NCBI GenBank assembly: GCA_964016885.1 | Contig: OZ024750.1 | Location: 3,720,001-3,784,000 of the forward strand | Reading direction: 5' to 3' | Source of the DNA: Eledone cirrhosa | Lineage: Eukaryota | Length of the DNA stretch: 64,000 bases | Shown: positions 1 through 64,000 of the stretch, piece by piece | How the letters are laid out: the number at the start of each line of letters is the position of its first letter | Numbering within the stretch: position 1 is the stretch's first letter | Notes under the pieces: generated by a model | The model's database searches: none | What the model was told of the DNA's origin: nothing | Seen by the model: only the letters and a program-made list of their open reading frames with translations | Program-made: the position numbers and the translations under genes

Positions 1-256
1 ATCAAGCTCTTTTGAAAATTATATTATTTATACGGCTTAATACAGCCATCATTGTTTTTACATTTGTTCTTTCTATCCTCATGGGTTGGACAAGGCTTTG
101 TTTGGAGAGCAGCTTCTTTACAGCCAGATACATCCCCACCCAAGCCCATCCCCGATGCCAGTGGGTCTTTAACTAAAACCTAGAATGTACAATGTTGCTT
201 GAAGAAAGCATTTTATCAAGGGGAATTATTTTAGTAAAAAAAGAGATGATATTTAC

Positions 257-353
257 ATGGCCATCTAACTCAGTGAGCAAAATATTTAGTTGGTTGGACA
301 AAGAATTGAATGCTTCAGTATCACAGGGTTTGTTCATATCCATCGCAAGGCAA
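257..353 (-). CDS. SWT1: SWT1 exon 20 (donor at 256, or read-through to TAG at 173-175)
   Basis: CLAMDMNKPCDTEAFNSLSNQLNILLTELDGH; ttctag acceptor in phase 2; candidate donor gtaaat. Confidence 0.65.
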
Positions 354-3300
354 CTAGAAATTATTAAAAAAATTTAACTCAGTATTATTATGTCTATCAT
401 TGTAAACGAATAGAAACATTGAATATATTTTAGATATACTGTTAAGAAAAACAAAACCAGAGAAATTTAGCAAGTAGTCTATATAAACTAATTATGGAAA
501 AGTTAAAATACAATTACGTTATTTAGAAGTGTACAAGGACCCATACAATATAATAAACATATACAACAACTGGAGAGAAATGAAGCAAGCATGCTCTGTT
601 GAATGTGCAATTTCAATGTACGCGAACAACCAAGCATGGATGAGTTTAGAGAGAAACTGGGTATAAGAGGGATAAGTTGTGGTGTGCAGGAGAGAAGACG
701 GAGATGGTATGGACATGTGATGCACATGGAGGATGACGGCTGGGTAAAGAAGTGCCCAGAAATGCCAGTAGAAGGAAGACCACAAAAATAATGGACGGAG
801 GTGGTGAGAGCTGACCTCAGATTGCTGAAGCTCACGGAGGAGATGACGAAGGACCGTGACAAGTGGAGAGATGCTGTGCTGAATAGGACCCGTCCCACCC
901 TTGCAAGCAGGGAAAAGCGGAAAATGATGAATGAATGAATGAATGAATGATACAGGGTGTCCAAAAAAATGTATACACACTTTGATTACCTGTACAAGCA
1001 ATATTTATTAGAATGCTGTTGAAGTGTGTATACATTTTGGGGGGGAAACCCTGTATATAGTCTCGCTGTGAGTACATCACAGCTACCTCAATAACGGGTG
1101 TAAGAGTGCTGCTGTATACATGTATTTCAGTATTATTATCCATCTTCAGCAAATGCTTACTTTATTGTATATATAGGTCCATATACACCTTTATTCTGAA
1201 TCCCACTGTGTTAGTACCATCACTAATTACAACAATTCTATATCAATTAGAATTTAAAAACAACAAGATAATTACCGTGAAAAATTGATGTAAGTTGACT
1301 CCAAAACAGGAATAGAATGATGAAGGGTTGTTAAGATTTGTTGACAAACTTCAGCGGATGGATCTCTTTGAATAGCCTGCTCCACTCCTTGGCTAAATTA
1401 CATAATATATAATAGGAGAAACATTAAAAGATTAAAAGTCTTGGAGCATGAATATCAGACTAGGCAAAAATGAGAATTTAATGAGAATTTAACAAAAATA
1501 ACTACACTATTTCTAGATCCTAAGTCTTTTACATCAATCATCATCATTTTACATCCGCTTTTCCCTGCTTGTAAGGGTGGGACGGGTCCTATTCAGCACA
1601 GCACCTCTCCACTTGTCACGGTCCTTCGTCACCTCCTCCGTAAGTTTCAGTGATCTGAGGTCTGCTCTCACCACCTCCACCCATGTTTTTTGTGACACTG
1701 TATATATGAAATTCTTTCATGTACATAAATATCCTATTGCAGTTTTGTGGTGCCACAATAAAATGCATGCAGTCCACACTATAAAAAGAGATAGAGCTGG
1801 TGTCACAATAAAATGCACCCAGCCCTCTCTGCAAAGTGGTAGTGCTGGTGCCATGATAAAATGCACCCAGCCCATACCGAATGGAGAGTGAGGACAATCA
1901 TGGTTTTTAAAATTTAGTTTGTATTACTATTAGTATTACTAATACAGTAATACAATTTATATAAGCAAAATGATGTCGAACTTATATAAGAGTTTCTGAG
2001 AAAACAATGAAATAATTTTTAATAAATCTATGAAGAAATGTACAAAGATTTTTTTTTTTTCAAAATGTCCTTGTAAAACCAGGAGCTGTCTTATACGAAG
2101 GGGCGTCCAATAGGCCAGCAAATATGATCATTTTTACTGAGAAAAACAAAGAGACATAACTTACCAGTAGTGGTTGAGAAGTTCCCATATTTTCTGAAAT
2201 CTGTTGAGTGCTATACATTCATTAAATATAACAGGGTCAGATTTATTTTCAGATTCGTAATCCACCTAATAATAAATCAGGGAATAATTATTAATCATCA
2301 GTGGTATGTATTTATTGTTAGTTATACTGCCTCATCATCGTTTTAATGTCCACTTTCCCTGCTAGTAAGGGTTGGATGGGTCTACATAGACCAAGTCAGT
2401 ATTGAAGTGGTGGCTACTGATCTCCCAGACAAACCAGGGATGTATCATCTTGCTTATGTATGGTCTCATGTTCTACCAATTGCACAGAGAAGGTTGTCCT
2501 GTCTTTGACATAACTACGGGTTCTCGCAACCCCTTTGTTTGGTAAGGTTTCTATGGCTGGATGCCCTTCCTATCACCAACCACTTTACAGTTTGTTTTTT
2601 TTTAAAAAGCAACAACCATTTGATAAACATAATATCCAATAACTTACCTTTTCCTCAGTATTTCTTGTTAAGTATTCATCAATACTTTTAACTTTAGTTA
2701 TATCTACTGTTTTAGAAATAATCTCCACACAAATCCTCTCCAATATATTTAAGACTTTTAAATTCTGACCAATATCTTCCTGATAGCTTTAAATAAATCA
2801 AATGGACAAATTAAAAGTTTAATAACATAGAGAATGATTTTATTTTTTTCAACATTCATAATCATCATCATCGTTTAACGTCTATCTTCCATGCTAGCAT
2901 GGGTTAACATAATTAACTAGCATAATTAACAAAGAACCAAAAAGATGGGTGGATGGGTTAATAAATCATTAAAAAGTAAGAAAATAAAGAAAGAAATAAA
3001 ACAAACTTACGGAGAAGACTTAGCAGCTAATGGTTTCATCACATAACAAGCATCGCGTATAAGTGAAAGGACTTGATCAGTCTTTTTAACAGGATCTACA
3101 ATAGAGGGCAACCCCCCAAAAATATAACACAAATATAATTCTTGGGAAATTTGAAGAGTGAACTGCATAAAAAAATATATAACTAGAAGTGGTATCTAGT
3201 GTTGCCCAGGTGCTAAATAGGTAAAAAATGTCTTGTTTTTCTTTGTTTAGTTTACGTTACTTATAGTTTTTATCAAGTTCTTTACATACACACTGATTAA

Positions 3301-6300
3301 CAAACATATACATAGTCTTGGTGACACACAGACATACATACACATGTTCACAATATATATACACACACACATAAAGAAAGACTTGTATGTGTATATATGA
3401 ATTCATGAGCCTCTAAATGCATATATTTATATACATGTACTCCAAAAAGAAGTAAGTTTGTAAGTACAGAGAGAGAGACATGTAAATCTCTATCTATGCA
3501 ACTATATGTGTATGTGTAACAGCACAAGACATAGAAGGAAAGGGAGAATTGGACAGATTTTATGGGCAAAACCAACTGGCAGGAGACCCAGGGGTAGACC
3601 CTGAGCAAGATGGTTGGATAACATACTTAACCTCGACTGGTCTCTCTTGGGGATCCAGCCGGATCAATTGGAGATGGTTGCTTCTGACAGGACCCTATTG
3701 AAGGAGTATTTGAGGACTCTGCCCCCACAACCCTCTCAGGAATAAGTGGGCAAAAAAGAAGAAGGCCTTAGATATTTGTATCAAATTTTGTGAAGATTCA
3801 TCAAGAAATAGCAACATTGTTTTAACATTTACAAATTTTCAAGCTTATTATCTAGTTTTCTGATTAATTAAAACCTACCTTTATCTGAAGAAAAATAGTC
3901 ATACAGTGATATATATATTGCTTCCATGCTTTTCGTATTCCCATCATACATCATTCCAAATACAGCAATCCAATGCCTAAATAAATAAGATTTTAAAATA
4001 GTTACTTTTACATTGAATCAATCGTAATCATGAAGTGTTGAGCAAATTTTGAATATTTAATGTTTGTTTGCTTAAAATAAGCTGCCTCAACAAGTTTGAG
4101 TTCCACGGGTAATACTATTCACTTTTTGTTTCTAGGAGTTATATGCCCAATTTGTCAAAAAACTGCCCTCAACCAGCTAATTTTAAACACACCCAAAACC
4201 TGCCCTTAACTCGCTAATTTTAAACATACACCCAAAACCTGCCCTTAACTCGCTAATTTTAAACATACACCCAAAACCTGCCCTCAACCAGCTAATTTTA
4301 AACATACACCCAAAACCTGCCCTCAACCAGCTAATTTTAAACACACCCAAAACCTGCCCTTAACTCGCTAATTTTAAACATACACCCAAAACCTGCCCTT
4401 AAGCAGCTTACTTTAAACATACATTCAAAATTTAAAATTTTCTCAACATTTCGTCAATATGATTAATTCAATGTTTACATCCATTGGCTGATAATTAAGG
4501 TTTAAAAATGATGGTTAAGTGGCCAATCTTGCTTTGATGTAATGGTAGCAAGTCATTTGGCATACAGCAAGAGTGAGTTCAAGACCCACAGGTGACACTG
4601 TCCACTTTTTCAATATAGTCAATAAACCTACATTGAAGCAGCTTGCTTTAAGCTATGTATGTATGTATGGACCCGTAACTCCTGAGGAAGTTGTGGGGAT
4701 GCCATATTGGCATACAGCATTTCTAGGGCATTTAAAAAAAAAAAACTGGCACAGCCCATCTCTTCTCCAGGTCTGAATACAGCAGATTTTTTCCATAGAA
4801 GGATAGAAAGGGAGAGGAAGTGAGAAAGAGATATAGAGGAAGAATCGACCAAAATTCATAGTTATTTTTGTTTAAGACAGCTATATATTTTGATATATAT
4901 ATTGATATTTTCATTTTTAACATCTAATTGAAAAGGCACACTCGCCAATCTTGTTTCTTAATAGTTGTATTCCTCTGAAATTCTCTTCTTACATTCCTTT
5001 TTGTTTCCTTTTTTCAACTACAAGTATAGAACAACAAACCATCAACACCATATATACAAACCTCACCCAATTATTGCTACACACACAAGAGATTTAATAA
5101 AGGTCATACACCCAGCATTAATTGGAAATAAAAGAAGCTACCTTTCATCCATTCGAGGTCGATAAAAAAAGTACCAGTCTAGTACTGGGGTCGATTCTTC
5201 CTCTATATCTCTTTCTCACTTCCATTCTCTCTCTCTCCCACTTTCTATCCTTCTCTGTACTCAGACCTGGAGGAGAGATGGGCTCCACCAGGTTTTAAAA
5301 AATGCCCTAGATACGCTCTATGTCAATGCAATGCCCTTATGACTCCCTTAGCAATTACAGGTATGTACATACATATGAATATACGTACATACATATGAAT
5401 ATACGTACATATCTACGTACACATATTCGTACATACATACGTACATATATATATACATAGGCTGACTTTGGTAAATCCATGAGAGTACCTTAAGCTGACC
5501 CTCGTAAGTTTAGCCAGCCTCCCATGAAGTTCTGTCTCTTAGGAAGTTACTTGGGATATCTTTTTTTTAATGACATCGGCCCTAATCCAACCATTACAAG
5601 TATACAAGTATATTATAAAGAAAAATCAATATTTCGACACCAAACAAAAACCTAAACAAAATAATAAATAATATGTTGTTTTAAATAAGCAATATAAAAA
5701 AAATAGATCATGAGATAAATACTTACTTTTTAATACAAAATAAAACATCTCTTAGATCCCAAGGTGGTTTTCGTATAATTATATCCAACCTGGAGAAATA
5801 TAAGCACTGAATCACAATTTGTATCTCTAAAGGGTTAAATGGATAAATAATTGTTGATGTTGTTGCTGACAAAAAGCCCCCAACCCATCCTGTAAAGTAG
5901 TCGTGTTGGCGACACAACAAAAAGCACTTGGTCCAGCCTGTAAGGTGGCCATGTTGGTAACTCAACAAAAATCATCCAGTCCATCCTGTAAGATGGTCAT
6001 GCTGGTGACACAATGAAAAGGTACCTAGTCCAACCTGTCAGTTAGTCATTTCGGTGCCCCAATAAGAAGCACTTAGTCCACCCTGTAAATGCGGTTGGCA
6101 TTAGGAAGGGTATCCAGCAGTAGAAACTAAGCCAGAAACAGTTCTGCATAAACAAGACAAGGTCACCTGATCTAACTTGTCTAACAATGTCAGGACAACT
6201 CGTCTAACCCATACTAAAGTGTGGAAAATGAATGTTAATGATGATGATATATAAAAATCTACAGGAAAAGTTCTGCTTAAATTAGACTGAATCAAGGAAT

Positions 6301-9300
6301 GTCTGAAATATTGGTAGGAACTTGATTCAGTCTAATTTAAGCAGAACTTTTCCTGTAGATTTTTATATATCATCATCATCATTAACATTCATTTTCCACA
6401 CTTTAGTACGAGTTAGACAAGTTGTCCAGTGGTCAACAGAGAGATTTCTCATATTTATATATATTCAAATACACTCTTGCGTCATCTCAATCAGAGACAA
6501 CATAGTTTTTTCATTTAAATGAATAAATTTTGGAATGCTGCTCTTCCCCCCCAGATCCAACCGTTAAAAAATGTTATATAATGTTCGGAGAACATTTAAA
6601 ATTTTGTACATGTTTTTGTATTTTAATGAACAACTGTCATGAAGCAAACTTTAGAAAAATCTAGAACCCAAAAGACTCACCAAATCTCATCATATGCTAG
6701 CTTCATCTCAGTCTCAAATACTTTGGTAAGTAGTTTTTCTAATATGTCTTTCAATTTGCTAAAAATCTGAGTGGCCTGAAAATAGAGACAAGCACCTCTT
6801 AAGTATTATTATTATTATTATCATCATTATTATTATTATTATATATTTCACAAAATTTAAAAACCTTTAAGAAGAAATTGTATTCTCTGAGTACCTGTCC
6901 ATAGTTAAATGTTGGCAGGTAAAATTTCCAATATATTTGTTAATTATTATAAGATAATATTGCAAAGTTAAGACAAGAAAATATATTTAAATAAAACAAA
7001 GGGGAAAAAAGAAAAAGAAAATGGTTTAAAACTTCCAAATGGAATTTTGTATTATCTGGCATGTCTACATATTAGATGTGTATATTTATATATACATTGG
7101 TGCAGTCTCGGTTACACACTCTGTATTTATACAGATATAACTTTATCATACACTCTGGCTGTTGCCACACTTTATAAATATATTGTATATCCTTTCATTA
7201 TATACACGCTATGCTAGTGCCAGTTCTACTAAACACACAAATTATTCTGCCGATCCAATGTCCTTCATCAACAACAGACATTCCTAGCAAGCTAAAGAAT
7301 CAACAGAAATATATTTCCACTTACAAATATACTTTCACGACTTTTATTGCTCATAAAAATATCAGGAGGTCTGTCAGAAAGTTTTTTGTCAACAACTGGT
7401 AGATTCGTAGAATTATCTAGAATAAAGAAGAAAAATAAAGAGAAATTTACATTTGTTTTGTTTTTTGTTGTTGCTGTTGTTTTTATGTTATACAATTGGA
7501 AGAAGAATTTTTAAAAAATCTCTCCAGAAATCTTTCAATTGAGAAATTGAAGTGTGACAATAGCTATGTGGTGAGCATGTCTAAGGGAAAGAATCACTGG
7601 ACAGATTTTACAGTGGGTAAAACTAACCAGGGCTAGACCCAGAGCAAGATAGTTGGTTAACATCCATGAGCTTGGATGGCCGTGTTTGGAGATCCAGCCG
7701 GATCAATTGGAGATGGTTGCTTCTGACATGATCTGCTGGAAGGAGTGTTTGAGGATTCTTCTCCCAGGAGAAGAAGGGGAAGAGAATGGCTCAGTATATA
7801 AGGTACCAACCATTATGTCAACTCTTCAACAACAATTCCATCAACAAAAGCAACAACAACAAAAATAAAGCAATAACAACAACAAATTCTTCAAGAAAAG
7901 CAATAACAATCCCAATAACAACAACAGCAATAACAGCAACAGCAATAACAACAACAGCAATAACAACAACAGCAATAACAACATAAAATTAACTTCATAT
8001 AAAATGTAATTACTTACTAAGGTTGAAATCTATTTCTGATTTTCCTGAGAGTTCTTTAAGACCGTATTCTATAGACTGACAATGGAGAGAATATAACATG
8101 GTCAACTCAAAGGAATACAGAGAAAAAACAATAGAAATTAAGAAACTTGCAATATATAAAATTAAGCACAAGAGGAATGCAATAGTTGGATGGATTGGCT
8201 GGTATTATGTGAACCAATAGCTTTAATATTTTTAAAGTTTAGACGTATTTATAAGAAACATTATTTCAAGTGGATTATTTATATCTTGCCACTGCTCTCT
8301 CTCTGATCGGTCAACAAGATCCCTGACCTTATTTGCTTACCAAGTGTGGTGGACCTCGTCAAATTGGACCAAGGAAACAATATTTCCATTGGTCTTTCCA
8401 TTGCTGATACTATCTATCGGTTGCAACTCCTGGCAGAAGGAGCAACGTGAAATAAAGTATCTTGCTCAAGGACAGAATGCATCACCTGGTCTGAGAATTG
8501 AACTCGCAACCTCACAATTGTGAATCCAACTCTCTAACCACTAAGCCAAGCACCTTCACAACAAAATAGCTGCATTGATTAAGCATAAGCTGATAGTACA
8601 GTACTTCATTCACTCAATCATTGATTAAACATAAGCTGATAGTACAGTACTTCATTCACTCAATCATTGATTAAACATAAGCTGATAGTACAGTACTTCA
8701 TTCACTCAATCATTGATTAAGCATAAGCTGATAGTACAGTACTTCATTCACTCAATCATTGATTAAACATAAGCTGATAGTACAGTACTTCATTCACTCA
8801 ATCATTGATTAAACATAAGCTGATAGTACAGTACTTCATTCACTCAATCATTGATTAAGCATAAGCTGATAGTACAGTACTTCATTCACTCAATCATTGA
8901 TTAAACATAAGCTGATAGTACAGTACTTCATTCACTCAATCATTGATTAAACATAAGCTGATAGTACAGTACTTCATTCACTCAATCATTGATTAAGCAT
9001 AAGCTGATAGTACAGTACTTCATTCACTCAATCATTGATTAAGCATAAGCTGATAGTACAGTACTTCATTCACTCAATCATTGATTAAGCATAAGCTGAT
9101 AGTACAGTACTTCATTCACTCAATCATTGATTAAGCATAAGCTGATAGTACAGTACTTCATTCACTCAATCATTTCAACTTTTAAATTGAAACAAAAAAA
9201 CAGGAAAGTTATTTCACGTTAAAGATGTTGTCAAGAATATCAAGACTTGGTCAACAATAACTATCTCAAAGACAATGATACACTTACCTGTTGGGTATAT

Positions 9301-12300
9301 GCATTTATATTGTTGATCATAGATTTATTGCAAAGGTTTTTATCATTGCTGAACAACACAACTGTGCAGTATGGATCTATGGAGTAAAGAAAGAAACTTC
9401 AAGTAACCAGTTAATATAAATTTCAAGGGATCAATCAATACTGGGGAAGTTAGAAGATGGTTCAAATTGAGCCTCATACAAATACATAGTAAAATAATCA
9501 AAGACATATATAGATTCTAAAAGTTAAATTAGTCTATAGCATTGTCTTTGAAAAGATGTCCCTCTGGAAAATTTCAGCTACTTAGTTACATACATGTTTG
9601 GTCCGCTAACCCCTGGGGGAGTCATAGGGCTGCTGTATTGATAGTTACATACATGTTTGGTCCGCTAACCCCTGGGGGAGTCATAGGGCTGCTGTATTGA
9701 TAGTTACATACATGTTTGGTCCGCTAACCCCTGGGGGAGTCATAGGGCTGCTGTATTGATAGTTACATACATACATATAGACAATATGCCCCCACTCCCC
9801 CCACCGCAAGGTGGTCGTGGAGGTGCCACGGCAAAAAAGCACCCAGCACTCACTGTAAATGAGGTTGGTGTTAGGAAGGGCATCCAGCTGTAGAAATCAA
9901 GCCAAATCAGTTCCTGTATGAGCAAGGCATGGTCAGCCAACCAGACACTGCCCACAACAGGACAACCCGTCTAACCCATGCTAGCGTGGAAGAACGGACG
10001 TAAAACGGTGATGATGATGATGATGATGATGTTTGGTCCGCTAACCCCTGGGGGAGTCATAGGGCTGCTGTATTGATATACTTAGGGAATTTTTAAACCA
10101 GACAGAGCTCATCACCTCTCCATCTCTGAACGCAGTAGATTTCTTCCAGAGAAGGATAGAGAGTGAGAGAACGGAAGTGAGAAAGAGATATAGAGGAAGA
10201 ATTAACCCCAGTACTTGACTGGTACTTTTTTTTATTGATCTCGAAAGGATGAGAGGCAAAGTTGACCTCAGCCCGACATTCTAACGACCACCAGCTGCTT
10301 AGTTACAGAACTGTAATTAATCTCCAACTTGGAACATACATAAGATACAGATAAAGTCATTTTTAATATAAGCACAAGGTGAGAAATTTTGGAGGAGGGG
10401 CTTATATTGACCCCAGTACTACACTGGTATTTTATTTTATCAACTTCGGAAGGATGAAAGACCTTGATGAGATGGATTTGAACTCAGAAAGTAGAGAACC
10501 AGAACAAATACCACAATAGCATTTTCTCAACATTCTAACAGCTCTGCCAATTCACCACTATTACATAAGACATAGTGCAGCCATGTGGCTTAGTGGTAAG
10601 GGTGTTGGACTTACAATCATAATGTCGTGAGTTCAATTCCTGGACTGAGTTACGTGTTGTGTTCTTGAGCAAAACACTTCATTTCACGTCGCTCCAGTAT
10701 AGTCAGCTGAAAACAAGTAGCAGCATTAGCTGAGGGTTTAACCCTGTGATGGACTGGCATGGAAGATATATACATGTCTGTATGTGCGTATGTATCACAC
10801 TTCATTTCATTATAATAAGGATGCAAGAAATCACAATCACAACTATATTTTAAAATCTTACATTTTTTCTGAAACTGCATACAACATTGTAAAATTTTGT
10901 CATCATTGTTTTCAACAATAAGTAATGGGTCCTGCTCTATGGCCTGTAACAAAATTATACAAAATCACTGACAAGTTCAATAAAAAAGAAATTTTTTAAA
11001 TCACTAGAATCAAATATTCTTTACTTCACACAATAAATGTAGTTGGGGTTAGGAAGGGCATCCAGCTGTAAAACTCCCGGCCAAATTTATAGTCCCGTAC
11101 TGTGTAGCCAATTCTGGCCAGACTTGTCTCTCAACGTGGACAACCCATCTAACCCATGGAAAATGGACATCAAATGGTGATGATGTTGAATGCCATTTTT
11201 AAAAACTGTTTTAAATACATTATTCAAGTTTAGAATGAGCAGGCTTTTTTTTTCTAATTCGAACAATATTGTTGAAATAAGTCTTTTATAATGAAACACC
11301 CTCCTTTCTTCTAACCACACAACCATGAAGAAGTCAATCTGATGGAAAGAATCACTGGACAGATTTTATGGGCAAAACCAACCAGCAGGAGACTCAGAGG
11401 TAGACCCCCCGCCAAGCAAGATGGTTGGATATCATCTACAAGCTCGGCTTGTGGATCCAGCCGGATCAGTTGGGGACAGTTGCTTCTGACAGGACCAGCT
11501 GGAAGGGGTGTTTGAGGACTCTATCCCCACGACCCTTTCAGGAATAAGTGGGAAGAAGGCGAAGAAGAAGAAAATAGAAGGCAAAGAAGACAGAAGAAGA
11601 CAAAGAAAGGGGAGTGGGGGAAGAGGAGGGGGCGACTAAGTGGAATATATAAAATAACATACTTCTCTTGAAGATTGGCCAATAATTTGAGGATGTTTGT
11701 GGTCAAAACAACTAAAAAGAAATGATATGGCTTTCTGTGCATGTTTGGCAGTGGTTGAGTTCTGTAAATAAAGCAAAAATATGAATAAATAAACAAGTGT
11801 AGCATGGGAGGGAGGGGGGGGGGGGGGCATTTAGATGTTTGTTGTGTTGTGGTATGAATTGGTCAGTGGTTCATTGTGACATGGCAGGAATGTTGTAGCT
11901 GTAAACCTTGGTGTCATGAATAAATGTATAAGTTGATCTGTTGTATATAAAGTGCTGTGCGAAATGTTGCAGTGAATGAACGATAAACAAGACCCACTAC
12001 GTTGGTGACCCTGGCAAATGGACAGCTTTCTGATGCATTTGCTAATGGAGCATGAAGCTTTCGGATAATGTAAGTAAACAACGGCAAAGATATGATTCAC
12101 CTTGCAACAGTTAGTGATCCCCGACTTACGAACACAGTCTGATTAACCTTAACCTTCTGGACGCTATAGGCACATTATGTCGCCATTAGAGTAATCTCCC
12201 CTTAATCCATAATGCAGTGTTAAGGGGAGCAATTCATAAAAGTTTCTAGCATGTTAAAGATTAACAACAAAACAGAAAACGAAATCTAACTTTCGAATAA

Positions 12301-15300
12301 GGAAACAGAATTTCTTTAACCCTTTAGTGTTTAAACCGACCATATCTGGCCAGAATTGTCTCACCTCTTTCTGTTCAAACTGGCCGCTTATACTTATGTT
12401 AAGATATTGTTCTCAAAATGAATAATATCAAAATCTCATAGATTCGATATTATATGAGATAAAGCTTTTACCATGAAAATATAAAAGTAAATATAGAATG
12501 TAAATGCTGTTGAGTCGTGATTAAAAGTGGCCTGTTTTATATAAATATTCAGTGGTAAAAAAACTAGTCTCCATTAGACACTCAATGATATAATTGAATG
12601 TCCGACAACAAAGACACTTACCATGCGAGCTTTCGATTTCAAGGCATCTAACTCTTGCATAACAACCCAAGGTACAACAATAAATATAGATCGTTCAACA
12701 TCTGAGAAAAAAAACATCAGATATGACTTAATTAAAGCAAACAAAGAAAATATTAAATGAAAGGATTTTATTATAAACTGGTGAAATGATAAAAACACCC
12801 AGTCCACACTGTAAAGTGGTTGTGTTGGTGACCTGATAAAAAGCAATCAATCTACACTGTAAAGTGGTTGTGTTGGTGACATGATAAAAACACCCAGTCC
12901 ACACTGTAAAGTGGTCGTGTTAGTGTCACAAATAAAAGCTGATTAAAAGTACATCAATACAATACAAAAATTATTCTATTACATTATATTAAGTAAAAGA
13001 AAATGGCTTTACCAGAATAAAAACCATCCCGGATTTTTTCTATCATAGCTAAACCAGACTTTGTGAGTAAGATATTGGTGTCAAGTATTATGTAAGCCAT
13101 CTAAATAAAAGAAAATAATTGAGTTAATCAACTTCTTGTTTATTAAGAATATCAATTAGTAATAAATGGGTTAATAAGTAAAAGGTTAAGTTTTAAAAGA
13201 GATTCAATCAATCAAAGTAATTTGCTAGTTCTTATTTAAATTATCCTGAAGAAATGAAAGACATTGCTGATGTAAATAGAAGTTGAATATAAAATAGTTT
13301 AGTATTGTAACAATATAAATACAAACAATTTGGTGCTAAAATAGTGACTGTTATTCCATAATAGAATCAGAATAGTTAAATACCTGTTTAGGGGATGAGT
13401 TGGTAAGTGTTGTAGAATCTTCAGAGATACTGCCTGTCAAATCACCCATTACCTAAAATGGTAAGAGAAAGACAACTGAAAGTCAGAGACTAAAAAAAAA
13501 AGAACTAATTTTGAATAGTAGTAAAACTTTTTCTTCTTCTTCGCCTACTTATTCCTGAGAGGTTCGTGGAGGCAGAGTCCTCAAATACTCCTTCTAGAGG
13601 GTCCTATCAGAAGCAAGTCTCCAATTGATTAGGCATGATCCTCAAGTGAGAATAGCCGACCTTATGGATGTTATGCAACCATCTTGCTCGGAGTCTACCT
13701 CTGGGTCTCCTGCCAGTTGGTTTTGCTCATAAAATCTGTCCAGCAATTCTTTCCTGAGACATTCTAACCACATGTTTGTAATATCGGAGCTGTGATCTCT
13801 CACTTCGGAGAAGTAGCGGCTCTACCTGGAGCAATTCTCTGATCTCCAAGCTATACACTCTATTGAGTAACGTTACTCCAAAGACCTTTCGGAGGAACCC
13901 CATTTCGGCTGCTTGTATTCGCGATCATATTGTTTCGGTCATTACCCAAGATTCATCACCATAGATAAGGGTTGGCACAAATACCGAATTGAAGATAGTG
14001 AGTTAAGATATGTTTTTGATTATATTTTAACCTTTAGCATGCTGAATTTTTTTATAAATTGCTTCCCTTGACACTACATTATATATTGAGGGGAGATTAC
14101 TCTATCGGCGACATAAGGTGCCTAGAGCGCCCAGAAGATTAAATATTATTTTTTTTTAAAAACACTTACTTCGTCTGATGGTTGACAAATTAGAATTTTT
14201 CGGACTTCTTCAATCTGAAAAAGAGAAATAACAATGAATAATAAATTCTTAAATAATTTTCTGAAATTAAAAAAAAAATCCTCTTCCCCTCATTAGAAAG
14301 GGCTTTGAATTAACCAGATTTGTGTTTATCAAAAGAAAGAGACTGCCAGTCTACATGATAAAAGTTTATATATCGACAGTCGATCAACAAGATCCTAGAC
14401 CTCATTCACTTAATGAGTGGGGTGGAGCTCATCGAATCGGACCGAGGAAACAATGTTTCCATTGGTCTTTCCAATTGCTAATACTATCTACTGGTTGTAA
14501 ATCAAGGAGCAACGTGAAATAAAGTGTCTTGCTCAAGGACATAACGCATCACCTAGTCCAGGAATCAATTGCAAATCTAATTCTCTAACCACTCAGCTAC
14601 ATGCCTTCAGTTTGTATATATATATATATGATGATAAAATCATGACAAGGTTACTATAGGATTCTTTATCTGACAAGAAAACCAAGAGAATGTGATAAAC
14701 AATGTATATTTCTACACAGCTTTAAAAATATACACAAATATAATTAATCCTTTTGATACCAAATTGCCAATAATTCTTCTTTGTCTTCTTCTTCACCCAC
14801 TTATCACTGAGCGAGTCGTGAGGGCAGAGTCCTCAAACATGCCTTCCAGTGGGTCCTGTCAGAAGCAACTGATCTAGCTGGATCTCTGAGCAAGACCAGC
14901 TGAGTTCATGGAAGTTATCCAACCATCTTGCTCGGGGTCTACCTCTGGGTTTGCTGCCAGTTGGTTTTGCCCGTAAAATCTGTCCAGCGATTCTTTCCTG
15001 ACACATTCTAGTAACATGCCCGTAATATCAGAGTTGTGATCTCTCAATATGGAGAAGTAGCGACTCTACCTGGAATGACTCTCTGATCTCCAAGCTACAC
15101 CCTCTGTCGAGTAACATTATTTCAAAAACCCTTTGAAGGAACCCCATTTTGACAACTTGTCTGGCCAGATATGGCCGGTTTAATTGCTAAAGAGTTAAGC
15201 TAATTCATTTCATTTACATTTTGAATGCCCTTGTCACCATTTCTTCTATTTTTTAAGGTTTAGTAAGGAGCGGAAGAACGGCTGGTGCCCATAACCCTTT

Positions 15301-18300
15301 TTAGGGCCTCCTAGAAAGTTATCTTCAGCTATAGTACTCCTATGTGGACGATTTCACAGAGAAATTTTTAAAAAATCAAATATAGTATATGTAAATGATC
15401 TTACCCAAACAGGTAAGCTAAACTAAGAAGATATTGTAAATATAGTTAGTTGTACTGAGAAGAGGAATTCACGATGGTGAAAATGATGTAAACATTTTTT
15501 GAACTGATCCTCATTGCCATTATTACAGAGCTAACTAAAGTAATTTTCAAGGCAAGAAATAAAAAACTGACATCTATAACCATGGCTTCTTCTTCTTGGC
15601 AGATATCTACTTCCATAGGCTGTGTTAAATCTGAAATGGCAATAAAATTCAACAATAAATTCATTTGTTCTAAATATCCTTTACATTTGACTGAAAAACA
15701 ATTTTAAAGAAGCAAGCATATATTTCTATACAATATATATTACACTAATTGACGTAACTAGCTTCACCCGAGTAAACAGATGATAAGGGAAGACAGGTAG
15801 AAAAGAAAACATGTATTGGATACATTTCATCCTCCTTGCAGAGGATGAAAGGCAAAGCTAACCTCGACAGGATTTGAACTCTGAACGTAAAGTGCTGTAA
15901 CTATATGCCACAAAACATAATGCCCGACACTCTACTGATACGACCAATCCACTGCCCTAAATAATAATTAATATACAATAACATCTTATGCATATTTCTA
16001 CATTTCAACAAGACTTTCCCCTAGATAGTACACCAGCCCATTACAAAGTTAATCCCAACTGCTACTAGTACTGTTTTTTTCCAGCTGAGTGAACTGGAGC
16101 AATTGAAGGACAACCATCCAAAACCAATTGTTTCTATGAATCAAAACCCATTTTAAAGGGTTTCTACTTGAATTAAAACCTTCCAACATAATTTTATAAA
16201 TGGACCTTTTGTAATGTTACAAATAACAGTGGTAAACTCTCAGGAGAGCTGGACAGCAGAAGGTCTTTAGAGAAGACACCCTCTTTCAAGCAAGAGTTTC
16301 TTAAACATCACAAAAAGTCCATATATAAAATTATTTTGGAAAGTTCTAATTTAAGTAAGAACCCTTTAAATGAAAACCTTCCAACATAATTTTATATATG
16401 GACCTTTTGTGATGTTACAAAGTTACAAATAACATATTTGAAATAATAATTTTAATAAATAATTTCCAAATTCTTCAATAATTTGAGAAATGCAATAACA
16501 ACAGAATTAAAGAAATGTCTTTGAAGATCAAAAATTTCCTCACCTTACAGATTAACTATATTGCAATAATGTAACTTAATATGGATAATAATAATCAATA
16601 TGCCTCAACATTTTCACTAAACTTGTTCAAATCAACAAAAAACTGTCAGTTCATACAATAGAATAATAACATTAAAACTATGATGTCTTACAAAGCTAAA
16701 GAATATTAACATGCGATGATGTCATAAAAGGTATGACAACCATGTCACATGACCACTTAAAAGGCTCTTTTAAATATGTATGCGTGTGTTGTGTGTGCTG
16801 CGTGTGCATGTGTGAATGCGTAAATATATAGTTTTATTTCTAAGATTGCAATTGCTCACTTTAAATGTGTTTGGTTTGTTTGAGAATGAGTTTGAAGAAG
16901 GTGTAAATGATGATAAATTATTTAATAGAACACTGAGTAATAATTGTTTCTACTTTTGGCACAAGGCCAGCAATTACTCTAGTACAATACTGGTGCTTTA
17001 TTTTATTAGTCCCATAAGAATGGGATTTGAACTCAGAAAGTAAAGGACCGTAGCTCTATGCTGCAAAGCATGGTGTCCGACGCTCTACCAATATGGTCAA
17101 TCCACTGCCCTACCTGAGTAATAATATACTGAAGGTATATAGAGGTGATAGTTTAAATAAGTCTGTTTTCATTGGTTCAGAAACCAATGAGGAAACCTCT
17201 ACATAGTCACTTAACTTTCTAGAAATAACAGCCAACTCTCTTACATCACACCATACTCTTTTAAAACTTTTTTGTTAGCATATATCTAATGAAAGATACT
17301 TGACTACAATTTTCAAGTATTTTTGCATGGCATCCTGGGCAAGTGCCATTTACCATACCTCAAGGCTACCCATACCTTGTTAAGAGAAACTGGGTAGAAG
17401 GTAACCATTTGGTACTTCGTCAGCTGGACTATAGCTGTAGTTCAAAGGGCTCTACTTGTCACATGCTGAAATGCTGAATCCCCATTAGATTTACATTAAG
17501 AGTACATGAGAGTCTGTGGAGTGCTCGGCCACTAGTATGTTAATTTCATGGACAGGCTGTTTGGTGCATCAAACAACTGGGAAGACACAATGTCAAAACC
17601 ATTGTAGTTGATATATAATTGACTATACTGTCAAAGGCAGTGCCCCAGCATGGCCATTACTAAATTCATGCAAATGTCCTCAAGGAACTAAGCAAGCCTG
17701 TATACTCTGTAAAGTGGCAGTGGTGGTGCCACACAAAATACACACCCTGTAAGGTGGTTGGCATTAGGAAATTAACATTGATATTGCTATACCAGAAACC
17801 CACCTTCTCGTGGACACAGGCTGAAGCTGAAGCATATATATAGAATGCACGGCCACCACACCCTCCCATACATCTTCCATGAGGACAGGCTGAAGCATAC
17901 ATCTAGTGAAGCCTCTAGCCCACACAGTAAAGTGGTCGTGATGGCGACACAACAAAAAGCACCCAACCCACACTGTAAAGTGGTCTTGTAGGTGTCATGA
18001 CAAAAGGCAATCATAGTTAATTCCCTTCTATATTATAGACTAGAATTATCTTTCTTGATTTTTATAAATGTTTACCTCATCATTGAGTGGTGTGTGATAT
18101 TCATATTTTTCCTAAAGGAATCAAACCCATATTATGATCGTAAATCCAACACCCTTACCAATAGGCCACATACCTCCACTTGTATTTCAAGATAGAAGTA
18201 AAATCTCTCTCAAGAAAACATTTATAAAATGTAATGTCTTTGCACATGAAACATCAGCTGTAACCATTTCAAAAAGCATAAACAAAACAAATGCTTACCT

Positions 18301-20364
18301 TTAAAAGCAAATACATCATGACTAGAAAAATGTTCTGCTACCCTATTTTTGAAAGTTAGGATAGGGGTTTCTACAATCCCTGATATATCATTTTGATATT
18401 CATTGTTTATTTGTAACTCGGAATTAACTAACAAAGATGAATCGTCTCTCACATCCAAAACACAAGAATCATTTTTACTCTCAAATCCTGAATCTGTTTC
18501 CTTTTTCTTTTTGACTATTTTCTTTTTTATTATTTTCTTTTTTATTATTTTCTTTTTCTTTGTAGAATCAGCACCTTTCTGTGAGGTGCTCAGACTAGAA
18601 GCTTCCGTTTCAGATAACTTGTGGGGCTCTTCCAAAGTTTGGGAATCTATCTGACAAGCTTTCTTTTTGATTAATTTTTTCGGCTTAGAACTGTCTGTTG
18701 AAGTTGAAATCTTTGATGGTTGTATTACCTCTTCTGTCTGTTGGCATTTTACAGATTTTTTGCTTCCTTTTTTAACTGTTTTCTTTTTAGGTTTCTCAGG
18801 TTTTTCAGGTTTTTCTACTAAAGGCAGGTGAGGTAACTTTTTTTCTTGAAAACTCTGAATCCATTTCACCTGTACTTTCTCTCTTGCAATATTCGCAGGT
18901 AAAATCCCACTTTCATTCGATTTTTTTTCAGAAGAATTCGATGTTTTTTTCTTTTCCTCTTTCTCCTTTCTTGATGATACTTTTCTTTTCTTTCCTTCTT
19001 TTTCTTCATCCTCACCACTGTCAGAAGCAGAACCATAATCTGCAACTAAAGAGCAGTTTTTCTTATTGAGAACAGTGACATTAGGAAGAATTTTCTTTGG
19101 TGCAATAAAGTTTTTAACTTTGTTATTTGATGGCCATATGGCACGAGGCACCATTGAGGATTGCTTTTCTTTACTTCTTTTCTTCGGAGTCTTTGCTTCT
19201 TTTTTAGTCTGTTCCTCTTTCTTCTGTGAGACATCTTCATCTTTTTCTACCACCTATAGAAAATAAAGAAATCATATCAATAAACCTACTTTCTAAGAAA
19301 ACCAACTAAGATAACAATATTATCCAAGATTCACTCAAGCGAGAGTAGTTTTTCTTTATATCACATTATCTATTAATATAATTTTCAGTTTGTAGTAATC
19401 TGTCTGATTCCTTTAGAATGTCAAAATTATTCTGGACATGCTCACCAACATCCAGAGTTGACACTGCACTCAGTGCTCCTGTGGGAGCCCCTGCATGGAC
19501 ACACTGGAAGAGGAAGACCGAGGTTAACATATGTTGATGTCCTAAGGATAGACACTGGTCTCTTGGAGATGCAGAATACGGCAGCGATAATGAGGGACAG
19601 AGACTGCTGGAGAGAACTCGTCCATGGATCTCGGGAATTTTACCCGCCTTAGACATAAACTGATTGTGGTAAAAGTATATTCCTAAAATTACCTGTTACA
19701 TTACAGGTAAAACTCGTGTCATATTATATAGAGTGGTGAATGTTATTAATAGATATGAGAGACAGGAAGACTCAATACTTTACAATATCTGGTTTAGTGT
19801 TTTATGGTCTGCAAACATATCATAGAGGGTGTCAAGTCAAATTTGCCTGTCATCTTTTCAGAAAAAACAATATGTATTAGTAAATAGACTATCATATTCT
19901 CCCAAACAATAAGAAAGCTTGTAATACATAGAGACAATATCGCTATAAAATGGAGGTACGGTTGAAAGTCTCATGCTCCATCGCTACTCCCTCCTCAACA
20001 AAGGCCAAAAACTAACCTGTTCTTGGGTCCCAAAAAAAATCATCATCGCACACCACCCAACCCCTGGTCCATTTTCTTCCTTTGCTCTTTTATCGACCCT
20101 GTAAGGATGAAAGGCAAAACTAACTTTGGCAGGACTTGAACTCAGAACGTAAAGGACGTAACTTTATGCTGCAAAGCATGTTGTCCGGCGCTCTACCGAT
20201 TCTGCCAATGCACTGCCCTTGTTTCAAATAAACATTACCTTATTATTAGAAGGTTTTTCCCATGTAGTTAATCCAGTTTTTTTGTTATAGTAAAAAAATT
20301 TTCCAGGGTGTGATTTTGACTCTCGAGAAAGCCATCCTGGGGGTAATTCTGACTTTGATGACAT
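257..20364 (-). CDS. SWT1: Transcriptional protein SWT1 (WW + PIN RNA endoribonuclease), 20 coding exons; the 3' end may run past the window start or stop at TAG 173-175
   Basis: Manual splice reconstruction: join(complement 20239-20364, 18299-19253, 15572-15630, 14170-14214, 13384-13452, 13013-13100, 12622-12701, 11663-11761, 10862-10943, 9288-9376, 8018-8075, 7325-7416, 6681-6775, 5727-5789, 3879-3976, 3011-3095, 2648-2786, 2165-2265, 1276-1392, 257-353). All junctions are GT-AG and in phase, giving 879 open codons. PIN motifs IILDTNILL, VPWVVMQELDALK, NNDDKILQCC and LFSNDKNL are present, plus the Swt1-type C-terminal segment EMKLAYDEIW..KPPW..KKHWIAVFG. Confidence 0.9.
560..950 (+). mobile_element. 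RTE-clade LINE 3' fragment with (TGAA)n tail
   Basis: ORF 603..791 (...RRRWYGHVMHMEDDGWVKKC..VEGRPQK) resembles the RTE C-terminus; inverted partial copy at ~1540-1685. Confidence 0.8.
951..1055. mobile_element. Short Tc1/mariner-type MITE; related at 61064-61143 and 47421-47645
   Basis: TA-CAGGGTGTCC..AAAATGTATACACACTT ... AAGTGTGTATACATTTT..CCCTG-TA. Confidence 0.7.
1276..1392 (-). CDS. SWT1: SWT1 exon 19
   Basis: QGVEQAIQRDPSAEVCQQILTTLHHSIPVLESTYINFS; atttag acceptor, gtaatt donor; phase 2-2. Confidence 0.75.
1540..1685 (-). mobile_element. RTE LINE 3' end (inverted copy of ~790-930)
   Basis: Reverse complement matches gtggtgagagc..gacaagtggagag..ggaaaagcgga. Confidence 0.8.
2165..2265 (-). 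CDS. SWT1: SWT1 exon 18
   Basis: VDYESENKSDPVIFNECIALNRFQKIWELLNHY; tattag acceptor, gtaagt donor. Confidence 0.8.
2648..2786 (-). CDS. SWT1: SWT1 exon 17
   Basis: YQEDIGQNLKVLNILERICVEIISKTVDITKVKSIDEYLTRNTEEK; only the AAG acceptor keeps the frame; gtaagt donor. Confidence 0.75.
3011..3095 (-). CDS. SWT1: SWT1 exon 16
   Basis: DPVKKTDQVLSLIRDACYVMKPLAAKSSP; ttgtag acceptor, gtaagt donor. Confidence 0.8.
3879..3976 (-). CDS. SWT1: SWT1 exon 15
   Basis: HWIAVFGMMYDGNTKSMEAIYISLYDYFSSDK; atttag acceptor, gtaggt donor. Confidence 0.88.
4160..4430. repeat. Minisatellite, ~39-41 bp unit, ~6 copies
   Basis: Repeated aaaacctgccct(c/t)aac..gctaattttaaaca(ta)caccc. Confidence 0.9.
5727..5789 (-). 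CDS. SWT1: SWT1 exon 14
   Basis: LDIIIRKPPWDLRDVLFCIKK; ctccag acceptor, gtaagt donor. Confidence 0.88.
6193..6427. repeat. Inverted duplication (~105-bp arms, 24-bp spacer) of a SINE tail plus flanking DNA
   Basis: 6193-6296 versus 6321-6427, near-perfect reverse complement. Confidence 0.92.
6681..6775 (-). CDS. SWT1: SWT1 exon 13
   Basis: ATQIFSKLKDILEKLLTKVFETEMKLAYDEIW; tttcag acceptor, gtgagt donor. Confidence 0.88.
7325..7416 (-). CDS. SWT1: SWT1 exon 12
   Basis: NNSTNLPVVDKKLSDRPPDIFMSNKSRESIF; ttctag acceptor, gtaagt donor. Confidence 0.8.
8018..8075 (-). CDS. SWT1: SWT1 exon 11
   Basis: SIEYGLKELSGKSEIDFNL; tgtcag acceptor, gtaagt donor; phase 0 to 1. Confidence 0.75.
8573..9173. 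repeat. Minisatellite, 46-bp unit x13
   Basis: cattgattaa(a/g)cataagctgatagtacagtacttcattcactcaat. Confidence 0.97.
9288..9376 (-). CDS. SWT1: SWT1 exon 10, end of PIN domain
   Basis: YPYCTVVLFSNDKNLCNKSMINNINAYTQQ (SNDKNL motif); gtaagt donor. Confidence 0.9.
9583..9770. repeat. Tandem repeat, 59-bp unit x3
   Basis: tagttacatacatgtttggtccgctaacccctgggggagtcatagggctgctgtattga; a further partial copy at ~10030-10078. Confidence 0.92.
9810..10030 (+). mobile_element. SINE with RTE-like 3' end and (TGA)n tail; many copies (e.g. 2335-2590, 5870-6250, 20630-20780, 31320-31720, 53130-53655)
   Basis: Recurring gttggtgttaggaagggcatccagc..ctaacccatgctagcgtggaa..cgttaaacgatgatgatg. Confidence 0.75.
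10862..10943 (-). CDS. SWT1: SWT1 exon 9, PIN domain
   Basis: AIEQDPLLIVENNDDKILQCCMQFQKK (NDDxIL motif). Confidence 0.92.
11663..11761 (-). CDS. SWT1: SWT1 exon 8, PIN domain
   Basis: NSTTAKHAQKAISFLFSCFDHKHPQIIGQSSRE; ttacag acceptor, gtatgt donor. Confidence 0.88.
12622..12701 (-). CDS. SWT1: SWT1 exon 7, PIN domain
   Basis: DVERSIFIVVPWVVMQELDALKSKARM (VP..V..ELD..K PIN motif). Confidence 0.92.
13013..13100 (-). CDS. SWT1: SWT1 exon 6, start of PIN domain
   Basis: MAYIILDTNILLTKSGLAMIEKIRDGFYS contains the first catalytic Asp (DTN motif). Confidence 0.9.
13384..13452 (-). CDS. SWT1: SWT1 exon 5
   Basis: VMGDLTGSISEDSTTLTNSSPKQ; ttttag acceptor, gtattt donor; phase 0-0. Confidence 0.72.
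13530..14000 (-). mobile_element. Second RTE-family LINE 3' fragment with (AAG)n tail; other copies at ~3535-3765(+), 7560-7780(+), 11340-11575(+), 14775-15160(-)
   Basis: Minus-strand translation LIYGDESWVMT..IQAAEMGFLRKV..RSQLRY..KPTGRRPRGR resembles the RTE C-terminus; shared sequence across copies. Confidence 0.8.
14170..14214 (-). CDS. SWT1: SWT1 exon 4
   Basis: IEEVRKILICQPSDE; tttcag acceptor, gtaagt donor. Confidence 0.8.
15572..15630 (-). CDS. SWT1: SWT1 exon 3
   Basis: DLTQPMEVDICQEEEAMVID; tttcag acceptor, gtcagt donor; phase 1 to 0. Confidence 0.8.
18299..19253 (-). CDS. SWT1: SWT1 exon 2, large Lys/Glu/Ser-rich disordered region
   Basis: ORF 18222..19253; acceptor tctatag|GTG, donor AAAG|gtaagc; 955 nt, phase 0 to 1. 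Confidence 0.85.
19445..19660 (+). mobile_element. RTE-like LINE C-terminal fragment
   Basis: LLWEPLHGHTGRGRPRLTYVDVLRIDTG..MRDRDCWRELV. Confidence 0.75.
20239..20364 (-). CDS. SWT1: SWT1 coding exon 1 (WW domain)
   Basis: MSSKSELPPGWLSRESKSHPGKFFYYNKKTGLTTWEKPSNNK matches the WW consensus LPxGW..YYN..T.W..P; acceptor at 20445-20446 upstream of the ATG, donor GTAATG. Confidence 0.88.
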
Positions 20365-20864
20365 CTAGGATGTTGTAGATTAAAGATCTGCTGGAGCAGA
20401 GATGACCAACGACTAAACAACAACATAAGCTTGGAAAGCACAACCTAAAAAAGAAAGATGTAAATGTAAAAATCTATTCATTGCATTGGTGAAAATAAGT
20501 TAAATAAGTGAGTTTTAAAAGACAGTAGATATGTAATATTCAAACTTTTCTTCTTCCTATTAAATCTATATCTATTCTTCACTGTACTGTTTCGAGTGTA
20601 TGTGTATATATACATATATACATATGTAAACGTGGTTGGTGTTAGGAAGGGCATCCAGCCGTAGAAAACCTGCCAGACAGTCCTATACGAGCGAGAGGAC
20701 CAATCTTGCCTCAAGTGGGACAATTCCCGTCTAAACCCATGCTAGCGTGGAAGATGGACGTTAAACGATGATGATGATGATATATATATATATATATACA
20801 TACATAAATATACACACTCACACATATATATGTATACACACACTTGTATATATATCGGTTTAAA

Positions 20865-20905
20865 CCAAGCTGATGATCCGACTAAGGTGAAACAATTGTT
20901 CTCGG
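20865..20905 (+). ncRNA. Minimal type I hammerhead-like motif, degenerate
   Basis: ccaag-CTGATGA-tCC-gactaa-GGt-GAAAC-AATT-GT-T-ctcgg; palindromic tetraloop in stem III; lies in a ~150-bp insert flanked by (TA)n. Confidence 0.55.
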
Positions 20906-21027
20906 AAATGGTGAATTTACTGTTGTGGAACTACCTCTACCAAACTCCCCCCATGGACTGAGTGCTCTACTACTACGGATATAACCCAGCAGTGTTCTAC
21001 TTATATATATATATTATATATATCATC

Positions 21028-21187
21028 ATCATCATTTTATGTCCGCTTTTCCCCGCTTGCAAGGGTGGGACGGGTCTTATTCAGCACAGCATCTCTCCAC
21101 TTGTCACGGTCCTTGTAGAGAGATGCTGTGCTGAATAAGTCCCGTCCCACCCTTGCAAGCAGGGAAAAGCGGACATAAAATGATGAT
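21028..21187. repeat. Fold-back hairpin made of two RTE LINE 3' ends (~73-bp arms)
   Basis: Arms match the RTE 3' end at ~860-930; 14-nt loop; (TGA)n tails point outward into (TA)n. Confidence 0.9.
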
Positions 21188-21258
21188 ATATATATACACA
21201 TATATATATATTATGACTTGGCAAGCTATTTAGAACACTGGTTTAACCGCTTTACTTC

Positions 21259-21293
21259 CCTCCGAAGAAGAGATATTATCTCGAAAATTAAGG
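21259..21293 (+). ncRNA. Degenerate hammerhead-like motif
   Basis: cct-CCGAAGA-a-GAGAT-att-ATCTC-GAAA-at-TA-agg; U4C core change and collapsed stem III. Confidence 0.4.
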
Positions 21294-21680
21294 ACATTTA
21301 AATAAATTTAAGGTAAAAGACTAATTGTCAACAATATCTTTTACATTTGCATTTTTTATTCTATGCCCATACCTGCATTGTTTTGGCTTTACAAATACAA
21401 ACGTTTATATATATGTCTAACGAATGCACTGGATGTTCCTTACAAGAATCTTCTAGTTTCTTGAAACCTTCGGTAATGAAATAATTATATTGTGTTGTTT
21501 ATTATGTAATTAAATAGCTCTGTACTTTACATAGAGCACTCTTCTTTCCTTTATCTTTTCTATGGAAATACTTAACATATATACATATATATATAAGTGG
21601 AAGGGATATTTAATTTGTTGGAAATTCAACAAATATAAATGTTTATAACTGATACAGAGATTTATAAAACACTCTTTGTA

Positions 21681-21738
21681 TTTTATCTGATAAAAGCGTA
21701 CCAAGGATTTTGGTACCCTTGAAATATATATAATAGAA
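21681..21738 (+). ncRNA. Hammerhead ribozyme, family A, core mutated (CTGATAA, G8A)
   Basis: ttttat-CTGATAA-AAGcGTACCAA-(ggatt)-TTGGTACcCTT-GAAA-T-ATAT-A-TA^-atagaa. Confidence 0.7.
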
Positions 21739-21787
21739 TAAATATGGTTTTATAAATAAAGTTTCCATTTATTTAATATCATTGATT

Positions 21788-21823
<36 letters not shown>

Positions 21824-21943
21824 TGAGTTATTAGTTAGAAAGAAACTAAAACAGACCAAAGAAAAGGAAATGCCACACGTGAAATGTCACTCTTCCGTAT
21901 TCCAATTTTACAACAAAAAACCTCAATAGATTCTATTTCTTAC

Positions 21944-22130
21944 GTTGTTTTCTTCTGTCGATTTAAAACTAATTTTCAATATGAAAACCATAGCCTGTTT
22001 AGTTTCTACAGCAAATTATATTATTGTCTCACATTGCCATCAACAATAATAATAGTATTTATTATATTAAAAACTGAAAGCTGAACGTCAAAATATATTT
22101 CCATGTTTGTTTCTGTTGTCAACGTTTTTG
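21944..22130 (-). other. Candidate non-coding first exon of SWT1
   Basis: The coding exon has an acceptor upstream of its ATG, so a 5' UTR exon is expected; candidate donor gtaaga at 21943 in unique, CpG-containing DNA; the 5' boundary is a guess. Confidence 0.3.
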
Positions 22131-22180
22131 ATATGTTTTAAAATATGTTAGTTATTGAGAAGGTGTCATTTTAAAGGTAG

Positions 22181-22237
<57 letters not shown>

Positions 22238-22387
22238 TGGAAGGGATATTTAATATATATATATAAGTGGAAGGGATATTTAATTTGTTGGAAATTCAAC
22301 AAATATAAATGTTTATAACTGATTCAGAGGCACTGGACGGATTTCTGGAGTAAATATTCAATGATATTAAATAAATGGAAACTATAT

Positions 22388-22556
22388 AAGACATTCACAT
22401 AATCAAAATATGTTTTATTATATATATTTCGGAGGTACTGTGCTGTTTTTTCAGTACGTCCTCATCAGATAAAATATGAGGACGCACTGAAAAAAACAGC
22501 ACAGTACCTCCGAAATATATATAATAAAACATATATTTTGATTATGTGAATGTCTT
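22388..22556. repeat. Inverted repeat of a hammerhead-bearing element (10-nt spacer)
   Basis: 22388-22465 versus 22476-22556; the + copy lacks the CTG of the core. Confidence 0.88.
22413..22474 (-). ncRNA. Type I hammerhead ribozyme, family A, intact core
   Basis: Minus strand: ttttat-CTGATGA-GGAcGTACTG-(aaaaaacagca)-CAGTACcTCC-GAAA-T-ATAT-A-TA^-ataaaa; stems I-III all pair; cleavage triplet AUA. Confidence 0.82.
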
Positions 22557-22573
22557 CATTTATTAATATTTTG

Positions 22574-22637
<64 letters not shown>

Positions 22638-25289
22638 CATTACTGTGATAATGCACAATATAAAATAAAGTATTTTATGTGCCGAAGGTTTGAATATTAA
22701 ACAGTTTCCCAACACTAGAGTAGAAAATTAAAATATATGATATATATACTTTCTTTTACGAAATAAATTCTATTTCTCGTAGAAAACAAATTTCAATTAT
22801 TATATAAAAACTAATTACTCAGAAATATATTTATACTTGGAAAAATACAATTTTAAAAAAAAGAACGGTTTAATAAGGTGAGAAACCTGCTAGCGATGAA
22901 CAGAATGTAATATATAAATTAGTTTTATCCAGAGAGTAAAGAGTCGGAATAAATAAGTAACACACTATAAGTACACACACTATATCTTCATGCTTTCAGT
23001 GAAATATTCTGCCACGATTTTGATGATATTAACGACTGGATAGGAAAACACATGTTAACAGCCATTATTGTAAACAAGTGATAGTGTCGGAAAGCAACTA
23101 GTTCAAGTAGACGTTTTTAACGACATTTTATTTAAGACAAAATATATACTATATTTTGAAATATCATTCATATAAGGTTTGCTTTATTTCAAATATGTAT
23201 TTTGAAGAGATTAATTTAAAGAGTTATAAACCAATTCTGCAATATGTTTAACGACATAACGTAAATATTCTCAAACATCACGTGTGAGAACATTACCGAT
23301 TCCAGAATAATTAATTTCTTACATATGTTCAATTTCCTATAAATTAAGATGTCAAAGTAGTTTGTGTTATATTGATGAGGTAGTCAAGACATTTAGCAAT
23401 GTAGATATATTAAAATAGTAATGATATGGAATCAAAATAACTCAACTTTCTAAAAATTGCAACCAAATTTCCCTCACATCACAATACTGACTTTAAAAAA
23501 GAGGAAAGGGCACCATGGATGATACAATCATAGCCACACTATAACTAAGTTGGTCACGGTTGGAACACCTTTGATCAGGGCCTATGAGAGAGGGAGGTCC
23601 AGCCAGTACTTTGTTCCGGGGCCCAAGAGCAAAGAATGCCCCACAGCAACCATACAACATCCATTTTGAGAAAAGTCTTGACCTGCTTCAGGCCCCAAAG
23701 GGATCTTGTATCGCCTTGCAAAATTTTTCTTGGGGGCTCTACCTTTGATTATAGGTTTGTCTACTTGATCAAAGCTAACCTGGATTAGGTAATATCAATA
23801 ACTTGAAACTTATCTTTAAAATGCTTGTCACTAAAAATAGTTAGTTGATAATTCCCAGTATTTTAAGATTTTATTCCATTTGGCTACAGAAGCAGTAACC
23901 CTCACATTTACTGCACCATCCAGGATGTGGGACGGAGCAAAAGAGTCACTGACTGTTACATCCCAGATGAGACATCTGCCTCTTACCCAGGGACAACCGG
24001 TTATAGTAAAATCTCTTCACACATAGTGACCCCCCCAAATAACATCTGGCTGCTATTTCATTTTATCTTGCATTGGCGTCAGTGATCTGGAGAGGCTGGC
24101 ATACTTGGGGTTAAATGAGATGAGTTTTTCTTTGAGTCATTCCACTCTGGTTCCTCGGAAGGGAAGGATCACTTTGAGTTGCTCTTGCAAGATGTAGCAC
24201 CAAGCAAAAGAACTCTGGCCCTCTTGACAACAATTCTTCCATCACCACTTCAACCACATTCAGGCATCTGCCTCTTCATATAGACAACACAGCTGCCTTG
24301 CCATTGCAAGCTTACTACTACCTCTGCTTGTACATACTGTCTGACTATAACTTTTCACTTTTTCAGGGAACATCACAGAAGCCTTTTTGAACACTATATT
24401 CAGTTGTGAATACTACAATCAAACTTTATATTTATAATTCGAAGTAATCATATTCTTTTTCCTTTTTGCTGAACTGAAGTAAAGACATATATCTAACCAG
24501 AATTATTGTATTTGTCATATTTATCATCATCCTCTTTCATAACAACTAAAAAACTTCACTTCAGGGTAAGACCATTGGGTCTAAATTTTGAAATGTTGTT
24601 GTTCAAACCTATTTGTTTGGGTGAGACAGTTAACAATGTTTACATGATATACTCTCTTTATATTCTGGTATTAATTTCTATCTTCATGTCACCCCATCCT
24701 GACCTAATTTTGTTAAAGGAAGGCTTGAAAGGAAATTAGCATTTTTTTGTTGTCTTTAAAGAATGCGGTGTTAGTGAATCTAAACATTCAGTTTTTGGTA
24801 ATATGATACCACATAACAAGTAAGGTTTTGTCAACTTATGGTGGAGAGCCAAGTAGGGGGCCTGGATATCTGAAAACCTTCTCAAAAGCTATCCTCTTTA
24901 CTTCCTTTACTGAAGATGCAGAAATTCCAAAAATTTTTAGCAGTTAATGTCAGAAACTTCTAAATGATTGCAGCCTTCTCTATGTCATTGTTCAGCCAGG
25001 GCCGGATTTAATGGGGTACAAATGGAACAATTGCCCCGTGCCCCCTGCAGTGGGGAAGCCCACCAGCAACAGCTGGGCTTTTTAGTTTTAGGATAGTTAT
25101 AATTTTTTAATTTAATACCTGTATGTATAACTTTTCAATTCCAATTACTTGCGGCAAGCTAACTTTGCTATGTAAAATTGGGCGGTTTGCTGTGTATTCT
25201 AATTTTTTGTGTATGAGGTGCCTCCCAAACCTGAAGTGCCCCAGGCTGCTCAAGGTCTAAATCCAAAACTGTGCTCAGCTTACGCAGTG

Positions 25290-25995
25290 AATAATAATAA
25301 TTATAATGAAATTATTGTGTACAGTGCTCAGGTGCACTACAATTCATCAAAGGTGCATGTATAGTACATAGAATAATGTACAAATGTCAGGGAAGTGAAC
25401 AGTGTACGAGTCAGGAAATACATGTGTGCATGTGTATGGAGGGGGAATATTAGGTGTAATGTTGGCAAATCTCAGGAAGCATGGAGGTTTTAAAAGATGC
25501 AGTATCTCGACAACTAATAACTGATGCAGGTAGTTTGTTCCATGGAGGTTTTAAAGGATGCAGTATCTCGACAGCTAATAACTGATGCAGGTAGTTTGTT
25601 CCATGGAGGTTTTAAAAGATGCAGTGTCTCGACAGCTAATAACTGATGCAGGTAGTTTGTTCCATGGAGGTTTTAAAGGATGCAGTATCTCGACAGCTAA
25701 TAACTGATGCAGGTAGTTTGTTCCATGGAGGTTTTAAAAGATGCAGTGTCTCGACAGCTAATAACTGATGCAGGTAGTTTGTTCCATGGAGGTTTTAAAA
25801 GATGCAGTATCTCGACAGCTAATAACTGATGCAGGTAGTTTGTTCCATGGAGGTTTTAAAAGATGCAGTATCTCGACAGCTAATAACTGATGCAGGTAGT
25901 TTGTTCCATGGAGGTTTTAAAGGATGCAGTATCTCGACAGCTAATAACTGATGCAGGTAGTTTGTTCCATGCTTCAGCAACTCTGAGTGTGAAAA
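25290..25995 (-). mobile_element. CR1-group LINE 3' end with internal tandem amplification
   Basis: Minus strand reads FTLRVAEAWNKLPASVISCRDTASFKTSMLPEICQHYT*, with a (TTA)n-like tail. Confidence 0.7.
25480..25971. repeat. Minisatellite, 61-bp unit x8
   Basis: catggaggttttaaaRgatgcagtRtctcgacagctaataactgatgcaggtagtttgttc. Confidence 0.97.
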
Positions 25996-26459
25996 TGAAG
26001 TTTAATAATCATTTTCAAGTATTTTCAGTTCGATGCTATTTGTTGCTTATATACAGTATTTAGTTGACCTCATAGCAACATTCTGTGCTGTTTAGCTTAC
26101 TGGGAAAACTATTCAATTAATGATATCCTGTTGATGACAAACACGTTTTGCTTGCTTTATGGACTGGTTTGTCTATTTCCAGATTTCAAAAGTAAAACTA
26201 ATTCTAAGCATGAACACTTCATAGGTAAGCCAAGGACAAAATTTAAACCTTTCAGTTTTTGATATCTTCTGAAACTAGGTTCCTTCATCATTCAACTAAA
26301 GTTGATAGCAAATATTTGATAGAATATTTCGTTAAAGCCGTATCTCCCCACACCACAGAAAATGATAAGAAAATAAATCATCATCATCATCTTCGTTTAA
26401 TGTCCATCTTCCATGCTAGCATGGGTTAGACGGTCATTAATTCCTAAAAGGAGAGGACA

Positions 26460-27210
26460 CTTCTACTTCTACTACAACCACCACCACCACTGCTACTAAA
26501 ATTACTATTACTACTACTACTACTACAACCACCACCAACACCACCACCACCACTAACAGCCCTCCACTACCACCACCACCACCACCACCCACACCATCAC
26601 CACCACCTCCAACAACAACAACAACAACAACACCCCCTCCACCACCACCTACCTCTGAGAATATTAACCCCCAACGGCACTATTCAATTTCTTTTTAACA
26701 AAATTTAAAATTCAATAAAGATGAAAGTATACCTTTGCCGTGTCAATATTTAAACACAAAATTTAAAATACCTAATAAAAAAAACCCATCTAAAACCATT
26801 CTGTTAACTTCATTTTAATCTTTACAAGAATTGAATCTTAAATTCCTCTTAAGAACGATTGAAATTCTTCATATTTATAGTGCAGTCATGCAGATTGTAT
26901 TTTTTATTCAGCTTCAAAATCTAAAGATCTATACATTATTTTGTCTTTTGCCTTGTTTAGCAGTGCGAACAGATGTTAAATAATGATGATGATGGTGGTG
27001 GTGGTAGTGGTGGCGGTGGTGTTGATTGGGGTGGTGTTGGTGGTTGTGGTGGTGGTGGTTGTGATTGTGATGGTGGTGGTAGGGGTTGATGATGGTGGTG
27101 GTAGGGGTAGTGATGGTGAGGATGATGATGGTGGTGGTGAATATGGAGATGGTGATGGTGGTAGTAGTAGTAGTAGTAGTAGTAGAAGTGGTGGTGGTGG
27201 TGGTGGTAGT
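26460..27210. repeat. (ACC/ACT/AAC)n tract and opposite-sense (GGT/AGT/GAT)n tract
   Basis: 26460-26650 and 26983-27210 are low-complexity trinucleotide runs. Confidence 0.9.
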
Positions 27211-30200
27211 ATACTCTCATACAACTGTTTATTGCTTGTGCACAACTGTTTATTGCTTGTGCACAACTGTTTATTGCTTGTGTTATGAGAAAAACTTTTC
27301 AAGTTATTTCTTCAGTATTTAAAAAAAATATATATATAAAATAATATAAAGTTCTTTATTAGGATGACACTTATGCAATTTTCTACTTTCCTGGCTTCAC
27401 AATTCTGTTTATTTCTCTGCAGCTGTTGTTTACTTTGATAGCAGGTTCATTATCTGTAAATCATAAACTAGTTATTTATATCTATTTCTTAAGTGTTTAT
27501 CTCAGCCATTGCCATATTTCTAATGAAAGGCACTGCCTATAATTTTGAATTTGGAGAGAATTAGTAATGTTTCTCACAATCGGCGACGACATTGAGGGTG
27601 CTAATGAAATGTGTTAGAAAAACTTAACACAGCCCCTGATGTATAATATGCCTAAAACTGAAGGCGAAAAATTAGTCAGAATATGAACTTTACAGCAAGC
27701 TCCAAAAATTTCTGGGCTATTTGGGCTCAAGACAGACTTTAATGCTGTGATTGACAGGTGTCCTGTCCCCGGGGGAAGTCTTGTACTCTCAGCTGCTTCA
27801 TGCCATAGAAACCAGGATAAACACGTTGTTATCAACTTGTGGCCCGGGAAATAATAATTTAAACGTGCTTTTGTATCATAATAATTTGTCTGGTGGATTT
27901 CAAAAATAAGTAACTTTGCAACATTGAATGCATTATCATAGAGTTTTCAATGAGCCTCCAGCCATTAGACTCTAGACATTTTAGACTCTCTTTAGCAAAG
28001 TATTGTACCAATATATGATATCTATTTACAATTAAGATAATAGATTCAGTATTTTTGCCCTAAACACAATACAGATAAAGTCATATCTTAGGTGGTATCA
28101 ATTTCTATATCAGCTGATTTTATAATAATAATATAAAAGAAATTCAAAACAACTATCAAAGAAGACATCAATTTTCTTTAATTCTGTTTAGAATGGTTTA
28201 TAGCTTCTAGGATTACAAAAATCCAATAAAATACATTTATCTTATGTCACAGCCAAAATTTAACCACTTTTTTTTAATAACTCTCCAATCACACATAACA
28301 TTTGGATATCGTTGAGGTTACCTACACTTTAAACTTTTTATAACTTGATCAATATTTTTATTAATGGCAGTTCCTTAACTAACTTCCATTATCATTTCTT
28401 TTGTGTTTTTTTCTAAAGCCTCAAATAAAGGGGTAAAGGGTAAAGACTCCCTTCAGTCACAAATGATCATGAGATTAGCACCTAAAAAGTTTCCCTTCTG
28501 AGGCACTATGTTTTTTATGGAAGACCAGCAGTCACCCATGCATACCAGCTACTTCTCTCCGTGCCACTGGTGTTGTCCAAGGAAAAAGCAATGGCTGATA
28601 CAACTTGGCACCAGTGACATTGCAACTCATTTCTACAGAGAGTAAACTGAAGTAATATGAAATAAAGTGTCTTGCTCAAGAACACAACACATTGCCCAGT
28701 CCAGGAATCGAACTCACAACCTCATGAGGTGAGGATTGAATTCAAAACAATGCAGTTATTGATAAGAAGAGTTGAAATTAATGCATGTAAGATTTCACAG
28801 CTCTAGCATCATTCTTTCATAGTCATCCCATGAACCTTTCAGCCCAGCCTCGTATATACATAGATGCTAAGGTATTATTTGAGGAATATTGATGACATAT
28901 TAAATTGTGAGAGTATAAACAAAGAACAAAACAGTTTTAACTGATTGCCTTGATTCAGGCTTTAACTAATAGATCATAAACATACACACAATTGTTTTTT
29001 TCATAGTCATTCTCTTGTATAAGATAATATACTGTAGTTAACACTACCTGTCTTTTATATTTATTCATTGTAGAGTGGATCAATAGTCACTACTAGACAG
29101 CAACACTTAGAGATACTTCCTTTGTTGTTTTATTTGAACTTTTCATAGCATGACTTCTTTTGTAATATTCTTCTTTTGTATATTCTCAACAGTATATTCT
29201 CAACTGACAGAGAACTCAGAAGATTCTGATTCTAGAAAATACATTGTAAATTACACTACTAATGCCATATGAAAAACATGTTTTGAGAATATAATGTAAA
29301 CATCTCTTGTTTGGTCATGGTTTTGTGTGTGGTGTGAAGTCAATTAAATATAAATCTTCTACTGAATATGCTCCCAGTGTAGTTCAGATAACATTCACCG
29401 ATGATCTGATCTCTGCTTAGAAAAAGTGCCATGAAATGAAAAAGATAAATTAAAACATTCTGAATGAAACCCAATAAAATTGAATAGGGATTTGAATTTA
29501 TTGTGAACCCTATCCCATCAGCCATTTTGCTTGTACTTTAGAAATATAACATTTTTGTATATTGACCTACTTCATTGGAATTAATTATATTGAGCCAAGA
29601 TTCAATGTTAATTAGGTAGATATATTGAGTTATAGAGAGCTTTCTAGAGTTTTTTATTGGGGAGGGGGCAGTAACTATTGTGGTATCAGTAGACCAAGAT
29701 GGAGTCTATTTAATAACACATGAATGGGTTGCCTGCTGTAACATATTATTGATGAATCTTTGTCAACTATCCAGATGACATTCAAACATTACTGCAACAG
29801 CTATTGTTTTGTTGTCCTGAGAAGGGTCTATTAACCATTTAGTATTTAAATCGGCCATATCCAGCCAGAATTCTCTCATCTCTTTTTGTTTAAATTGGCC
29901 ACTCATACTAATGTTAAGGTATTGTTCTCAAAATAAATATCAAAATCTCATATATTCGATATTATGTGAGATAAAGCCTTTACTGCGAAAATACAATAGT
30001 AGATATAGAGTAATGTAAATGCTAAAGGGTTAAAGTGGGGGGTTCAACTTGGACTTCAGTCACAAAACCAGAGAACCAAAGAAGGGCTTGTGAATATACT
30101 AAATCTTTCCTTTCCATTATATAGGCTCTGACACAGGTGTCACCCCACATCAATATAATTTCTGTAATATCATTTGGTTGAGTCAGAACCAGTAAAGCCA

Positions 30201-30388
30201 GTAAGAGTTAAATGTTAAAGGAAATAAATTGAAATAATAATGACATTTCCATTTTTTTTTAATTTGATAATAGAAATATTTCAAAGGTCAAATGATAATG
30301 AAAGATTTTTTTGTTGAAAATCAGTGTAGTAGTAGCAGCAGCAGCAGCAGCAGCAGTATTAGAGTAAAGACTAGACTTCAATCAATGT

Positions 30389-30617
30389 TTAACCCTTTAG
30401 CATTTAAACTGGCCATATCTGGCCAGAATTCTCTTGCCTCTTTCTGTTCAAACTGGTTGTAACTGGCCACTCATACTGATGTTAAGGAATTGTTCTCAAA
30501 ATAAATAATATCAAAATCTCATAGCTTCAATATTATGTGAGTTAATTATGTGAGGTAAAGTTTTTACCATGAAAATATAATAGTACATATAGAGTAATGT
30601 AAATGCTAAAGGATTAA
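30389..30617. mobile_element. piggyBac-type MITE (TTAA-flanked, CCCTTTAGCATT TIR); copies at 12317-12510, 29831-30033, 31071-31299, 37523-37739, 60036-60254, partial 33473-33529
   Basis: TTAA|CCCTTTAGCATTTA ... TAAATGCTAAAGGG|TTAA ends with a shared ~220-bp interior. Confidence 0.8.
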
Positions 30618-31944
30618 TGTGATGCAGTTGTAGGGCTGTCTTATACTTTTCAAGAATATCTTGCTAATGTGGCTTCATGTGGTTTGTTAATTCAAATGTT
30701 TATAGTATCTTTACTAGTGGACAGATCATTGTAAAAACTTGCAGTATTAAAGTAATGATTTTGATTTTTTAATGTGATGCAGACGCAAAGTGCTGTTTTG
30801 TACATTTCAAAGAGAGCCCTACTAATGTGGTTTCATGTGGTACAGGATGTTAAGGCTTAAGTCGAAATCTAGAATATTTGTGCATTAGATATGAGTCGTA
30901 AAGTACTCCTGTAAATGTCTTTCTTGAGCTTTGTAAAGATTAAGTAACTGATCATAGCTGAAGTATTTCTTGGTTTTAAAAAGAAAAGGTAATAGATAAA
31001 CTTTTAGAGTAACTACAAGTCATTATTGCTGAAAACCAGGTGCAAGAGTGATAAGAACTCTGGGAACATGTTAACCCTTTAGCATTCACATTACTCTGTA
31101 CTTACTATTGTATTTTCACAGAAAAGACTTTACCTCACATAATTATCTAACATAATATTGAATCTATGAGATTTTGATATTATTTATTTTGAGAACAATA
31201 CCTTAACGTTGGTATGAGCGGCCAGTTATGAACTGTTTGAATAGAAAGAGGTGAGAGAATTCTGGCCGGATATGGCCGGTTTAAATACTAAAGGGTTAAA
31301 CTTGGTTTTATTCAACATGAAAGCTGGACACACTCTACATCTGGTCTCCCACAATGCTATGGCCACAACAAAAAAACGCACAAAGTACACCTTGTATGCT
31401 GAACAAATGCGCCCAGTCCATCCTGTAAGGCGGTTGTGTTTGCGACACAACAAAAAGCACCCAGTCAACCATGAAAGATGGTTGAGCTAGTGACACGACA
31501 AAAAACGCCCTGTACACCCTGCAAGAAGGTCGTATTGGTGCCACTACAAAAGGCACCTAGTCTACATTGTAACGTAGTTGGCGTTAGAAAGGGCAACCAA
31601 GCCAAAATACAGTTCCATATGAACATATGACGTGGTTTCTCGATCTGATTTGTCTCATAACATGACAACCCGTCTAACTGGTGCAGGAGTGGAAAAATAG
31701 AGGTTAAATGATGATGATGACTCATTTCGCATGTGTGTGTTTGTGTGTAAATATCCCATAAGTAAGACTTTATTTAAACATCAATTTAATAATGAAAGCT
31801 GTCTAATTTAAGAGACACCTGGTATATTGATTAGAAAATGTAATCAGCGCTTTATGGGACGCCCTCTTGCGGATGTTGAATATGAAGGGTGTGAAAACAA
31901 GGGGAAGTAAGTAGTGTTGCCGGCGATCAGTGAGTCGCTCGACA

Positions 31945-32043
31945 ATGAGCAGCGCGTATGTTAAGGAGAATTTTGCTGTTGACATAAACTATGATAGTTC
32001 ATATGACAATAACAAAGCGAGACGAAAACAGTCTCTATGGAGG
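31945..32043 (+). CDS. MAN1B1: MAN1B1 exon 1 (cytosolic tail)
   Basis: [33 protein letters not shown], then gtaagt; CpG-richer upstream region. Confidence 0.85.
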
Positions 32044-32610
32044 GTAAGTTATATTAATTAAAGAATATTCTAAATCGTATTGTTATATATTTAAATACCC
32101 ATCTACACCAGCCTATGCTTTATCAAGTCTCTACATAAATTTTCCCGATACCACGTTCTGCATATCTATCGCGAGCTTCTGTGCCGCATCGAACTGCTAA
32201 TTACCAAGTCAAATTTGATTCTATTTAACAATAAAATATACCCCTTAAAATACCTTTAAACACCTTTTTCACCATCTTATATTATGTACTTATCTTATTC
32301 ATTATACATCTTCCTGTCTCGAAGATATTCCGCCACTGTCATAGTCACCGCTGAGAAATTGTAATATTTTTGTAAACAATTCCACAACGGGAATGACATA
32401 ACTCCACACACGATCACCTCCTCATATGTTTAATTTATTCCATTGATCTTTCTCATCGATATGTATTGTTGCTTTATATTTATTATTTTCACTAGTCTCT
32501 TCTTTGATTTGCATAGATTTTTATATAAAATTATGTGAAAGAATCTAATCGCGAAATTCAACGGCTTAATTAATTGATTGATGTGAGAATCGCCTGGTAG
32601 TATATTTATT

Positions 32611-32659
<49 letters not shown>

Positions 32660-35600
32660 TTATACACATTAAATAATTTTCTAAAAGTAACATTAAGTTT
32701 TATAAAATTCGCTTTTTTATATAAATATATTAACTGTGTGAATCTTTGGCATTTATGAAATTTAAAACTGTAGCTGATTATATATTTGTAAATGTTGATC
32801 TGTTTATATTTCCATCTGTGGAACCTATTCGGCCAGGTTTCATTCATATCCCTTGTAATACAAAATAAATACATTGTTGATAAAAACCAACAAAGTTAAA
32901 TCTTTCCTAATCTTTTTTTCTTCGATAATCCATAAAATCACTAAATCTTCTTTCATTTTCAACGAAGTTTATTTTTTATTAATTTTACATTATCTCAGCC
33001 TGCAAATAATATACCATACAGGTATTAATTTGTTTTAAATTGTGTTTACTAATAGCATTTTTCGAGTAAACTGTTAGAGCATAAGAGAAAGTTCCTTTTT
33101 TACGATTATATCATATAAACAAAGATATTGAAGTAGAATCTAATGTGGATTCTTTCCCTCTGTGCTGCTATCTTCATTGACACCCCAAATTTCTTCACCA
33201 GAAAACGATTGCTGCTGCTACAATTGTTTGTTTTCCTCTTAAAACTATTATCAAACCAATCCTACATTGTTGNNNNNNNNNNNNNNNNNNNNNNNNNNNN
33301 NNNNNNNNNNNNNNNNNNNNNNNNNNNNNNNNNNNNNNNNNNNNNNNNNNNNNNNNNNNNNNNNNNNNNNNNNNNNNNNNNNNNNNNNNNNNNNNNNNNN
33401 NNNNNNNNNNNNNNNNNNNNNNNNNNNNNNNNNNNNNNNNNNNNNNNNNNNNNNNNNNNNNNNNNNNNNNNNAGAAAGAGATAAGAGAATTCTGGCCGGA
33501 TATGGCCAATTTAAATGCTAAAGGGTTAAGAAATAAAACAAAAGTCGAAGATATGTTCTTAATAAATTCACTGTTTTACGATCGTTTCAGAGGGTTGATT
33601 GATCATGGTAGCTCGATATATTAACTAACAGGTAGTTGTTATGTCACTACCTATTTCTAGTCTCGAAATTACTGATTCATCACATCGTCTTCCTCAGAAA
33701 CAATCAATATTTTTAAATGATGATGATTGTGATGATGATGAATACACTAGCAGTAATAGATTTCATTTGTTTTAAGTAACTGATAGATTATTTCCCTGCA
33801 GCAAGAGTTCAAAAGATTCTGTAGCTGACAATCTACCTGTTTCCCAATAGCACTATATGTAATGACCTGACTTTTATTAGAAATTGCCTAAAAACAAAGA
33901 ACTTCAAGAAAAGAAAATAGACTGAGTTTGTTTGTTAGAAATGTGGTATATGCAAATCCAAAGAGAAATACAATAGATTTAACTATTTCAGACTTGTCAA
34001 ATCTCCCCATCCGATGAGAGGGGGGGGGGGGGGTCTTCTCTTGTGAAAATGGGTATAGTTTTCATTATGTAAAATCTCCCCATTTTGTCTCAATATCTCC
34101 CTGTTTTGGGGCACTTCTTTTCATGGTACCATCCGTTTGGGTATATAGAGGTTGACAGGTCTGCTGTTTTGATTAAAATATGTGATAAGAACAAGATTTG
34201 TTTAGTTGTGTTTCGTATATTGCAAGCTGTTGGTAGATGATAATGAGAGTTAGTAAGAATGAACAGGTGTAACAAATTTTAACTTTATGGATTAAATGTC
34301 ACAATATAAGACGTTTTGTGGCCTAAGGTAAATCAATATCATTGTAGATCAGGTGTTAAATTGATAGAAAGTTTAAGCCACAACTGTAATTTATTTCTTA
34401 TTTTTTCTGTTTCATTTCTTCTTCTTCTTCTTCTTTGTCCTTTTATTTTTATTTTCCTTCTTTTTTGTCTTCTTCTTCTTCTTCTTCTTCTTCTTCTTCT
34501 TCTTCTTCTTCTTCTTCTTCTTCTTCTTCTTCTTCTTCTTCTTCTTCTTCTTCTTCTTCTCTAACCATGTATAAATTTAAAATATAAAAAAGGTACATAA
34601 AGGAAAAAAAAAAGGTATGGTACACTATTTACGAAGAAGAGAATAGAAAGTTCTTAGGAATGGAATGAAGTGGTTTATTATTGAGAATGTACTAATCAAA
34701 CTAGTGAGGCTACCGAGAAGGATTATAGTAAAAAAACAAAAAAAACTATCACCCTTTTCGTGACAGCTTTATTTTGAAAAACCATTGTTCTTTTACCTCA
34801 AAATGTTTTATAATAGCTTTATTTATAAATTCATGCCATTTATTTTATAAAATGATATTCAAGTTTATTTCTCTCAGTATGACATTGTACTTAGACTGAA
34901 TGCAGGTAATTTCACACTGTTCCATGTGTTGTATGGAGCTAGACATAGATGAATGACTCATAAGAACAGTTTAAGCCATATATATATAAAAGAAGTACAC
35001 TAAACGAGGTCAAGATTGACTATGAATTCAATGACAAATTTAATGTATAGGTAATAATTGTTTTCTCAGGGATTTTTTTTTTACCCAGTTTTTTTTTTCA
35101 TTATAGTCTTTAATGCAATAAAAATAGATTCAGAACTTAGTGGCCTTGAAAACATATATGCTGATGATTTAGTTTTCATTAGAGGGGGAAAAATATAAGA
35201 TGTGAATGAGAAAATGTTCCTAGTTAAGTAGAGTTTGCTCTGATCGATTGACAAGATGCTTGACTTCATTTGTTTGCTGAGTAGGGTGGACCACTTCAAA
35301 TCGGACCAAGGAAACAATGTTTCCATTGGTCTTTCCATTGCTGATATTATCTACCGGCTGCAACTCCTGGCAGAAGTAGAGTAATTTAAACATAAGGGTT
35401 GATTAAATCAACCCCATTACTTGACAGGTACTTTATTTTTATCCATTCTAGAAGGATGAAAGGCAAAGTTGACCTCTATGGGACTTGAACTTAGAATGTA
35501 AAGAGCCAGAACAAATGCCACATTCACATTTTATCTGACACTCTACCAATTCTGGCAATCTATTACCTTCAAAATACTCAAATATTAACATAGTAACATA

Positions 35601-36423
35601 GTAACAGCGAACAGAAGGCTTCAGTAATCTCTTTAAATTGGCATTGGCCACTATATAAGAACTCAATTCAGTCCAGCTGTGGATACATAAAAGATGAGTA
35701 AACTGACTGATTAACTCGAAAGCATATGTATAATAAGTTGTTATCAGTTATAATAAGTTGTTATCAGTTTTTAATTATATCCATTGAGGGTTAAACTGCC
35801 ATCCAAAACAACTGCAGTTCATATTTTATCACTAGCTTTCTACAGTTATTAGTTGATGTTTAAATGTCTCAGCCTCTCAAACTCTAGGTTATGGTACATG
35901 TTAGAACTCATTGCCAACAGTGGGAGCCCTGTATAATTAATGAGATTTGTGTCTAAATCCTCTCGTTGATGTCACTTGGCTGTCACTACTCTGTATATCC
36001 TAAATAAGAAGACTACAGATGATGTCTCTACACTCCAGTGAGTTATAGGACTTCTATAATAAGATTATATCTTCATGTCTTCCATCATTATTGAACGAAT
36101 GTTCAGTTGTAACATAAATTAACTTGTTCTATATAGATTTTACACTTCTATTGTTGATTTTTGGACTTTGTTACTTCAATGGAGAAGTATTGTATCTTGA
36201 AATTAACTTTCTTTTTAATGATTATTTTCTTGAAACTATGCAATTTTATAATCTTTCATTTAAAAATAAAATTCAGTTTAGCAAGATCTGTCTGTACCAG
36301 CCTGTCCAAAACCACCTTTGTTTCTATGAATTGGGTGCATTTTATCATGGCATCAGCATTATCATTTTGCAGCATGGACTGGGAGATTTTTTGTGGCCCC
36401 AGCACTACATCTTACATAGTGGA

Positions 36424-36471
<48 letters not shown>

Positions 36472-38991
36472 ATGAATTACAATTTCACCTTGGTCAATCA
36501 AGATTAGAGTAAGCAGTTGATGATAAGACCACAATATTCCTGAAACTATAGCCTAGTTAATGTCTCTTTTTTTATTCATGGTGAAATTGTATAAACAAAG
36601 ACAACTGCTTACGACTGTCCAGTGAATTTAATCAATTTTAATTTGTGTACACATTCAATAACAGCTTAAATCTAGATGTTTATTCTGTAGTGAATCATAT
36701 ATTGATTTCTAAATCAGTCATAATAGTTTCAATTCTAAAAGGTGGTAATGTTCATGTATAAAGAAGCTGTTACTAGGAGATATAATTTTAACAGAAAAAT
36801 TAGATTGAATTAAATATCTTTAGTAAGTTTCCCATTTTTATGATAGAAAGTAACTGTGACAGGTGCATGTGTAACTTAACCCTTTTCATTACTCTATTTC
36901 TAATGAAAGACCGTTACCTATGTTAGTCAAATAATTTTGGAAAGATTTTCTAATATAACTAACTTTCCAGTTAAACTGGTGTTTGGAAGATAACTTAAAA
37001 AAGATTCTTATAATTATAATGATTTCTACTACAAACACAAAGCCAGCAATTTGTGGGGAGGGGAAAGTTGATTAAAGTGACCCCAGTGCATTACTGGTAG
37101 TTTATTTTATCGACCCTGTAAGGATGAAAAACAAAGCTAACCTTGGTGGAATTTGAACTCAGAACATACAGGGACGTAACTCTATGCTGCAAAACATGGC
37201 ATCCAATGCTATACCGATGCTGCCAAGATTTTTAATAATATAATAAATAAATATAAACAGTTAAAAACAATCAGCTTTATATTATAGAACCAGGGGTGGG
37301 TTTCAGACTGTTCAGTAAGGAAGGGTTGATAGTGTCAGTATTTTTTTTGGAGTGAATTCCTGACTCTGGAAAAGAAGAAACATAGCCTTTGTGATGGAAT
37401 CTGTGTAATTGTTATGAAAGGTCACCAAACATTTATGAGTGCTATGGGAGTGATTGTGATGGTTTTTGCTGTGTTGTTGAAATCAAAGGATTTTATGTAT
37501 CTATATTTTACTTTCTTTTAATTTAACTCTTTACCATTCACATTACTCTATATTTGCTATTGTATTTTCACAGTAAAGGTTTTACCTCACATAATATCAA
37601 ATCTATGAGATTTTGATATTATTTATTTTGAGAACATTACCTTAACATTAGTATGAACAGCTGGTTATGGCTGGTTTGAACAGAAAGAAGTGAGAGAATT
37701 CTGGGCATATATGGCCAGTTTAAATGCTAAAGAGTTTAAGGTATGAATGATAACTAAATCATTTTAAAAATAATATTTACTGCCAGCCATATGAAATATG
37801 CAGAGGCGCATGGCCTAGTGGTAAGGATGTTGGACTTATGATCATAATGTTGTGGGTTTGATACCTGGGCTGAGTGGTCTGTAGTGTTCTTGAGTAAAAC
37901 ACTTCACTTCATGTTGCTCCAGTATACTCAGCTGAAAATGAGTACCAGCAGTAGCTGGGGGTTTAACCCTGTGATGGACTGGCATCCTGTCCAGGGGGAA
38001 GTCTTGTACTCTCAGTCACTTCACACCATGAAACCGGGATAAACATCGGCCTAACGAGCCTTAAATGGCTTAAAACAGACTTTAGACTTTAGAATGATTT
38101 ATCTACTCATACAGTTTTATGGACTCTGATATTCTGTCTTAGGATGGGGAAGGGGTAAGGAAGGCCAGATCTGGCTGTATGGGAAAGTAGAGGCTATAAA
38201 ATACTATAAAAGACATACTTTAGACATATGAAATTAAGGCTTCTAGTCAAATATAGATACATTTAGACTATCATATAGTTAACAGATGTGAACAGTAATT
38301 TGAATAGGAGTAAGCTGGGCCTGATAGAGAAACCATTAGATTAATATATTTCAGGATGAAAAAGCAGCCATATAAATGTTGATAATGGAAATAGTTTTCT
38401 CCAAATTCTTTTCTTCATGCTATTAACAGTTTCTCTTGGGATTTCACTGTTTCTATTGAAATTCTCAGTTTCTCAGCTTTATTTTAAATCTGACTTCTTA
38501 AGCCCACTTATTTCCATTATCTACCTTTATAAATCAACTTATGACAGGTTTGAAGAAGATAAATTTGTATTTATTTTGGCAAATATATTTTATTATATTT
38601 TGTTACAACTCTGCTTTCAATCTTTGTCATAAAACAGTTCTTACTGCTGAGAAGTTTTAACCTCTGGTGTTTGATTACTTGAGATTAACTGAGGTCATGT
38701 ATTTTAACTAAAAGTTATATATATATATATTTATATCATCATCATCATCTTTGTTTAACGTCCATCTTCCACGCTAGCATATATATATATATATATATAA
38801 TTATGTAATAAACAACATAAGACAATTATTCCATTTACCAAAGGTTTCATGAAGACAGACGAGCTCAACAGAGACGTCTGAAATCCCTCATCAGAATGAA
38901 ATAATTGTCTTTTGTTGTTTATTACATAATTAAATAGCTCTGTAGCATACATAGAGCACTCTCCTATCCTTTACCCTTCCTACGGAAATAC

Positions 38992-39025
<34 letters not shown>

Positions 39026-39678
39026 GAAGTTCTATTTAAATTGTTGGGATACAACAAGCAAATATTTTTATAACTGATATAAAGCACTCAACAAATTATT
39101 GGAGTAAAAATACGATATATTAACAAATGGAAACTATATTTATAAAACCATATTTATTTCATTATACATATTTCAAGGACACCAAGTTAAATTATGGTGT
39201 GCTTTCATCAGATAAAATATAATATAGATCAGTTTTATAAATTAATATTGACATACCCTTAAAGAATGCGACCATTTCTGTTGGAAGCTCCCAGATAGTG
39301 GGGTTATTAAATTTATTTATTGTATTATGCAAATTAGTGTCGGATATGTTTAAATCACAGTAGATTTAAAATAAGCCGTTGGGGTATGGAGAAAGGGAAA
39401 GAAAAGAAAGAGAAAAAAGAGAAAAACGGCTTATTTTAAATCTACTGTGATTTAAACATATCCGACACTAATTTGCATAATAGAATAAATAAATTTAATA
39501 ACCCCACTATCCGGGAGCTTCCAACAGAAATGGTCGCATTCTTTAAGGGTATGTCAATATTTATTTATGAAAACGGATCTATATTATATTTTATCTGATG
39601 AAAGCACACCATAATTTAACTTGGTGTCCTTGAAATATGTATAATGAAATAAATATAGTTTCCATTTGTTAATATATC

Positions 39679-39740
<62 letters not shown>

Positions 39741-42700
39741 TATTGTGTGTATCTAGTTTAGAATATGAGGGCTGGCTAAAATGGTCATAGGCTGACCAAG
39801 AAACTCTCATGGAAGGACCAAATGAGGTTTATTTTTCAACATAGTCTCTGGAAAGAAACAATGCAGTCATTAATAAATGCATGCAAGATTTCACAGCTCT
39901 AGCATCTATTCTTCATAGTCAGCCTATGAACTTTTCAGCCGACCCTCATAGGTACATCATATTCCTGCATGTAGTAAGAAATGGCTAGAAGGGTTGGTGC
40001 CAGCGCATTCAATTGTCAAAACAAACTGTGATGTATATAAAAAGTGTGAGGAGGCCTACTAGCATAGGTTGAGTTGTGTGTTATGTTCTTGAGCACCAGA
40101 AATAGCTGGAGGTTTACCCCTGCAATGGACTGGCATCCGGTCCAGGGGAAGAGTCTTGTACTCTCAGTTGCTTCACGCCATGAAATTTTATATACAGTAT
40201 TTATTTTCATAAATTCTCTACTGGTTTCAATCATTAGACTGAGGTAAGCTGGGATATCACCTTGCAGTTTTTTTTTATCTTTTTTTGTCAATTGTATGAA
40301 TCCCAGTGCTTACTATATCAATCTCTATTTGTTGACTTGAATATAAACAAGCACTGTCAAATGTTAAGCAGTGTCAACATAGATACAAATTTACACTCGT
40401 TTTCTGTCAACTAAATTTCATCTGAAAGTCATTAATTATCTGAAGGCTGTGTGGTATGTAGCCAACACCATGTATGTGTGTAGGTATTTCATCATCATCA
40501 TCATCATCATCATCGTTTAACGTCCATCTTATACGCTAGCATGGGTTAGACAGGTTTGTCCCATTTAGAGGCGAGTTGGGTCAGGTGACTGTGTGTCGCT
40601 CATATAGGACTGTTTTATGTATAGTTATAAAACTATATTTGTTTTACCCTCATAGATATTGACTGAGAGTGTGTCAGGGGTGGGTGAAGTGTTATTGCTA
40701 TCCCATAGAAGTAGCCAGTCCTGTAGATAAGATCATTCATTGATAAAAATAATAATTTTTTTACTATGAAATACTAAAAAATATTCTTTCATAATTATCA
40801 CAGCACACAACATAGCTAAGATCATTTAACCCTTTAGTTACCAACCCAGCCAAAACCAGTTCTGATTCTATGAAATAAAACCACCCATTTTATAGGTTTC
40901 CAATTTAAATTAAAATCTTTCAATATAATTTTATATAAGAACCTTACATTAAGTTACTATCTTAGTAATGAAATAATTAATAATTTTAGTAAATCCCTTG
41001 AGATTCTTCATTAATTAATTAAAGTGTATTTCATTAGAAATGTGGTCATAAAAGGGTTATGTAAAGCGAAAGTCACAGTACACAACATAGGATTGTTTAA
41101 CAAGATTGTTTAACGAGGAAATAAAAATTAGATTAGTGTGAGATCATAATTAATATTTATAACCCTAACCTTAATATACTTAATGCATATTATCTTATTT
41201 TATGTATTTTATAAAGCTTACTTAATCTTGCTGCAAAATATTGTGGGTTTATAATCTCAAGTATTTTTGGTAATCCATAAAATGATAACTCTGCAACCAG
41301 TTTCAAGATGTAATTGGTTGGCTCTGTGTAACTGTTGTATAGCTTATCAAAAATAGATTAGTACTATGAATAAACAACCTGTATTGTACAGTTGCAGGTG
41401 AAGGGATAATAGATTTTTAACAAGATAAAATTATATTGGATTACCTTAATGCTGGTATGAGTGGCTGGTTACAGCTGGTTTGAATAGAAAGAGGTGAGAG
41501 AATTCTGGCTGGATATGGTCAGTTTAAATGCAATTTACAGAGTGTACTGGGTGTATTTTATTAATTGTTATCAGTCTGAACAAAATTTAGGTTGGTTTGT
41601 ATTTTTGATATCATTTTTTGTTTGTTTATATTTCTTCACTTACAGATGTGGAAGCGTCTTTCGCAAATGCAACGCAGTGTCATTGTGTTGGTGCTGCTGT
41701 TGGGTGTCCTCTCGGCATTGTATATAATTCCTGTTATCCAGCTAGAGAGGACCAAAAACAAAGAAATGACTGAACTGCTCAAGAAGAAGGAATCATTTTT
41801 CCAGTCTCAAAGCAAGTTGCTGCGTTCCAAACTGCTCAATGAATTAGAACAACAAAACAAAGCAAAACAACAGATAAATGAAATACAGGTAAGTAATATA
41901 CCTTATTCCTCCTTCCTCTCCTCTCTTGCTCCTTCCCTCTCACTCTCCTTTCCACCCTCTCTCACTCCTTCCCTCTATACGGTGGCAACAAGGTGGACGT
42001 GTGATCTCCAATATATCTCTCAATATCAGAGCTGTGATCTCTCAATATCAGAGCTGTGATCTCTCAATATCAGAGCTGTGATCTCTCAATATCAGAGCTG
42101 TGATCTCTCAATATCAGAGCTGTGATCTCTCAATATCAGAGCTGTGATCTCTCAATATCAGAGCTGTGATCTCTCAATATCAGAGCTGTGATCTCTCAAT
42201 ATCAAAGCTGTGATCTCTAATATCAGAGCTTTGATCTCTAATATCAAAGCTGTGATCTCTAATATCAGAGCTGTGATATCTAATATCAAATCTGTGATCT
42301 CTCAATTTCGGGAAGATCTCTGATCTACACTTTCTATCTATCAAATAACATTACTCCAATGACCCTTGTATTCACATTAGTTATAAAAAAAATATGACAT
42401 CCACTAGCAGAAGAACTTGAATCAAGCCAATGGTGATTCATACTAGATACTGAGATGAAAGAATGTCATATCTACAGTCAGGAGCAAAAGATTTCATTAA
42501 GTGGAAGATCCAGTAACACCAGATACACGTATCAATACACAATTGAAACTTAGTTTCTACTCTAGATACAACGAAATAATCAATAAACATTTCATGAGTT
42601 TGCAAAGTTGATCTCAAACTCCTCCTTTTGTAGCAGATAACTCTTGTAAAGAAGTCTAGGGCATTAATCAGTTATTGATTATATCTGAAACTATGAAAAG

Positions 42701-45700
42701 TCAAGTGGTTAACCTCATTGATTGTATTTACATGAAGTAAAGGAAAGGTTACATAAAACTGTAAAATAACATTTTGAATTAAATATATATATTCTAGCAT
42801 GGAAAATGGATATTAAACGATGATGATGATGATGATTTAATTCATGTGTATATATACATGCACACACACACATTTATATTTGGAAATTAGTTGTGCCATT
42901 CAGCAAACCAAAAGGGCCACATGCAACTCACAGGCCTCAGTTGGCCCATGACTGAAGTAGAGACTCCCTTGTTAGTTATAATATTTGACTGATGAGGGAT
43001 ATGCTGTTGGGTTATTAGCATCCCCCTTCAAGGTGCAAAGTCTTGAGGGCTCTCTCGAGAGAGAGCTGGTCCTATCTGTCAAGAAGCTGGGCTCCGACTG
43101 TGGGTTCAGCCCATATGAAATAAGTATGCAATGAAAAGGGTGTGTGTTTATGTTTAATCTACTCCCAGGAGGATTATCAGCATCTATAACTATTGCAGAC
43201 TGGTGAAGGCTGGTCCCATCTGTTGAGAAGATCGGCTCCTACTGTGGAATCAACCCGTATGAAATAACTATTGAAATCAGCTAAATAGCCTTTTACAGGA
43301 TGTTGTCTAAAATTTGTGTATAGTATATAGTACGAATAATAATTTAATATAGGTCATTATAGTAACCACACTATCTTATACATGTGTGTGTCTGAATAAT
43401 AATTTAATATAGGTCATTATAGTAACCACACTATCTTATACATGTGTGTGTCTGAATAATAATTTAATATAGGTCATTATAGTAACCACACTATCTTATA
43501 CATGTGTGTGTCTGAATAATAATTTAATATAGGTCATTATAGTAACCACACTATCTTATACATGTGTGTGTCTGAATAATAATTTAATATAGGTCATTAT
43601 AGTAACCACACTATCTTATACATGTGTGTGTCTGAATAATAATTTAATATAGGTCATTATAGTAACCACACTATCTTATACATGTGTGTGTCTGAATAAT
43701 AATTTAATATAGGTCATTATAGTAACCACACTATCTTATACATGTGTGTGTCTGAATAATAATTTAATATAGGTCATTATAGTAACCACACTATCTTATA
43801 CATGTGTGTGTCTGAATAATAATTTAATATAGGTCATTATAGTAACCACACTATCTTATACATGTGTGTGTCTGAATAATAATTTAATATAGGTCATTAT
43901 AGTAACCACACTATCTTATACATGTGTGTGTCTGAATAATAATTTAATATAGGTCATTATAGTAACCACACTATCTTATACATGTGTGTGTCTGAATAAT
44001 AATTTAATATAGGTCATTATAGTAACCACACTATCTTATACATGTGTGTGTCTGAATAATAATTTAATATAGGTCATTATAGTAACCACACTATCTTATA
44101 CATGTGTGTGTCTGAATAATAATTTAATATAGGTCATTATAGTAACCACACTATCTTATACATGTGTGTGTCTGAATAATAATTTAATATAGGTCATTAT
44201 AGTAACCACACTATCTTATACATGTGTGTGTCTGAATAATAATTTAATATAGGTCATTATAGTAACCACACTATCTTATACATGTGTGTGTCTGAATAAT
44301 AATTTAATATAGGTCATTATAGTAACCACACTATCTTATACATGTGTGTGTCTGAATAATAATTTAATATAGGTCATTATAGTAACCACACTATCTTATA
44401 CATGTGTGTGTCTGAATAATAATTTAATATAGGTCATTATAGTAACCACACTATCTTATACATGTGTGTGTCTGAATAATAATTTAATATAGGTCATTAT
44501 AGTAACCACACTATCTTATACATGTGTGTGTCTGAATAATAATCTAATATAGGTCATTATAGTAACCACACTATCTTATACATGTGTGTGTCTGAATAAT
44601 AATCTAATATAGGTGACACTTGTGATTTGTAGAGTCAGTAACTGTTCATGGCTGAGCTGTTTTCTAGACTTTGAGAAGTACATGTGTAATGATGTCGACT
44701 TGTGGAAACTATGAATAATTGTTTCTACTTTTGGCACAAGGCTAGCAATTACCCCAGTGCATTACTGGTACTTTACTTTATCGACCTCGTAAGGATGAAA
44801 GGTAAAGTTAACCTCGGCGGATTTGAGCTCAGAACGCAAAGGGCCATAACTATACTGCAAAGCATGGTGTCCGACGCTCTACCGATACTGCCAAACCTAT
44901 GAATAATGATCATCAGACATTATGAAGCCTAATATTTATTACAACATTAGTTGAGGTTGGGCGGAGCAGACATGTACAAGGTGTAGTCTACTTCCTTGTT
45001 AAATGTAAGGATTCTATGTTGGTGTAATTCAATAACATTAAATTCTCATGGCCACATTGGAGGATGTTTCAAGGTCTTTTTTTCCCCCTAGGATTAATGG
45101 GGAAATCATCATCATCATCATCGTCATCATCATCATTATCATCATCGTTATCATCGTCATTATTTTTATGTCCGTTTTTCCACACTTATATGGGTTGAAT
45201 ACAGATGATGCCTTTTGCTGCAGATTAAGCAGGGTTGAAGAATGGTATGATCTGTGGGGAAGTGTTTTTGATTAGAAATAAATCAGTAAGCAGATCATTG
45301 ATCACCATCATCATCATTATCATTGCCATTTTCACGTCTCCACTCTTCAATGTTTGTATGGGTTGGACAGGTCTTCTTCGAAACAGTGTCTCACCACTTG
45401 TGCTCTTTTTATTTTTCATCTCCTTTGTGTAGGTTCAGCACTCCGAGATCAGCTTTCACCACTTCTGCCTCTGACTTCTTTGGTTTTCCTCTTCAATAAC
45501 TTCTTTCTACTAGGAACTCCTGGCACATCTTTACCCAACTGTCGTCATCCTTGCTTTTATTAGCAATCTTCTTTCTTTTATACAACGTCCAACCCCTCTT
45601 GTACTTGGCTTTTCTCTTGGTTCACTTGTGATTTATAGAAAAGAAAAAAGTGTCAGTATTGTGTGTATTTTGGAATAATTTGTATAATGGAGAGTTATTG

Positions 45701-48700
45701 TAAAGAATAAAATTTCTGTTTCTACAGAGAGCTCAGCAACAGATGCCTATTCAAAGAGGAGGGGAACAGATTGTGTTACAACCACCTGAAGTACCTCTTA
45801 AGGTAGCGGTTAGCATTATTTTTCTATTATGTTGTTATACCTCATGTATTTTGTCTTTTGTCATTATTTAAGATTCTCAGTGAGATCCTTTCTCTTCTCT
45901 TTTTTTCTAATATTATTTCTGTTTGTTTTTATTTTGTAGCTTGACAATCTCCAAGAAAGACAAATCCATAGGCCAGCTGAAGGGAAACACGTTCCTGAAA
46001 TACCATTTATACGTATGTTGTTACAAATACCTTTCACATAAAGCTCACTTATTCTCCTGGACTTAGTTTAACCTTCTGGACGCTACAGGTACATTATGTT
46101 GTTGATAGAGTAATCTCCCCTTAATAACTAATGCAGTGTCAAGGGAAGCTATTTGTAAAAAATTCTAGCGCGCTGAAGGTTAAAGCTGCTAGTACTGACT
46201 GTGACTGTGAAGTACCAGTTGGAAACAAGGCAAACGTTTATACCATTCACTATTTGATAAACCTTTTTATTTCTATTATAAAGTTTCTTCTATATTTTTT
46301 TTAAAAGTATTTTCAGGGTGTATAATTTGAGCCTTAAATATAGGTATTATACATTCTTTTTTTAATATGTTCAGGGTGTATAACTTGAGATTTGAGTATA
46401 GGTATTATACACTCTTTTTTTTATAGTATGTTCAGGGTGTATAACTTGAGATTTAAGTATAGGTATTAAACATGTTCTTTCCCTTTATAAGGAACAAAAT
46501 GCTTGAACTTTTGAACTTTCCTGATAGGGTTGTTGCTGAAGAAAAGTATTGGAAGTGTGTGGCTTAGTTGTAAGGGTGTTGTTTGACTAACAAACATAAC
46601 ATCGTGGGTTCAATTCCTGTATTTAGTTATGGATCATGGACTCTCTGGTAGCATTAATGTCCTGAATACTTAAGTCCACTATATATTTCTATTTCTTAAC
46701 CTCATCTCCTGATTTGGTGTCATCTTTGTCATCATTCCACTCATTTTCTAACCAATTATCTTCACTGTGATGAGAACATCTAGTGGAGAATAATACATCT
46801 CTAATTCCTTTTAAGTCCTTTTCTTTAATATTCATTCCTACATCAAACAGATTCCTTATTTCTTCTGTGCTGTCAAACTTCTTTGATGGAAACATTAGTT
46901 TAACTCTCATATTCTTTATCATTTCTCTAGTTTTCTTATTTTTCTTTTTCTTGTTTCATACTCTCTGACCCCTTTGTACCATTGTACCATTCCTTGAGAA
47001 GATCAGGTTTGTGAGCTGGTAATATGGAATTTCATTGATTTCTGAAAATTATTATAGCCAGTGCTTGTCATGTTTGTTTTGTTTTCTTTTTCTTGCATGT
47101 GTGGTATCAATAATCATGTCCCTTTTTCATTGCCAAAGTTATTCATTAATCAATCAGAGATATCTTTCACTGCATGAGTCTATTTTGAGCACAGGAAAAA
47201 CAGTGGAAGTAGGTGGCCTAGTGGTAAGGGTGTTGGCCTTACGATCATAATTTTCTGGGTTTGATTCCCCGACTGGATAGTGTGTTGTGTTCTTGAGCAA
47301 AATTTTCATTTCATGTTGGTGAAAATAAGTACCAGCAATGTCCAGGGAGTGTCTTATTCTGACTGCTAATTTGTTAGTATCAAACATTGTATATTATCGT
47401 CAGCAGAATCAGCACCATTATACAGGGTGTATCAAAATGAATCATGCGGTAACTATACAATACATGTCTGAATATAAAGTTATGTTTACAATTTTTACAA
47501 ATGCTCAATCTGCCCTCCTCTGGACACACGACATACCTTTATTGTACAAGACACGAATTGTACAGGTTACCACATGAATATATAGTCATTTGTTTAAAGA
47601 ATATAACCTTTTGAGATCAGATGATTCTTTTTGATAAACCCTGTATAATTGAAAACTATTGTAAAAATCTGAATCATAGCATATTCTTTACATATCTGAG
47701 TTCACATCCTGTCGAGGTTAGCTTTGCTGTTCATCCTTACAGGCTCGATAAAATAAAGTACCAGTAACACACCGGGGTCGATTTAATCGCCTTTTCTTTC
47801 CCCTGCAAATTGTTGGTCCTGTTTTAAATCAGGAATCATATTATACCATCTCTTTCAAGAGTATGTCCTTAAATATGTATTTTAAAAATCTGTGTGCAAT
47901 AAACTTGCATGATTCTACATTATCTGACAATGTAATTGTATACTTTTTACCTATACTACTCTGCATTTCTCTTTCTTCAAAATTGTCAGCAAGTATTGCT
48001 GTCTAAGATTATTTTTCTGATATATGTTGATAAAATGACAGGGGAGGAGAAAACTGTGATGTGTTCCTGATCTGAAACTTAGAATCAGCTCAGAGTTTGG
48101 ATTAGTAAAAATAATAACAAAATCCCATATGCAAATAGTTACAGTTGTCTCTTCACCTGTAATGTTATTTATTGCTTTCCATTAATCTGTACTTTTTTTT
48201 ATATAAAGCCTTGCCTGAAAACTTCAAATAGTTTCACTTCTTTTGTTGATCTGACCTGGTATCTTGTCTGCTAAAGGAAGCATATATCAGTTTACTCTTT
48301 TGCATCCAAATAATCTTTGCTCATCTTCTTAATTCTTAAGCCTGTCATTCTTCTTACTGAGTCCATATCGTATTCCACTAAAACTTTGTTCAGTCAAACA
48401 CATTTCTCTGCTGCATCTTCTTCACTAAATACTGCTGCAGGATCATGAGAAGTGCATGGTTCTTGCATTAGAAGGCATCTCTAGTGGAGTAGCAGACTAC
48501 TGCGTCATACAAACAGTACTGGGGTCTGACTACTTACACACGAATAAGTCTTTTTGAGCTTGCAAGGGACTCACTTTTATTTTTGTCTTCTGTATGTAGG
48601 TCTTGAAGTTGAGACAGAAATCAAAGATGACTCTACTGGGATTTTTTGAATGTATATTAAAAAGAGTGATTGATAGGGACAATGTCTTGCATCACTTCAT

Positions 48701-49067
48701 TTGGGCGACCGTGGATTTTGGTACTCTTATATTGGTTTCAGTTGGTCGACTGAGACTCTGCTGTCGAGAATTTTAATTGGTGTCGATCCCATAATTTATT
48801 TTTAGATCTCTTTATATCAAATGGGTGAATTATTTCCTTTTAGCATAAAGTAACACAATTCAACACAGCCGTGTGTGTGTGTGTGTGTACATATATTTAT
48901 ATATATATATGTGTGTGTGTGTGTGTATATATATATATGTGTGTATATATATATATATATCATCATCATCATCACCGTTTTACATCCGTTCTTCCATGCT
49001 AGCATGGGTTATATATATATATATTTATATATATATATATATATTTATGTATATATGTGTGTGTGTG

Positions 49068-49098
<31 letters not shown>

Positions 49099-52000
49099 AT
49101 ATTTATATGTATATATGTATATATGTATGTGTGCGTATATATATCAGATTGGAGGAGGTAAAAACCAGTTAGACCATTACTCACCAGAGTACTTGATACT
49201 TGGGTTTGGATCGAAACGGTCGGAGCTCAGGCGTTGGGGACCTGAATTTTTTTCATATATATATACATATATATAAAATCTCTCTCCCCCCCCCCCCCCC
49301 CAAAAAACAATTGTTGGCCTTGTGCCTAAATCAGAAGCCATTATTCTGACAATTCATTTTGTTGCATTCTCATTATTTGTTTATTCTGTGATTTCCAGTT
49401 CCTAAATCTAAGTCCAAAAGGCAGTTGTTTGTGATTAATGCCTTCAAACATGCCTGGAAAGCTTATCAAGAATATGCTTGGGGTCACGACGAATTGAGGC
49501 CAGTTGCAAAAGCATACCATGACTGGTTTGGAGTTGGACTGACCATGGTTGATGCGTTAGATACAATGTATATTATGGGTCTTAATGAAGGTAAGCTCTT
49601 CACAGTTTCATGTTTTCTTATTTTTTTTATAATCATTATATTTATATGATTATAATCATTGTATTTTAGTACATAGCCTTCTTCTTCTCCTCCTCCTCCT
49701 TGTTAAATTTTCTTACTTTCAATTATTCTCTTATATATATATATGCATGTGTATTTTTTGTTTGTATTCTTTCGTTTAGAATTCAGTGAAGCTCGCAACT
49801 GGGTAGAGAAACACATGCTGTTAGATATAAACCAGGATGTGAATTTATTTGAAATAACTATTCGTATTCTTGGAGGCTTACTAAGTGCCTATCACCTGTC
49901 TGGAGATGAAGTGTTCAAGCAGAAAGCTGTAAGAATTTATACTTTAATTCATGTTTTTAACTATCTGCATCATCACCATCATCATCACAATTATCATCAT
50001 CATCAGCAGCATCGCCATCATCATTTTATATTTATTTTCCGGGCTGGACAGTTCATCATGATTCAAAACAAAAAAATAGGTTGGATAACCTTGTTCATTT
50101 GTTTCATATTTTGGTATGATTTCTATGGCTTTCTTTTCTTCTTATTACCAACAACTTTACAGAGTGTACTGTGTGCATGTTATCATAGCATCACCACTAC
50201 AACTATATAGAGTGAACTAAGTAGATTTTATTATGGCACCAACACTAGAAAAGTTGTCATGTGCTCAATAAATCTGAAGAGTTTCTCTGTTCTACACTGG
50301 CTTCAACACTTGAGAAGTTGTCAAATTCTTGACAAGACCAAAAGGCCTTTCTACTCATTGACTCAGTTCATTGATCAACCATTTGACAGGGCCTGGCTAC
50401 CTACTGAGCACATTCTATTGTGACATCAACTTTAGAGGGGTTATCCCATCCACTGCAGGTTAAAAGGGATAATAATTTGGAGTGGGGGACTATGCAAAGC
50501 ATTTAAGAAATATAACATGGATTAACAACAAACATTTTAAGGCTATTTCCCCTGCTAAGCAGGGTTTAGCTTTACAAGTAGCCCTGAGACAAACCTCATA
50601 TTCATCATGGGATCCTCTGAAGCAATGTTTTACAGTTGGATGACTTTTCTGGCACCAACCCTTTTAGTTGCCTCTAATGACACACAGGGATATAATGTGT
50701 TTTAAACTGGATATACACAGCAAATAAAATGGATTAACATATAACAGAAATGGCATTTATAGTATGATTTCTCTACATACTTCCATAACCATTGTTTCCA
50801 GAACTCTCGCAGTCTCAACTGTAGCTGTTTGTTTTGTTCATTTTTTCCAGAAAGAACTTGGAGATCGATTAATGCCTTGCTTTGATTCCCCTTCTAAGAT
50901 CCCATACTCAGATGTTAATTTAAAGACAAAAAAAGCTCATCCTCCTCGCTGGGGCCCAGACAGCACTACCTCTGAAGTAACAACAATACAACTTGAATTT
51001 AGAGATCTAAGTCGAATTCTCAATGATCCAAAATATGAGGTTTGTATATTTTCTTTTTACATACATAACAAAATAATAAACATTTAAAAAAAAGAATTAC
51101 AAAGGAAGATTGTGCTTGTATAAACATAATATTTACAGTAACACTAACATGGTGGGATTTATAATAGAGGTGTATATGAAGGAATATACAATATATTTCT
51201 GTATAATAAATCTATATAAGTTTCACTATGACTGAAGCAGTGATCATGTCACAACTATCTCAGTTGCCGTGTGAGAATGCCAGACATTAATGTTTCAGGA
51301 TGCTTTATCCCTCATCAGTGATACTCAGTTGGTACTGAGGCTAGAATAAGCTATAGCTTATATACTTTTTTACATATATTCTTAATCGATAGACAAGTTC
51401 CCAGACCTCATTCACTTACTGAGTCGGATGGAAACTCGTCAAATGGAACCAAGGAAACAATGTTTCCATTGGTATTTCCATTGCTAATACTAGCTATACT
51501 ATAATAATTTTATTTTACATTAAAAAAAAACATTATATATAACAAAAAAAGAACATTACAAGAAATCCCATATTTACGAATGTACACTATACAATTACCA
51601 ATTCCCCAATCATAAGAATTTAAGCTTATTCCAATCCCTCCTTATTATTTGGGACCCAAGACTAACTATTATTTTTGTGTTTTCATACATAAACATAGCA
51701 ACAACAACAAAACAAAACAAACATTTAGATAATTCAATTTAATTCAATATTTATTTCAAATGTGTGCGGTATGACATGTAATTTGAGAAAAATTCACAAA
51801 TTCTGAATATATTATAATACAATACAATTACCACTAAATATACGGATATGCTATATATATATATATTCATTCAAATATTAACAAAAATAGAACTTCATTG
51901 TGATCAAGTATATTTTATTATACATATTTCAGAGGTACTGAGCTAACTTCAACAGTACGTCCTCATCAGATAAAATAAGATGATGCATGACATACACTGA

Positions 52001-55000
52001 CATAGTAGATGGTTAAGATCCAGTCATGGATATGTAGCGGTTGTCTCCCTTGTTTTGATTGGGATCTAGACGGGAAGTGGAACCCTTTCTGCAACTTCCG
52101 GTCAGAGCCCTATAAAACTAACAACTTTAAGCTTCCTTTCTCTCTTTGCCTTTTTGGCACCAGGTCAAGAGCCTCTCATTTGGCTCTGCCATTAATTTGG
52201 CCAACAGGCGCCTGGCCTTAGCCAGGCGTCCTCTGCCAGCCGCGTTTGCCTGGCAATCAAAACGGTAACTACTAACTTTGTTTCATTCTAACATCTATCT
52301 TTGACATGTCAAGTATACTATCTACCATTGTTAATTAAATATTATACACCAAACCATGTATTCCTTGTTACATTCATACAACCCAGTATCCTCGCTATAG
52401 ATATATATATATGATATGTGATTTTTAAATCACAGATAAAAACCTGATTGTTTATTTTAATTTTTCTCTCCCTAGATGGCAGCAAGTGAAGTCTCTAGCC
52501 ATATTCATCGGCAACCTAAAAAAGATGGTTTAGTACCAATATTTATCAATGCTCAAACTGGTATTTTTCGAAACACGGCTACAATCACACTTGGTGCACG
52601 AGGTGATAGTTACTATGAATATCTACTGAAACAATGGTTACAAACAGGAAAAACTAACAATACGTATGTTAACATATATCTTTATTCTACGAGGGTCGGC
52701 TGAAAGATTCATAGACTGACCAAGAAACTCTCATGGAATGACCAAATGAGGTTTATTTTTTAACATACTCCCTGGAAAGAAACAATGTAGTTATTAATAA
52801 GACAAGTTGAAATTAATGCATGCAAGATTTCACAGCTCTAACATAACTCCTTCATAGTCAGACTGTGAACTTTTTAGCCCACCCTTGTAAAATTCATTGC
52901 ATATGAAATCTGTTCTGTATGTAATCTTCATGGAGGAAATACTGTAATGGTTTAATGGTTTCTCTGGTTAAAAATGACAAGTTCCATGTAATAAATCCCT
53001 ACAATAGAGTTACATTTAAAATGACAGCCCAGTCCCTGGACCAATTTCACTTCCCATTTCTAGCCATTTCATTTAGTATTTGGTGAAGTATGAAGGGCAC
53101 TTATGTTGCTTACCACCATTCTTATTATCACTGTTTAATGTCTATTTTCCATGCTTGAATGGGTTAGACGGTTGTCGTGTACTAAGGTCTGACTGATTAA
53201 GTGACTAGATCCTGCTCATATGCTTAGTTTTGGTTTGGTTTTTACTGCCAGATGGATGCCCTTCCTAACACCAACCACTTTACAGAGTGTACTGGGAGCA
53301 TGGTTTCTATGGCTGGATATCCTTCCTAACACCAACCACTTTACAGAGTGTACTGGGAGCATGGTTTCTATGGCTGGATGTCTTTCCTAACACCAACCAC
53401 ATTACAGAGTGTACTGGGAGCATGGTTTCTATGGCTGGATATCCTTCCTAACACCAACCACTTTACAGAGTGTACTGGGAGCATGGTTTCTATGGCTGGA
53501 TGTCCTTCCTAACACCAACCACATTACAGAGTGTACTGGGAGCATGGTTTCTATGGCTGGATGTCCTTCCTAACACCAACCACTTTACAGAGTGTACTGG
53601 GAGCATGGTTTCTATGGCTGGATGTCCTTCCTAACACCAACCACTTTACAGTGTGTTCTGCTTATTGCAAAACAACCAGCCAGAGCGCCACATTTACTCT
53701 CTCTTATAAATCTGAGTTGAGGTTGATAAAAACAAGTACCAGTCTAGTACTGGGGTTGATTCTTCATTTATATCTCTTTGTCACTTCCACTCTCTCTCTC
53801 ACATTCTATCCTTCTCTGGAAGGAATCTGCTGTGTTCAGACCTGGAGAGGAATAGGCTCCACAAGGTTTATGCCACTATGGCACCCCTGTGACTCCACCA
53901 GGGATTACAGGACCATGCATAAATCTGGGATCTTTTGTCTATGTCAGGAATCAGTTACTATTGTTCTATAAATAATACCTTTATACTTAAATTAATGTCT
54001 GATGTTCAATTTATTTAATACAAATTACTGAAAATATATATATATATATATTTTTTTTCAAATTCTGTTTCTCAACAGTTTCAAGGATGATTACTTAGAA
54101 GCTGTTAAAGGAATGCAGCTTCACCTCTTGAAGATGTCAGAGCCTAGCAAACTAGTGTATTTGGGAGAATTGCTTGGTGGTCGACATTTCAGTCCAAAAA
54201 TGGTAAGCTGTTGTGTGCTGTATAATATTTTGTTTTTGCTTCATAAGATATTGATTTAGTTCAGTGATGTTACAAACATCTCAATCTGATGGAAATGGTT
54301 GATTCAGCAAGGTTAATAGTACAATTTCTTTTGGTTGATGTTCATGTATAATTCCCATGGAGTGACTGTTTTACTGCAGTGTTTGAGGGTCAGCTGAAAA
54401 GCCTTATTTTTACACAATTTCCTTATTTGATCTTTCTTATTTATTGTCATTGCTTCACACATCTGGCACTGTACAGTTGAAGAAACATTTATGTTTTTAT
54501 ATTTACTAAGACAGTTATTCCTTTGAACTCCTCCCATTTGCTTAATCACAGATATGGATCCATTAGTTAGTTCTCCTCAATATATTATCTAAACCTTAAA
54601 TCTATTTTTGGTAATATTCTTCAGAATCTCTTTAGACTGTTTCACTTTGTATGTATAGCGTATGGTCCTTTCTCTGATTCTGGTGAACTTTAAGGATTTT
54701 TTTTTACCCATTAATACTCTGGTCTTAGTTTCATCCATATCTAGGTTCTGAAATTTGAACACCTTCTTCTAGGTTTCAAACTTCCAAAGTTTCTATATTG
54801 ATTCATCATTAAGAATCATTCATCTGTATATAGACACTCCCATTGACAATTTATTGAGAGTTCTGTAATGGATAAACACCCAATCTCAATGTATTCTTTC
54901 AGCTCCTTATTCATATCAATTACTCATTTCCACATAATTTTGTCCTTCCCCACCAGATTACACACCTTGTCTTCCCTACATCAACAAATTTAAGGTAAAT

Positions 55001-57477
55001 TTCTTAATTCTTCACCAAATATTAGTAGCTGCCTCACTTAGTATGGTATCTGTAGTATGATATAAATCATTGATATAAGTCTGTTCTGCACCAGCTTTAC
55101 CGTCATCCTCAGTTGCATGAACAACCTGATCCATTAAAATCATTCATCTTCATAATTTTTCTTCTTTTCTCCATACCTATCAATGCCTAGTGCTGATGTG
55201 TCAGTTATCAAGATTTATACCTTCCTTCTAGAATGAAGATGCATGGCTTAGTGGTTAGGCTTGCAATCGGGAGGTTGGGAGTTTGATTCTTGGACTGGGT
55301 GATGTGTTGTGTCCTTGAGCAAGACACTTTATTTCATGTTCCAGTTTACTCAGCTGTAGAAACAAGTTGTGATGTCATTAATGCCAAGTTGTATTGACCG
55401 TTGTCTTGGATAACATCGGTGATGTTGAGAAGAGAGACTGGTATGCATGGGTGACCACTGGTCTTCCACAAACAACTTTGCCCTGACTACTGCTAACTCT
55501 GTCTTGATGCCATCAGCATTTCTCAAATTCCCAGATTTCTCAAAGTGGTGGAATGGAAATCTCTGCAAATAATTTTTGAGTAAATATTTTGTTCCTGACT
55601 TATATTCTGGCATGAGCTATACATACATATATATATATAAATTATTTATTAAAATAACAGATTAAAGTTTAAGCAAAGAATCGCTGCTTTCACCCTTAAC
55701 GGGATCTTCTGAAGATCCTGTTAAGGGTGAAAGCAGCGATTCTTTGCTTAAACTTTAATCTGTTATTTTAATAAATATTTGCTCTAGGGTTCTTATATAT
55801 TTGATATATATTTATCCTTATCGAGCCCTCTTTGGATTTTAGTCTTCACATTTATTATTATTACTATATTTATATGAAAGCAGGGAAAAGCGGACGTAAA
55901 ATGATGATGATGATAATTTCTGAGCATTTCTTTAAAGAATGTTTTGTTTTCTTTTTATTTCTTTATCTTATGAGCTCTATGAGCTCCTTTAGCATCACTT
56001 CATCATTTTCTGAACTTCCTTCATTGTCATGGATAGATATCTTTTCATTTTCGAGAACATTGTTTTCTGAGGACTACTGAGATTTTGAATGCTAAGTCTT
56101 TTCCAGAAGTGATTCTATTTTTTTGCTGGAGGCGAGTGTTCTGTGTCTCAAAGAATGTTGTTTGTTTTTTGGTGCATATTGTCTTCAGTTCATTCAGCTA
56201 TCCAAAATAGTTATTTTGGTTTCCAATCTGGTTCAACATCAGATAAGAGTTAACAAGCCATCTATGAAGGTCAGCTGAAAGGTTTAATAGGCTGATGAAG
56301 ATACTCTCATGGAATGACCAAATGAGATTTATTTTTCAACATAGTCCCTGGAAAGAAGTAATGCAGTTATTAATAAGAAGAGTTGAAATTAATGCATGTA
56401 AGATTTCACAGCGCTAGCATCATTCCTTCATAGCCTATGGATTTTTCAATTAATGTATGCAAGATTTCACAGCAGTAGCATCACTCCTTCATAGTCAGCC
56501 TATGAACTTTTCAATTAATGTATGCAAGATTTCACAGCACTAGCATCACTCCTTCATAGTCTATGAACTTTTCAATTAATATATGCAAGATTGCTAGCTG
56601 AGAATATGGACGTTTTCTTTTGACAAATTTACCTTTCAGACAATATGTAATTTGGTAAATGTCCCTCCTTCATTTTTCAAGAGGTTAGAATAATTTCTTT
56701 TATTACAGGACCATCTTTTATGCTACCTCCCTGGAACATTAGCTCTTGGTTACATGCACGGACTTGGAGATGATCATTTAGAATTGGCCAAGAAACTCAT
56801 GAAAACTTGCTTCTTTATGTACAATCGAATGCCCACGAAACTGAGTCCTGAAATTGTGTACTTCAATATGGCTCCAGGGGCTAAGGAAGATTTGATTGTG
56901 AAGGTAAGTAAATCCTTAATTATGCAGAATAAATGTAATATAAAGCAAAAAATATCTGCTTTTTCTGGCTGGATATGGCCAGTTTAAATGAAGGGTTAAA
57001 ATAAACAGTTTTGTATCATAGAACCACGGGAGGCTTGGTAATCAGATGGGTTAAACTTCAGTTACCAATTTGTTTTTAAAGTTATTTTAATTTAGTATTT
57101 GTCTTTTCATTTAATTATAAATGTTTATAATTATATCTTTACAGGCTGTAGATGCTCACAATCTTCACCGACCAGAAACTGTAGAGAGCCTTTTTTATTT
57201 ATACCAAATTACTAAAGACAAAAAATACCAAGAGTGGGGTTGGATGATATTCCAAGCTTTTGAGAAATACACTAAGCTACCTAATGGTGGTTATTCTGCT
57301 ATCAATAATGTCAAAAGTATCACAAATCCTGGTTATACAGATAAAATGGAAAGCTTTTTCTTAGCGGAAACCCTTAAATATTTCTACCTACTTTTTGCAG
57401 AAGGTGATGCGATTATTCCCTTGGACAAATATGTATTTAACAGCGAAGCTCATCCATTGCCAATCTATAGTTCTTAA
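31945..57477 (+). CDS. MAN1B1: Endoplasmic reticulum mannosyl-oligosaccharide 1,2-alpha-mannosidase (GH47), 11 exons, 619 aa
   Basis: join(31945-32043, 41646-41888, 45728-45802, 45940-46012, 49399-49590, 49780-49928, 50851-51039, 52476-52663, 54079-54202, 56709-56903, 57145-57477) = 1860 nt, all GT-AG and in phase. GH47 motifs [66 protein letters not shown] and NSEAHP; N-terminal YDN..RR..S.WR-W..LS..QR followed by a TM segment, as in ER ManI. Confidence 0.95.
33273..33472. other. Assembly gap (200 N) in MAN1B1 intron 1
   Basis: Run of N. Confidence 1.
34468..34560. repeat. (CTT)n microsatellite
   Basis: About 30 perfect CTT units. Confidence 0.98.
37803..38090 (+). mobile_element. tRNA-derived SINE; related copies at ~8300-8540(-), 10575-10765(+), 14370-14610(-), 28430-28730(-), 47207-47350(+), 55235-55490(+)
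   Basis: Box A TGGCCTAGTGG and box B-like GGTTTGATACC, then the shared core gtgttcttgag..aacacttcac..gctccag..actcagctg. Confidence 0.8.
38821..38909 (-). ncRNA. Type I hammerhead-like motif, family B, at an inversion junction
   Basis: catt-CTGATGA-gggattt-CAGACG..CGTCTG-tcttcat-GAAA-CC-ttt-GG-TA^-aatg; base of stem II imperfect. A related 3' half (GAAACCttcGGTAatgaaataatt) occurs at 21463-21486. Confidence 0.6.
39157..39217 (-). ncRNA. Type I hammerhead ribozyme, family A (left arm of palindrome)
   Basis: ttttat-CTGATGA-AAGcACACCA-(taatttaact)-TGGTGTcCTT-GAAA-T-ATGT-A-TA^-atgaaa. Confidence 0.8.
39589..39649 (+). ncRNA. Type I hammerhead ribozyme, family A (right arm of palindrome)
   Basis: Same motif as 39157-39217, on the + strand. 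Confidence 0.8.
39764..39950. mobile_element. Tc1/mariner-type MITE (TA-flanked, ~30-bp TIRs); copies at 52688-52889, 56263-56590, partial 28745-28855
   Basis: TIR TA-YGAGGGTCGGCTGAAAAGTTCATAGGCTGAC ... GTCAGCCTATGAACTTTTCAGCCGACCCTCR-TA. Confidence 0.8.
41646..41888 (+). CDS. MAN1B1: MAN1B1 exon 2 (signal-anchor TM and coiled stem)
   Basis: [32 protein letters not shown]...; ttacag acceptor, gtaagt donor. Confidence 0.9.
42002..42306. repeat. Minisatellite, 22-bp unit x~13
   Basis: atctctcaatatcagagctgtg. Confidence 0.95.
43334..44614. repeat. Minisatellite, 60-bp unit x~21, near-identical
   Basis: gaataataatttaatataggtcattatagtaaccacactatcttatacatgtgtgtgtct. Confidence 0.98.
44720..44895 (-). 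mobile_element. Second tRNA-derived SINE family; copies at ~10370-10560, 15830-15960, 16960-17110, 20090-20220, 35400-35560, 37035-37230, 47695-47820
   Basis: Recurring ccccagtgc..actggtact..ttttatcgacc..aggatgaaagg..gatttgaactcagaac with tRNA-like boxes on the minus strand. Confidence 0.75.
45728..45802 (+). CDS. MAN1B1: MAN1B1 exon 3 (stem)
   Basis: [25 protein letters not shown]; ctacag acceptor, gtagcg donor. Confidence 0.75.
45940..46012 (+). CDS. MAN1B1: MAN1B1 exon 4 (stem)
   Basis: [24 protein letters not shown]; ttgtag acceptor, gtatgt donor; its phase 0 to 1 is what the next exon requires. Confidence 0.78.
46068..46183. mobile_element. Second TTAA-flanked MITE (~115 bp); copies at 12149-12264 and 14027-14142
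   Basis: TTAA|CCTTCTGGACGCTA ... TAGCGCGCTGAAGG|TTAA. Confidence 0.7.
49399..49590 (+). CDS. MAN1B1: MAN1B1 exon 5, start of GH47 domain
   Basis: [55 protein letters not shown]. Confidence 0.95.
49780..49928 (+). CDS. MAN1B1: MAN1B1 exon 6
   Basis: [50 protein letters not shown]. Confidence 0.95.
50851..51039 (+). CDS. MAN1B1: MAN1B1 exon 7
   Basis: [24 protein letters not shown]...[25 protein letters not shown]. Confidence 0.95.
51911..51977 (-). ncRNA. Type I hammerhead ribozyme, family A, intact core
   Basis: tattttat-CTGATGA-GGAcGTACTG-(ttgaagttagct)-CAGTACcTCT-GAAA-T-ATGT-A-TA^-ataaaata; 8-bp stem I. Confidence 0.82.
52476..52663 (+). CDS. MAN1B1: MAN1B1 exon 8
   Basis: [15 protein letters not shown]...[22 protein letters not shown]. 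Confidence 0.95.
53253..53655. repeat. SINE-derived minisatellite, 61-bp unit x~6.5
   Basis: tggatgtccttcctaacaccaaccactttacagagtgtactgggagcatggtttctatggc. Confidence 0.95.
54079..54202 (+). CDS. MAN1B1: MAN1B1 exon 9
   Basis: [41 protein letters not shown]; caacag acceptor, gtaagc donor. Confidence 0.93.
55643..55777. repeat. Near-perfect palindrome, 67-bp arms, centred on T55710
   Basis: ...cacccttaacgggatcttc-t-gaagatcctgttaagggtg...; one mismatch. Confidence 0.95.
56709..56903 (+). CDS. MAN1B1: MAN1B1 exon 10
   Basis: [18 protein letters not shown]...[13 protein letters not shown]...EDLIVK. Confidence 0.95.
57145..57477 (+). CDS. MAN1B1: MAN1B1 exon 11 (terminal)
   Basis: [20 protein letters not shown]...[19 protein letters not shown]...[13 protein letters not shown], then TAA. 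Confidence 0.96.
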
Positions 57478-58765
57478 ATATATCAAAATTTCATTCAAAA
57501 TATTATAATTTCTTTTCTTTTACTATTTTTCCTCACAGAAAAATAAACAAAATGGTTGTAAAAAAAAAAAAAAGAACATTTTAAAAAAAATGTATGATTT
57601 TCAATCGTGAAGATTTTAAAGTACTTTATTATAAATGTTTCTTTTATTCGAAATTATTTTAAGACTATTTAACTATATGTTATTTAAACCCATCAAAAAT
57701 GTGAAATAGTGCTGTTAATTCTCTGATTTAAACTATGTTCTACAATAATAACACATCAAATTGTTACCAAGGTAAATATTACATTGAAAAACACCTTTAC
57801 ATTATCTGCTGATTAACTTTCATATTAAAACTATGAAAAATATCCCAAACCATGTATGGAATGTATAACAATCCAGGCAATAATACTAAAAAATATTTAA
57901 TATTTGGGGTCCCTTCAACAAAATTATATTCTATCGTATAAAAAAAAATTATATCAAGTTATTTTACTGAAAGTTAATGCAATATTCCAATTGATAAATA
58001 TCGTACATATTAGTTGTTCTTTGAATGAATTAACTATTATTTATGCTGATTTAATCTAATTTATAAATTAGATGAGCTGTTAAATACTGAAAAGGCATTG
58101 AAATGAAAATGTTTATGAAGATAAAATGCAATAGTTTTATCATTATGTATGTATATATGTATGTCTAGTTTTAAATCTGAAATGTTATGAACTTGTAACT
58201 GGGTAATAAATTTGGAACAACCTTCTTTCATCGGGAAATGGCCCAAATATTTTAATTGCCAATTACATATATGTGTAAGAATTATCTGAATGGGAAAAAA
58301 AGGAAAAAGAATATAATGTAAATATTTTTTATGGAAAAAAAAAAGGAAAGAAAAAATGTAATTCTTGATATTATAAAAATTCAATTGACATTGCCAAACT
58401 ATAGAGATTTATGATTAAATGATCCACTAGTATATTACTGGTATTCATTTAACCCAGCTGGATTTAAATTCAGAACTTGAGAACATAAAAGGGTGTAACT
58501 AAGTGGTACAGCCTTGTTTTTTTTTGCCATGCTCTTGGATATTGAATATGAGAAAGAAAAGGTAACAACTTGAGGTCTGTTTTACTGTGTATTTTGATAT
58601 TAATCCAAACATCTCATTGATCAGTTATCATCAAGATTTGCATGTCATTTTGTACAAAGTCAATAAAATATCTAATTTTTAGCAAAACAAAATATATAAG
58701 TTTAAAACGCTTCAGGATCATAGCTATAGTTTCAGAAAATTAAATTCATGTTCCACAACATATAT

Positions 58766-58817
<52 letters not shown>

Positions 58818-61145
58818 GCAAAATAACTCCCCTCTCTGCTTCCCAAGCTTTAACAAACTGAGCTGAATGTTTTACATACCTTGTTGGTTTGGTCCATTAG
58901 AGGAACTTGGTGGACCCCAATAGTAATATGGAATACACACACACACTGAAAGGGGTTGACCGATGTGAAATGAGGTTTTAATCATTTTGTGCACCCACAT
59001 ATCTGAGAAGACACAAAATCATTGTGAATTTCTTTTTGTTTTTACACCTTATTTGAGCATTAAAACCAAGTGGTTTGTGTGTGTATTGATGAAACCAGCT
59101 ATTAAAGTAACTGCTTCTAGTAATTCTTATAACTAAACATTAATGTATAAATTTCAGCTGCTTTTTGTATGGTTTATTGTTTCTTCTCTCTATATCAACT
59201 TGTTATGCTTAGTGCAAGATATATAATATTTGGAAATATAGAAATAATAAGAGATTATACTGACTGGGGTGGGGTGGGTTGGAGGGGGAGAAGGATCTAT
59301 ATTTTAAAATGCAGGAATTGATTGCAATATAATATTTCTAAAAGGTTTCTTCATATAAGGTAACTTACTTGCTTATCTAATGTGGTGTGAATGTTAACTA
59401 ATCATGTATTTGGGGTTATTACTGTGACGAGAACCACCTATGTCATGTACTTTACATATTCCATCCTTATTCTCAATAATTCCTGATAAATCAAATTTTC
59501 TGGAGGTTTTTTTTTTTATTTTGTTCTTCCTTAATCTCCAGTAAAGCTGTCCAGTAATAAATAATAGAATATAATGGACAAAATCCCCCATCCACTTCAA
59601 TCGATCTTCCTGCAAGTTCTTCTTCGCTAGAATTTATCGAGAAAACCATCATGAAAACCCAGTTAATGGATTCAAGATACTCATGTATATGTTTTCTCAC
59701 TTGCTTCACTGGGGGGAAAGATAGAGGATTTGCTTGTGGTTTATTGCATGCTGGTCTTTTGATTCAGCTGAAGCCAAAGAAATTAGGGATTTAGAACCTT
59801 TCATAATGTGATACCTTCCATAATTCTTTCAGTTGAATTTATTGTAATTCTATCTTTGAAATGAATTTTTATTTTATTTTATTATTGTTGCTTACTACTG
59901 AAGTATACCAGTTATTAACTGTCCCACAAGTATTTAATACCGAGGGAGCTTCTATGTAGTTATTTGATTTGCCAGAAATAGCAGCCAAGTACCCATCAGA
60001 TTGCATCCTACTGTCAAGTTAAGAGAGGACATTGCTTAACCTTTCAGCATTTACAATACTCTATATTTACTATTGTATTTTTGTGGTAAAGGCTTTACCT
60101 TACATAATTATCTCACATAATATCAAATCTATGAGATTTTGATATTATTTATTTTGAGAACCATACATTAACATCAGTATGAGCAGCCGGTTATGGCCTG
60201 TTTGTACAGAAAGAGGTGAGAGAATTCTGGACGGTTTAAATGCTAAAGGGTTAATGCTGTTCTACATACTCCTAAAGACAGGATGGTCATGGCTGGGATA
60301 TCTTTAATCATAAGTCTGCTTGATCAGGTTTGACTTATAAAGATATGCAAGTATGCTATATAACAGCTATTTAACTCCATTCTTATTTATCAAAAGTAAA
60401 TATTTCTTATAATATGGATGGAGAATGTATTCATACAATGAAACTAACCTAAAACTAGTCATCTGGTTCTACATAGCTAGATACCCAATATAGTAATAAC
60501 ATTTCAATATCATATATATACATGTATGTGTGTGTATATGTAATGTGTATATATATATATGTGTGTGTATATATATATATGTGTGTGTGTGTATATATAT
60601 ATATGTCTATGTATATAAATTTGTGAAAACAAATGAGTTCAGGCAATAAAATTTACTTTTTGTAACAAAATTGATTTGTCTCGTGTATTTTTTTTATTTT
60701 AACATTTTTAAAACCAATTTGCTTGAGACCACTTTTACCGAAGTGTTCATATTTAAATTCCAGAGGTCAACTTTGTCCATGGTGGATAAAATAAAGGGCA
60801 CTACAAAGCTATTAGCTGTCAGTCGAAGCAGCTGATGAAAGCAAAACATTGTTTATTTCTGTATTACTACCACGCGTAAGTGGAGTTACTTAATAGAATT
60901 TTTTTTTTTTTTTTCACGCGTTTTTTATTTTTTTTTTTATTAAAGCATATAGATGTAAGTGGAGTTACTTAAATGAAAATATAGGTGGCCCTTAAAAGGG
61001 CCAAATTAGAATATACCGCTGCGTTTTTACTAGTTACACACACACATATATATATATATACACACACGGTGTCCCCTCCAAAATATATACACACTTTGAT
61101 TACTTTGCTGTTGAAGTGTGTATACATTTTTTGGGACACTGTGTT

Positions 61146-61189
<44 letters not shown>

Positions 61190-61819
61190 GAGAAGGGAGA
61201 AATTTTTGGATGCTATACCTGACATAATAAAAAACCAAAATACACCCCTAACATTTGTCGGAATATCAATCACGAGAGTAGATAAATAAATATATAAATA
61301 CATAAATAAGAAATGATAGAAAAGGAAAAGAAAATCCCTACATTGTGTAATATTCCCAGTCACACCTAAATTTTCCCTAAATTTCAAAACCGGGAGGGAA
61401 AAGTCCGAGGGTTAAAATCCCAAATGATGGTACTTCAAATACTAGTGTATCCCTTCGCATTACAGTTTAAAGCAATACATATGATCGCTTTGATGACTCT
61501 TATTCGTTTCTAAGGGTCTCGTTTTTTCTCTTCTTTCTATCATATATATATATATGTCAAAATCTTTCCCTCTGTCTCTCTTTCCCTCTCTGTCTATCTT
61601 TTGCCATAAAAACGATAATGATAATCAATTCAATTAAGAAATATATATATATATTATTAGTATTATTATTAAAATTAAATACCATTTGTTCTGCGGCAGA
61701 GAACTTCATCTTCTCCATCATTCGCTCCTCCAGAATCGTAGTACTCGATGTTATTGTATGTGTGTGTTTCTGCATATATATATATATGTGTGGTGTATAT
61801 ACGCATTCACATATTTAGA

Positions 61820-61970
61820 GGTAATATCACGTGAACACAATCACGTGACAAATCACATTATTCTTTCAAAAGGAAAAGTTTGGCGCCATTTTTCTCCAGG
61901 GAGCACGAGTGTCAACAAACGCAAGAGAAAAGTCGAAGCGGTAAAAGCAAAAGATAAGAAAATGGTAAAT
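61820..61970 (+). promoter_or_regulatory. Probable promoter and first exon of a downstream gene (ATG-only coding portion)
   Basis: Two TCACGTGA E-boxes (61827-61834, 61841-61848), a YY1-type CGCCATTTT (61884-61892), local CpG enrichment, and ATG at 61962-61964 followed directly by GTAAAT. Confidence 0.5.
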
Positions 61971-62035
61971 AATATCAGTTTCTATTTATTAATATATTGT
62001 ATATATGTGTATGTATGTATATATATATATATATA

Positions 62036-63160
62036 ATGAGAATCTAAATTATGTTAATTTTAAATCTAATCACCCCACTAACATTAAAAATGCTATAGTT
62101 AGTAATATTGGAAAAAGAATATCAAACCTATCATCTAATAAAAATATCTTTGATGCTAACGCCAATTACTATAATAAGGCGCTTTCTAAAGCCGGTTATC
62201 CTGATAAAATCAAATACAGTAAAGAAACCAATCCTAGAAGATCTTACAGTAAAATAATTAATTATTATCATTCCAATAACATAAATAAAAGACCTAGATA
62301 CAAAAATATAATCTGGTATAATGCTCCTTTCTCTATTTCTATTAATAATAATATTCCTAAATTATTCTTTAGTGCCTTAAATAAATGCTTCCCTCCCTCA
62401 TATCTATAGTAAAATATTTAACACACATACTATAACATTTTCCTATTCCACCTCCTCCAACATCTCCAACATTATCTCTAAACACAACAATAAAATATTA
62501 AATACTAAATCACTTCCTTCCAACACTGAATATCATAATAATAGTAATAGTACTCCCGACGTCATTGTAAACTCTAGGATAATTTCTGCAAACTCAAATA
62601 CGACGTCAAACGTAACTTCGTCAAATGTTCACAATACCAATCTAAATCAGGAAACTATTATTCCTATCGTAAATAACTTCTCCAATCCAATTCCTCCTAT
62701 AGATAACACTAGGTTACTTGTTAATAACTCTGTTAATTTCTCTAATTGCAATTGTAATTGCCCTGTTAAAAATAAATGTCCTCTCAACAACCATTGTCTT
62801 GAAAAAAACTTAGTCTATGAATGTAAAGTTATAACTGATACCAATTCCTTTACCTATTTCGGCTCCACCTCCACCTTCAAAGCTCGTTTTTATAATCAAA
62901 ATTCTTCTTTTAAATAACAACTTAAAAGAACCAACACGGCACTCTCAGAACTCATATGGTCCTTGAAAGACAAAAATATTAACTATAACATCTCTTGGAG
63001 GAAAGTTTGTTCTGCCTCCCTATCCAGAACGTGTAATCTTTGTTTATGTGAGAAATTTACCATTATATCTAATTTAGATTCTATAATAAATAGACGCACT
63101 GACTTATTTTCTCTCTGCTTGCACAAATTCCACAAAACATTCCATAAAGTATACAGCTAA
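62036..63160 (+). mobile_element. 5'-truncated, decayed Penelope-like retroelement ORF (RT thumb, Cys-rich linker, GIY-YIG endonuclease), Naiad-like
   Basis: YVNFKSNHP..I..RISNLSS..F...Y.KAL..AGY, IIWYNAPFS, KIFN..T...SYS, CNC..K..CPL...CL....VYEC, YFGST..FK.R, LSELIWSLK, CNLCLCEK, INRR....CLH. Frameshift near 62407 and premature TAA at 62915-62917. Starts directly after a (TA)n tract. Confidence 0.88.
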
Positions 63161-64000
63161 TATTTAATACTTTACCAGTTTCTCAAAGGCTTATATATAT
63201 ATTTCTTTAAAAATATACCCATCTTTCTACCTTATTTCAATATTATTTATTATACATTATATAATACTAGTTACTCATTCTATATCATTCCTATTTATCA
63301 CTTTCCTTTCTTCCTCTTTTCTTTTAATTTCTAACCTCTAATCTGTACTTTTTCTTCCTAACTACTTCTCAATTCTTATTATTACTCACCACAACATATC
63401 CACTCTTCCATCTTTCTTCATATCATTGGCCATAAAAATTATTACTTTTTAAATACTTTATAGCATTACCTTTAAAAATCCTTCGTAAACATAAACATTT
63501 TTTGACGTTAGATTATTCCTCCTCAGTTCATTATATTTTTCTCCCTTTCATGCTCGTCTGACTTTTACATATTACATATTACAATACATAAAAACAAACT
63601 TAAATCCTAACTAATCTCCTTTATTACATTATATTGTTACCATTAGAAAATACTTCATAAACATATATATTTTGATGTTAGAGTCTTCTCTTCCTTAAAC
63701 ACTATTTTCTTCTTTGCTTTCTGCGCTCATTTGTAAACAATCTATTTACATATATTACGCATACATATTACATTAGATAAAAACAAACTTAAACATTAAC
63801 TAATTCCTCTAAATTCATAATTCATCCACTCTTCTACTTCTTTTCACCTTATATCCTTAATAACATTAACATTTTTATTTTAATAATACATATTAACAAT
63901 TTCTTTTCATCACACATATTAAACCCTTCAATATACAAACCTTAATTTAATATTATTCTTAATTTTTTTTTCTCTTCATCAACTTTTTATTTTCAAATTC

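Follow-up and report, generated by a model that had tools for sequence, protein, structure and literature searches.

The window, by which we mean the whole 64-kb stretch of octopus DNA that was analysed, contains a mannosidase gene, whose GH47 exon is 97% identical to an Octopus bimaculoides protein, and hammerhead motifs carried by retroelement fragments (Table 1). All six motif copies lie where the earlier note had placed them, and the stem II pairings it quoted are correct. The copies are 5'-truncated 3' ends of elements, mostly arranged as inverted pairs in (TA)n. Since 39157-/39589+ are one inverted duplication and 22413-/22476+ are one inverted pair, the window holds four independent insertions from four subfamilies. 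Intron 1 of the mannosidase gene contains the fragment at 39017 in antisense and its partner at 39425 on the sense strand, and the fragment at 51852 is antisense in a mannosidase intron. The region around the 21681 copy (21660-21823) matches the full unit L155 at its 3' end with 84% identity, and the lineage E copy at the end of the window is followed, ~270 nt past that end, by a C·U-type hammerhead (L031:2770-2839).

Table 1. Hammerhead motifs, hairpins and element fragments of the window (positions in the 64-kb stretch)
Position	Strand	Feature	Details
21585..21659	-	Inverted partner of the 21681 copy, only long tail left, running into (TA)n	98.7% identity to the tail at 22255-22329
21681..21738	+	Hammerhead motif, lineage A (stem AAG-C-GUACCAA)	Core CUGAUAA (G8 to A); C4 21697 faces C 21717; predicted cut 3' of A 21732
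to ~22255	-	Long tail after the 22413 hammerhead	Switches into lineage-A tail
22413..22474	-	Hammerhead motif, lineage G (GGA-C-GUACUG), core intact	C4 22458 faces C 22434
22476..22570	+	Inverted partner of the 22413 copy, truncated within the core; short 3' end at (TA)n	90.7% identity to 22388-22556 reversed
39017..39424	-	Lineage-A element 3' fragment: ~200 nt of 3' UTR, hammerhead, long tail	85.5% to L154 over 318 bp
39084..39105	-	Bulged hairpin copy 1 (RCUC...UU-GAGY) in the long tail	Candidate RT-binding/initiation signal
39157..39217	-	Hammerhead within 39017..39424	Core intact
39425..39684	+	Inverted partner of 39017..39424: 3' UTR piece, hammerhead, short end at (TA)n	93% to partner over 272 bp; 85.2% to L164 over 331 bp
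39589..39649	+	Hammerhead within 39425..39684	Core intact; identical to 39157-
51852..52029	-	Lineage-G element 3' fragment with hammerhead at 51913-51975, core intact	91.8% to L091 over 183 bp
62027..64000	+	Sister lineage E copy, 5'-truncated and frameshifted: RT thumb, CxCx5C linker, GIY-YIG endonuclease, 3' UTR	85% to L060 over 1,367 bp

The hammerhead motifs are real and not the product of chance. A loose core pattern matched 8 times in the window against 1.98 expected, and none of 100 shuffles reached 8. Genome-wide, exact pattern searches returned 28,064 matches with one pattern and 55,272 with another, and no match in the reversed controls, hence a copy number of at least 55,000. Type I features (CUGANGA ... 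GAAA, U16.1, H17 and three helices with helix I open) were found in four of the five full window copies, and the proposed type I identity is upheld by the core, the three helices and the covarying helix II. The CUGAUGA core described as common to the copies is likewise present in four of the five, the 21681 copy having no catalytic core because its G8 is changed to A. No hammerhead family was reported by Rfam in the window at E<=5, or in L060, L085, L155 and the outside locus L211 at E<=1. The only Rfam matches obtained were microRNA hits driven by microsatellites. This silence is no measure of novelty, because the Rfam models miss the whole kind.

Stem II shows the compensatory change that had been noticed in the window. 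Among 21 representatives, two-sided changes occur at six of seven pairs, 98% of cells are paired, and the covariation score was reached by none of 500 shuffles; a shifted register with an extra base after A9 was rejected, as it pairs worse by inspection. In the same representatives pair 4 is never a standard pair. The mismatch there, described as an invariant C-C, is C-C in all six window copies, but genome-wide it is C·Y (94% of copies, with C-G in 0.36%) and in the sister lineage it is C·U. It is absent from the outside relatives, where pair 4 is paired in 38 of 38, and from the literature searched, where no paper was found that deals with the octopus hammerheads, with their mismatch or with the hairpin described below; the families may already stand in Repbase, Dfam or the O. 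vulgaris library (PMC13282606). The length of stem II, in contrast, is not atypical as had been suggested: 9-11 pairs occur in 9 of 42 outside Hydra-type hammerheads, and a helix II of 7-8 bp was already described in hammerheads of Penelope-like elements (PLEs) (Cervera and de la Pena 2014, PMC4209133).

The C of the mismatch is more conserved than neutral sites. Over 11 clades C4 did not change, whereas none of 22 fourfold sites in the same clades was invariant (mean 3.05 changes). Selection probably maintains the C·Y mismatch, whose most likely function would be that of a docking site or hinge keeping cleavage partner-dependent, and this is the weakest step of our explanation. It might instead be a frozen accident, which was present in one ancestral octopus element and has since been tolerated without a function of its own, as the sampling covers three deep lineages only and the invariance of C4 alone is not exceptional among stem positions, pair 7 being also unchanged and pairs 3 and 8 having changed once each. 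We regard this alternative as rather unlikely, given the fourfold sites and two further observations: C4 lies within CpG in many subfamilies and is T in old copies (7 of 153), yet T is fixed in no subfamily, and no repaired subfamily is evident among the first 100 of the 201 C-G copies.

The motifs are linked to reading frames for a reverse transcriptase (RT) and a GIY-YIG endonuclease in several ways. First, at hand-picked endonuclease loci a lineage-G hammerhead lies downstream in 14 of 20 and on both sides in 5. Second, a Hydra-type ORF begins after 18 of 19 lineage-A pattern matches (control 0), and 25 of the 30 matches fetched for the 21681 and 22413 types start such an ORF; the former stem type sits before ORFs in L179, L180, L188 and L191, the latter in L176, L184, L186, L189 and L190. 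Third, 17 hammerhead-to-hammerhead units of 3,334-4,513 bp were found, covering three lineages, in the order hammerhead, ~200 nt, RT/GIY-YIG frame, 0.7-2.2 kb of UTR and hammerhead. Thus the suggested link to Penelope-like elements holds, these hammerheads or close relatives of them flanking RT and GIY-YIG frames in 3.3-4.5 kb units. The proposal of a non-autonomous family is not supported. Of the five stem types in the window, four also occur immediately in front of a Hydra-type RT frame at other sites of the genome, and the remaining one matches ORF-bearing units at their 3' end with 85% identity over ~320 bp; no ORF was found beside the exact 39589 stem. The stem types agree with the ORF tree, each ORF clade having its own stem II variant, and the three lineages (A, G and E), whose proteins are ~50% identical, comprise at least 11 subfamilies with covarying stems.

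L060 has an unbroken 794-aa frame with DKT, YRDD, CxCx5C, CxxC and CxH, without CCHH, and with LIY-YFG as its endonuclease motif. Its fold model matches RT and TERT structures in a fold search, and only the RT core of the model is trusted because of its mean pLDDT of 63.6 and pTM of 0.38. Sequence-based recognition failed: Pfam recognised no RT or GIY-YIG domain in any of four proteins, and searching the sequences of the PDB did not identify the PLE protein either. DKT rather than DKG is present in all three lineages; the CxCx5C linker, CxxC and CxH are present and CCHH is absent, with the linker shortened in the decayed L166 copy, and the RWK position reads RWR in lineages A and G and RWI in E. 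The elements also show the features of EN+ PLEs, namely pLTRs with a hammerhead flanking the ORF, 5' truncation, an inverted upstream copy and a tail at one end. By diagnostic motifs and a reading of the published alignment, with the named reference proteins compared by eye, they appear to be Penelope-like elements of the Hydra clade.

Insertions end ~50 or ~145 nt past the predicted cut, abutting (TA)n and just before one of two copies of a bulged hairpin, which is repeated twice and conserved across the clade. The (TA)n starts 32-66 or 129-157 nt past the cut in 40 of 45 copies, and a hairpin lies 0-9 nt beyond the insertion end in 34 of 45. For example, the long tail of the 39017..39424 fragment stops in (TA)n ~146 nt past the cut, 3 nt before reference hairpin 2. 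Hairpin pairs were counted with an anchored script, because the MAFFT alignment (50 of 69 references) does not place the inner stems correctly where their lengths differ. The hairpin is likely an initiation signal, as judged from its position and conservation. Inverted pairs are common among the copies. We propose that the element protein would bind the hairpin, nick (TA)n and begin cDNA 0-9 nt 5' of its binding site. If both DNA strands served as primers, inverted pairs would result in which one end is short and the other long, and reverse transcription primed at the cut (TA)n DNA would stop early and leave short 3' fragments.

The 5' ends range from 7 to 1,213 nt upstream of the hammerhead, and the copies extend into UTR sequence of ORF-bearing units. 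Short copies prevail, with 28 of 45 reaching less than 80 nt upstream and 17 of 45 starting at 58-78 nt, a cluster that leaves room for a preferred short template and that is in part an artefact of reference divergence. A fixed transcription start ~75 nt upstream was considered and not established; upstream pLTRs begin 2 to >700 nt upstream in 44 units. Such short copies, and the derivation of animal retrozymes from pLTRs (bioRxiv 2026.07.22.740005), would fit a non-autonomous retrozyme or a 200-300 nt mini-element, with a borrowed RT copying its circular, self-cleaved RNA. We consider this very improbable. Head-to-tail repeats of one monomer were found in none of 45 copies, and the stem types differ in the six that have a same-strand neighbour within 1 kb. 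In addition, the 5' ends vary as given above and reach the UTR of ORF-bearing units, and each stem type tested tracks an ORF clade. A short copy would also be unable to template a long-tailed one by starting at the hairpin, since copies end before the second hairpin. In a separate observation, contigs of two runs from one sample gave a depth of 93,000-289,000 over the pLTR bins of L085 and 690-16,000 over its body. This pattern fits heavy 5' truncation, and we do not count it as support because the sample is possibly the source sample and the depth counts other lineages.

Whether the hammerhead cleaves is a matter of prediction. The core letters, the A15.1-U16.1 pair and the cleavable AUA triplet are fixed across three lineages. 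The AUAU loop reported for stem III is present in three window copies and AUGU in the other three, and self-complementarity extends over all 8 nt (AUAUAUAU or AUAUGUAU), not the loop alone. This palindrome varies between AUAUAUAU, AUAUGUAU, AUACGUAU and AUGCGCAU by compensatory changes, and its covariation fits the predicted dimer cleavage for which a palindromic stem III had been judged suited. Two hammerheads could pair through the palindrome, and tandem or read-through transcripts would then yield RNA of unit length. Most subfamilies have A-U, G·U or U·U at pair 10.1-11.1 instead of the usual G-C, and position 15.2 is U here and C in 42 of 42 outside relatives; each of these could mean poor activity. 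Folded in isolation, the copies show no unusual stability (z from -2.1 to +0.4), and for two of the five the structure of lowest energy is not a hammerhead. The anole element inserts in vitro without hammerhead cleavage (PMC11167929). We predict only weak cleavage after AUA, by a dimer or assisted by protein. The fold might even hardly cleave, being kept as a binding or folding element of an RNP with its core retained for RNA packaging or for translation of the ORF 200 nt downstream. To this would correspond the weak 10.1-11.1 pair, the mismatch at pair 4, the A+U-rich stems and the modest fold energies, as well as the poor cleavage of minimal PLE hammerheads in vitro and the anole hammerhead, which needs protein and at whose site no RNA ends were observed (PMC11167929). 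We think this improbable, since a fixed core, A15.1-U16.1 and AUA in three lineages, together with a compensatory palindrome, are expected only if an active three-way junction forms.

Compared with known systems, the octopus elements share many features with Hydra-clade PLEs, including Hydra-1_Obim (Craig et al. 2021, PMC8557442): a C-terminal GIY-YIG, DKT and the CxCx5C linker without CCHH, (TA)n targeting, a type I hammerhead in the pLTR with a palindromic stem III, inverted 5'-truncated copies and tolerance of U·U at the stem II base. They differ in unit size (3.3-4.5 kb versus 'generally under 3 kb'), in tail length (~95 nt versus 30-40), in copy number (at least 55,000), and in the C·Y at stem II pair 4 and U15.2-A16.2, both of which are absent from all 26 Hydra rows in File S2 (PMC8557442). 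Identity with Hydra-1_Obim itself was rejected, as its hammerhead differs and has 0 matches in the octopus genome. With minimal PLE hammerheads (PMC4209133) they have in common a long helix II, a short palindromic helix III, many covarying subfamilies per genome, and mostly solitary, truncated copies with opposite-strand pairs 100-700 bp apart. In contrast to these, they have no extra base between 9 and 10.1, no conserved G10.1-C11.1, an internal 1x1 pyrimidine mismatch in stem II, and a stem I of 8 pairs followed, by folding, by an internal loop and a distal helix. The Poseidon element PAc of the green anole (Frangieh et al. 2024, PMC11167929) likewise has two internal RT starts downstream of the hammerhead that define the tail, and an AT-rich target with both strands cut and extended. 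Its starts lie at an AC-rich stem-loop within the ORF, whereas both ends in the octopus elements are in the 5' UTR, where each precedes a separate copy of the RCUC/UH-GAGY bulged hairpin. Finally, animal non-LTR retrozymes (PMC7229834; bioRxiv 2026.07.22.740005) share the type I hammerhead, low G+C, pLTR ancestry and tens of thousands of copies (126,247 hammerhead motifs in axolotl). They are non-coding tandem repeats of ~300 bp, whereas the octopus units encode RT and endonuclease and show no tandem monomers (45 copies).

In conclusion, we propose, with a probability of about 0.87, that the motifs are type I hammerhead-shaped RNAs in the pLTRs of protein-coding Hydra-type PLEs of octopus, that the window copies are 3'-end fragments, likely left by early-stopped reverse transcription primed at cut (TA)n, and that the ribozyme is predicted to be weak after AUA, acting as a dimer or helped by protein. 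Precedents exist (PMC8557442, PMC4209133, PMC11167929). The element class is already known, and the C·Y-mismatch hammerhead appears to be a variant without a match in the relatives or literature compared. The octopus genome carries one hammerhead per 54 kb or less without Rfam detection. For the role of the PLE hammerhead and the determinants of the two tail-making ends (PMC8557442, PMC11167929), three lineages, at least 11 covarying subfamilies, a near-intact 794-aa protein and one lineage-specific mismatch offer a natural test set, and the hairpin position predicts insertion ends within ~9 nt. More speculatively, the pLTR may be a three-part RNA machine, in which a hammerhead braked by the selected C·Y mismatch and needing the element's own protein or a second hammerhead is followed by two clade-wide bulged hairpins that recruit RT and set two starts. 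If true, this tentative model would supply the PLE tail with its first defined cis signal, and would account for the tolerance of >55,000 ribozymes in one genome, including some on the sense strand in introns.

We read the window directly and recovered the six hammerhead copies of the earlier note (21681+, 22413-, 39157-, 39589+, 51911- and the partial 22476+), with their stem II pairings and the C·C at pair 4 as described, and a loose core pattern gave eight matches in the window against 1.98 expected. Sequence comparison identified 39157-/39589+ and 22413-/22476+ as inverted pairs, and thus the copies represent four independent insertions. Hammerhead ribozymes require G8 and G12 (standard hammerhead numbering), and the core of the 21681 copy, CUGAUAA, is without G8. 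Three of the copies lie in introns of a MAN1B1-like mannosidase gene. Its exon at 57145-57474 shares 97% identity with an O. bimaculoides protein and 89% with Argonauta, and this closeness to O. bimaculoides places the host among the octopuses. In intron 1, the core of the sense-strand copy 39589+ is intact, but this copy would likely be sequestered in a long duplex by its 93% inverted partner.

The earlier note took these copies for a non-autonomous family, which is not supported, since hammerheads of the same or closely related types flank RT/endonuclease ORFs and the window copies match the 3' ends of the complete units. The copies belong to two of three octopus Hydra-type Penelope-like element (PLE) lineages, A (21681, 39157/39589) and G (22413, 51911), and the broken ORF near the window end belongs to the third, E. 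A lineage A hammerhead followed by a start codon 190-220 nt further occurred at 19 places (control, 0), and a Hydra-type ORF begins at 18 of them; a second hammerhead-to-start pattern gave 33 places, and 25 of the 30 retrieved run into the ORF (21681 type, 19; 22413 type, 6). The lineage G hammerhead was downstream of the endonuclease in 14/20 loci and on both sides in 5/20, these loci being hand-picked for high score or long frame among the 150 matches listed. In lineage E relatives of the window ORF, a hammerhead built in the same way flanks the ORF on each side; its pair 4 is C·U and its palindrome AUGCGCAU. The hammerhead belonging to the window copy sits just beyond the window end. The exact 39589 stem was not found adjoining an ORF at the hammerhead-ORF loci examined. 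Hammerhead-to-hammerhead units (n=17) measure 3,334-4,513 bp, and their 3' ends are matched by 39110-39424 and 39425-39738 (both ~85%), 51849-52029 (92%) and 21660-21823 (84%). The family consists of commonplace truncated remnants left by autonomous Hydra-clade elements, and the window hammerheads are a real feature of an already known element class. The tail of the 22413 copy (22255-22412, minus strand) follows lineage G for ~30 nt and then lineage A, which suggests a template switch or inter-family recombination.

At the lineage E locus L060, a frame of 794 aa runs unbroken and contains DKT, YRDD, CxCx5C, CxxC and CxH, without CCHH, the combination given as diagnostic of the Hydra clade in section 11 of Craig et al. 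2021 (PMC8557442); in place of the RWK motif of that clade, the octopus lineages read RWR or RWI. The lineage E protein is 51-53% identical to those of A and G. Pfam and PDB sequence searches with the element protein gave no recognition, and in a structure model search its predicted fold matched RTs and TERT.

Strict and relaxed hammerhead patterns matched at least 28,064 and at least 55,272 times, respectively, in the 3.0-Gb genome of the species (reversed controls, 0), both totals being lower bounds. Among the first 45 distinct copies along one contig, taken from both patterns, (TA)n starts past the predicted cut at a distance of 32-66 nt (28 copies) or 129-157 nt (12 copies); an upstream inverted partner was found in 11, and a same-strand neighbour within 1 kb in 6, with a different stem type every time. 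The copies extend 7-1,213 nt upstream of the hammerhead (<80 nt in 28/45, and 58-78 nt in 17/45, a cluster that is partly a reference artefact). Known PLEs likewise show truncation, inversion and a one-sided tail, the exception being the octopus tail of ~95 nt. A word, CACUAUCC or CACUACC, lies ~75 nt upstream of stem I in loci of all three lineages (L155 and L164, A; L060, E; L091, G); in lineage A, 5' truncation is frequent at this same point, and the word is possibly a promoter or RT pause.

Stem types track clades on a tree of 44 ORF 5' ends. Across 21 diverse representatives, chosen by hand, pairing held in 98% of stem II cells, 6/7 pairs changed on both sides and pair 4 was never standard; slid controls paired at 34-53%, and the covariation score was reached by 0/500 shuffles, although relatedness alone, in the absence of structure, can carry sequences past shuffles of this kind. 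The compensatory change proposed earlier is supported. At the base of stem II the pair is in many cases A-U, G·U or U·U; U·U was seen in lineage A subfamilies (L171, L175 and L179), in 15/42 outside hammerheads and in Hydra magnipapillata elements among the entries of File S2 (PMC8557442). The 8-nt stem III unit occurs as AUAUAUAU, AUAUGUAU, AUACGUAU and AUGCGCAU, every one self-complementary, which is consistent with the dimer model of Cervera and de la Pena (PMC4209133). Isolated hammerhead fold energies are modest. According to PMC11167929, the anole PLE hammerhead, the one assayed with its protein, needs that protein and is dispensable for insertion in vitro.

Genome-wide, pair 4 is C·Y in 51,929/55,272 copies and C-G in 201. 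The "invariant C-C" of the earlier note is better described as C·Y, since the partner of C4, the cytosine of this pair, is U in lineage E. C4 showed 0 changes over 11 clades, where fourfold sites were invariant in 0/22 cases (mean, 3.05 changes); this constancy should not be over-read, since pair 7 was equally free of changes and the sample covers no more than three deep lineages. CpG sites are mutable. For outside comparison, 42 distinct hammerheads were obtained from 78 Hydra-type metagenome loci by a scan in which pairs 1-6 could include one mismatch. Position 4 was paired in 38/38 scorable cases, and 15.2 was C in 42/42, in contrast to U in the octopus family. Stem II had 9-11 pairs in 9/42, and so its length is not atypical as had been claimed. 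The mismatch was absent from all 26 Hydra rows in File S2, and the Hydra-1_Obim hammerhead differs from the octopus family and has 0 matches in the Eledone cirrhosa genome. Judged from these comparisons, a long stem II is nothing unusual, and the mismatch is peculiar to the octopus clade.

Several other features were found in the window (Table). A second, unrelated hammerhead-like family (38800-38960 and 21458-21580) has stem III ACCUUUGGU or ACCUUCGGU and stem I end AUUUCAUU, and lies tail-to-tail with the main family inside the same (TA)n runs. The two short cores probably derive from other PLE families and have decayed. At two further loci (L068:5313-7577 and L069:353-3962), another short hammerhead with a CUGACGA core and 4-5 bp stem II recurs head-to-tail every ~420 bp, a candidate true tandem retrozyme in the same genome. 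In addition, 60963-61007 (-) reaches the Rfam gathering score (34 bits) for the histone 3' UTR stem-loop, with no histone ORF nearby among frames >=100 aa; 6193-6427 is a 235-nt near-perfect MITE-like hairpin, far under threshold against a plant microRNA model; and a lysine-rich 343-aa open frame at 18222-19253 (-), with no Pfam match, is probably a host gene exon.

Table. Annotated features of the window
Feature	Position	Strand	Remark
Broken Penelope-like ORF, lineage E	62027-63160	+	within window
ER alpha-1,2-mannosidase (GH47, MAN1B1-like) gene	31945-57477	+	11 exon matches
Second family, complete hammerhead	~38830-38905	-	within inverted pair
Second family, remnant	21458-21480		
Short hammerhead-like core, 3-5 bp stem II	51293-51318	-	core pattern
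Short hammerhead-like core, 3-5 bp stem II	20870-20900	+	relative in locus L071

Between the hammerhead and the start codon, 52-62 and 141-158 nt past the predicted cut, lies a bulged hairpin (RCUC-inner stem-UH-GAGY), present in 40/44 octopus units, with two copies in 29 (shuffles, 0.5). Of the outside loci for which the sequence spans >=100 nt, 27/32 have it (1.8 in shuffles, at most 5). With a 2-nt bulge, the inner positions of 66 distinct instances pair in 60/66, 47/62 and 34/37 with several pair types, and other registers give 2-11 paired at the first pair. The tail of the second family has the same hairpin (21517-21539 and 38937-38959), and the pattern also occurs at 14099-14130 (+) and 50261-50282 (-) with no reported hammerhead close by. 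The element end falls within 9 nt before to 1 nt after the first hairpin base in 34/45 copies, AT microhomology blurring the insertion ends. By analogy to the two internal start sites of the anole element (PMC11167929), we infer that RT may bind the hairpin and start just 5' of it. No description of this hairpin was found in the literature searched.

Around the observed unit layout, ORF linkage, covariation, (TA)n ends and hairpin position, a cycle drawn from known PLE biology may be proposed, in which transcription would run through tandem units, (TA)n would be nicked, reverse transcription would be primed internally at two sites and stop early, and two joined cDNAs would give the inverted pairs. 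Predicted cleavage after AUA would proceed as a dimer or with protein, with a putative role for C4. The mismatch and the paired hairpins are relevant to what PLE hammerheads do and to what sets the two ends that make the PLE tail.

What the first reader, a model, noticed from the sequence alone, without database searches (positions are those of the whole stretch)
38799..38995. Inversion junction that falls at a hammerhead cleavage site
Seen: a + strand element copy begins at 38895 (aatgaaataattgtc..), which is the sequence directly after the GUA cleavage triplet in the related copy at 21463-21570. It is fused to a minus-strand copy that starts at the CUGAUGA core, producing inverted arms 38799-38835 and 38895-38931. 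Inference: reverse transcription ran to the self-cleaved 5' end, then switched template through stem I complementarity. This would be a footprint of ribozyme-defined RNA ends creating PLE inverted terminal repeats.
Basis: partly seen in the sequence, partly recalled or inferred. Interest (0 to 1): 0.7.

Follow-up and report, generated by a model that had tools for sequence, protein, structure and literature searches.

The report
Penelope stump joined at hammerhead stem
Two short mirror-image pieces of a common repeat, likely the end of a Penelope-like jumping gene, are fused head to head through the 8 self-complementary bases that form one arm of its predicted self-cutting hammerhead RNA, so the join touches the predicted cut site simply because of the ribozyme's shape and does not show that the RNA was ever cut.

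Summary
The sequence is as described: arms 38799-38835 and 38895-38931 match at 35 of 37 bases and enclose a minus-strand type I hammerhead core, with the predicted cut between 38836 and 38835. In other family copies the match runs on past the supposed junction to 38902. So 38895-38902 is both the native 5' strand of stem I and the first 8 bases after the cut site. The join lies somewhere in that 8-base overlap. Any join guided by stem I must touch the cut site, so the coincidence is not independent evidence of cleavage. The overlap is unlikely by chance (0.13% of random joins), so stem I pairing probably guided the join. The inverted arm reads through its own cut site, as do the family copies seen. 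Three further head-to-head insertions of a second hammerhead family in the window join elsewhere. The layout is known Penelope-like architecture: an inverted truncated copy, a tail at one end, a (TA)n target. Best reading: antisense cDNA from uncut RNA annealed through stem I. Cleavage-guided switching remains possible but is unshown. Ordinary, with a modest mechanistic hint.

The parts
38780..38799 (.). Left (TA)10 tract, the likely insertion target
   Evidence: Sequence
38799..38835 (-). Left arm: the 37 bases after the predicted cut site of the minus-strand copy, ending at the short 3' end
   Evidence: Other copies also stop near here and run into (TA)n: RAD reads joined at 38929 (3 reads) and 38936 (3+3 reads), table 5c
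38836..38848 (-). Hammerhead GAAA, stem III (3 pairs, 3-base loop) and GUA triplet; predicted cut between 38836 and 38835
   Evidence: The loop differs among this copy, the copy at 21463 and the X1 loose-end consensus, while CC/GG is kept
38849..38887 (-). Stem II region; this copy has a G-A mismatch at the second closing pair
   Evidence: The family-majority letters at 38886 (9442 of 9780 depth in X1; 250 of 272 reads in X21) and 38850 (67469 of 72064; 478 of 549) would make that pair C-G; that both letters sit on one molecule was not shown
38888..38894 (-). Hammerhead core CUGAUGA
38895..38902 (.). 8-base overlap holding the junction: stem I 5' strand of the minus copy and the first 8 bases after the cut site of the plus copy
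   Evidence: X4 pieces 9 and 10 end at 38902 and 38901; X1 contigs with family letters at 38867, 38871 and 38886 reach no further than 38902-38903; overlap statistics
38903..38931 (+). Right arm, sense copy of the bases after stem I
38932..38994 (+). 63-base tail present at this end only
   Evidence: also present in the copy at 21475-21575
38995..39022 (.). Right (AT)n tract, shared with the neighbouring insertion
   Evidence: Sequence
39023..39680 (.). Neighbouring head-to-head insertion of a second hammerhead family (cores at 39211 minus and 39595 plus; tail 39023-39110 at the left end only; join in 39381-39424). Used as a control
21458..21575 (+). Related plain copy of the first family: GAAA, stem III, triplet, downstream bases and tail; no recognisable CUGAUGA or stem I 5' strand upstream

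Best explanation
This is a 196-base head-to-head fusion of two truncated copies of a high-copy hammerhead-bearing repeat between two (TA)n tracts, likely the end of a Penelope-like element, and it was most likely made during insertion when antisense cDNA copied from uncut RNA annealed through the two complementary strands of stem I. Shown: the arms, the core, the 8-base overlap, the one-sided tail, the (TA)n flanks and the high copy number. Inferred steps: (1) the element's enzyme nicks (TA)n and copies RNA from an internal start 37 or 100 bases past the cut site; (2) the cDNA passes through the uncut hammerhead and stops at or beyond the outer edge of stem I; (3) its 3' end now carries the complement of the stem I 5' strand, so it pairs with the complement of the 3' strand, either on itself (snap-back, one tail later trimmed) or on a second cDNA primed on the other target strand; (4) fill-in fixes the inverted arm. 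Cleavage is not needed at any step. The join touches the cut site because stem I begins there.
For: The overlap is 8 bases; 8 or more occur in 0.13% of random joins, and stem I is the only non-palindromic inverted match of 7 or more bases in the 166 known bases. Native copies stop matching at 38902-38903, so the long arms are not the normal element. The left arm is continuous across the cut site. Both arms share T at 38930, where 1344 of 1530 X21 reads have C (X1: about half), which fits one template and one event. The A/G arm mismatch at 38899 is what a switch on the outer side of the overlap predicts, if the template had a G-U pair there (inference). A one-sided tail and (TA)n flanks are also seen in the insertions at 39023-39680 and 22264-22575. 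This architecture is described for Penelope-like elements, including a 15-base overlap of the inverted copy and self-priming on an antisense template (PMC3846280; PMC8557442). Internal start sites, nicking and extension of both strands, and no need for cleavage were shown in vitro (PMC11167929).
Against: One locus cannot show when the join was made. At least one X1 contig has G at 38899 with 31 or more aligned letters on each side: a fused form with matching arms exists, which weakens the mismatch argument and fits a switch next to the cut site equally well. If the template had G there, the exact overlap was only 3-4 bases plus a mismatch. No coding sequence is linked to this family in the window, so the Penelope assignment rests on architecture. 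No whole genome was available, so breakpoints could not be counted across the family.
Confidence: 0.62

Rival explanations
1. One reading: reverse transcriptase ran off the 5' end of a self-cleaved RNA, and the cDNA end then paired through stem I with an antisense strand of an uncut copy and was extended through the core.
For: The overlap includes the first base after the triplet. The family-majority letters give a plausible hammerhead. A fused contig with G at 38899 fits a switch at the inner side of the overlap.
Against: The coincidence is forced by stem I geometry. The model needs two templates, one cut and one uncut, plus an antisense acceptor. Copies seen read through the cut site. 0 of 3 other inversions in the window and 0 of 6 listed strand-switch joints in the second family lie at its cut site (15 of 26 joints were shown; their orientation is not given, and RAD fold-back artefacts are possible). 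The assembled arms differ at 38899. In Anolis, cleavage was dispensable and left no RNA ends (PMC11167929).
Confidence: 0.16
2. The insertion first had a longer head-to-head palindrome, like its neighbour at 39023-39680, and a later DNA deletion through the 8-base microhomology collapsed it to the present form.
For: Longer palindromes of the sister family lie next door. Microhomology-mediated deletions are reported as common in Penelope copies (PMC3846280). The end product would be identical.
Against: No longer allele was seen. The neighbouring palindrome has survived with near-identical arms. The model needs an extra event.
Confidence: 0.15
3. There is no junction: either the element natively has a 37-pair stem I, or the fusion is an assembly artefact.
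For: The stretch folds as a clean hammerhead with a 37-pair stem I.
Against: Contigs with family letters at 38867 (55 contigs), 38871 (75) and 38886 (84) end by 38902-38903, and 67 contigs carry the direct-orientation GAAA-stem III before 38895. At least one X1 contig spans the join with 31 or more letters on each side, so the fused form exists outside the assembly.
Confidence: 0.05

Closest known systems
Head-to-head insertions of endonuclease-bearing Penelope-like elements with inverted pseudo-LTR and tail (Arkhipova et al. 2013, PMC3846280; Craig et al. 2021, PMC8557442)
   Same: Inverted 5'-truncated copy fused head to head, short overlap at the junction (15 bases in Pen2a_Av), extension at one end only, self-priming on an antisense strand proposed.
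   Different: Here both copies are stumps with no coding sequence, the tail is 63 rather than 30-40 bases, and the overlap is identified as hammerhead stem I. PMC3846280 does not contain the words hammerhead or ribozyme.
Hydra-clade Penelope-like elements (Craig et al. 2021, section 11)
   Same: (TA)n target and a hammerhead with all three stems. A truncated coding copy at 62035-63160 has the CxCX5C linker, and its two long homologues inspected have RWK/RWR and DKT motifs.
   Different: No sequence link between that coding copy and this hammerhead family was found, so the clade assignment of the family is circumstantial.
Type I hammerheads of Penelope-like elements (Cervera and de la Pena 2014, PMC4209133)
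   Same: Conserved core, long stem II, short stem III, location in the element's terminal part.
   Different: Stem II closes with G-U rather than the usual G-C, this copy has a mismatch next to it, and loop 3 is not palindromic. Cleavage was not tested. No Rfam hammerhead model matched.
Poseidon element of Anolis (PAc) in vitro (Frangieh et al. 2024, PMC11167929)
   Same: Two alternative 3' ends that differ by a tail downstream of the hammerhead, and an AT-rich target.
   Different: A different clade. The parts of the paper read (1-2 of 4) do not treat inverted junctions.
Twin priming of LINE-1 inversions
   Same: Two cDNAs primed on opposite target strands and joined by microhomology would give an inversion.
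   Different: In LINE-1 the two pieces come from different parts of the RNA; here the same bases are copied twice.

Membership tests
Type I hammerhead ribozyme | Core CUGANGA, GAAA and UH in the right order | tested here: met
   38894-38888, 38848-38845 and 38837-38836 on the minus strand
Type I hammerhead ribozyme | Stem I flanking the core and the cut site | tested here: met
   8 native pairs with one G-U; native extent to 38902 from other copies
Type I hammerhead ribozyme | Stem II closing directly on the core | tested here: inconclusive
   This copy failed my descriptor because of a G-A mismatch; the descriptor found 4 other cores in the window and 1 in 40 shuffled windows. The family-majority letters would restore the pair
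Type I hammerhead ribozyme | Stem III | tested here: met
   3 pairs with a 3-base loop; the loop varies while the pairs are kept
Type I hammerhead ribozyme | Match to an Rfam hammerhead model | tested here: not met
   None among 34 matches or 19 matches; the 4 descriptor-positive cores of the second family were missed as well
Type I hammerhead ribozyme | Self-cleavage at the predicted site | not testable with these tools
   Needs an in vitro assay or mapping of RNA ends
Endonuclease-bearing Penelope-like element | Head-to-head inverted truncated copy with a tail at one end | tested here: met
Endonuclease-bearing Penelope-like element | Hammerhead in the terminal part | tested here: met
   Motif present; activity untested
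Endonuclease-bearing Penelope-like element | Reverse transcriptase and GIY-YIG reading frame linked to this family | tested here: inconclusive
   tblastn with the 24 homologues longer than 500 aa hit only 62035-63181; no genome available
Endonuclease-bearing Penelope-like element | Target-site duplication | tested here: inconclusive
   Both flanks are (TA)n, so a duplication cannot be told
Hydra clade | (TA)n target | tested here: met
   not unique to this clade
Hydra clade | RWK, DKT and CxCX5C motifs in the element's own protein | not testable with these tools
   The family's own protein is not in the window
Non-LTR retrozyme | Head-to-tail tandem units, each with a hammerhead | tested here: not met
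   No same-direction tandem of this family in the window; other loci not testable

The most novel reading that the evidence does not exclude
Hammerhead stem I works as a built-in turnaround signal at the DNA level: cDNA ends at the outer edge of stem I and snaps onto the complement of the other strand. The ribozyme's fold, not its chemistry, would then make a sizeable share of Penelope inverted repeats, and this could help explain why poorly cutting hammerheads are kept in these elements.
Probability: 0.15. Interest if true: 0.55.

Novelty: new member of a known kind. Interest (0 to 1): 0.24.

Why it matters
How Penelope-like elements make their inverted repeats, and what their hammerheads do, are open questions (PMC8557442). 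This locus names a concrete, testable source of junction microhomology: stem I. It also shows a trap: a join through stem I always looks like a join at the cut site, so such junctions cannot be used as footprints of cleavage in living cells. As a single junction out of four in the window it does not settle a mechanism.

Tried and rejected
Whole-genome search: no genome is held for this window, so the breakpoint census could not be run. Rfam: no hammerhead match in the window or at the locus. An exact-pattern scan for more family copies found 0 in metagenome contigs and 0 in viral contigs. No RNA holder was listed among 23 runs; this says nothing on expression. Read-end piles in run X21 looked like preferred breakpoints, but 6 of the 6 shown (38903, 38928, 39039, 39193, 39310, 39313) sit on AATT sites, so they are most likely RAD library ends and were dropped. 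Tail-to-tail pairing of the two families across (TA)n (38995/39023, 21575/21595, and X21 reads) was considered as one composite element and set aside: head-to-head insertions into a shared (TA)n target face tails outward anyway (inference). A word-index protein search with the GIY-YIG region found nothing; the full HMMER search with the upstream frame found 1296 relatives. Pfam gave only a weak GIY-YIG hit in 1 of 6 long homologues and no reverse-transcriptase hit. Earlier-findings look-ups by place, by sequence and by a long word list returned nothing. Paper searches listed no title tying Penelope inverted junctions to hammerhead stem I; the library is open-access only, and I read only parts of seven papers and no supplements.

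Full report
What is there. The window is AT-rich animal-type DNA with introns of a GH47 mannosidase gene on the plus strand (exon at about 49776-49946). No whole genome is held. The finding spans 38799-38994 between two (TA)n tracts. The arms 38799-38835 and 38895-38931 are complementary at 35 of 37 bases. Between them the minus strand carries CUGAUGA, a long stem II, GAAA, a 3-pair stem III and a GUA triplet, with the predicted cut between 38836 and 38835. The plus arm runs on for 63 more bases, and 38895-39079 matches 21475-21654 at 80%.

Is it a hammerhead? Rfam has no hammerhead match (34 and 19 matches listed). My descriptor found 4 cores in the window, all of a second family, against 1 in 40 shuffled windows. 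It missed this copy because the second pair of stem II is G-A. In four public runs laid on 38700-39420 at 80% likeness, the repeat is abundant (8751 records in X1). The majority letters at 38886 (9442 of 9780 depth in X1; 250 of 272 reads in X21) and 38850 (67469 of 72064; 478 of 549) would turn that mismatch into a C-G pair. In the second family the base of stem II covaries among window copies: AAG/CUU, GGA/UCC, GGA/UCU. The motif is therefore a credible Penelope-type hammerhead of the kind in PMC4209133 (parts 1-2 of 4 read), somewhat decayed in this copy. Cleavage is untested.

Where is the junction? In a type I hammerhead the bases before CUGAUGA pair with the bases after the cut. The complement of the 5' strand therefore starts at the cut site by definition; 8 of 10 bases match in this way in 4 of 4 copies of the second family. 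So the question is how far native copies match past 38894. Two X4 pieces run 38810-38902 and 38810-38901 (24 of 10103 pieces were shown). X1 contigs with family letters at 38867 (55 contigs), 38871 (75) and 38886 (84) have largest end distances of 36, 33 and 17, all of which put the right-hand limit at 38902-38903. I read that column as distance to the end of the aligned part, which fits X4 piece 9 (inference). From the other side, 67 X1 contigs and 3 X5 contigs that start at 38895 carry loose letters whose consensus ends in GAAACC-3 nt-GGTA (agreement 0.64 and 0.77; 24 of 674 loose-end rows shown). Thus the native element has an 8-pair stem I, the long arms are a rearrangement, and 38895-38902 belongs equally to both copies. 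The join can be read as 'sense copy starts at the cut site' or as 'antisense copy ends at the outer edge of stem I'; the sequence cannot tell these apart.

Is the overlap chance? Over all breakpoint pairs in the 166 known bases, an exact overlap of 8 or more occurs in 0.13%. Stem I is the only non-palindromic inverted match of 7 or more bases. The junction was picked after the fact from four in the window, but pairing still probably guided it. One base could place the switch: the left arm has G and the right arm A at 38831/38899. An outer switch predicts this if the template had a G-U pair there. Against that, family copies carry either letter (G in 27142 of 59433 depth in X1), and at least one X1 contig has G with 31 or more aligned letters on both sides. 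That contig shows the fused form exists outside the assembly, but it leaves the switch point open.

Controls in the window. A second hammerhead family forms three more head-to-head insertions. 39023-39680 joins at 39381-39424, at least 170 bases upstream of the core. 22264-22575 joins between the stem I 5' strand and the inside of the core. 21595-21790 joins a tail fragment to a point 27 bases upstream of the core. None lies at the cut site (39163/39162 in the first). Six strand-switch joints listed for that family are scattered from 39061 to 39275, none with the stem I signature; 15 of 26 joints were shown, orientation is not given, and some may be library artefacts. The read-end piles of the RAD run coincide with AATT sites in 6 of 6 shown and were discarded. 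The left arm of the finding, the copy at 21463 and the X1 consensus all read through the cut site, so uncut RNA is a normal template.

Comparison with print. Inverted 5'-truncated copies and a 30-40 base tail at one end are described as typical (PMC8557442, 12 passages and section 11 read). Adineta copies show a 15-base overlap at the inverted junction, and self-priming on an antisense template was proposed (PMC3846280, passages read). In vitro, the Anolis element nicks and extends both strands, starts at two internal sites that define the tail, and inserts equally well with a dead hammerhead; no RNA-seq reads ended at the cut site (PMC11167929, parts 1-2 of 4 read). I also saw part 1 of 5 of bioRxiv 10.64898/2026.07.22.740005 and passages of PMC6155905 and PMC6431247; they add background only. 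Supplements were not opened; file S2 of PMC8557442 and figure S2 of PMC11167929 may bear on the clade assignment and on RNA ends. A truncated coding copy at 62035-63160 has Hydra-clade marks, and that clade favours (TA)n, but nothing links it to this family directly.

Earlier AI notes on other genomes reached similar views: the cut site mildly or not favoured, and copies ending at the outer edge of the motif. I did not check them and do not count them as support. One suggested that the outer edge is the RNA start, which shaped the novel case. In this window the antisense copies at 38902 and at about 22476 end at that edge, and the copy at 51969 stops matching the 39211 copy there. The last two are weak, because their native upstream sequence is unknown.

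Verdict. A real but ordinary Penelope-like stump insertion. Most likely (0.62) the join was made at insertion by antisense cDNA pairing through stem I, with no cleavage. Cleavage-guided switching (0.16) and later deletion of a longer palindrome (0.15) remain open; a native long stem or an artefact is unlikely (0.05). Interest 0.24.

Noticed in passing
window 39023-39680, 22264-22575, 21595-21790, 51850-51977: A second, more abundant hammerhead family with covarying stem II and a near-palindromic stem III. Three head-to-head insertions and one plain copy. Run X5 shows a subfamily whose core differs at the variable seventh position.
   Followed up: partly
window 22469-22487 and 51970-51987: The bases upstream of stem I in the 51969 copy resemble the complement of the core (7 of 10 match the inverted arm of the 22468 copy). 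The 22468 join may use a native imperfect inverted repeat, or the 51969 copy may be a decayed inversion.
   Followed up: partly
window 62035-63160: 5'-truncated, frameshifted coding copy of a Penelope-like element with Hydra-clade motifs and an asparagine-rich linker, starting right after a (TA)n tract that follows a short end of the second hammerhead family (61971-62002).
   Followed up: partly
window 41646-41888 and 49776-49946: Exons of a class I alpha-1,2-mannosidase (GH47) gene on the plus strand; the first follows a splice acceptor, so an earlier exon should exist. If it lies upstream of 39595, the plus-strand hammerhead there would be in the host pre-mRNA in sense.
   Followed up: partly
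window 6193-6427, 21019-21196, 781-1694, 30380-31308: Several other palindromic or inverted repeat insertions of different repeat families, without a hammerhead by my descriptor.
   Followed up: no
window 39157 (run X4): Six contigs stop matching inside the stem I 3' strand of the second family and go on with A/T-rich letters; not the signature of a stem I join, unexplained.
   Followed up: no
window 18222-19253 minus strand: A long lysine- and glutamate-rich open frame with no Pfam match, probably a host exon.
   Followed up: partly
window 43214-44773, 8435-9312, 25358-26089, 53192-53740: Tandem arrays with units of 60, 46, 61 and 61 bases.
   Followed up: no
window 60963-61007 minus strand: Match to the histone 3' stem-loop model at its gathering score (34 bits); no histone gene looked for.
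   Followed up: no
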